Assembly (NCBI GenBank): GCA_964658305.1
Contig: OZ210885.1
Span: 10,230,001-10,294,000 of the forward strand
Reading direction: 5' to 3'
DNA length: 64,000 bases
From: Leptogorgia sarmentosa
Taxonomy: Eukaryota
Notes under the pieces: model-generated
Seen by the model: the letters and a program-made list of their open reading frames with translations, nothing else
What the model was told of the DNA's origin: nothing
Databases searched by the model: none
Program-made: the position numbers and the translations under genes
Part shown: piece after piece, positions 1 through 64,000 of the stretch
How the letters are laid out: every line of letters starts with the position of its first letter
Numbering within the stretch: the stretch's first letter is position 1

Positions 1-11741: not shown

Positions 11742-12043
11742 TCAATGCGAGGATAACTTATTAAGACGAAGGAAGCAGACCCGACCTCCTTCCTGGCCAA
11801 CACAAACCATTCCATTTAAGCCACATGCGATGGCCAAAACATACCGGTCGAAATGAAATTCTTCAACACACTCTCCATTTGGTAGGTTCCACAGTTTCAG
11901 CGTCTTGTCACGTCTCGAGCACGACAAAAGTAATTCTCCTCCAGGCGATAATGCCAACGCTCTGATAAGTTCAACCATTTGAATTGGAAATCTATAGAGA
12001 ACCTTTCCAGTAATGAAGTCCGCAATCGCCAAAGAACCATGAC
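11742..12043 (-). CDS. Exon 16: terminal WD40 exon with stop
   Basis: LALSPGGELLLSCSRRDKTLKLWN...VGQEGGRVCFLRL, then stop. Confidence 0.88.
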
Positions 12044-15000
12044 CTAAAAGTGTGATATAAAATTTTTATATCTGTTAAGGCAATGTTACGCTAGGCAAAT
12101 TTTGCGATCAATTTTGGATAGATAATCATGTTTTATATATACATAGTGGCTGTTACGAACGAAAGATTTTTATGGCATTGTATACCCATTATTGGCGTAC
12201 GTTACCCAAGGCAATTTTTGGCATAATGTGGGACGTATTTGAATTTGGTTTCACAGCTATTTTATCTAACCGCAATGTTAGTTTTGCATCACTTGCAACC
12301 TGATCATGGATTCATGGCCATGTTATCTAACGCTTTGGTTATACCGAGTAATTATTTTGCCATTATTTGTGACGCAATTCTAACTTCATTGTGATTTATG
12401 TTGCAGGTAAGTTACCCAAAGGAATTTATCGCAACTGGCAATTCAATTTCGAGTAATGAGCCGCCTCTTGAACAGTCGCTTTTACGCTTTCAATTAACAA
12501 TTAGATTACGAGCTCGAGATTTCTATGAGGTGATAGTTGATGAGGGCGAAGCCCGAATCAACTATCATCTCGTAGAAATCGAGAGCGAGTAATCTAATTG
12601 TTTTAGTAGAATCAGAGATCAAACATTAAATATTGCAAAAAAAAATTTAAAAACGCGTCTCAGAAGGCATTTTCTTGAACGAAAATTCACATATTTCGCT
12701 ACTCGCTATCTATCGAGGAATAGATATCGAGTAGAGTAGCCAATCAAATTGCAGCATTTGCAATAGAATACGAGTATGATTCTACTAATAGAAATTAGTA
12801 ATAGGTGCGGGCGTAAATTTAGGGATGCGCGGGTAGTTTTGACACCCCAACTTTCGCGCAAGTGTCAAAACTGCCCGCTCATCTCAGAAATTGCGCCCGC
12901 ACCAATTCCTAATTTCTATTAAAAGCATAAAGCGCGTGTGGGGGAGGTAGGGTCCAGAGGTCACGTTATTTAAGTTGCTGTCTCAGAAACAGTCAGCTGC
13001 AACAGTCCCCAATAACCAAATATATTTTCCGAACATGAAGTATTTGTGGATTGCTTCATGCAAACACAAGCTCTATTTTATAATCACGAATAAATTCATT
13101 AACACAATTAATGTTTAACTTCTAAGCTAAAGCTACGACCATATCCCAAGAGACTTCCTATTTCGTGTACTAAACATACGAACAGGTGCAGCACATCTAG
13201 TGGCTATCCTTCAGGCAATGTACAAGAACACAACAGCTTCGACACTTCGTATGAAAAATAATTTTGATGCATGATGGTTGGTTGTAGACAGGGAGGGCAA
13301 CAATCCCTATGTTTATTCAACTACTATTTCGACTACCTATTCAAAGTCGCTGCAGGAGAGATAGATCGCACATTCACAGATGGATGAGGGATCGATTTTG
13401 AATAAAGCCAGGCGCATAAGACACGATTTTTGTCGACCGATGAAAATGTTTTCGTGTGTACGTTACATGAGGCGATTTTAGGGGCAGTTACGTAAGGTAA
13501 TTTCGAATTTAAAGCCATGTTATATAGCTTACACATGAAACATTTTTATCGCATGGCACACACACTATTCTAAATGTTGCAGAAGGGAATTTTTCGCACA
13601 ACGTGTGACGTAGTTTGGATTCGTAGCCTTCACACGAGTCAATTTTCACCATCACTTGTCACGTAATTTTGGATTCATAGCCATGTCATATAACGCGTCA
13701 GTTACACATAAAACGCGTCAGTTACATTTCGAAAGAGGTTTTAGTGCAGCAGGTATGTTACACAGCGGAAATTAGCAATTCAATAATCGGGCCCAGAGCG
13801 CGCGTTATAGCCCGCATTCTACATTTATTTTCAGATTTTTTCTCATAGCATGTTTATAAGGAAATATAGACACAGTAACCTGCGATTTATGTGCACAAAT
13901 TTCTCAGCAAGTTTCGTGTAAATGACACAGCTTTAAATCAGACGTTTCTTTCCAAGGGGCGGTGTAAACTGTCTGTCGTACTATCCATGCAGGGGCAGAG
14001 TTTCTGAGGGACGGGGTGCAGGGAAATTGTTTACCCCTTCAAAAAAATTGCCATCTCCTGCAGGGGCGGATCCAGTGGTTGCAAAGGTTGCACGCGCAAC
14101 CGCCAAGTTTGGAGGGAAAATTACTTTTTGAAACATTCTTCACTTCAGAATAAATGCTGTTTAATTATTTGGGAATGTTAATTCCGGAATGTTATAATTT
14201 ACATAAATACCGCGCGGTATTGTGTATATTAATGCGTTCACAAAAGGTTTCACTGATTTTCAGTATTCATTATTCGGAAATAATACATACATTACAATAT
14301 CATTTACATAAATGTCGTTGAATCTGTTTGTCATTAAATTTCGCGTCCGTAGTCTGTAGGGTAGTTTATATAACTCACTGACTCATAGGTTGTTCTTATA
14401 AACACATGGGATTGTGATGTCTCAGTTGAGTCTCTGACTTAAATCCCAGTTAGAACTGTTTGTCGTCATGTTATTTAAATAATGATACTAGGTAAACTGT
14501 TGTTTCAAACACAGACTGCACTATTGCTTAAGTATGTTGCTTAAATATTTGGTTCATTGACTGCGTTTCGTTATTTTCTCTCTAAAATATGGCGGAATTA
14601 ACGATATAATTAACATGTTTCTACGCTTTTTTGCGGCAAATTAAATCAAACACACAAATATATTTTATTGATGTTCGATCGACACCCTCACTCCAAAATT
14701 TGTTTTAATCAACTGTTTTAATTTTTTTTGTAACTTTTGATGATTTCATCACAGAACTCGCGGATGGCTTATATTATATTCGCATATTTTATGCTTCGAA
14801 AGGTTTTTAATTGCAATAATCTTGCGTACAATAGCTTGACGTCGCGTGCTTTGTTGCATGAATCTTAGGCGGGAATTTTGCTGGCAGCGCTAGAGGCAGA
14901 GCAAATTTCGTTCCTAGTTAATATGATGTTTCTTTGATAACGACCGAAGGAATTAAGCGAAGGAATAGGTGAGCTAGAAAAATCGTTGTCATACCGCGAA

Positions 15001-18000
15001 TAAAATTTTGGACCTTCGTTTTGTATTGTATGCATGTTCAGGCAGTTTCTACCACTGTAACATGCACGGTTTTTGTTTTACAAGTCTTGATGAATTTGAG
15101 TAGAACTTCCAACAGGCCTATAAAGCTAATAGAGAGGCTAAGATACCCCGGTTCCGGTTTACGGGTACGGCTGCATTTCCCGTTCCAGTACCCGTAAACC
15201 GGAACCGGGGATCGTCACCTCTCAAATAACCACAGCTGGCCCAGGTAGCTCGCGCCCGCCTGAAAATTACTAAAAATAATAGGATGGAGACATTGCGACC
15301 AGACGAGGCACTCTCTCCTCCGCAGAGGCTTTTTATTACTTTTTATTATCTTTATTACTGTTTATTATTAGTGCATGTGCGCTAGATCGTAAGGGCATAG
15401 CATAGACGAAAAAGCGGAAAATGAAGAAAAAATTGGAAACGCGGAGGAAAAGCGAAAGGAAAAGTGGAAACGCGGAGCTAAAACGAGGGAAAAGGCCGAA
15501 AAGCTTCAGCTACATTTGGTTCGATTTCTGGGACAAAAGCTCGAAAAGTGGTACATCCTAATTTTTTTATTGCATTCCGAAGTTTTTTCTTCAGAGCGAA
15601 AAATTTGGCGATACTTATTCAACCAATGATGTGATTTAACCGTTTAGTTATCATTTGTTGTTGTTCCTGTCGCAAAAATATGCAAATATGGATGACGATT
15701 CGAATCACGACGTTGACGTATTGAATGAATCCCAACATAATTTACCTTTGGAAGGTAAACTATTATTTTTTGCTCTCTTTTGTCCTCACGTCTCGAATGT
15801 GTTAAATTTATATCATTTCAATACTTCTCGAGAAAAGCAACTGGGATTGTTGTTTTCGCACTTAGGCAGCATACGCAACCATCTCGAAGCGCAAACAAAT
15901 ACTGTCTTTCGGGATTTATACTGTGAAGAGAGACTCCAACTTCGGCTGTTGCTGTAGCCATATTTCGCTATTCGTAGATTAGCATCACTGTGTTAGCAGT
16001 TTACTTATATCCCCCAATTTTTTTTCTTGATGCGCCCCCCGGATGGACGCCATATTTGGAACCAAATGTAAGGCCTACTTTGGGGGCCAATGTCGCCTAA
16101 TGTCGCTGCGACAATAGGCGACATTTGGCGACATTGGGGATTTTCAAAGAAAATTCCTTGCGACATTAGGCAACATTAGGCGACATTGGGCGACGGTTGG
16201 CGACATTAGGTTAGGAAGATGGACAGTATTAGAAATATTTGTCAGCCCAGGGGCTGAATTGGGGGCCACACCACAGTGACCTGGGGTGCTTATGGACAAT
16301 AATTGACAAATTTGAATATTCCCATGATCTCCTAGCCTGGAGACCCACTACTATTCTAAAAAAATGCAAAAAATAGTAACTCTGAATAACATTGTTTATA
16401 TTGTACAGATGTTTGGACTTCAGCAATAATACAAGGAAGCAAAATGTTATTAGGAGTTAATATTCTTTTATGTGAGTTAATGAACATAAAAATCAAAAAA
16501 TGTCAGTTAATGAGCAGCTATTAATAAATAGCAAAGCAAGTAAATGCAAATCAGCAAGTATTTCAATACTGCAATTCATAATTGGTCAATTAATCAAGTT
16601 GTTTAATATAGTTATACTCAGCTTATTGAAAAGTATAAACAGATAATAATTAATGCATTATATATTGCACATATTGCCCATGGAAGTATTATTTCTTTAC
16701 CTTACTAAATAACTGTCAACTATTCATTGATATTGTCATATAACTCATACTGAACTATTTAATCAGCATTCAGCCATCAGGGTCACCCTTGTTTGCTGTA
16801 AACGGACGCTTTGTAAGACCTTCCGGGATATGCAGTTGCTTCTAGGAAGTTTACCAAATGATGTATCGTTGGATATGAAAAGCATATCAGTGATTTAATC
16901 GTATTTATTATCATTGAAAGAAACAAAGTCAATTTCATATTCTAAAAAGTCGTGTTTTCGCCATATTAGCCTGCGGACAGGCAAAATTGTTTCCATAAAT
17001 GAATAGTAACATTCAATTTCAACTTTTCGGCAAATAAGGTTATAGCCACTGGTCATAGCAGGGATTAAGAGGTCATTTCCATATTAAAAATCCTGAAACT
17101 TAATCTCTAATCCTGATCTAAAACCAACCCCAGTTCTAACCCTATTGTTTATTGTATTGGCAATCCTGACTAGTCCTAGTGATTATCTTTGGGGTGTAAA
17201 GATATATGAAAGTGATTCTAAAAACAATTACGAGACGAAAGAATTTATCGACAGAAATAGTTAATTATTAAGTTCGGTCCCAATCGCACCATTGCACGGA
17301 AATCAATATGGCGGCCAATATGGGCAATGTAAATTTCAGGATTAGCAATTTAAAATGTTCCTGTCTGGCCAATTCGTCACGTATGGTTATGTATGATGTA
17401 GGACCACTATAGTTTATAAATGTATTGACATCCGCAACAGAATCATGTTTGAATGCAGTATGCAGACAGGATGTAAGTGTATTTTGTAAAGCAGTATTTC
17501 ACACATGGAAGTGATAAATATCTTAAAATTATAAGTGAATATATTCTAATTTATTTGGTTTATGCAAATTTCATTTGCATGTTGAGTATAAAGTTTTCGG
17601 ACTGCTACAGTGAACTTGCATACATATTTATACCACCTTCATTTGCTAATATGAAAAAGCATTTCACTTTCAAGTCCAAAACTGTTCAAAATAGTAATAT
17701 GCAGGTATACTTTGTGGATAGTATATGAGAATGAATAGAGTTTTAATATTTTTTCCATTTCATCGATATATTGACGTTGACGGAATTAGGTTCTAAAGAA
17801 TGACCCCAGGCCCTGGTAAGGAGGGCTATTACAGCTATAAGTTCAGCTATGTTCTAGTGTTTCTGCTGCACGAAAAAGAAGATCTATACTATGCTTTGCA
17901 CTGACCCAGTTGTTTGAAGCAATAAAAGGCCATTTTTTTCAAAGTGCCAGGTAGTCTCAACAGAGAGAAATTGCTAACTTTTTAATATATAGCCTAATTA

Positions 18001-21000
18001 TTAAATGTTAGGCATTGCCTTATATATACCAAAAATCAAGAAAGCCTATAAAAATTAACCAATTACTCAAGGATAGGGTAGATATAAGAAGGTAATGCTG
18101 GTTGACACTACCTGACATTGGGCAATGATGTGCGCTAATAGGCGGCATTGGGTGACAATGGGCGACATTAGGCGACATTAGGCGACATTAGGCGACATTA
18201 GGCGACATTGGCCCCCAAAGTAGGCCTAAATGTAGCAGAGGCTTTTCCTCCGCGTTTCCACTTTTTTCTTCATTTTCCTTCGTTTTCCGCCATGCCCTTA
18301 CGATCTAGCGCACATGCACTAATAATAAACAGTAATAAAAAGCCTCTGCGGAGGAGAGAGGACGAGGCATATGTCACACAAACTATCCTCGATTTTTCGC
18401 ATTTAAACGTATCTCTTTCCAAATTAATCGATATTCCGAGCAAGAAGGATCCCGTGTAACTACCAAAATAATGATGCTTTTATCAAATAGCGTAAATTCG
18501 TTCTAAAATTATCGAAGGAATGACAAAATTCGGCAAATATATATCCGCGTATCCGCTTTGCTGTGCGATAAACCGGACGTCGTTGAGCTACTCATTGAGT
18601 TCAAACCTGATAGGGCCGCGAATATTTAACAGTTATTCTGCGAACTCGAGTCGTATACGCTATTTCAGATTCATTTCAGAATTGTATTAAAATAAATGCA
18701 CAATATACCTTCCTTTAGAACTTACTTAAGATTTCGTTGAAATCCAGCATAAAATAAGGACAATATACTCATTTAAATTGTTAGCTACACGTTCGTTATA
18801 TTTATAGTTCACAAATCGCAATGATTGCGGCCGAAACGCCGGAAGTAAAATGTGCATGTCTAAAACAACAAAGGCTGCGACGTCAAATTATCCATAAAGT
18901 TACACCGATGCACCCATTTATCAAGAAGCCGCCACTTTGTGACATCGTCGACGACAAAAGACACGGAGATGTTAAGACTCCGCTGGGTGGCTACGCCTAC
19001 GTGGGCGGAGTAAAAAGGATTTCATAAAGTGCAAGTTTGACTTTGCTTGCTGTCACATGTACGCCCTGCGTTGGTGGCATTTTAAGTCTGCCGTGCTGTA
19101 ATCTTAGAGGTCACTGGTATTAAATGGCCTCAAGTCTCGCCCGGTGACACTTTGCATCAGTGTAGCGATAAATAATTTAATAACACAACATCGTCACGAC
19201 CCTTTGTTACGCGTTTGGTGGAGTTATCGTGGGCGTTGCAGTTTACGACGACAATTCAATTTGTGCAGTAGCAGCGGCAACAAGTGCGCGCACAGAATGT
19301 TGAAGAGTTAAGGGCCGATAACATGGAGCATTTTCAACCCCGGGGTTTAAGTGAACCCTGTTGACAGGGGTTGAAAATGCCCGCACGTGAATGTTTTTTT
19401 TCTATAGTTTTCCAATGTTATTCACTGGAACCCTTCAGCTAATACTCGATGAATTACGCGATCACACCTTGTGCAATTGAGATTAGAAAATAAAATAATA
19501 ACAATGAAATTATTTACCTAATATAGCCACAAGGTTGTCAGAATTGTTAATCCTTAAAACTTTCTCCACTTCTTCTGTATACGAACAAGTGCTGCTTTCT
19601 TCCTCGGTGTTGTTCAAGTTCCACTTTGTGATTTCCTCTTCAGCTTCAGTAGTAAATTCCTGCTTATGAGCACAAAAAAGAGAGTTGTGGACCACGCGAA
19701 TTGTTTGGATTCTCCCCAACAAGAAGTATTCGTAACTATGCACGACTCCATTTTCATTTACCCGATCAATCTGTCAAAATTATCAAAAAACTGCTCAATA
19801 TAACGTCCTTCCATAAAATATTTTCGCTCCAATTCACAAAACGTTATTCAGTTATAAATAGTTGTTATTATAGTGTATTAGCCTTGAGCTTAGTTTTTCT
19901 GAAGGAAAACGGATACGAATAAGTTGAAAAGAAAACTTTTATAATTTTAGCAAAAGTGAAAATTACAATTAGCATGAATTTTAAGACAGCTATACTACAG
20001 ATTGACGGTAAGATACGGTTATGCTGTTCTAACTAAAATGTATGCCTCTTCTCATATTTCATTTGAACAGTGAGTACTACCAGCTTTCGCCCTCATTTAA
20101 ATTTTGAGATGCAGAATTTCGTCGAATTCTTATTCAGTGCTTTCTAATTGAGCGATTATTCATATAAAACGATCATCAGCGACAGTGATTTGAAAATCCG
20201 ACGTCACTAGTGTACCGCATGGTGGAACAATTTTACTGTCCTTCAACATCATAAAACAGTACTGATGATTTTTAGCAGCATGCAAATTGCGACTTGTAAT
20301 GGTAGTGCAAGGCACAAAAATAGAAAATCAAAATCATTCAGCATTTGAAGTGTATAATTCTTTCCAAGTACTTTAACAGTAATTTGTAATAAGAGGATTA
20401 ATTTTTATAATCACCAACGGAATTTTCTGTGGAGATAACAACCAGAAATGAAACACATGCATGACATGAAATCCATGCTCGACCGAGAAATACAAAATTT
20501 CAAACCTGTCCATCGAGAAATACAAATTTCAAACCTGTCCACCGAGAAATACAAATTTAAAACCTGTCGACCTGTCGACCGAGAAATACAAATTTAAAAC
20601 CTGTCGACCGAGAAATACAAATTTAAAACCTGTTGACAAAGAAATACATGAATATTTGAAACCTGTCGACCGAGAAATACAAATTTAAAACCTGTCGCCT
20701 GTCGACCGAGAAATACAAAATTTCAAACCTGTCGACTTGTCCACCAAGAAATACAAATTTAAAACCTGTCGACCTGTCGACCGAGAAATACAAATTTAAA
20801 ACCTGTCGACCGAGAAATACAAATTTAAAACCTGTCGACCGACAAATACAAATTTAAAACCTGTCGACTTGTATTTGAAACCTGTCGACCGACAAATACA
20901 AATTTAAAACCTGTCGACTGATTATTAAAGGTCAACTGCATGTCGAACGTCGAAGGAAAATAAATGATAGCGAGACCGCGTTGCACCACGACCGAGAAAT

Positions 21001-24000
21001 ACAAAATTTAAAACTTGTCGACCAAGAAATACATATTGTTGCTGGGTATTAAATTGTTGCTGGTTTAAAATTGAATTGAAGAGAGTTGTTGCAGGTACCA
21101 AAATACAACTTGAGTCAGCAACCGGGGACTGACAAATCTCACCTTAGAACTGTTCCAAAAATCAACCTAAAAATAAGAAAATAGTTAAATAGAACAATGG
21201 TATGTAAACTGTAATATTGTTATGTGGTATGTAAACAGTATTGGTGCCAGGACCTGTCGACCGAGAAATACAAATTTGAAACCTGTGGACCGATTCTTCA
21301 ACTGCATGTCGAACGTCGACGGAAAAGAAATGATAGCGAGACCGCGTTGCACGAAGGAAAAGAAATCATAACGAGACCGCGTTGCACCACGGAAAGAATT
21401 TAAAGTTGGGAAAAGTCCTGAAAATGCGGGTCGAACACCCTAAATTTACTGGTACCGTCATGCAATGCGCCAATAGAAAATTTTGATTTCGATCCACAAG
21501 ACAAAATTAGGATCTGCTGCCTTGCTCGCTCGCTTCAGGCTCGCTCGCTGCGGCAGCAACTAGGAGTTACTATCGCAAGGAAGGTGCTGCTGTTGTGCTC
21601 TAACTTTAAAATTCCGGGAGAGTTATAGAATACCCGTCCACTTTTGAAACAGTGACTTGTTATCATGATACGATGATACGAAGTCAAAATAATCACGCAA
21701 TGTAATGTATCCGAGTTTTTAAAAAGCCTGGGCAAGATGTATTTTTTCGCAATACGACGACACGAAGTGAAATGTGATATACCCGAGTATTCAGAAAGCA
21801 CGCGTGTGACAACCTTCGTGATACGATGATTTACGAAGTGAAAATTATTACCGTTTACCACGTTTATATCTCGTTTTTTAATCGCAAGCTCAACTAATAA
21901 TAAAAAATGCGATTCAGTGCGCACATTTTGTTTATGTCCCGTTCTTTAAAAAGCAACAGCACGCTAGTTACTTAGGGTGAAGGTTTACTGTTAGGGTTAG
22001 TGTTTATTATACTATTAGTAATAGTATGTTATACAAATAATGAATGTTTATGAGTGCAATGGAAAGAATATTCGCCGAGTTGAATGGAACATTCCATCTT
22101 TCACCGAATGAAAATATTCTTACCATTGCACGAAATGAACATTCATTATTTGTTTTACATGACACCAAAATATATCATTGACCGGAAATACCCGACATTT
22201 TGTTTTGTTAGTTTACTAAATAAAATTCCATCGCTACATGGTCGCGCCACGTTCATGGAATCGCCTTTAAATGCGTGCGAAAATAACATTTTGAGTGATT
22301 GAAAATAATTAAAACCACCGTGCAATGGAAAGAAATATTTGCACGGTTCCATCGCACGATCATGAAAATGGAATTTCTATTTTATATCATCGTAGGTGAT
22401 TAATTGTTAAGTAGAAAACAACCTTTGCGAATATAATCGAGAAAACCTCGCCAATTTACGACAGCTTTAGGACTCGGCAAAGTTATAATTTTACTGTTCT
22501 GAAAATGTATTTTATACAAAAAGCACATGATGGTGGGAAAAAGAAGTTGTGGTGCCTTCGCATCTCGAAATTTGTTCGGTGTATGCCCTGACATAGAAGC
22601 TTCTTTTCCGTAGAAAATGTTATTTATCACGACCATTATTAACTATATAGCTAGTGTATAATGAGAAATTTGTTTTAACCCGATCACTCTATTTCTAGCC
22701 CATGTTATTCGCAAATATATATTTTAATAAGAACTGCCTTCGCATAGTTTAATTTTAAAGGTTTCACCGTCTTATACAAAATAGTATGGAATTTCTTCAA
22801 ATTGCATTTTAAAATTCGGTTTCTTAATTATAGCTTAGGTTTATTGCGTCATCGCGGCTCGCACATTTCTGGTAATGAAACAAAAATCCAGCAAGAAAAA
22901 AACTATTCATTTGCTTGAGCTCTTCCAAATATGGTTTGAAAAATAGGGATTATTTCCAAATTTGCCTCCCAATTTTCAAAATGAAGATTGGGACGAAGTT
23001 AATTTGCAATAATTCTAGAAACGCTTCATAATGTGTATGTGCATGCATGTGCTGTTTTACATCATGAAATTTCAATTGCAGCTCAACCTACAACAAGTAT
23101 TATGTAAGCCCTAAAATAACGTTTGACAATCTTGTTCGTAAAGAGACATCACGAAATTTGAATTGCATCTCAACCTAATATAACAAGTAACACGCTGCAA
23201 AAATAACATTTGACAATCTCGTTTGGAAAATGATATACATACCTTGTCGTCAGAAGCAATTAAGATATCATCGGAGCAGGGTACGAATTCTAACGCGGTA
23301 ATGGAATCCGACCAAATGTTGTCATGTGACCATATTAACGTCGGCAAGCTTTCTTCAACTTTCCAAAGCTTCACAGACCCACCGATAGACCCCGATGCAA
23401 AGCGACGTGAACAATCATGACCTCCTAGCTCGCCTCTAACTTGAGAAATGGCATCCTCGTGTGCTGGGAATTTCAACTGCGAGTTATTGTTAAGATGAAA
23501 CCATAACAGTTCTCCGTCATCACAACCAAGCAATGCATATTTTGAACCAAGAGCAGTAATGCAGGTGACTTTAACATCAGGATGACCCAAATTAATGCTA
23601 GCCTCAAAATCATTAAAAGTTCTTAGTTCGATCCTGTTTCTCTCGTCAACAAAAACGAAACGGACATCATCACTTAATAAGCACACAAAACGTATGGCGA
23701 CTCCAGATTCGGTCTTTGCGAAGGTTTGAACTATTTTAGAACACTCTATGTCGACCAGTGACAATGTTCCTGAACTGCTTCCAGACAAAGCAAATTTCCC
23801 ATTTGATGTGATGTCAATTGCAGTAACTATCGAGTCGTCAGGGTGACCTGAAAGAAGTAAAACGTTTATTTAAAGTCACTTGAAGTTGCCAAGTATATCA
23901 GTTAATATTTTGTTATTGTGTTATTCACTGACAGCAAGTCTGTGAATAACACAAATTACCATAAATTTTTACACCGGGCTCCGCTTTTTGCGAGTAATAC

Positions 24001-27000
24001 TCAAAGAAATTAACTTATAATTTTGATGGGGGAAAAACATATTCTTCGGAAAGATAAGCTTGAAATTCAAATTTCACGATACATAGACAGCAACCAATCA
24101 TTGTTGAAATCTTTTAGTTTGAACCAGTGGGTTTTTAATTCGTTTCATCATCTTGGATGTTTTGGCGATCTATAGCCACTCTGCTTTTTCAAGTTACAAT
24201 TCAATACTATAATGAATACATCGTCACTTAATTAATAAGCAGACAAAACGTATGGCGACTCCAGATTCGGACTATGCGAATTGAACTATTTTAGAACACT
24301 CTATGTCGACCAGCGACAATGTTCCCGAACTGCTTCCAGACAGAGCAAATTTCCCATTTGATGTGATGTCAATTGCTGTAACTATCGAGTCGTCAGGATG
24401 ACCTGCATGAAGGAAGTAAAATTTTTATTTGAAGTATTCATGTATGCGACGCTTCAGCGATGTAGCCTGCCAATCATTGAAAAATATCCTTCAGACGACA
24501 AGTAATCTTTATAGGTGCAGCAATAGAAATTTTATTCAAATCCAGGTAGGAAAATGCATCGCTGATATCGAAAACGCAAAAATAATTCATTCACTGTTGT
24601 GAATAAAAGACTAGTATACTAGAATAAAGGCCGTTTTCCATTACAGTCGTTTTGCCCGCGCGGGCGGAGCGAACGATTTTAACTTCGTCAAAAATCAGTC
24701 GCGCGGTCACGCCAAGAAAGTTGACCGTAGTTCAACTTCTAAGCGTCTCCGCGCGTGCAAAATCAGAGAGAGAACGCTCAGATTAGACACCTACAGCAAA
24801 AGTTGAAACATGTTCGCTCTGCCCGTGCGGGCAAAACGACTGCAATGGAGGGCGGCCTTAAATCACACCCATTTCACCCAAACTCAATCACTTTCACCGG
24901 ATAAATAGTACGTATACATTGCACGAACTTTCATTTGAATGGCCATGCATAATATTTCTTTCCCAATCATTGCAGTTATACTAATTTTGACACACTTTTA
25001 CCAATTGTAGCGATGGATTTTTGTTTCTTTACTTATTTTCAAATTTTTGAGATCGCTAGATTTCTCTATTATGTATACGTTTACTCTAGACTAAAAACTT
25101 GCAGTGGGCTGAGAACAGTCTTAGCTAAGGTCATGGAAAGACAGTTTAGTAGAAAGGAACAGAACTTCCGTGTCAATTGACAGCTAATCAGTAATCCTCC
25201 AAAACGTCAGCTGAGGTTTAAATCTTGAGGTATGTCCGCACAGCGCGACTAGTTAGGCTCGTTTTAGACATCTAATTATCGTCAAATTCAAACAATGAGG
25301 GAAGTAATCTCATGAATGAAACGGGCTTCAACTTTATTTGGAAATCCGCAGATAAAAGCGGCCGAAAATGTGTTGACATCCTTCATGTCGTGAAGGCACA
25401 TGGATGGGAAACTTACTATAGCAAAATACCGTTTAGAAAAAGATGAGATGAAAAATAGCAATTTGAAAAGGGAAGTTGAAACGAAAGATCTACGAAAGAA
25501 CGTAGTAGATCTTTATGTATACACGCTAACCCCGTTGACGGTGGCTGATTTCTACACGGTCGTGCGCTCGAAAATAATTTTACACGGTCGAATAATGAGT
25601 TATTTAGAAAACATAAAAATTTAAGGAAATATAGGTATCCAAATAGTAACATATTTTGAAAGTTTTAACTACTATAGTTTCAGCAGTTTTACAGCACTAC
25701 AGTGAGCAGCGATTATATTTCGAAAACAAATACGGGACTTGCTTTCTCTGATTTCTTTTGGACTAGAATATCAAAGGTGTACCCGTTGAGTATAAAACTA
25801 TTTTTCATGTTATTTGTGTGAGCGAAGAGAACTTGAAATGCTCAAAATTGATAATTTGTTATGAAACTTTGATACGAAAATGGATTGATGAGCGATTATG
25901 GAACAATCGTATGATCTAGTCATTGCTTATATATTCAGATTAATTCTAGCTGCTCTAATTTGCAGTTTTTGAAGTCGTTTTGATTGCGTTTCACTAAATA
26001 CCTTCCTTACTTCACTGTAATAGCCAGTAGTGAATGTACGGACAAACAATAACGTTATATATCAAAATATTTACATTTTGTTCAAGGAACGCTTCGAGAC
26101 GACGAATAGCAGAGATTTAAGCTGTTACCTTTTTTGGAAATAATTTCAGTATTATTTTTTCAACACATTTGCAGGGCAATTGTTACCCGGAGTGTTTTGC
26201 ATTCATTTTACATTCCGTCAAACCCATAACTGACGGGCGAATAGACCATTGATTTGCAACTGGATCCTGCATTCGAATAAGTAGGATAACCCAGAAAACA
26301 CAATATAAGCGGCAACGATAAGTAACGTAGCCAGCATAGTTAGTGATTATGCTCTAAATACGACATCTTTCATGTAAATTTCGTGGGCTTCAAGCATATA
26401 GAAGACAGGAAACAAAACTTGAATTGTCAGTGTTCGATCGATTCGACTATTATTGCGCATTGGATTGGATTGACTAATTTTTGAAATCTCCTAGTTTTGG
26501 AACGACCTAAATAACGGATACAGGTTTGTAGATACTCGTGACGAAACCGTTTTAATTGTATTCTCCATAATCCTTTAAACGAGCATAATTTTACATGTAT
26601 TCATAATCAGAACAGAAAATAGCCTGCAAAGCTAGCCAAGACTATTTCAGAGCTAACACGTAAATCGAATTCAATATTTGACTCATTTGCAAGTGAATGC
26701 AGTGGTTTTTCGGGACTAATATATTCTCATTTAAAACGGATATTTCACACATATAAATTATTGTGTGTATGAATATAGTAAAAAAATCCTGTAGCCGCAT
26801 CAAAGACTTAACAGTATTTAGAAGTTTCAAATATTCCTTGATTTACCCACCTGCATTATGGTCGATCGAACTGTTAGTTGAAAGTTTCCACTGGAGAAAC
26901 ACATTTTTCTGAAGCGAGTCAAACAAAAGATCTTTGCCGTCGGGTGATATTACAGGTGCGACCCTCCGACGTACAGTCGATACTTGCAAAGAGTCGAGAT

Positions 27001-30000
27001 TGATTTCACAAATATGCATATTAGGGTTGCATGTGTAAATCATGTTGCGATCGCATGCTATTTCCACTGTATAGGACGTGGGTAAAATGACGTCTTTCAA
27101 AGACGCATCAGGATTTTGCCAATCCCAGATGAACACATGGTTATCATTGCATCCAATTATAACTTGCAACCCATCAGAACTAAAGCGAACAATCTCAATC
27201 TCATCGCCATCGCGATAAATTCCATTGATCACACTGCCATTAGACAAATTCCACACCTTCAAAAATAAAAGGAAAAATTAATATTCTGTATGAAGCGCAA
27301 CAAAACTTGTGACTATAATGATTTACCAAAACTAATTGTGAATATAATAACTAACAAGCAGATAGGTTTCGTTACTTATATTATGCGTGCTACTCAAAGC
27401 GATTACTGGAAGTCAGTTTTTAAAGATGAAGATAGGGCATAAAAAGTTAGTTAATACGTTCAAGATTAGTTTTTACGTTTTATTTTCCAAAATATACGTA
27501 CACTGAGCAATAATATGACTGGACAAAGCTTCTGTAATGCATAAATAAGCGGCAAATGGCGGCCATATTCTGGTCTCCAAAAATGGCGTCTTTTTCCTTT
27601 TAAATTTGGCAGTGAATAACTAATGAGGTCACACCAAGATGGACGCCGTGTGATTCATGATAAAGCTTTTAAACGTTCTAGAAACCACTAGAAAATTTAT
27701 GACAAGCTCTGTGTATTGTTGAACTGCGCAAAAGAAATTTTCAGGGCCGTAGCTAGAGCGTTAATTGGGGGGGGGTGTATATTCATATATTCGTGCTATG
27801 CCCGACGGATTTCTTTTGTTTTTAAGTTAATTTCAAAAGAAATTAGTCGGGCAGAACATGAATATATGAATATACCCCCCCCCCCCCAATTAACGTTGTA
27901 GCGACGGCCCTGGACATTTTCTTTATAATCTGACCGTGCATGTTGTGATACCATTTATGGAAACTGCGATCGATTTCACCCATTTTAGTATTTCATCTCA
28001 TTATTTCATCAACTTCAAAATTATTACTGAATTGAAAGGGATGATAAATTCAGTACTTCGAGATCAGTGGGTTAAAAGGCTCGAACAGCACGTTTTGCCA
28101 TTTCATGAAAATAAGTCGCGCGAAAGTCCCAGAAAGCCATCTTAATGAACAGCATTTACAGTTGTACTGCTTTGTAATACGAGCGACGATTATTGAGATA
28201 TTTTACGCCCTTAATTTAAAAAGTTGTGTTGTTTCAACGCATAACTCGAATAGCAATGGATCGAGTTTATGGTGAATTGAAAAGGACATCGTCTTTTACC
28301 GAGTCCCTTCTTGCGCGAAGTAGATAACCAACTTTGAAACGAGTTCAGTAAGTTTAGTAACTTGTGTTCCTGAACTACGCAAATTCAACTGTTAGTTAGA
28401 TTAAATTAGTTGCTCTGAATATATTCCGTAAACGAGTGGTAAAAGATTGCTTTACCGCAATGTGAAAAATGTGAAATTGTGTGAAATTTTACCGTATCCT
28501 TTGCTAACCAACTAGGCAACCAACCAATACCAATAGAGGGTTAAGGTTAATGTCAAGTCGGTTCGACGTACCGTTCCTGCGTGCGACATGCATTTTACTA
28601 CCTATATAGGGACGACCGCAACTGTTGAGGTATTGCGCATATGACAATTCCAATTACGAAATCTGTTTACCTGTGTGTGTGTGGGGGGGGGGGAGGAGGG
28701 AGGGGTATATATAAAAATAAGGCGCTAAAAAACATGTTTTCGGGCATTTTCAGGGCGGATTTTGTTCAATTGGCATAATCATGCATGATCATCTGGAAAA
28801 AACCTAATATCAATTCACACTGTATAAAAAAAAGATATTTTCCTATGTTCAGAAAGACAACTAATTCACGACTTCATTGACTTCGGGTGAGTGGGGAGGG
28901 CCTCCAGAGATCTCATCTTACTGCGGGTCAGCTTTCTAAGATACAGTACCAACTGCGACGTTAGGAATTAGGCTTATGTGTGTGGAGTAAGAAATATAAT
29001 TTCCATCACTCTAACACTATTCTAGTAACATAATCTTGGTAATGATTTTGTTCAATTTTTGTCCATATTTTATGTATGCATTTAACAGTTTAACTGCATG
29101 TATACAACCGCGTGAATAAAGCTACTGGTGGAAAGTTTGACTGGTTTGCTTGAGTTCAGGAGTCTATTCCAATTTTCGTTATACAAATAATGAAACGACC
29201 ATGCAAATTGTGGAAAATTCAGAAAAGGAGCAGGATCAGGCAATTGATACAAAGTATGTTCAACTTCAAAATATTTAAGTTTTATTCGCCTCAGAGTTTT
29301 AACGGGTTGTTTTAGGAAATTCAACAAAGAGCAACCAACAGTCTTGCTCACTACCCTCACTACCACCCCCATCTAGTCATCGATATATATACAGGATTAT
29401 CTCGAGGGTCATATTAATTGGACTATATCAAATGTCAATTATACATATAGATACCGATCTTGAACAATATATATCTTGTGTCGCATCACAAATAGGTAAA
29501 CTCGTACATGAGACAACTTCAGCATTCAGTAAGTTGTACATGTTGCTGGGTCTTCCAGCAAGACAAAATAGGTAGTAAGTATTTTTCCCGAATAGATGAC
29601 AAATTTGGTGGGATTTTAGTAATGGAGATATTTTACGATCGGGTTAAATCTGGTTCCAGATTATCTAACTACAATACAAATAAAAGTTGTATTATAGTAC
29701 TCATTTGTGTTGGTAGTGGCTTTATTAACAGGCAGCAAAGAGTCTACTCACTACCTAAATAATTTAAACAGATTTTACGTTTCGAGCAAAGGGCCTTCGC
29801 TGGGATCGAATATTGTGTTACACTAATTCCCGACGAGGGCCCTTTCGCTGGAAACCTCAAATCCGTTTGTATCGCTTGTAGGTATTGAGTAGACCTTTAT
29901 TTGTTGTTGACGTTGCCATCTGCTACCTACACTGGTCACATACTCATACTTCAATTATTATCTATCATGGGTTATGTGTACGTTGACCTGAAACCGTCAT

Positions 30001-33000
30001 CATATACAGGGGGTGGACAAAAAAAAGTGGCCCCCAGAACAATTCGGTTTTTACTGAAAAACATCTCTTTCAAGTAATCGACAATGCAGAACCCCGTTTG
30101 GTTTGAGTACGACCTAAGCAAATTTATAAATCTTTCAACCTAAGCAAATTTAAATCTTAAAATTTAAATCCTCTTTAAATCAGCAAGGTTGTGGAGCTTG
30201 CCGCTTATAAACCGAATTGTTCTGGGGGCCACTATTTTTTGTCCACCCCCTGTAAGTCTGAATGAAGTTGATGTATAGTTTGTCTTAAATCTTGCATGAG
30301 AATCCATTCCATAACACATGGTAAATTAGTAACTTACTGAATCTGTCGAAATAGCTGTTTATGAAATTGAAAGGCGATGCTTCAATGCTCGTATCCATAT
30401 ACTGATATACAATTTTCCTAGACTATTTTTAATATTAAAATATAAACTACTTCAAACGGTCATTCTTATGTTTTCTTATATGTATTATATGTAAATGTAC
30501 ATTTCTTTCGGTTCCGATTTAAAATATATCAGGACGAAGTCCTGGAATGGATTAAATGTGAAGTTACAGGTTTCAAAACAAAGCGCAAGACGCGGATGTC
30601 GTGCAGTTTAAGGCAGAGTTTCCAGTTCATGCCTTCGATTTTTAGGGTCTGATACAAACCTTCTTTAATTTTAAGAACACATCTGATATAACATCAGAAA
30701 ATCAAAGTTATAGTCAGGGGCGTACATATCGATTTTGTATGGGGGGGGGGTGTAAATCATAATGGAGACCGATTCGAGTGCCGAAGGCATGAGAAACTTA
30801 GGGGGTCTGGGGGCATGCCCCCCCCCCCCCCAGAGAAATTTTGAAATTTGGGTCTCGGAAATGGCATTTCCGGCATTTTGAGAGCATGTTATTTCTTAGA
30901 AGGAAGGTGTTAAAACGCCTGTCCGCGCAAAACACCATTAGAGACCTTAAGATTACACGACGGCGACTCCAACGGCAACGTTGAAACGGGGAATGAGCTG
31001 GACCGAGAACGCTGTCGCGTCGTACACTTCCGAGAACGCCATCTCATGGCTGTGTTGATATATGTTTAAATCTTGACAAAATGCAGAATGAAAGATGTAC
31101 TGTCTATGCTCTTAATATACTGTAGGCTTTAATTGTTTGTCTTTGTTTGAAGGTACAAAAATTATCAATATATTCTCTATAAATACTTCAAACAAGTCTA
31201 TTTACAGCCATAAGCGTACGGGCTACATTTTTTGATGGGATTTGAAGGTAGCGAATGTCACGAGGCGCCACCATGGTTGGCGCCGAGCGAGAAATTTTTG
31301 AACTTTTACAACCTCTGGATTGCCGGAAACGGTGATTTCAGAGTCAGAGTGGGGGGCAGTTGCCTCCCTTGCCCCACGCCGCGTACGCCTATGTTTACTG
31401 CAAAGTCGTCGCGTTGCAGCCACTACGCCAGAACACGAGTTTTCACGTCGGCGACTCAAATGCGCGACGTTGCAAACTGCAAAGTCAGCAAAAACTAGTT
31501 CACCTGTTACTTCAGGTTGGTGTTGCCGTCACAGTTTTCTCGCAATCTTAAGGTCGCAAATGACGCCTGTCCGCATAACACCATTCGTAAACTGCATAAT
31601 CACTTTACTTTTTATAATTTATTGTTATGAATGCAGTCGGTCTCGAGATAATATGTCGGTCTTCGCTCAGCAACGTATTTAATCCTTCTATTATTTGAGA
31701 CCTGTTGTACGTATTTTGAGACCGACTGGCCAGTGCCTTTGGGGGTGGACCACCCCCCCCCCCCCCCATATTCACGCCCCTGGTTATAGTTTCTGCCAAT
31801 CAATCGAAATCTGCGTATAACACATACTGACACCTGTACGCTGACGATGTCCCGTGTTTTCTTCATGAATTATTAATGCTTTCACAAGTATATGTACCCA
31901 TGTTTTGTAAAAATTGTATACATTCCTAATAATGAATACGCCGAGTCGAAACGTGGAACAAACAATTAAAAAAATTTCTTGTGTTCGGATGTTTGTATTT
32001 CTATATGTACAGTATAGCTAGTAGCCTTGTGTACCATACCTTTATCGAGGACTCCGTTGGGTTCGTTCGTAGAACTGACAGCGACACGACATAGCGATCA
32101 TCAGCAGAGACTGCAACATGTTTTGCCCATTCAAGGTCACCTATTAATCAGGAAGGAAAAATAATCAATTCAGAAATTGAAGTAACAGTCACAAATGAGT
32201 GAATGTGAATGATCAGCTTGGACGCGTTATTAAAATTAATGTAGAAATTAAATCTTTGCAATTTAAGGATTTAAATACAATGAAAAGAAAAATCTTGAAT
32301 AGTGGATTAAATACTGTATCTAATATAACTTGATACTTTAACAAGCAGCAAAATTTCTACTCACCAACCGAACGATAGGCAGTGAATTTGTTTCTAATGT
32401 TTAGGTAGTAAGTAGAACTTTTGTTGCTTATTGATGTTATTATATCCGGAACCTACACTGGTCGCATATTGAACCTTATTCTAGTGGACTAGACCATAAA
32501 CTATCAAAAGAATGGACTGCCGGGAAAGGCACGCTGAAACTGCAGAACAACCGTGATACGCTTTATGTGGAACCCTGTAACTTCACATTAAATCCATTCC
32601 AAGACTTCCAGATGATCTCGTATTTGTGTTTCAGCCAATCAGCGCTCAGAAAGGGTTGCCCGAATAGAAATCCATTTTGCTATATTCACACGATTATATC
32701 TTTCGTTATTCTGTACGAAACTACTTGAGATTTTGTAATCATGTTTGGTTATGAGAACTATAGCTCTGACAAAAATATGGAATCGAAATATATTATATTA
32801 TGAGAGGAGAGATATTCAGTTGTTTCGGTCGAAAAATGGATTTCTATTTGACAGCTAGTCCCAGTCCTTTTCCGTGTATCGAGATCACCTGGTTGGTATT
32901 GACATATTTCAAACCAGAAGAGAAATGAGTGTGCATCTATCCACTGTTCAAGGCAAAAAATCACTTTTGCAATAAGTAACGAGAATTTTTATATCATGAT

Positions 33001-36000
33001 TGAGACCGAATTTTTATATCATGATTTGGCTTGCGTTGTGTTTGTCATTGTTGTCTATCAGCATCAAATATTCCGTATCTCTACACTCTTCTGTATAGTC
33101 CTGTAATAAACTTCACAGTTGCTCGTTTGTACCGTTATTAAAACTTATTATATACCAGTCGTCAAAGTTTCCCTTTTCTTGTGTTTGATTGGTCGAGAGC
33201 GTATCACGTGAGAGTGACGAAATTAGACTGTCTCCCTCGCATCAGCAAGAGAGGGAGATAATACGTTATTCACCGGTGAACAACAACAAAAAATCACGTG
33301 CGCCATCACGTGAAGACGCGACCTTTGGACGACCTGCTAATGCTTTAATTTAATTTAATTTAATATTTTAAGAATAAAATATTTCGTGCATTCTTGTTCA
33401 CTTGTTCCACTTTATTTTGTCGTTTCTTTGACTATTGGTATATAATAAAGCACTTATTGACTGGGCCCTCGGGAAACCAGTGTGTTTTGTGGACCCTCGA
33501 CCATCGATGTTTCCCTCAGCTTCGCCTCGGGAAACATCGACGGTCTCGGGTCCACAAAACACACTGTTTCCCTTGGGCCCAGTCAATAAGTGTTAAGTGT
33601 ACAATTACGGAATATTTGATACACACAGACGACAATGACAAACACAACACGACCGAAATATCAAAATATAAAATATCTTACTCTTAGCACTTATTGTTTT
33701 GTTTTCAAGGAGGTTTATATCGTCATTCTGCATGAAACTATCTAAAATTTTGTGATTATCATTGTTTATAAGAATACGAAAGTAATTCTTTTCTTTACAT
33801 GCAATTATCTTAGGGAATACAAATCAAAAGGCAATTAACGTAATCAATCTACGAAAGCCTGCTATCCATTCAACTGTACTTAACCACCGGTTTTCTGTCT
33901 TCATATCAGTGCAGAGCGTTGCGGACAAGAACGTTTCTCATTAACTATTCCGATTTGCTAATTATACACGAGTATCTACAAGATTTGAATTTCCAGGTAA
34001 ATCTGTTCTACGCAAAAATAGTAGTTTTTGAACATGGTACAGTACTTGAAGCACAAAAATTAACAAGATTGAGGCTAGGTTAATATGAATTTAGTAAAAT
34101 GAAAATGAATTTACTGAAATGAAATGAAAACGAGATCGTCCGCAACCTATTTATAAGAAAGCTGGCCCAAATAGACAATTTGAACTATACCTGTGACAGA
34201 AAAGCACTGTGTGTGAAGATTCCAAACTTTGAAACTTCCATCTGTAGATGTGGAAACACATCTAGAGTCACCACGAGCGATTGCAATATCTGTGACGTCA
34301 TTTGAATGATCAGAGAAAGTGTTTTGTTCCATGTACGCAGCAGTTCCCAGGTTCCAAACCCTGATACTTCCATCGAATGACGCTGTCAATACCTTCTTCG
34401 CATTGGAAATTATTGCAACACCGCTGAAATATTACAAGTTGATTGTTTATTTCTAATAAATATAATATTTCTAATTGCGATCTCTGTCATACTATTGATT
34501 GTTTAAGAAAGCAATGTTATCAAAATATGCTGTATAATTTATTCATACGTGATCAGGGAAATATGTCGTATTCACCAAATTTTAGTGCAAATAATAAAAA
34601 CTACATCTATGGGCACTTTATTTTTTGCAAAAATCTTTCTTTCATTAAGAAGATAGATAGATAGATAAAACCTTTATTTACACAAGGAGTCCCGTCAGTA
34701 ATAAAAATTACTGTTAACAATGGGAACCCTATAGACATATTGTGTAGTTCAGTACTAAAGATTGTAACGAAAGCATCAATACAAGATAGAGTAATGATAG
34801 ATGTACAACAGGTAAAATTATGTTGCATTGGATGTCATACGCTTTGGACTAAATTTTAGTCTAAGCAAGATGAACAAAATCTTTCACCAATTAGTAATAC
34901 TGCAAAATTCAATCGCAAAAGGTTGCAAAGTCCGGCAAATACAGTCCTTTAAAGTTGACAAATTTGTATACTTTTTGTATTTGCGTGAATTTTATATAGT
35001 AGCTAATTTAATTATAATTTTCAGCGCCCGTGATACAAATGGATACCAATCTGCAACTTCGCACGGCTATATTTTCCGTATTTAGCACTTTCCGCATTCA
35101 ACACCCAGGAAGCGGGCGAGTGGGCCGGGCAGGCTACTGCACCCACCCCCTCCAATAACTTGCCAGAATTCTGGTAACGATCTTTTTGTAAAAATGAAAT
35201 ATATAAAGGAATCTAGACTTCAACAAGATTTAATAGGTCTCTCCCCAAACCCGCCTAGAGCGTAATCACTAATATGCATTTTCAAGCGCCCAATCGTGAG
35301 TTCTTTTCGATGGGCATTGTATTATCCAACATTTCACAACCAAACATTTAGTTTTTCTAATTTTGATAACGTCACAAAATGTCCTTCGTTTATCCCTCAT
35401 TAAAATCTTTCTAAAGCGCAAGTCGTCCATTGCAAATAAGCTTAAAGTATGTAGCACGACTATAGCCGGGAGCCGCCAATTAGTATGATGGTGTAATAAA
35501 TAGAAATTCTTATGACTGAAAATTAATTTCATGGAGTTCATGCTCGCTATCTTTTCAAGTAATCAAAAACCGATTTCAAGAAGCAGTACGTCTTAGTCTG
35601 ACTGGGAAATATTGTATTAAATGTATACAATGGATAAGACAGAATATGGAGCGCCTTAAGCTTAATGTTATATATTGGCTCTTCGTTGTTGCCTTGCCAT
35701 ATAACGATATTTTCGAGAAAATAGCGGTAAATTAGATATAGTTCCTAGAGTGAACCCACCTGATGTACTCGGTATGACCTTCATAACAGGAAAGGCACTT
35801 TCCAGTGTGGAAACACCACAACCTCACACTTCCTTCATCGTCTCCAGAGATAATATACTTTTTATCACCGCTCACAGCAATACGGGAAACATAAGATTGA
35901 AGAACGTCAAGGGTACGAATTTCCTGATACGTTTTTAAATCCCAAATTTTTATTGTCCCATCGTATGAACCAGACACAAGCATTGGATTGTTTTTTCCTG

Positions 36001-39000
36001 AATCTAAACGAGAACATCGCACTTTAGTCGAACTGGCAAAAAAAAAACAAGGGAAAGCAAAGTACATGATATCCTAAATATATTCAATAACTCGATCGTT
36101 GACAGGAGAGATTTTCATATATGCATTCTGCAAGTCCAGGCAATGGATTCTGCTGTAATCCATATACAGAAAGTTTATTTTGTTAATACCGTTAGGATAT
36201 TGAAGACAAATTGACGCAAAAAAGTAATTCCAATGTGTCAGGATAAGCTTGAAATACTCAAAATATGGCCGAACCGTCTGGCACGTACAATAGTCATGAT
36301 CATGAATGAATTGTGCAAAGTATATTGGGTAATCAGTTGAAATATGCACACAAGCAAATTGTCTCAAATATTTTTAGAAAGCTAGCATAGATATATCTAA
36401 TAGCCATTTTAAAATACTCTTAGCATATACGAATACAACCAGAGCCTAAAAATTTGAAAGAAATCAGAAAGTCCTAAAATAGTGCTTGTACATGAAAGCA
36501 CTGGCTACCACCATACTAACAATTAAGGAAAGACTTTGCTTTCTTTCTAGGCATAATTTTTAATTACAATATTAGAATGCTGTTGCATGCAAGTATTTTT
36601 GTGCAGTAATTGGGAAAATTTATTCCAAAACATGATATTCCCCTCCAATCCTTGCTTTATTGAACCATTGTGTTTTTAAAGGAAGTTTATAATAAAGAAT
36701 ATGTTTTATCCGAAAGAAACAGCACAAATATAATTCTGAAGAGACTCTATTGAAGTAAGATCTTCAAAATGTTATGAAATATTAACTCATACAGTATTGC
36801 ATACCTGTTGCGACAACGCATGCCACATCATCTGTATGGCCAACCAAACTGGCCTCGAAATTTAGTGTATCGGCTTTCCACAACTTGATAGTCTTGTCAC
36901 GATATCCAACAGTAGCAATGAACTGTCCATCTTTGGTCGTACACAGCGACATGACTCCCTCAGGAATACTTGTTGAGAGGTTTTCTCCGGTAGAAACACA
37001 ATACACTTTCAGCCCTACAACGCATGATGGATACTCGTCAGATTGATGTTTCAATAATGTCTAACCCTAGACGATTTTGTGAAATCTTGTTTTTAATTGT
37101 GTCCCTCTCCGGCGCTGAACATGCTCTGGCTGTTGCCAGCTTATGTTTTTACACTGCGTTTCACTGCGCTCTACACGACGTTTACAGTTAACCGCTGGTT
37201 TGAAGATACGCAGTCGCTGGAATCCTCAAACCAGCTGTTGCAATTATTGTTTGAATATGAACAATTTCTACTTTTGGCGAAGATTGAGAGGTGCTACTCA
37301 AACAGACGTATCTGGTTTTCCCAGGAAATCATTTTACTACAGCTGCGTTGAAAACTGCTGTTCCTGGCATCAAACACAAAACGAATTAGTGAATATGGTC
37401 CAATCACACGATACCATGCCGTTTGTAAATTTCATAAACCCACCCTCCACCATGGCTACATTGTTGTCAAATTGTATGCATTGTACAGGGCATCCATACC
37501 AGTGGTACTGTTGGTAAAACTTGGCTACAGATCGTGAAATTTACAACCGTGAAACAAGGGCCATGTATGGCAGTTGGGCTTCGTTCAAAATAATGAAAAT
37601 ATACTTTGTTTTCAAATGTAGTCGATTATGTACAACAGGTTACAGGTACGAATTCAGATAAAATGGTTGAAATGTACGACGGATTAAGAACGAGCTCTCT
37701 TTCTCTCCAACCCGTTTCCGAAAGTTGAAATACAAATTATTAATTCTTTTTTTTTCACTGAGTATATACCTCATTGAAAATCCCCCAGGATTGACGCCCT
37801 TGGTAGCTAGCTGAAACAATTTTGTTGGCTTTTAAATTGTGCTTGGATGTTGACAGTATATTAATTGTTCTATTACAGTCAAACTTTTACTGTTGTCATT
37901 GTTTCTGCTTTATAGGAACTTATTTCAGTGTGCTTCTTTTTACGGAACGTTTTTGCCTTTTGGGTATAATTGAAGCTGCAGAAGAGATGTTAAATAGCTA
38001 TAATATGTTCGATAAGAAATAGCAGAATTAAAATGCATATCATATGCAGAATTCAGGAGAATATTTCGTAGAGTTAGCATAGTAAAAATGTGAAGCTAAG
38101 AGGTATAATTAAGAGGCCATCCACAACAGTTCAACCGAGGGCCGACACTGGAGATTTACGCCGCTGAATTTGCAACGTAAAACAAACATTTTGTGAACGT
38201 ACTTTCAAGTATTTTTATTTGAAGAAAAAATAATTATTTTAATTTAATAAAAGTATTCCAACATTGAATTTGGTACCGGCGGGGTAACATATTTCCGAAA
38301 GTACATGACCATTTGCGGAGTTATTTGACAAACATAGTATGAAAAGGATTTAATTTTTTCTCCAATGGCATCGTTGCTGGCGTTCCTTCAGAACCGTTAA
38401 ATCCGTACACGTCAGCAAAATCTTATTTCTTATCGAAACTCGCGCACTTTAATACTAACTTTTAAGCAGAGCGGAAGTCGAGAAAACGTTTATGCAAATT
38501 TTCGTTTACCTATTCTGAACAACATTTTGATATCCTTGTTTGATTTGTGTTTAAGATGCTTACCATCGTCTGTTCCAATAAACACTCGCTGATCATCTGC
38601 ACTGAAATCCAGATCATTAACAACACTCTCCCCTTGGAACACAAAAAGCTGTTCATAATTATCCATTTTCCAAAGGATTGTACTTCTGTCCACCGACCCC
38701 GACGCTAGTATTGTTCCACTTTGTGACACAGCCAAACAGGTAACTCCCACAGAATGTCGCTGTAGTTGTTGAACTTCTCTACCTGTTTATAAAATACGAT
38801 AGCACATATATAAAAGGGTGTAATAGGTAATTTTCACTCACATCGTTACTACATTGGGAGTATTGTTCAAAACATTGCGGCGATAAAATAAACTAGGGAT
38901 CCAAGGATAGTGCAAAGTTTCTAAGGCCTAGGTCGATATAGGCAGTCAACTACGGAGTTTCGCATGTCAGGAGAATTTGGGACGCTCCCCCCGGAGTTTA

Positions 39001-42000
39001 CACTATGAATGACTGAATGACTACATGACTACATGACTACATGACTACATGACTGATGTGAATTTTCGCCACTCATCACAATACTGCAAAGTTTCTTTGA
39101 AACTTTGCACTAATTATTGAGACAAGTAACTACATTAACTAACCCATCAGCTACACTCTGTTTACATCGCTAACTTCCATTTTTACTATTACGTCCGTAT
39201 AGCAACTTAAACAGCAATGTAAGTGATAGACAAACACCGAAACGATCTTCAATACTAAAAACAAAATAACTGTAATTTTGCGGAATTTGCTGTAGCGTGT
39301 TTTACAGGCGTGTGTTTTCATTCGTTACTTCTTGGGATTTCATAAAAGTATGCCCTCATCTTGTGCAAGTCCATAGATATAGCTATCGAGCCAACTTGAA
39401 CGCTTGGGTAAGACTCGCTACCGGTCCCTGTTGGCTCGATAACTAAAGTGGTAGAGTAACGGTCAATGCCGAACAGTTTACTGAAACTTATAATATATTT
39501 ACTAGTGTTTAAAATTTAGTGGCTGATGTTGGTGGTAGAACAGAAAGTAGATAATCGGAAAACATGCATGAAGCTATAAACAGGAAATGTTCTATACAGT
39601 GAATACCAATGATTGCACAGGAATTTTGTCCTACTTGTATTTGTAATTACTGAACTTTCACATTTAAAATTGGCATATATCCATTAATTTTATGCACACG
39701 ATTTCTTAATAATTGTATGTTTTATTGTTTAGAAGAAATATGTCACTCTGTCCGAATTAGTTTTTATAGTTTGGTTAATATAATGTTGCTGACAAAAAGC
39801 ATTTCCCTTGTGCGGTATTCAGGATTTTTCTCTTTTTACGCAGTAAACATTGATTTGTCCAAGCAATGACTGAATTAATTTTGATCCCAGCATAAATCTG
39901 GATGAACATGTCTCTCCTAGTATCTAAACCAAATTTCAAATATCATCATATGACGACGACTACCGTACATGATTGGCTAATTTTCGAATGAATTATCAAT
40001 TACTTTGAGTGTAAACATTTGTTCCTCACCCATATTAACTGCATATAAACAATATTCTCATTTCAATGAATAATCAAGATTATAGCTTTTGTTTAGCTAA
40101 AAAGGCATGACTTGTATGAATATGTTTTAAATAGAGTCATAATATATACGCTATAATTCAATTTTTCTGCTTCCAAAACTAAAACTTTTCCCAAAAAAAC
40201 CGGGGCAGTGGCCTACAGGTCTAAAAAATTTGCAAAACTGGAACACGGATAATTTTCGCTCGAAATTTTGGTTTTCTCAAGAAATTTTTACTTAGCTTTG
40301 CTTATATTTTGTTGCTGTTGTTGTACATATTCAAGATTAAACCCGCGAACATATAGTTTCGATAAGGAGAACTAAGATTCTGCAAGGAAAAATCTGCAGT
40401 ACATTTGAGTTGCCCACTCAACAACTCAAATTTCCCTAAGTAGCGTTGAATAAAACATTCTGCTATAATGTGCTATAGCCAGAACTGAGACCAACCGATA
40501 TATACCATATATCAAGCCACATTACCTAGAGTGATGCGAAGCATAATGGGACGAGCCTGAGGCCATTGGGTTCCAGTGAGCTCCCTGAAATTATAGCGCC
40601 GTAAATTTCTGATGTAATCAAGATAGGTCTACTGCACCAAGTCAAACATGTACTTTATTAAAACCTTTCTATCTATTTAGTTCATTATCAGCGCTAAAAA
40701 CAAGAATTAAAGCTGAAGGCTCGCAAAAAGTTATTTGAAAAGAATCATTTGCACAGCAAAGTTTTGTCAATTAAAATGTTACTGCAACGATTTTTTCGAC
40801 CTCATTTTTTTGCGTTAAATAAATACTCAGGTCGAAAGACGAAATTTGGTGTATAGATGACTTTTGTACGTTGACAGGAAGTAGCTAAATTTCGCCTCCG
40901 AACTTCGATATCGGATGCGAACAGAACAGCCGCCATCTTGTCACCTTGTGACGTCACAAGTGTAACACGTTTAGCGAAGCTACTAGTAAATTCTGTTACG
41001 TTAGAGCTATACTCTGTGTTTCTCGTGCTTTTTTGGCCGGAAAAAAATCTTTTGAAACAAAACTTCAACATAGGCATTTTAAGATAATATATTTTGCTCA
41101 TGTCGAGTAACGAGTCTGGCGGAGACCCGCAATCGTGTGAAAGTTCCAGTGAAACTGACCCAGTGTCGGATGGCTCAGTTAACTCGGATTAGTCGGGTGG
41201 CTCGTTAGTTCATGTCACATCGCACTGCTTTGCGTACGACGACGAACCTATATATAGCAGAACCTGGGGAAACGAGTTGTGTTCCAGAAGATCCAGATGG
41301 ATTGTTGCCAGCAACTATTGAACAAAGAAGCGACGGTAGAATAACTCTGGAACAGTGGTAAGAAGATTCAAGACTGTGAAGCCTAATTAAAATAGCCGAC
41401 GTATACTAAATTTAAATTTATATTTCATTGCTTTCATTTAATATTCATCTGTAATGATATATTGTTAATTTTGATATGAATATCAATATATTGATAACAG
41501 TATAATTACTGTTTCCACATTACCGTTTCCACATTCTCATTTTCAATTATTAGATTTGTAAATACTTAAGCTGTGGCAGAATAAATTCATTCGATTTGAT
41601 ATGGAAAATTCATAGGAAGTTCATTTACCTTGTCTGTATGCTTAGTAGCTATTACAGTAGTTAGGGTTATGAAATTTCATCTGCGTTTGCTTATACGGTA
41701 TAAACATTCATGTAAATGGTTGCGTTGAAGATATTTTATTTTGTTTTTCAAACCAGCGCAGGACGTGCACGAACTACGAGTTGTAGAAGTTGTTGTTATC
41801 ACTGGGCATGTCGTCACTGGGCAAGTCAAAGGGTGTATCATCATCAATATCGTGACTTGTCATTCAACTTTCGCTGGAGAAGACACCAACTTCACTGGCG
41901 ACAATGTTTTACTCCGGCGAATTACCTTAAAATAAACGAATAATTTAAATATAAAGTGCTTCGCATATTAGTAAAATTTACCATGTGCATGGGCAAAGAA

Positions 42001-45000
42001 TGCGCCTTTGCATGCATGATATAATACTCGTGTTATTTACCTGTAATCGTTTTCGCTCTGTGATTTGCTGTTCGGCATGTGGTATAATTCCAGCTACATC
42101 AATCGTAGGAACAGCATCTTCTTTCAATCTCCTTTTAATATTTAGCGATTTTGCTAATTCTAGATTCATATCATAGCTACGGATCTTCGAAGTGGGCTCA
42201 AAAATACCAAGAGGTCGCCGTTGCGTGAAAACCCTGTCTATGTTTACAGACAAATTTCACGCACTTATTCCGTCTCTGAGCATCTGTTTCTTCATTAGGG
42301 AATAGATGCATAGAGATTCCTTCAGTTTTGCTATCATTGACGCAGCTAACTAAGTTAGGACCGCCAGCAATACAGCGTTTTCCTCCGCGAGTAGCTTTAA
42401 GTCTATTAGAAATATACGCCATGTTGAAAATGGGTTACACTTGTGACATCACACGGCATTAAGATGGTGGTCGAAAAGTTCGCACGGAAGTAGCCAAAAA
42501 TCGCAACTTTGAAAGGCCATAAAATCCGTTTGAAAAGAGCAATTTTAATTCTGTTTGCGGTGAACATATTCGGAGAGTACAAGTACTTTAAAATATGCCA
42601 ATAAAAAGGGGTCGAAAAATTCGTTGCAGTAACACTGCAACTGAAGCGACTCAATCGTAGTGAGAAGTTATTGATTAACATACATTGTTTGGGCACTTAT
42701 AATAATGTAGAATAAACAAAAAAATGTTAAGATTTTAATTTGGAAAATCGAGGGATGTGTCTTTTCCAACAAAAAATGTCTTACGCACGAAATTTAAACG
42801 CTTGAAAGTCATTTTGAGTTGAGAAAACTGAAACTTTGTCGAGTTGTGTATTGCTTTTGAAAGTTTCAAGAACACAGCTGGTTGAGTTTAAACCCTCAAA
42901 AACGTCGCACAAACTTACGTTTTTTAGAATAATTAGCTGTTCGCATGCTTAATTTAGGCTTGCATACCTGTCTCCTGGTCTAAGATGCTGATTGAACCAT
43001 TCCTTAAACCACAAATGGCCAGAGTACAGCCTGCAGCATTGGTCGTGGCTAATGAGGATATGGCCGTATCAAACGTCTTTCGCGATATCTCAGAGCCTCC
43101 GAGATCCAGACACGAAGATTCCGGTAAAAGATAGCAGGTCTTCGTGCATGTTTCACGGAGTTGCTCTGATATCTTCTGTATCCACGGATACTCTTGATAC
43201 GATAGCAGTCTACCTGGAAAATAAATATACACAACAGTGTTATGATATATCCTCGCAAAATCATAATATTAGGCCTACATATTATCGTTCTTGCCTTTGC
43301 AACTTATTTTTATCATGGATGACTTTTTGATAGAAACTAGGGATCCAAGGATAGTGCAAAGTTTCTAAAGCCTAGGTCGAACGTCGAACTTTTCATGCGC
43401 TGAACCTAATGCAAATGAGCTCAAACAAAGAACTTGGCTCATTAACATTAGGTTCGGCACATGAAAAGTTCGACGTTTGACCTAGGCCTTAGAGGACATT
43501 AAAATCATATTTTTCAAAAGAAAACTAAGGAAACATTGTTGACGTGATACGAGAAAATAATCACTATTTTATTGTCTGGAAGCAACTGCCATCGCAGCAG
43601 CGCGCGTGTAAAGCAAATCAGATGAATCTCTGACCTCTGACCTTTTTGAAATTATATACACATCGTACTGAACAAATGATCTTAAAAGAGTTAAATCACA
43701 AAGTGGCACGCTACTTCTGCGTCTTAATAAAATATCCAGTTTATTCACAGTATCAGCCAACGTTAAATTTACTTTTGTATGCCTATATGTGGTTTAGTTC
43801 ATTTAGTAACGAAAATTCTGTAAATCCCCGGTATTTTCGGGCAAACAAACAGCCCAAGCTTAGTGATGCCGTCGACCAGTGTTGTCGAGTCGGAGACAGC
43901 GAAAACAAACACGAAAGCTATAAATGCGAAAGCTCGCAAATATGTTGCCTATCATCAGCCAATTTAAAATATGTGACGAGTTCTACTGTGTTACACATTT
44001 TAGTTTGCCCGCAATGTCGGCCAACTAAATTTTTAATATAAATACGCACGGCGGCTGTTAACAGTACTAAATTGTCCATGACAAATACAAGCAGTGGCGT
44101 AACAACCGGGGGGGGGGCAGGGGGGGCGAGCCGCCCCCCCACAAAAAAAATTGTCGGGAAATTTGTTCAAATTCTGTCTGTCGGGAAAATGAATTTGAAA
44201 CCTGCTTTAAAAAAATTGTAGGACTGTGAGACGTTCCACAATCCACAATAAAGTAAATCGAAAAGAATGAGACGAAAATATAATTGCTGTAGGCAACAAA
44301 ATATCTGTTAACATATTGGGGCGGTTGGCCCTTGAACGACATGAATGAAAGATTTGAATCTTTCAGGGAGACAGTTCTTCCATTTTCGTGTTTACATCCC
44401 AAAAATATCGGCAGAGAAGAATCTTTGGAATGCTTTAATCAACTAGTATGACGAGCTTTTTCAGACTGAAACTGATATCGTGAGTGAGTTCAAAAGTTTT
44501 CAATCATTTTGGAAGGAGGTTGACAGTAACACAAAACTGCTATTAAAACTACGGTTGCAGTTCTTAAGTTTTTGGTGGCATCTGAACTTCAGAACGTTTT
44601 TCCACATATCTTTAAACTTTGTCAAATTTGTGTAATTATTCCCTCATCAAGTGCATCTGCGGAACGTTCATTTAGTCGCATGAAACTCATTAAGACCTAC
44701 CTACGGACAACGATGAAGTCAAGTCGACTTAGCGCCTTAGCTACTCTAAGCATTGAACGAGAAGCTGCCCTAAATCTACCATATGATGATATCATTGACA
44801 CTTTTGCAACATCGAAGAAAATGCATGCCAAATTTTAACTCTATTAGTTTATTGTTTAAGTGAGTGCGTTATTGATCAATGCATGCAATAACCATTATTT
44901 AATTTTGTGGTTAGAACTTCGTAGATAGGTATTGATATTTTTGTTGTATAAAATTGTATACTGCAATGGGCATTGAAAATACATGTTGGGAATTGTTCAA

Positions 45001-48000
45001 TAAAGTATGTATTAGTATTATCGGACGCATATAATATTGTCATATTAATAGACGCAATTAATTATATTATCAATTGAATCAATTGAATATGTTATGTATC
45101 GGCCATTTATAGTTTCGAGGACCGCTAATTTAAACCTTAAACCAGCCGCTGCAGGGTGTAATATTACAAATATTGCGGTGTGCTGAATACTTCAAGACAA
45201 AAATATGAAGTCGCTTAATTGAGAAAACGAGTTAGGTACAAGATGACCTTTGTCTTACCAGTTACCCTTGTAAACGCGTATAAAATTTGTTAAATTTGTC
45301 GGGAAAATTTTGGCTTTGCCCCCCCCACAGCACCCCCACTTGTTACGCCACTGAATACAAGTTTTCTACTAATTCAAATCTCTAGATTCATTGCTGATAT
45401 ATAAAGAACATTTTAACTGCTTTATCAACGCATTCAGACATGTTGGCCACATTATATTATCATCACAGTCAGTGAATTACTGATTCACGGCCCCACTCAT
45501 AGCGTCCGCCATATTGTGTAATTTCATTCCCCAGAAGTGCTGAGTTGCAATTTTTGCAAAAACTGAAATTCCGGAGGGGCGTCCGCCATTGTGTACTGTA
45601 TTTCTGCGCTTCTTTGATCACATTTCACTTCTAACAAACTTTCATATCAATGAGAACAACTGCAAATAATGATGAGCAACGATATATAACTGCAATCGAA
45701 TCATTTATGTTCAAACATTTCAAAGATATCAGTCAAATACCGAGTTGCGCATGTCAGGAGAATTTGGGACGCTCCCCTCGGAGTTTACACTATGAATGAC
45801 TGAATGACTACATGACTACATGACTGATGTGAATTTTCGCCACTCATCACAATACTGCAAAGTTTCTTTGAAACTTTGCACTAAAAAGTAAAACCTAGTC
45901 GCCCTTCCTAATTTACATTATATAATAAAATTACGATATTATTTCTTTGAAGAGTTTTAATTGGTTAAGAGCTGTGTATGAAATGGTTATATCCGTTCGC
46001 CAAAAACGTATATGACATTTGGACATAATTTTCTCGTATATTGATAACTAACATACGACATTATTTTCTAAAATCTCGTGTATAATGGGAAATGTCTATT
46101 ATATTATTGAATTCGGCTCTCGTAGGACATGCGGAATTATCAGCTCTTTGCGTGTGCAGATAACACAAATCTCTGCTTCAATAATTGAACATTAATAGTA
46201 GACGAATTTTCAAAAACTTTCATTTCTAAGCGTCGTCGCGATTCATTGATTTTCACATAATGGGGCCATATAGGAAAATTCAGTTTGGGAATCGAGTAGA
46301 TCTCGTGCGAATATCAGAGTTGGCATTTAAAAAATTCCTAATGTAAGACATACATAAATGGTCTCAGCCCGTTTATTTTCTTATAAACCAACGAGGAATC
46401 TCAAACCGTCGAGTCGTTCTTCTCTGCAATCCATAATACCCTTTGAAGTATATTTCTACCGCACGATTGTTTCACGGAACTCAGACCCCGTCCACACTAG
46501 TGCGTTTTCGTTTGAAACCGCTGACATCGCCTGCTGAGCATGCTCTTTAGAGAAAAAAATGTGTGCCCGCATGCTCATCGGCTAATATAAATGCGAGTTT
46601 GTTTTGATCAAAACAGCACAGCTAAAACGCGCGCATTATTGGCTAATGTTAAAGTGTTACTGCAACGAATTTTTCGACCTCGTTTTTTTTGCCTTAAATA
46701 AATATTCAGGTCGAAAGATGAAATTTGGTGTATAGATGACTTTTGTACGTTCAGTGGAAGTAACTAAATTTCGCCTCCAAACTTCGATACCGGATGCGAC
46801 AAAAACAGCCGCCATTTTGTCACCTTGTGACGTCACAAGTGTAACACGTTTAGCGAAGCTACTAGTAAATTGTATTGCGTTAGAGCTATACTCTGTGTTT
46901 CTCGCGCTTTTTTGGCCGGAAAAAAATATCTTTTGAAACAAAACTTGACCATAGGCATTTTAAGACAATATATTCTGCTCATGTCGAGTAACGAGTCTGG
47001 CGGAGACCCGCAATCGTGTGAAAGTTCAAGTGAAACTGCATGACCCGGTGTCGGATGGCTGGTTAGTTCATGTCACATCGCACTGCTTTGCGTACGACGA
47101 CGAACCTATAGCAGAACCTGGGGAAACGAATTGTGTTCCAGAAGATCCAGATGGATAGTTGCCAGCAACTGTTGAACAAAGAAGCGACGGTAGAATAACT
47201 CTGGATCAGTGATAAGTGAAGGTTCAAGACTGTTTAGACTTTAGCCTAATTAAAATAGCAGACGTAGGCTAAATTTGAATGTATATTTTATTGCTTTTAT
47301 TTAATATTCATCTGTAATGATATATTGTTAATTTTGGTATCAATATATTGATATCAGTATAATTATTGATTCCACATTGCCGTCTAAATATCTCAGAACA
47401 AGTGTGTATGTAAAAGAGCCCAATTTTATATAGGCCCTTTCTTTTGGGCTTCCTTGCCTTCTATTTATTAAATTTGTAAATACTTAAGCTGTGGCAGAAT
47501 AAATTGATTTGATTTGATAAGGAAATTAGTCACAATTCATAGCAAGTTAATATTTAGCGATTTTGCTAACTCTAGATTCATATCATAGCACGAATCTTCG
47601 AAGTGAAGGCACGAGGTCGCCGTAGCGTCAAAACCCGGGTTATGTTTACAGACAAATTTCACGCACTTATTCCGTCTCTGAGCATCTGTTTCTTCATTAA
47701 GGAATAGATGCATAGATACTCCTTCAGTTTTGCTATCATTGACGCAGCTAACTAAGTCAGGACCGCCAGCAACGCAGAGTTTTCCTCCGCGAGTAGCTTT
47801 ACGTCTATTAGAAATATACGCCATGTTGACAATGTGTTACACTTGTGACGTCACACGGCATTAATATGGTGGTCGAAAATGTCGCACGGAAGTAGCCAAA
47901 AATCGCAACTTTGAAAGGCCATAAAATCCGTTTGAAAAGAGCAATTTTAATTCTGTTTGCGGTAAACATATTCGGAGAGTAAATACTTTAAAATAAGCCA

Positions 48001-51000
48001 ATAAAAAAGGGGTCGAAAAATTCGTTGCAGTAACACTTTAAGCTTTTTATTCAACGTCTTTTGTCTTGTTTGTGCTCATTAAACAAACCAACTTTTCATG
48101 GGAATGTCTAGAAGGTTTCACGATCACGTTTTCTAGCATGTCTCAAATGTTTTATACATCATGACCTACTTTTGTAGATAAACGTTCACCTTTTATATTC
48201 GTATTAAAATCATTGTTACTTAGCTGTAAACTATCATCGGATGTTGCTTTTGAACACTTTTGACACATTCCCAAGGTCATCTGCACTTTGATTCATACAA
48301 ATAAGCGTATCATAAGCGTAATTGTTTCATATATAATTTTTTCATAATTTCAGATAAGTCATAAGTTAGCATAGTTTCTCGATTACATAAGGCTCGCTGG
48401 CAAGTGAAGCGAGTGGCGATAACACGCTGGTTATTTCCTCGTCTTTTACTTTTAAAATCAGCTCACTGAAGAGTCAAGAGGTTTTCAGAAATGTCGTAAG
48501 GTTTGCTCTTCATTTTCTTCGATCGTATACGAACAACTCCTTGTGTGTTGGCACGAACTCATATAACGTTGTGCGACAGACACATTGATACGTATCGATC
48601 AGCCAGCTAATTATTTTCAATACATATGCAGCGCGTTGTGCACGTGTTCTGGTTTTATAATGATCTTTGGCAACTTACTCAACTGAGTGTATTTCCATAT
48701 TTAGTGAGCCAATCATCTTGAATTACCCAAAGCATGCTTTACACGTGCTATACGAGGTACTGCGTCATGCGTTGACGCACGTAATGCGACGATTACATTT
48801 GCTGTGATCATGATTACAGCATTTACATTTTGTGGCCTTGTGGTAGTCAAACATTGCTAACCACTTCACTGATTGACGGCCCCACTCTAAGCGTTCGCCA
48901 TGTTGTGTAGAAATTTTAATGCCCCGAATGAATGCTATGACATTGTGTACTCTAACTTGTGGGCTTCTTAGGTCACATTAGTGACATTACTCACCTAGCT
49001 TACTTTTCTATTCATTAGAGTAACTGCAAACCATGATGATCAACGATTTATAGCTACAATTGCATAATATTCGTAAGGATATCAGTCAATTATGGAGTTT
49101 GTACATGGCAAGATTTTGGGAAGCACCACCATGCCCGCCCCCCCCCCCCCCTCCCCCGAGTTTGCACTATGAATGAATGACTGATGTGAATTTTCCCGAC
49201 TCATCAAAATAATGCAAAATTTCTTCGAAACTTTGCACTAAATAGTGAGGCAACTTAAACAAATCATAGAAGAATGAGATAAATTAAAGTCCAAGATTTT
49301 GGGAAGCACCCCCATGCCCTCCCCCCCACCCCCCTCCCGAGTTTACACTATGAATGAATGACTGATGTGAATTTTCCCCACTCATCAAAATAATGCAAAA
49401 TTTCTTCGAAACTTTGCACTAAATAGTGAGGCAACTTAAACAAATCATAGAAGAATGAGATAATTTAGAGTTCATTATTTGAATTACCTAGGAGTTGAGG
49501 ACAGATTGAATCTGGATTTTCGTTGATGACATCGGCAGAGAACATTAACGAGGATTTGAGAAGTTGGATTTCCTCCGATTCTGTGTCCACAAAACGAAAA
49601 TCTGATATTACAGAGAATACGCTGACGTGTTTCACTTTTTGTTTGAGCCAGTGTAGATCAAACAGCAACTGGAGTAGTTCACCATGTCGTCCCGAAGAAT
49701 AAATGTGATAGGGTAGGTACTTGAAATAATAGTCTCTTTGGCAGCAAGTTGAATTATCATTCCAATCACCATCCACGCACAGGGCACGAAGTGTCTTTAC
49801 GAACTTATCCTGAACATCATTTAGTGTACCCATGTCTTGAAGTTTTGTCTGGGCAAAATCCAAAAGCAAGTCATGGACACGATAGCTTTTCTTTCCGTGG
49901 ATTTCAGGCCCTGAAATTGGTCGAAATGTTAGGAAATTTGTACTAGAGACGGACAATTTTTGAAATCTCAAAATCGCCGTTGAGTAGTATAGAAAGAGTT
50001 GTGCTATCAGGTTTTCGTAAATACGAAATGGCTTAGCCACAATAAGAATAATTACTGGCTATAGCGAGCCAAGAATAATGCAATATCTGTAAAAAGACAC
50101 ATAGACTTAAGGTAGTCCTTAATCTAATTCCTAAAAAGCAAAGAATGTTTTTTAATTCACATGATTCGCCTTATTATTACAAAATATCAATAAAGAAATT
50201 ACAATAGACACTACATGAAAATAGAAGGCAGGGCTAACCCACAAACTCCAATAACGGGATCCTCCAATAAGTTATGTTCAGAACTAGTTGATACATTTAC
50301 TAATAACATGAACTGGCTTTGATTAATATTAAGCCCTGATCAAACGAGATGCAAGTCATCGCAAGTTTTAACTTCTGGGCCATGGAAACGAGGTAGCAAA
50401 TGATTTGAAAAATGTTGGATAAGCAGGCAATGGAGTCAAATTGTTTAAAAGACAAGAGTTATTTACGTATTATTCGCCTTAGATAACATTCTACCTTACG
50501 CCTTCTCCCTATATTTCTGTTAATGAAGTCTTAATGAGACCATTCATATCATTCAAAAGAATTCTGGACGGTTGTACTAGATGTCTATAGTTGGATGCAA
50601 GTATTACTCACATTCACTTCGTACTCTTCGTGTTTACATGCAAAATCGACTTGAAGCAATGAAAATACGCGGTTAAGACACGCACACGTTGTTCGGTTTG
50701 GATTTCCCGTCATTCCATGCAGGATGAAATCTTGATCCACTTTGCAACCTGTATTACTGGTTCACTGAATGTTGTAAATTTTCGTGACTAATGACAATAC
50801 TGCAAAGTGAACTTCGCACTAAATATAAACATTTTTCGGTGGATTCCCAGATCAAAACTGTTAATATAAAACTATATATACCTTTTAAGATCAGCGACTT
50901 TCTCTCGAGCACAGCAAGTATATCTTTGTGTTTCTGAGGTTTGCGCGAAGTGTTTCCATTCTGGTTCTGTATCGAACACCACAGCAGCTCGAGTACATCT

Positions 51001-54000
51001 GACGGTATATCTGTATCCTCTGGAAATATAGCCAAATGAAGAAACATCTCGCGTACACTTTCGTCTAGGTGTTGATAGCTCACATCAATGACTGCTAAGA
51101 GGTTATCATAAGGATAATCGACTTTGGGAAATAATATACGAATTCTCTCCAGGTCAGCATTTTTAAGATCATCTAAAACATCCTCCCAGTCTTGTTCCGC
51201 ACGAGTGTCCGTTAAATTTGAACCCACCAGTGACAGAGCCAGCGGTAAACCTCGACACTGCTCTAACAGATCTGCAATAATTCGCCGTAAGTTTGGCGTT
51301 AACTGTTCGTCTGGACTTATCCCAGCGCTCTGATACAACAGCCCTCGGGATTTATCTTGTGGCATAATAACAAGTTCGTACTTGGTAATTCCCGAACCGC
51401 AGAGTACAGTAGCATCTCTAGTTGTTATTAATAATTGGCATTTGCCAGATAAGCAATTGAATACAGCAGCGTCGTCCACCTTCCAAACATCATCAACAAC
51501 AACCAAACAATCTTTATCCATCTAAAAATGAGTTGAAAACTAGCTCAAAAACCGTACCTGTTAACTGCATTCAAAGGTCGGAAAATTTACAACTCTTAGG
51601 GCCTGTTTACATGGAGGCGAGTTACCCGGTTGACCGAGTTACTCGCCTCGCCGGGAAAAAACAAGCGTTCTGTTTATATGGAACCGAGTTACTCGGCATT
51701 CATCTGTTCAACACACTGTAGTTACATGAAGTACCCTAACCTGGTGGTACATAGGATGTAATACGCATGCGTTGTTCGCAAATGTTCCTCCCGGCAAGCC
51801 GAGTTTCCCGGTCAAAGCGTTTACATGGTAAAATATTCATCTCGCCAGGGCGAGATCCCGCCTCTTTCCACCGGGAACTCGCCAAGGCGAGTTACCCGCT
51901 TGCGCCATGTAAACACTTCACCGGGAAACCTATAATTTTGTATTGAAGGCGAGTTACCCGGCAAAGCGAGTAACTCGGTCAACCGGGTAACTCGCCTCCA
52001 TGTAAACAGGCCCTACTGGCCAAGCCCTTCAAAGGCTCGCTTGCAATTTTTTAGTGGCATTTTCTGGCCTTTCTGATATATGGGGCACATGTTCATAGGT
52101 GGATTTATGACGAGTGTTCTGATTTTATTATTTCTGAATTCCGCACCTGGTTTAGTCTTTCACCTCAATCAAAGCGGAAATAATAAAAATCGCACTAGAA
52201 ATCGCTGCAAAAATTGCAAGTGTAAAAGAGTCCCAACTGCCAATGCATGAGATGAATGAGGTTTTTTAACGAACTGAGAAAGTACAGGTAATATTTATCA
52301 TTTATAGACCCGAAGGCAATATGAAGCAAATATTTCGACCATCAGTCAAGCCACATCAGTTGTATGCAAGTATATATTGTTTTCGGTTCACAAGAATGTA
52401 CGAGTTAACAATTGTGCTTTGTTTACAAATACTTACACGAGCTGGCTGTACAACGCACGAGAAATTTTCAATACTGAACGAGGCGAAGCCGAGTTAAAAT
52501 GTTAAATTTATTTTGAAAATTAAAGACAAGTAATAAAGCTTACAGCCTGGACAAGTGGTCGTGTGAAAGAAAAGACTTGGAAGAATTGCCACTATTCTAT
52601 CTTTAACGTCCATCTAACATCAGACTTCTACACTTAACGTCGCTTTAATTTACGTTTACCAACGCTGTACCGGATATATTTTTCTGTATTCGTGCAACTT
52701 GGCTATTCGAGCTACATCCCATTAAAAATCGTCCCTATCTTGAAAATAGCCCTATTACATTTTCCCACAAACATCAAATATAGCACAGCATACATACCGT
52801 GTATTTTCTTAACCAAGATTGCGCTGCAACAATATCACTGAACGACACATCTCCACCAAGGACTCTGACGAGGGTGTTAATCAGTTTCAAGCGATCAGGT
52901 GTTTGACCAATGTCAAGCCAGACAACTTGACGAGATTTTGAGACTTCCCAGGCAACAGCTTGTGCTAACACCGTCTTACCGAGGCCTCCCATTCCACGGA
53001 TACCAACGTCGCCACCATGACGTCCAACAACACCCACTTTATTTCCCTGCTTGAGTAACTCCAATATCTCGGTTACTTCTGATGGCCTTTCCACCATGTG
53101 AGCAGGTAGATTGCGTAATCCATACGGAACTAGAATATCGATTAAAAAATATAGATGATAATTTTGAAATCACTCTGCTGCACGCTTCAAATAATTGTGC
53201 ATACCAGAATGCATATTTGTATAATTTCAACTTTGAACATTAATTTCGTTCAATATTTTACGTCGCCCTGGCATGAAAATCTCTTGCTACAGTTTGCAGT
53301 GTATTGTTACTGAAGTGAGTCTAAACTTTATTTAAACTTTACCAAGAAAAGCAATTTGTAGTGTGCTTTACGATTATTGATGAGAAGTTTCTACGTTGTG
53401 GCTGTTCCTGTTTGGTCGTTTATGCTTGCGCGCGCAGAAGGTGCTAATTGGTACAGTCTTTCCTCACCACCTGTACTGCAGGGTGAGAGAACTTGGAGTA
53501 CGTTATGATTTTGAAGTGCTGTCCACTGAGTGCAGTGGTGATATAAAGATATGTAATATCAAACTACCATTCCTAATCATCGAGGTCACTCGTGCATACT
53601 ATATCGAAATTGCATTCGAAACCATGCCAATATGTACCTATACAAATAAGAATTAGACATTCTAGGGTATGATTCGGCTTCTGGACAGCCGACGTTTCAT
53701 TGTATATATCGCGCAGCGTCCATTTCAGTTGAAGCTTTCAAATCATGCTATAGAATAAAGCTATAAAAATCATTTACAGCATGGATTTTTAGAAAGTAGT
53801 ACAAACGAACAGTGACATCTCGGCAATCAGAGCCTCTAAAGTAACAGAAGTGGCAACCAGCAAGCTGGCCAGTCTCTTCATACAAGTCACATAATTTTGC
53901 CGACAGAACACTTTTCCTAACGCCGGGACATCCATCGCGAAGCCATTTTTCAAAGTCGTCAAAGAACCATTGTCTGGTCCCTTCTTGAAATTTTCGAATA

Positions 54001-57000
54001 AGCTAGTCAATCTTTCCATTAAATACAAATTTAGTTAATTTTTCAGAAGATTTTTCTACCACAGTTCGCAACTTGACAACTTGGCTTTCAACATTGACTG
54101 CTGAATCTCCTATTAATGAAGCATTTTAGGACATAAATCAAAAGAAGAAGCATTTAACTACTATCAGCAACATTTAAGCATTTTGTCGCAATTGAGCGGC
54201 GTCAACTTTTCACGAGCGTTTTTTATTTGGTTGTGCCCTACGCAGTTAACCCGCCCAACATTAAAATTCATTTTTAGTGATGATGAGTGCGACAGCGCGT
54301 ACTGCACTGCCAATGCTTTCGGATTCCCACTAAATCTGGGAAGTGTTAGAAGACATATTGCATTCCTGTTGCCGTTTACTCTAACGAGATATTTTCCTAC
54401 AAGAAATTCTTAGAAAAAGAACGTTGAAGTCCGGGAAGGTTCGTGGGGGACAAATTTTGAAAATTGAATGGCTGGCTGACAGTCTGTAAATTTTTTCTGC
54501 ATAATATATTTTGCATAAATAGTTTCCATCTTTCCTAGTTAATTGAAACACTACCTTTTTTCTCTGCAAAATCTGAATGCTCCGTCCTCGGCTTTTTCTG
54601 ACGAGATTCGATTTCATCTGTTTTCTCCGCCAGACGTTTAAGCTCCATTGAATGATGTTCAAGTTTCTCAGCTGCAGACCTTTCAACCTCTTTAATTTTG
54701 CGAAGCAGTGTGGATTGTATGTTATCGAGTTTCTCCATCACTGGATTTATCTGAATAGATAAAATTGATTTAGTAAATTCAATTTACGGGCTGAAACAAA
54801 TTTGAAATCACTCTCAACTTCACAAAGCGGGTTAAGGTGTGTGATGTAATAATAGTTATAATCTGACGTTATTAGTATAGGTAATTGTATGGTTTCGAGT
54901 GCAATTTGGAAAAAACATTCACGAGCGAGTTTTTCTCGTTTTGTTCGGCCGCTAATATACGAAGTTGTTTCGCTTGTCCACCGAGCACTTGCTTGAACGA
55001 AGAGAAATCTCTGTCTCGTATTATAAAAAGGTTGTCATCATCGACTGCTGTTAATATCACTTTTAAGCTGTCAGCTTCATATTCATCGCCGTTTCTTTTT
55101 TTAATTCGCAGTTTTCGTTCAGCATAAAAACAATCGAGCAAAATATCTAATCTAACACCTCTTGCGGAATATTTTGTATCTCGCGCTGTATTTCCTTTTC
55201 AATGCACCATTTTCTCCGCAAAATCAACTAAAAGACTAGATATCTTTGGTGGTATTTTCATTTTTCGAACTATTTTTAAGCCCCTCTATCATTTGTCTGT
55301 TCCTAAAAGAATCTACCCAAAGAGGCAGCCATTTTTTCATCCTCGAATAATTTCATATTTTGTTATTGTTCGCCAGAAATGGCTTAATCTGATTGGCTAG
55401 CTTTGTAATCTCAGCCAATCAGAAGGCATAAACATCTGAAGAAATTTGCACTGAATTTCTTTTTTTTTGCACTGAATTTCCTTTTTGCCACTGTATTTCC
55501 TTAATATTGCACTGCTCTTAGCAATTCAGAATCGTGAAATTTTTTCATGTATATTATTAGATTAGAGATTAAGATGAGTATGTAAATTAATGAGACAATA
55601 TATATGAGGCGAGGACAGAGTTCGTTGTGCTGTGGACGACCAGACAAGTAAAGAGGGCAGGGTCACAAGGATTCGAGAAGATTTAGTTGGAATTGAAAGC
55701 GTGTATCGAGGTGACTGAAAACAATCTTAGGCGAGATGAGTAAAGTAAAATTGTTAGTTCTTGAATGAAAAAAAAGGCGACAAAGCGTAACTAGCGTGGG
55801 TGAACTAAGCTCCAACACTGAAAAGAATCAACTACGGTCTGATATCCTGAAGTTTAAAGACAGTCGTTCTATACCTGGAGTGTTTGGCAAACTGAAAATA
55901 AAACTCTCAGTCGATAAACGATAGAGTTATATCCACCTCTCGCCCAGCAACGCCGAGAAACCGAAGACAGTCGCTTATACAGTTAATTCCCAAAATTTAA
56001 TTCCCAAAATTCCTAAATAGAATTACTGAAGGAAAACTTGAAGGCAATTACCGAGCAAGTCCAGAATCCTCGGGACAGAAACTACGCATTGTGGCTAGCT
56101 GAAGACAGATGACGGAAACTCTGTGGACTTGTTTTGTTTGAACTGCGACGATCTTTTACGGGCTACCCACATGTGAGTTGTGCGTACCTATTTTTTCCTC
56201 TCTTATAAATTGGCCCTTTTTTTCTCAAAATTTTCGAATTGCTATCGAATAATTTTTACCTCACTGTGAGGACGAAATATTTCAATGTTTGGTCGACACA
56301 GATGTAAAGTCGAATACGAGCTAAAATTTTTGTGACGACATTATACATAAGGTCTATTGAAATTTAATATGCAAGTTTCCTAGTTTCTAAACTTTTCAGA
56401 AATTTGTAGTTCAACGTTTGAACCTCAATAGCAATTTTGCAAGCAAAATAATTGTTATCTATCAAAATTTAGGTTTATCTCTTGCCTATGAGAATGGCTA
56501 AATTGTTTTGCTTAATGGATGTCCCAGCCCCTTGGGGTAGTTTTTTCCCCCTAAAACAGTATTTTATTTATCAGTAATTGATATGTAGTGTGTTTTATTT
56601 ATCAGTACACGCTTCGTTCTAAGTATTGTATTGCAAACGTGTCCCCAAAAAGTATACACATGTTTGACTTGGAACGTTTAACGGGTAAAGCAAAACTCAT
56701 AAAAACAGCATTATCGAAAAAAAGCACAGATTGCGTTCCCACGCTGAAAATTTGCACTCGCTCGCATTTGAAACATGTCTTATATTAATTTGAACAGCGT
56801 CGTCCTACTTATTCAACGACTGTTAAATGAAACATCAAAAGTTCCTCAAACCTTTGTGGCGTCCAAATCGTAGTTTTTGATACAACGGCAAAGTTCAGCT
56901 ACACTTTCTGCAATTAGTTTTGCGTGACGACCATCAACAAGAATGTCTGGAAATAATGAAGAAAATTTATCTTCAGTATCGCAAACACTATAAATATACC

Positions 57001-58943
57001 GCTGCTAATGCGCGTAGCACGAAGGATACATGAAAAAGCATGCCCTGCTTTCCATACAAACTATTTGATAAGTAAGCATGGTCTGTCGTCGTTACTAGCA
57101 AACTTCAATATGCGGCCAGTGTAGTAGGTAGGGGATAACAACATCAGCAAGCAGCACATTTCATACCCACTACCTAAACAATGCAAATAGGTTGGACGTT
57201 TTGAGTAAAGTAGATTTTTTGCATGATATAGACATGCAAAAATTTCGAAATAGTACAATCCAGAGCAACAGCGTTAAAGAGTATCACGAAGTTAGTAAAA
57301 ATGTAAAGTCTTGTTGAGAAATGTTTTAAAATGCGAAAAATATGACCCTGTAAAGTTTTGAAATTTTGTATATTTTAGTATTACCCATGCATTTATATCC
57401 TTATCGAGAAAAGTCTATCAATTTTGCGTGCCTAATACTAAAATGAAAAAATTGGCAAAATTGCGTTAAACATTCCCGACTTTTGAATGATTGAAGTTTT
57501 GAACACAAATGTCCAACTGAAATTAGTACGATTTACGAAGTCTAATTCATGTGAAAATTTTGATTTTATGCATATGTCAGCATATATTAGTTGTACTATA
57601 CTGTATATCATGTTGTATACAGTATTAAAGGCATTTAACTTCTGCACTTATATGAAGTAAAAATAAATCACTGTCACGAATTCAACACTAGATTTCCATG
57701 TAAAGTTTCAAAGTATAGCTACACTATTGGAGAATTTAATTTTTTTTACCTGTTCGAACCCATATAATTTCAACGATTGATCGTATTGAGAATCGCATTG
57801 AATTGTATATATTTATTTATTTATTTACAAGCTTCGTCAAACCTGACCGGTGATCCCTACAGAGCGCATTGCTCCATTAACAGGGAACCTAAATTTTTAT
57901 ACAACAATATTTAAAAGATAGTAGTTGTTTCGCTGTTCTCAGAACGATAACCGGAGCGATGAAGGACAAGTGAAATTTCCTAATAATAGCCTATTTCTAA
58001 ACTTTTGTTAATTCTGACAACGAAAGCCTGGAGTCGGTTGTATCAACCGATCCCAGATGGGTAAATTTAGGAAATATTCTGAATTCAGCGAATCAACCAG
58101 TCTATCTACTTACAACACATTTTATCTGCAAGACTAGACAATGGACGACATGAATGACATTTAACACATATAGTTTTAAACGTATATGAATAAAATTGGA
58201 TGATAATAATAATAATAAATGTAAAAATAATAATAAAAATAATAAGATAAATTCTTTCAACACATGGGGGTTTTCTTACTGGAGATAAAAAATGATCTGC
58301 GCAAAACATATTTAAAGGCATGATGAGCATCCGGCAATAATGCTAATAATACAGTACCTGTTTTATTCCAGAAATCTAGTTCATCACAAATTATTTTTCT
58401 GTCAGCTGTTGGTAAATTTAACAAATTGACCAAAGATTTCATTCCTTGAAACGAGGCATTAAACTTATGTACTTTCCATTCAGAGATGTTACAATGAGCC
58501 CATGGGTTTCTGATGTCCGACCGAACTTTGTTTGCTTCAGCTGCAGCACCAGAAGATACAAAAGGAGCTGCCTTGCCGATAATAGTCAAAAGTGCTGACA
58601 TATCCATGGTTTCATCAAATCCAGTGAAATGTGCCATAAAGTCCGTGACGAATAGTTTCGCCAACGAGACAGGATCTTTAACAGCATAATCATAAGCTGA
58701 TTTAGTAGGTTTGTGGATAATGTTGTTGTTAATGTTTTGATATTGTAGATTATGGGTGGAAGGGGGTAATTTCTTCCTTCTGTATGCTGCGAAATCTTGC
58801 TTGTGAATTTCATCAGGTGGTTGGCATAAAGAATGATACCATTTCCCAAGTTCAGTGGCGACAACTTTCCTTAATGCAGGTGCAAGAACTTTGGTAAAGG
58901 CAATGCCAACTAAAACCCAATGTTGTTCTTCCTCTGATATCAT
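11742..58943 (-). CDS. Spliced gene: HEPN-like (DZIP3-type) + coiled coil + NB-ARC + Apaf-1 helical domain + WD40 repeats; CARD-less Apaf-1-like STAND NTPase, ~1696 aa
   Basis: Sixteen exons with GT-AG boundaries and matching phases: 58943-58358, 56946-56852, 54750-54555, 53129-52798, 51521-50882, 49910-49488, 43213-42968, 38782-38564, 37014-36805, 36003-35760, 34423-34191, 32140-32040, 27256-26851, 23847-23243, 19770-19518, 12043-11742. Total 5091 nt, open to the stop. Motifs GMGGLGKT, LVVVDDVW, LITTRD, GLPLAL, VHD and many WD40 units. Linkage of exons 1-3 to exon 4 rests on phase and orientation only. Confidence 0.8.
12496..12920. repeat. Two long palindromic non-autonomous repeats (12496-12602 and ~12787-12920)
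   Basis: aacaattagattac...gtaatctaattgtt and aatagaaattag...ctaatttctatt. Confidence 0.7.
15311..18360. mobile_element. Non-autonomous DNA transposon with a 9-bp TSD (Mutator-like) and a nested insertion
   Basis: Termini ctctctcctccgcagaggctttttattact / agtaataaaaagcctctgcggaggagagag; gacgaggca on both sides. Confidence 0.85.
16071..18227. mobile_element. Nested non-autonomous element with (ggcgacatta)n subterminal repeats
   Basis: Inverted termini aggcctactttgggggccaatgtcgcctaatgtcgc. Flanks read as either a TAA or an aaatgta duplication. Confidence 0.8.
19518..19770 (-). CDS. Exon 15: divergent WD40
   Basis: IDRVNENGVVHSYEY...ITKWNL...LVAIL. Phases 0/1 fit both neighbours. Confidence 0.75.
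20480..21563 (+). repeat. ~29-bp minisatellite followed by a Helitron-like 3' end
   Basis: Tandem cctgtcgaccgagaaatacaaatttaaaa units, then a GC-rich inverted motif gctgc...gcagc ending in aaCTAG at 21563. Confidence 0.7.
23243..23847 (-). CDS. Exon 14: WD40
   Basis: GHPDDSIVTAIDITSNGKFALSGSSSG...AHEDAIS...ASGSIGGSVKLW. Confidence 0.88.
24219..24435 (-). pseudogene. Partial duplicate of the 5' part of exon 14 with its acceptor
   Basis: Near-identical to 23664-23876, with a 3-nt deletion and a 4-nt insertion. Confidence 0.85.
24629..24857. mobile_element. PIF/Harbinger-like MITE
   Basis: ggccgttttccattacagtcgttttgccc / gggcaaaacgactgcaatggagggcggcc. Confidence 0.75.
26851..27256 (-). CDS. 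Exon 13: WD40
   Basis: VWNLSNG...FSSDGLQVIIGCNDNHVFIWD...ISPDGK. Confidence 0.85.
27742..27912. mobile_element. hAT-type MITE
   Basis: cagggccgt / acggccctg termini; 8-bp TSD gaaatttt / gacatttt. Confidence 0.8.
30007..30252. mobile_element. Tc1/mariner-type MITE
   Basis: cagggggtggacaaaaaa / ttttttgtccaccccctg, flanked by TA. Confidence 0.85.
30715..31782. mobile_element. hAT-type element with two nested insertions (~30940-31558 and 31209-31393)
   Basis: caggggcgt / acgcccctg termini with TSD gttatagt. The innermost MITE has TSD tttacagc / tttactgc. Confidence 0.8.
32040..32140 (-). CDS. Exon 12: short WD40 exon (absent from the ORF track)
   Basis: GDLEWAKHVAVSADDRYVVSLSVLRTNPTESSIK. Joins VWNL of exon 13 to give SIKVWN. 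Confidence 0.8.
33451..33592. repeat. Long palindrome (non-autonomous element)
   Basis: cacttattgactgggccc...gggcccagtcaataagtg. Confidence 0.8.
34191..34423 (-). CDS. Exon 11: WD40
   Basis: VLTASFDGSIRVWN...DHSNDVTDIA...STDGSFKVWN. Confidence 0.88.
35760..36003 (-). CDS. Exon 10: WD40 (alternative in-frame acceptor 6 nt downstream)
   Basis: LVSGSYDGTIKIWD...ISGDDEGSVRLW...EGHTEYI. Confidence 0.87.
36805..37014 (-). CDS. Exon 9: WD40
   Basis: DGQFIATVGYRDKTIKLW...LVGHTDDVACV. Confidence 0.85.
38564..38782 (-). CDS. Exon 8: WD40
   Basis: HSVGVTCLAVSQSGTILASGSVDRSTILW. AG acceptor, GTAAGC donor. Confidence 0.88.
38891..39113 (+). mobile_element. Short deletion derivative of a Helentron-like (HINE/DINE-type) element
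   Basis: Starts aaactagggatccaaggatagtgcaaagtttc, contains an (acatgact)n microsatellite, ends in the hairpin gcaaagtttctttgaaactttgcactaa. Confidence 0.6.
40775..42636. mobile_element. Non-autonomous Kolobok-like transposon, copy 1 (THAP fragment on -, KolX-like first exon on +)
   Basis: Inverted termini tgttactgcaacga / tcgttgcagtaaca, TTAA on the left. Frameshifted THAP at 42422-41978 (RCIAGG..SC..HLFP..LKEDAVPTI). Convergent exon at 41100-41357. Confidence 0.75.
42968..43213 (-). CDS. Exon 7: end of helical domain, first WD40
   Basis: GRLLSYQEYPWI...LLPESSCL...GLRNGSISILDQET. Continues PQLL-GRL in frame. Confidence 0.85.
43334..45884 (+). mobile_element. Longer copy of the Helentron-like element, with a nested MITE (43369-43488) and a nested hAT element
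   Basis: Same 5' and 3' termini as 38891-39113. Confidence 0.6.
44092..45353 (+). mobile_element. Internally deleted hAT transposon retaining the C-terminal dimerisation domain (44572-44838)
   Basis: Termini cagtggcgtaacaa / ttgttacgccactg, TSD aatacaag. Encodes PSSSASAERSFSRMKLIKTYLRTTM..RLSALATLSIE. Confidence 0.92.
46653..48037. mobile_element. Non-autonomous Kolobok-like transposon, copy 2
   Basis: TTAA-agtgttactgcaacgaatttttcgacc ... ggtcgaaaaattcgttgcagtaacact-TTAA; THAP fragment at 47824-47537. Confidence 0.85.
48865..49463 (+). repeat. Diverged 3' part of the Helentron-like element; its end is tandemly duplicated (~180 bp x2)
   Basis: caagattttgggaagcacc...aaactttgcactaaatagtgaggcaacttaaacaaatcatagaagaatgagataa occurs twice. 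Confidence 0.75.
49488..49910 (-). CDS. Exon 6: MHD-like motif and Apaf-1 helical domain
   Basis: YRVHDLLLDF, YYFKYLPYHI, LLFDLHWLKQK, PQLLG. Canonical splice sites. Confidence 0.9.
50882..51521 (-). CDS. Exon 5: NB-ARC Walker B, GLPL motif, winged helix
   Basis: CLVVVDDVW, LLITTRD, CRGLPLALSLVG, LAIFPED. Acceptor tttttAG, donor AAG/GTATAT. Confidence 0.92.
51599..52013. mobile_element. PIF/Harbinger-like MITE
   Basis: Perfect ~48 bp terminal inverted repeat gggcctgtttacatggaggcgagttacccggttgaccgagttactcgc. Confidence 0.88.
52798..53129 (-). CDS. Exon 4: NB-ARC with Walker A
   Basis: VPYGLRNLPAHMVERP...VGIRGMGGLGKTVLAQAV. Acceptor ttctAG, donor ACG/GTATGT. Confidence 0.9.
53815..54109 (-). 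pseudogene. Dead NACHT NTPase exon (N-terminal part, nephrocystin-3-like type) in intron 3
   Basis: After a taatAG acceptor it translates GDSAVNVESQ...KLTKFVFNGKID*LIRKFQEGTRQWFFDDFEKWLRDGCPGVRKSVLSAKLC...GQLAGCHFC. In-frame TAG at 54003-05; Walker A degraded to GCPGVRKS. Confidence 0.8.
54555..54750 (-). CDS. Exon 3: coiled-coil linker
   Basis: INPVMEKLDNIQSTLLRKIKEVERSAAEKLEHHSMELKRLAEKTDEIESRQKK. Acceptor tattcAG, donor AAG/GTAGTG. Confidence 0.7.
54872..55141 (-). pseudogene. Crypton-like (DUF3504 / ZMYM-QRICH1-KCTD1-related) remnant
   Basis: CFYAE..KKRNGDEYEADSLKVIL...IIRDRDFSSFKQVLGGQAKQLR resembles the family's FYAE-RK-DG-YEP-SL...KD-EF...VL region. Confidence 0.65.
56852..56946 (-). 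CDS. Exon 2 (95 nt linker, DILVDGRHAKLIAESVAELCRCIKNYDLDATK)
   Basis: Acceptor tttccAG, donor AAG/GTTTGA. Converts phase 1 to phase 0, exactly as needed to join exons 1 and 3. Confidence 0.6.
58358..58943 (-). CDS. Exon 1: N-terminal HEPN-like domain (DZIP3-type)
   Basis: ORF MISEEEQHWVLVGIAFTKVLAPALR...VRSDIRNPWAHCN...FWNKT. Acceptor ttcatAG at 58951-52, donor G/GTACTG. Rx4H motif at 58494-58511. Confidence 0.8.
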
Positions 58944-60492
58944 TATCGTTCTATGAAGTAAACATAAGAATAATGGTGTTACAATTTTAGCTACCGAAGC
59001 ACAAAGCTTTTGTAAACAGTACAGACATAATTACTTTCTGACATTTTGAGTGTTTTACAAAAATGTGAAAGTAGAAGTTTCTTTGAAAATAATTGTATGG
59101 AATCATCTGGTAACAAACTTCAACATGTGGCTAGTAGCTATATAGGTACCGCTACCGAATAACAACATCAACAGGCAGCTAAAGTTCTGCCCACTAGCTG
59201 AACAAATGCAATAAGAATTAATGCTTGAAGCAAAGTCCAATAGTAAAAAATTAGTGTGTGTTAAAATGCCCGAGGGCCGTTGCACAAAACATCGAATCCT
59301 AGTTTATCCTTTAGGTAATTAGTAGAACTTTTGCTGTTTGTTGACATAATCTAGTATCCACTGCCTTTGACAATTATATGTAATTATTCAGAAATTTGTA
59401 GGTAAGACGTGGGGTGAGAGGGAAAGTCCAAAGCAGATTTACAAGAAAGTAATCTGTGCGGGATGATATGTAATGCAGAATGCCTTTGTCTGCCGGATGG
59501 GAAAATAGGATTACAAGCACCAGGTTTTATGAAATAATAACCAAATAAAAGTAGGTAATATATTGCGATTTAAGCAGAACAAATGCCGAGCATTCAAATT
59601 CCATTTCCACAGCAAACTGTCGATTTGGACCAATCGTTTAAACCCACACTTTAGCTCCCGCTCCCCCCTCCAGCCCTATGAATAACCGGTAAAGCTCACG
59701 GGTAGCGCCAGCAACTCCCCGGTGGAGGGGATATGTTCCCCGACGAGTGGGCTAGTAAATAAAATGGAGACTAAATGATCAGGCCTGGATGAACGAAATT
59801 TGAAGTGGTGGGGGAAAGGTTGGTGCGCTCAGGGGGCTAAAATAACACAACAGATAGTTTAAGCTAACGAGGCGCGAAGCGAGAAAATTGAGAAGTTGAG
59901 GTCTCTAGATCGTCAGAAATGCCATCATCGAGGTCTCATATAAATTGGAACATTTTGCTGCAATAACGATAAATCAAATAACTATTCGGCAGCAAAAGGT
60001 ATTCTGGCCCCTTTCTTATGGAATATTAGGGGGCGGCCCTGACGTTACCTAGAGAGGCACACAATTTTCATTCCCGTTGCTCTGCAAAATTTGGCGGGGG
60101 GGGGGGTCAACAGGCCACTGGCCCTCTCTCTCGCCGGGCGAAATGATACGTTAACAGGGCGTATGAGTAACCCAGTTTTGAACAATCAGGCAAGCCAGAT
60201 TTATTCAATTTGTAAGACGAATGGGAAGTATTGACCACTCAACGCTGTCTCCAAATATTCGTTGCCTCGCAGTGTGTTCCGTATTTCGAGCATATTATGG
60301 ATAGTTGTAAACTGACAACGATTAAATATATCTCTGTCGTTAATTGTGTCATTCAAGCCGTGCCATATTAATGTAATAAGCGCTTAAAAGTCACTTAGAT
60401 CATAGACAATCGTCTATGCTCAGACATAAGTAAAACATTGTTCTTTTTACATATCCTGTCCATCCTGAAATATGCGTATACATAGCCTACTT

Positions 60493-60961
60493 ATAATTAC
60501 GGGAAACACTGAGTATTTTCATGAAATACACAACAACGGTAACTCCGAATAACGTAAGCATTTTGATTCAACGTTTCGACTTTATTTAGTCATCATCAGG
60601 ATTCAGGAATGGTTATATTTCATGTGCATGCGTTATATATACTCTACGTAATTTGATATCTAATCAGAACTACGTTGTTGTAGCTTCAGCAGTTGCGAAA
60701 TTCATGAGCCAGCGTGGATGACGCACATCATTTGCGCATGTGCAGAACTGCGATAATCATGTACTTAGCAAGTCAGGAATTTCGCGTCACAACGGATTCC
60801 CTAAAACATTGGCCAACAAACTTAGATAAAAATCACATCCTAATCCTAATCCTGAAGACGACTAAATGAAGTCGAAACGTTGAATCAAAATGCTTATACG
60901 TTATTCGGAGTTACCGTTGTAGTGTATTTCATGAAAATACTCAGTGGTTCGCGTAATAATT
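60493..60961. mobile_element. Inverted pair of Penelope-like terminal repeats, each with a minimal hammerhead motif
   Basis: ~110 bp inverted arms. Cores ctgatga-tgactaaataaagtc-gaaacgtt (minus strand, 60564-60605) and ctgaaga-cgactaaatgaagtc-gaaacgtt (plus strand, 60847-60887). Confidence 0.7.
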
Positions 60962-61514
60962 ACACTCTTACAGTAAATCTAAGGCACGTAAGCATCGCAT
61001 GGTAAAGAATTTGAAGAGAAGCGGCGAAAAATGATATAAATGGTCCGAAAATGGAAAAATATTAGAAATTTAATGTTGTGAAATTTGCATAGTGTTGTGA
61101 ATTGCTTCGGATCTCGTTAATGAGTCAAGCAACGCTTGCACACAGGTGGATTTTGGCCAATAATTGGGGCTGTTTTCTCCGACTACAGCAGTTCAAGCGT
61201 TCGAATAAAGTTGTCCGCTTACTCTTTTTTACACTTAAGTTACTCTTTTTTACACTAAAGTTGTCCGCTTACAAATCACGACTGAATCATGAAGGAATCT
61301 CGACATGATCTCGTAGGATCAACCGTGTCTGGGGATGTCGAAGCGAGGATTTAAGATAGTTGATGAATTACGGACGATGAATGAGGTCAACCAACACTAC
61401 ATATTTTTGCTATAAGTTACGCCAACACATGAAAAAACTAAAATACCAACAATGTCCGTTTTGCAGAGGTACTAGATAGATAGATAAGTCGTTGAAAAAT
61501 TATATACTACTTAC

Positions 61515-61564
61515 CAAAAACTTAGGTTGATTTCCACAAGAGGCGACCGGAGTAAAGATTGTTC
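61515..61564 (-). other. Candidate 5' UTR exon of the STAND gene
   Basis: Acceptor tttctctAG, donor TTG/GTAAGT. Splicing to 58950 creates an in-frame TGA before the ATG at 58943. Another donor-like site lies at 61928-29. Confidence 0.35.
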
Positions 61565-64000
61565 CTAGAGAAATCAGAAATATATCATGAAGTCAAAAAA
61601 AAGTTTCATTACTTTGATCTTTTAGGATGTGTATTTTTGGCAAAAAAATTCTTGTTGGATATGGTACAAATTTGTCAATCAAGAGTCTTCGCACAACAGT
61701 GATAGTAGCAATTATTTAAATATTGTAGCAGTGAAACAAGATTTACGTAGTGTACAATAAGGATGGCCTCAGGTGCACAGTAGAATACTTGCAGACTCCC
61801 GGGAAACGCGAGACAGAAGAATATCGGTGTAATCAATAGTGATGCTCGTTTTGCTCGATTAAGGGCCTTATTCAAATGCTTAAAATAAAGGATTCTATAA
61901 TCTATCTGTCAATGTTGTTTCTTACATACCTTTCTACGTTAATACGATCCTACCATCAGAAAAGTTGAATTTAACGTTGAACTCAAATGACAAATTTGAA
62001 TTGAACTCCCTACAAACGCAAATAAATATGGTTTTTGCCTTTCGTTTCGTGGTGGACAGCAACTACACACATTCAGAATTAAAGAAGATTTCAAAATTCA
62101 TTAGTAAATACAAGCACTGCCACTATTCATCACCAAAAGGCATACGATAGAAATACATTCACCATATATACATCCGTATACATCTGTATATACATTTTAA
62201 GCATCAGACCACTTTTTCCATGCTTGTTTTTGCCAACAACAACATGTGATGATCCAGAAAGATTATGACAAGATCTCGAACGTCAAAGAAGAGCTGATAA
62301 CAACATCAACAGACAGCAAAGAAAGGTTCTACTTAAACGACACATTTGATATTTCGAGTAAAGGCCCATCTTCCGGCGGCAATTTGTAATTAAGTAACTC
62401 CCAACGAAGGGCCTTCGCTCAAAACGTCCAATCTTCTGCTGATCACACATGGCGGGACGTTATGAAGATAAATCTTGCATGAATGTTGCAACATTTTGGG
62501 AAAATTTTGTCGAGGCCTTTAATATGTGTTATGCCAGGAACATACAAGATCATGATTGAATGATAATACAATCTTGGCAAGAGCATGGCAAGATCTCGGA
62601 TCATGGGTAAGTTGTGGCAACAGAATGGGAAGATCCAGCAAAATCATGAAGATTTAGAAATACAGATACAAAAGGAGATAAAGATACAAAAGGAGAGAAA
62701 CTACCCACAAAAAATGAAATCCTAATTTTAACATTATGTTGAAATTGGGTTAATGTGTGAGTGCGATGACTGATTATCGACAACCAGCAATTTTTTTTCC
62801 ACTATCTACATATTAAATGATGCCACAAGGTTTGACATTTTGAACAACTGGGCTCTTTGTCAGGAAATATTGTGGGAGATGAGAGACACATGGGGTTATA
62901 TACAATTGCATTAAGTAATCTATATATGTAGGTGACTAAAATAAAAACCATATTGGAAAACCATTGACAACAAAGATGTTAATATGTTCACATTCATAAA
63001 AATAATATGTGCACTTTTCCTTAACTATCAACACTGATTCTCGATCAAGGAGCACCTCATGCTTGTCGATTCTGTTATCCGCTGGTAATACTGACCACAT
63101 TCTGAAGTTTGTTACTGGACAATTAACTTACCTTAATTTATTTTATAATCTCAGGAAACTAAATGTTCTAATTTGGCAGCCTTGATTCAGGTTGAAAATC
63201 AAGTTTTTCACACAATGTATTGTTGTTGGATGATGTCAACAGGTGAGCCAATCACATTTCTATAAGGGGATAAAAAAATGGGGCAGAGCCAGTGTTAACT
63301 TTCACAAGAAATCAACAATTTCATTGATGTTTCATAGACCAACTAAATGTTGTGGTCCTACTTTATTATAACATGACCCAAACTAAAAAGTATAGTATAT
63401 ATAATACTAAAAAGTATAATATATCATTGCCCCCTCCCCTTGTTCTCCCCCACCTCCCATCTATACTCTAAGCTATCGGCAAAGTACAGGAATATATAAT
63501 AAATGAGATAATCAATGTGAGGATTATATCTAGCTACCATGTTTAAGACCTGATTATGACCAGGGATGGGAAATAAAACACTTAATGTTCTTTGGCAGTA
63601 TCTGTGGCAGTTTGATTTTGTTTGGACAGTATTATATACCAACTGAGCAATAACAACCAACCATCTGCACAAATACAAGATAAATCTACATGAACTTAAA
63701 GTCATTACTCAACAAGTGACTTCTATAGCTCGGTCGGTCAGAATGCTGGTCTGGAATCTCATGGTTACAATTCCTGACAGTCAGGTTTTATAGATTCAAA
63801 CAGTTTATAAACTTATCATAAGCTAACAAATCTGACAATGAAAATTAAAGTAAAATGTGCGAGAGGCAGGGGGATTTTTCCAGTAAGTGGCAGAAAGAAA
63901 CTCATGTCTAGCTTGACAGTTTATGTACATGCAAAATGGAAATTAAGGAATGAAAACATGTGGGCAAAAAACATGCATGATTTGTTTTGCAGTTTCAGGC

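Follow-up and report, generated by a model that had tools for sequence, protein, structure and literature searches.

A predicted HEPN ribonuclease head on an Apaf-1-type NB-ARC-WD40 receptor gene of Leptogorgia sarmentosa

Apaf-1-like animal proteins have been described as scaffolds that recruit caspases via adaptor heads. A locus of Leptogorgia sarmentosa raises the question of whether an apoptosome-type switch of this kind may carry an enzyme as its head. The window analyzed here is the whole stretch of 64,000 nucleotides (contig OZ210885.1, positions 10,230,001 to 10,294,000; G+C content 37.5%), and it contains a candidate gene of 16 exons at 58943-11742, obtained by homologue-guided modeling. 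With a probability of roughly 0.6, this gene encodes an Apaf-1-type STAND receptor with a predicted HEPN ribonuclease head, which would work as a self-contained sensor-nuclease. The exons, all on the minus strand, are as follows.

58943-58358 (-), exon 1: HEPN-like domain, aa 1-195; D114 codon at 58604, RNPWAH at 58511-58494
56946-56852 (-), exon 2: helical linker, aa 196-227; joined to exon 1 in L001 and L003
54750-54555 (-), exon 3: helical/coiled-coil linker, aa 228-292; followed by a phase-1 intron
53129-52798 (-), exon 4: start of NB-ARC; Walker A at 52995-52972
51521-50882 (-), exon 5: Walker B, sensor TTRD, GLPL, start of the winged helix
49910-49488 (-), exon 6: VHD motif, Apaf-1 helical domain (APAF1_C, E 2.9e-11)
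43213-42968 (-), exon 7: end of the helical domain, first propeller blade
38782-38564 (-), exon 8: WD40 repeats
37014-36805 (-), exon 9: WD40 repeats
35997-35760 (-), exon 10: WD40 repeats
34423-34191 (-), exon 11: WD40 repeats
32140-32040 (-), exon 12: WD40 repeats
27256-26851 (-), exon 13: WD40 repeats
23847-23243 (-), exon 14: WD40 repeats
19770-19518 (-), exon 15: WD40 repeats
12043-11742 (-), exon 16: WD40 repeats through the stop codon

All 15 introns are GT-AG with consistent phases, and the spliced frame of 5085 nt encodes 1694 aa with the terminal stop as its only stop codon. The protein is composed, in order, of a HEPN-like head, a helical linker, NB-ARC, the Apaf-1 helical domain and a WD40 region. 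RNPWAH occupies residues 145-150, and Walker A (GMGGLGKT, 338), Walker B (410), the TTRD sensor, GLPL (494) and VHD (as RVHD, 627) are all intact. Pfam analysis of the exon ORFs recognized NB-ARC (E 7e-18 and 3e-6), APAF1_C, and WD40 in six downstream exon ORFs. The stop-free, phase-consistent frame with its nucleotide-binding motifs, as well as the Apaf-1 helical domain and long WD40 region, had been proposed in a first-pass annotation from the sequence alone; the former was confirmed by the spliced translation and motif positions, and the latter by these Pfam matches. The nearest named relatives are from the octocorals Dendronephthya, Paramuricea and Xenia, with 53-63% identity on exon 5. 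Since residues 1-1694 align with the relative P0001 (1709 aa, from a contig of 5604 nt) at 56.8% identity over 1732 columns, that is, over the full length, the gene model is not a product of chance. A further 5' exon is possible because an acceptor-like AG (58951) lies 7 nt 5' of the ATG and relatives carry 6-10 more N-terminal residues than the model.

The joining of the head to NB-ARC was analyzed in relatives. The locus L001 (4084 nt) encodes P0009, and the window matches on it abut at exon boundaries. Its junction 3/4 has no intron: the spliced string reached 72, against 33 and 44 for the unspliced strings. The spliced string beat both unspliced strings at 8 of the 11 junctions examined. 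Among the remaining junctions, 8/9 was tied, 2/3 was too diverged, and at 11/12 the contig enters GT at the donor position of the window, which is a sign of partly spliced RNA. Splicing is shown because L001 lacks introns and yet keeps the intron-11 boundary. Thus, the splicing of exons 1-3 to exon 4, on which the first-pass annotation depended, is present in a transcript-like contig of a close relative. The L002 and L003 sequences continue into GT where exons 1 and 2 have their donors, and therefore these two intron positions are common to relatives. None of the window introns matched any of four relative loci. Judged from these sequences, the fusion of head and NB-ARC is real in relatives, which are 70-80% identical in DNA over most exons and are not this copy. 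Short contigs by themselves were rejected as proof of splicing; relatives like P0014 seem to be read from unbroken genomic frames. P0014-P0018 are more distant NB-ARC-WD40 relatives, apparently in single unbroken frames from the exon 4 junction, and one of them lies on a 1.3-Mb contig; they suggest that this head boundary also exists in a form with few introns. The L002 frame starts from about position 61 with MGQAFS, presumably a myristoylation-like start, and no such start is seen in exon 1 of the window.

The identity of the head was approached through its family. The head of the window itself gave zero Pfam matches at E up to 5, the head-family profile gave no match against PDB sequences at E up to 10, and Foldseek returned nothing for the head at E 0.001. 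Conservation was counted in 265 domain copies from 252 proteins, seeds included, and 230 copies span the motif. R145, N146, H150 and D114 are conserved across the family: Rx4H is kept in 217 of the 230 copies, as presumed in the first-pass annotation, and R[NDH]xxxH in 212, with R or H lost in 13; at the D114 column, 237 of 250 copies have Asp. In relatives, HEPN_Swt1 matches run across the Rx4H motif in P0147 (E 1.9e-7, summed over two copies), P0349 (3.8e-5) and P0348 (8.9e-5), and one relative exceeds the curated HEPN cut-off, by summing two copies. DUF4559, which we take to be CXorf38, matches the relative P0310 (E 1.9e-5). At a recognition value of 2068, below the guide of 2300, HEPN_DZIP3 or DUF4559 is annotated on 11% of members among the Atlas neighbors at 0.97. 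At that same value below the guide, the Atlas cluster at 0.93 has HEPN_DZIP3 and DUF4559 on 38% and 37% of its members, and the Atlas clusters are partly annotated with HEPN_Swt1 as well.

The DZIP3-type HEPN (PF18738) was not found on the shared domain among the matches listed (relatives scanned: 9, 31, 7 and 50 proteins). HEPN_DZIP3 matches in P0255 and P0364 were rejected as family evidence, as they fall outside the shared domain. The first-pass annotation proposed a HEPN effector and mentioned DZIP3-type HEPN domains; the HEPN proposal is supported by the links in relatives, of which the best at the sequence level are to Swt1-like HEPN and DUF4559 and not to DZIP3.

The AlphaFold model of the head (pLDDT 79, 18 sequences) is all-helical, and RNPWAH ends the helix 133-149. 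It is a helical bundle compatible with HEPN, and unrelated four-helix bundles fit equally in the fold search. In the wide search, HEPN entries scored Z 5.7-7.1, and unrelated four-helix bundles tied or led (best Z 8.6, acyl-CoA dehydrogenase). The Swt1 C-terminal domain aligned over 119 of 136 residues (Z 6.8, rmsd 3.5), with non-HEPN bundles scoring alike. AF0298 (6.7), sacsin (6.3) and Csm6 (5.7) were also recovered, against up to 8.6 for unrelated bundles, as were 5yep (Z 7.1) and Roquin (Z 6.4), which we take to be HEPN structures. The dN/dS of the head is 0.28 against L001 (95% 0.19-0.43), 0.28 against L002 and 0.37 against L003, and the head is under purifying selection. The head very likely belongs to the HEPN superfamily. 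It is most likely a Swt1/CXorf38-like HEPN, because Rx4H is kept, dN/dS is 0.28, and relatives match HEPN profiles. It is also predicted, with good likelihood, to be catalytically active as an RNase.

The head belongs to a large invertebrate family with 566 representatives at E 0.001, and this family is mostly invisible to Pfam. From corals to mussels and lancelets, >90% of copies retain the motif residues. The head is chiefly N-terminal, with 113 of 133 copies beginning within 80 residues, and in this position it was found on nSTAND3-ankyrin, NB-ARC-TPR-MYND, NACHT-LRR, AIG1 GTPase, kinase and death-domain proteins; it is present on Roc-COR proteins as well. Partners as varied as nSTAND3, NACHT, NB-ARC, AIG1 GTPase and Roc-COR are as would be expected for an immune effector. 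Fusions to IRE1/RNase L-like kinase-nuclease, AIG1 GTPases and Roc-COR, the last with the head C-terminal, were observed in P0331 (Xenia), P0184 (Mytilus) and P0282. Since Pfam mostly misses the family, invertebrate immune catalogs probably undercount it.

The switch and the sensor are those of an Apaf-1-like protein. Among PDB sequences, exon 5 is matched best by human Apaf-1 (E 9e-17), and cyanobacterial NB-ARC proteins outscore human Apaf-1 (up to 128 versus 64.5 bits). Against L001, dN/dS is 0.27 for NB-ARC and higher, 0.48, for the compared WD40 part, and it is <0.5 in every region compared. The WD region of about 900 aa has a net charge of -39, a mere hint toward a cytochrome c-type ligand. 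The matching 934 aa of the relative P0002 were modeled as all-beta with 82 listed strands in about 21 blades (pLDDT 84, pTM 0.51), and Apaf-1 entries match about 720-790 columns of this model. The WD40 part of human Apaf-1 consists of two propellers, whose acidic inner face receives cytochrome c, and DNA binding by human Apaf-1 has been reported (PMC11747288, available part). In contrast to these two, the WD40 region of the window protein probably forms three propellers, going by the P0002 model.

The relatives sharing this body differ in their heads. Tandem DED was found in P0005, P0142/P0002 and P0008, tandem DD in P0010, and one DED in the P0004 model. In all of them the head switches at [KR][VA]P[YFH]GL, which is the exon 3/4 junction of the window gene. 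The NB-ARC region is 62-64% identical to that of three DED-headed relatives. An N-terminal CARD is absent: exon 1 has no Pfam match, and transcripts of relatives open with the HEPN-like head. The first-pass description of the protein as a CARD-less Apaf-1-like receptor is thus right in that no CARD was found, but close relatives have DED or DD, not CARD, at the place of the HEPN head. No leftover death-fold (DED/DD) exon was found within the 64-kb window (best E 0.28).

NB-ARC trees were built from 38 and from 17 rows, with no vertebrate sequence among the rows; the 38-row tree omits four isoforms and all rows with <280 aligned residues. The window sequence groups with P0001, P0009, P0006 and P0003 (100/99) in a clade nested among DED and DD forms, and the DED-bearing P0008 falls outside this set of forms. 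Of the five clade members, P0003 and P0006 lack an annotated head domain, which may be a gap in their gene models. The union of the four DED forms in one clade was rejected (p-AU 6e-5), the grouping having been named after the first tree was viewed. A proposal that P0002, P0004 and P0005 cannot form one clade of DED forms, likewise named after that viewing, was unsupported (p-AU 0.29). Because the HEPN clade sits among DED/DD forms, a death-fold head is the likelier ancestral state by these trees.

In the head tree (33 rows), the domain of the window falls in a clade of 21 rows (100/99) with an octocoral HEPN-STAND-TPR-MYND-beta-helix family, and its linker is homologous to the linker of that family. 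On account of this clade and linker, exons 1-3, the HEPN and linker cassette, were likely donated by the HEPN-STAND-TPR-MYND family. At the phase-1 intron ahead of NB-ARC, the cassette would have taken the place of tandem death-fold exons. The head and NB-ARC trees conflict with each other: the head groups with P0009 (95/89), its nearest fused counterpart at 71% identity, whereas NB-ARC groups with P0001 (100/99), and the grouping of the window with P0009 was rejected by an AU test on the NB-ARC tree alone (p-AU 4e-4). This conflict hints at repeated exchange across intron 3. A wider account, held tentatively and at a little under even odds, is that an octocoral apoptosome scaffold was turned from a caspase recruiter into a nuclease via a mobile HEPN cassette, as an animal counterpart of bacterial Avs proteins whose RNase would be switched on by ring assembly, and that heads are still exchanged among paralogues.

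Two decoy exons lie on the minus strand within the gene.

53820-54109 (-), intron 3: broken NACHT (NPHP3_N-type) exon remnant with a phase-1 acceptor, an in-frame stop and a damaged Walker A; outside the frame
24218-24435 (-), intron 13: partial duplicate of the intron 13/exon 14 boundary, 89% identical and decayed, with an intact acceptor (24403) and an in-frame stop (24274)

Both are upstream of the true acceptors, match them in phase, and lead to stops. The NACHT remnant (NPHP3_N, E 1.5e-4 and 1.1e-3) is in phase with exon 3 and is 28-30% identical to Xenia proteins that bear the same head on an NPHP3_N NACHT (P0317 and P0310). Its inclusion by splicing would yield a product of head and linker without a sensor, ending after about 35 more residues. 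By a crude acceptor score built on the gene's own 15 sites, with the true sites left out in turn and the decoys not, the remnant reaches the 84th percentile versus the 73rd for exon 4, and the duplicate, inflated by its likeness to exon 14, the 99.8th versus the 93.5th for exon 14. The decoy exons may be inert, regulatory, or spoiling this copy.

These decoys bear on two other explanations. The architecture might work in relatives while this copy is mostly mis-spliced or decaying through capture of the NACHT remnant or the exon-14 duplicate; the decoy acceptors, upstream, phase-matched and scoring as well as or above the true ones, are what such capture would use. The 16 exons are nevertheless without stops or frameshifts, dN/dS is below 0.5 throughout, and it is the decoys that have decayed, which makes this quite unlikely. 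Alternatively, exons 1-3 might have begun a HEPN-NACHT gene of their own, now dead, that continued with the remnant at 54109 as its next exon and happens to lie upstream of an unrelated NB-ARC-WD40 gene. The phase of the remnant and the NACHT-borne heads of P0317 and P0310 fit this idea, which is highly improbable all the same: in L001 and P0001 this head with its linker leads straight into the NB-ARC start seen here, the closest head is the fused one of P0009, and no death-fold head with which the NB-ARC exons could otherwise begin was found in the window.

Other explanations accept the fusion and differ in what the head does. A non-cutting head, serving as an RNA-binding or protein-recruiting module that signals through a partner, would resemble the adaptor heads on sister proteins; it is unlikely, as the inactive HEPN domains described in one available paper lack the motif, whereas >90% of copies here retain R, N, H and the Asp upstream of them. 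The protein might also regulate a DED- or DD-headed paralogue in mixed rings, dampening caspase recruitment or adding RNase activity. Mixed assembly is plausible given the NB-ARC identity to DED-headed relatives; the role itself appears improbable. The preferred reading is still that of a receptor with its own nuclease.

Apaf-1 oligomerises upon ligand binding. From Apaf-1 and HEPN biology, the WD40 propellers of the window protein would keep NB-ARC closed and the heads apart at rest, and the linker helices would possibly cover the active site. Ligand binding on the acidic propellers could then lead to nucleotide exchange and ring assembly, where linkers of about 100 residues would pair the heads and two RNxxxH motifs would form one active site. 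The outcome would be cleavage of host or viral RNA and, with no caspase involved, cell arrest or death. HEPN catalysis requires a dimer of R-phi-xxx-H motifs with one composite active site, and a CXorf38 model proposes an Asp upstream and an occluding bundle of helices downstream (bioRxiv 10.64898/2026.05.28.728550, available part). D114 and exons 2-3 resemble the Asp and helices of this model by position only. No report of RNase activity of an animal HEPN-STAND protein was found in the available parts of the literature searched.

The protein is like Apaf-1 and its paralogues in the intact NB-ARC motifs, the Apaf-1 helical domain and the WD40 tail. Invertebrate Apaf-1 paralogues carry CARD, DD, DED or TIR heads on NB-ARC-WD40, and head swapping has been described (Zmasek 2007, PMC2246300). 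The heads given in the available part of that paper are all interaction domains, unlike the predicted enzyme head of the window. HEPN-NACHT-WD40 and HEPN-NB-ARC-TPR proteins have been cataloged in corals (PMC10236652, Additional files 16 and 17). In the available tables of that work, which cover five stony corals and only Pfam-visible HEPNs, 175 of 180 WD40 rows are NACHT, the five NB-ARC rows are all death-fold headed, and none of the seven APAF rows contains HEPN. HEPN-NACHT proteins are expanded in anthozoans, with 83 in Dendronephthya (PMC8260672, available part). The DZIP3-like HEPN-STAND proteins of corals share the plan of HEPN head, STAND NTPase and repeat sensor, and RNA-level defense has already been proposed for them; the window protein differs in its scaffold and in its HEPN subfamily, which Pfam misses.

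HEPN-NACHT proteins were proposed as defensive RNases earlier (Anantharaman 2013, PMC3710099), and the same survey describes CXorf38/Swt1-like HEPN domains with Rx4H and their invertebrate fusions to NACHT, ankyrin and death domains; an NB-ARC-WD40 fusion of this type is absent from its available part. The window head resembles this family in Rx4H, and the Asp upstream and the helices downstream are reminiscent of the CXorf38 model, while its insert differs in lacking conserved zinc-ribbon cysteine pairs. HEPN is also listed among invertebrate immune fusions (PMC8195603, available part). Bacterial Apaf-1 homologues carry caspase-like protease heads (PMC13581612, available part). Like these and bacterial Avs, the window protein unites a sensor, a STAND switch and an enzymatic effector on one chain; unlike them, it is encoded by a spliced animal gene, and its head is a predicted RNase and not a protease or DNase.

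A literature search covering few subscription papers brought up no HEPN on an NB-ARC-Apaf-1-WD40 scaffold. This agrees with the first-pass annotation, to which no characterized case was known, but the novelty is smaller than that annotation implied because HEPN-NACHT-WD40 and HEPN-NB-ARC-TPR proteins are already cataloged in corals. The gene is real, intact and conserved, and the combination of its known parts is apparently undescribed. With an enzyme head, an apoptosome-type switch would bring about RNA-level cell arrest or death free of caspases, by a design known until now from bacteria. The good understanding of the Apaf-1 switch also makes the gene a tractable test of the long-proposed idea of oligomerization-activated RNases in HEPN-STAND receptors of corals and mollusks.

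Other elements of the window are listed below.

2165-2509 (-): short frame with a weak OTU-like protease match (E 0.004)
4354-7094, downstream of the gene: eight tRNA genes (Trp, Glu, Gly, Ser, Cys, Asn x2, Pro)
7537-8796 (-): open frame of 419 codons with no Pfam match, presumably a retrotransposon gag-like protein with a Cys/His knuckle
44530-44838 (+), intron 6: remnant of a hAT transposase dimerization domain (E 5e-10)
40771-42636 (intron 7) and 46649-48037 (intron 6): two copies of a repeat, 88-92% identical in pieces; the frames 41978-42256 and 47537-47836 within them are presumably THAP-like
9192-9356, 12496-12602, 12786-12921, 27731-27924, 33451-33592 and 43364-43493: self-complementary, MITE-like elements of 100-200 nt
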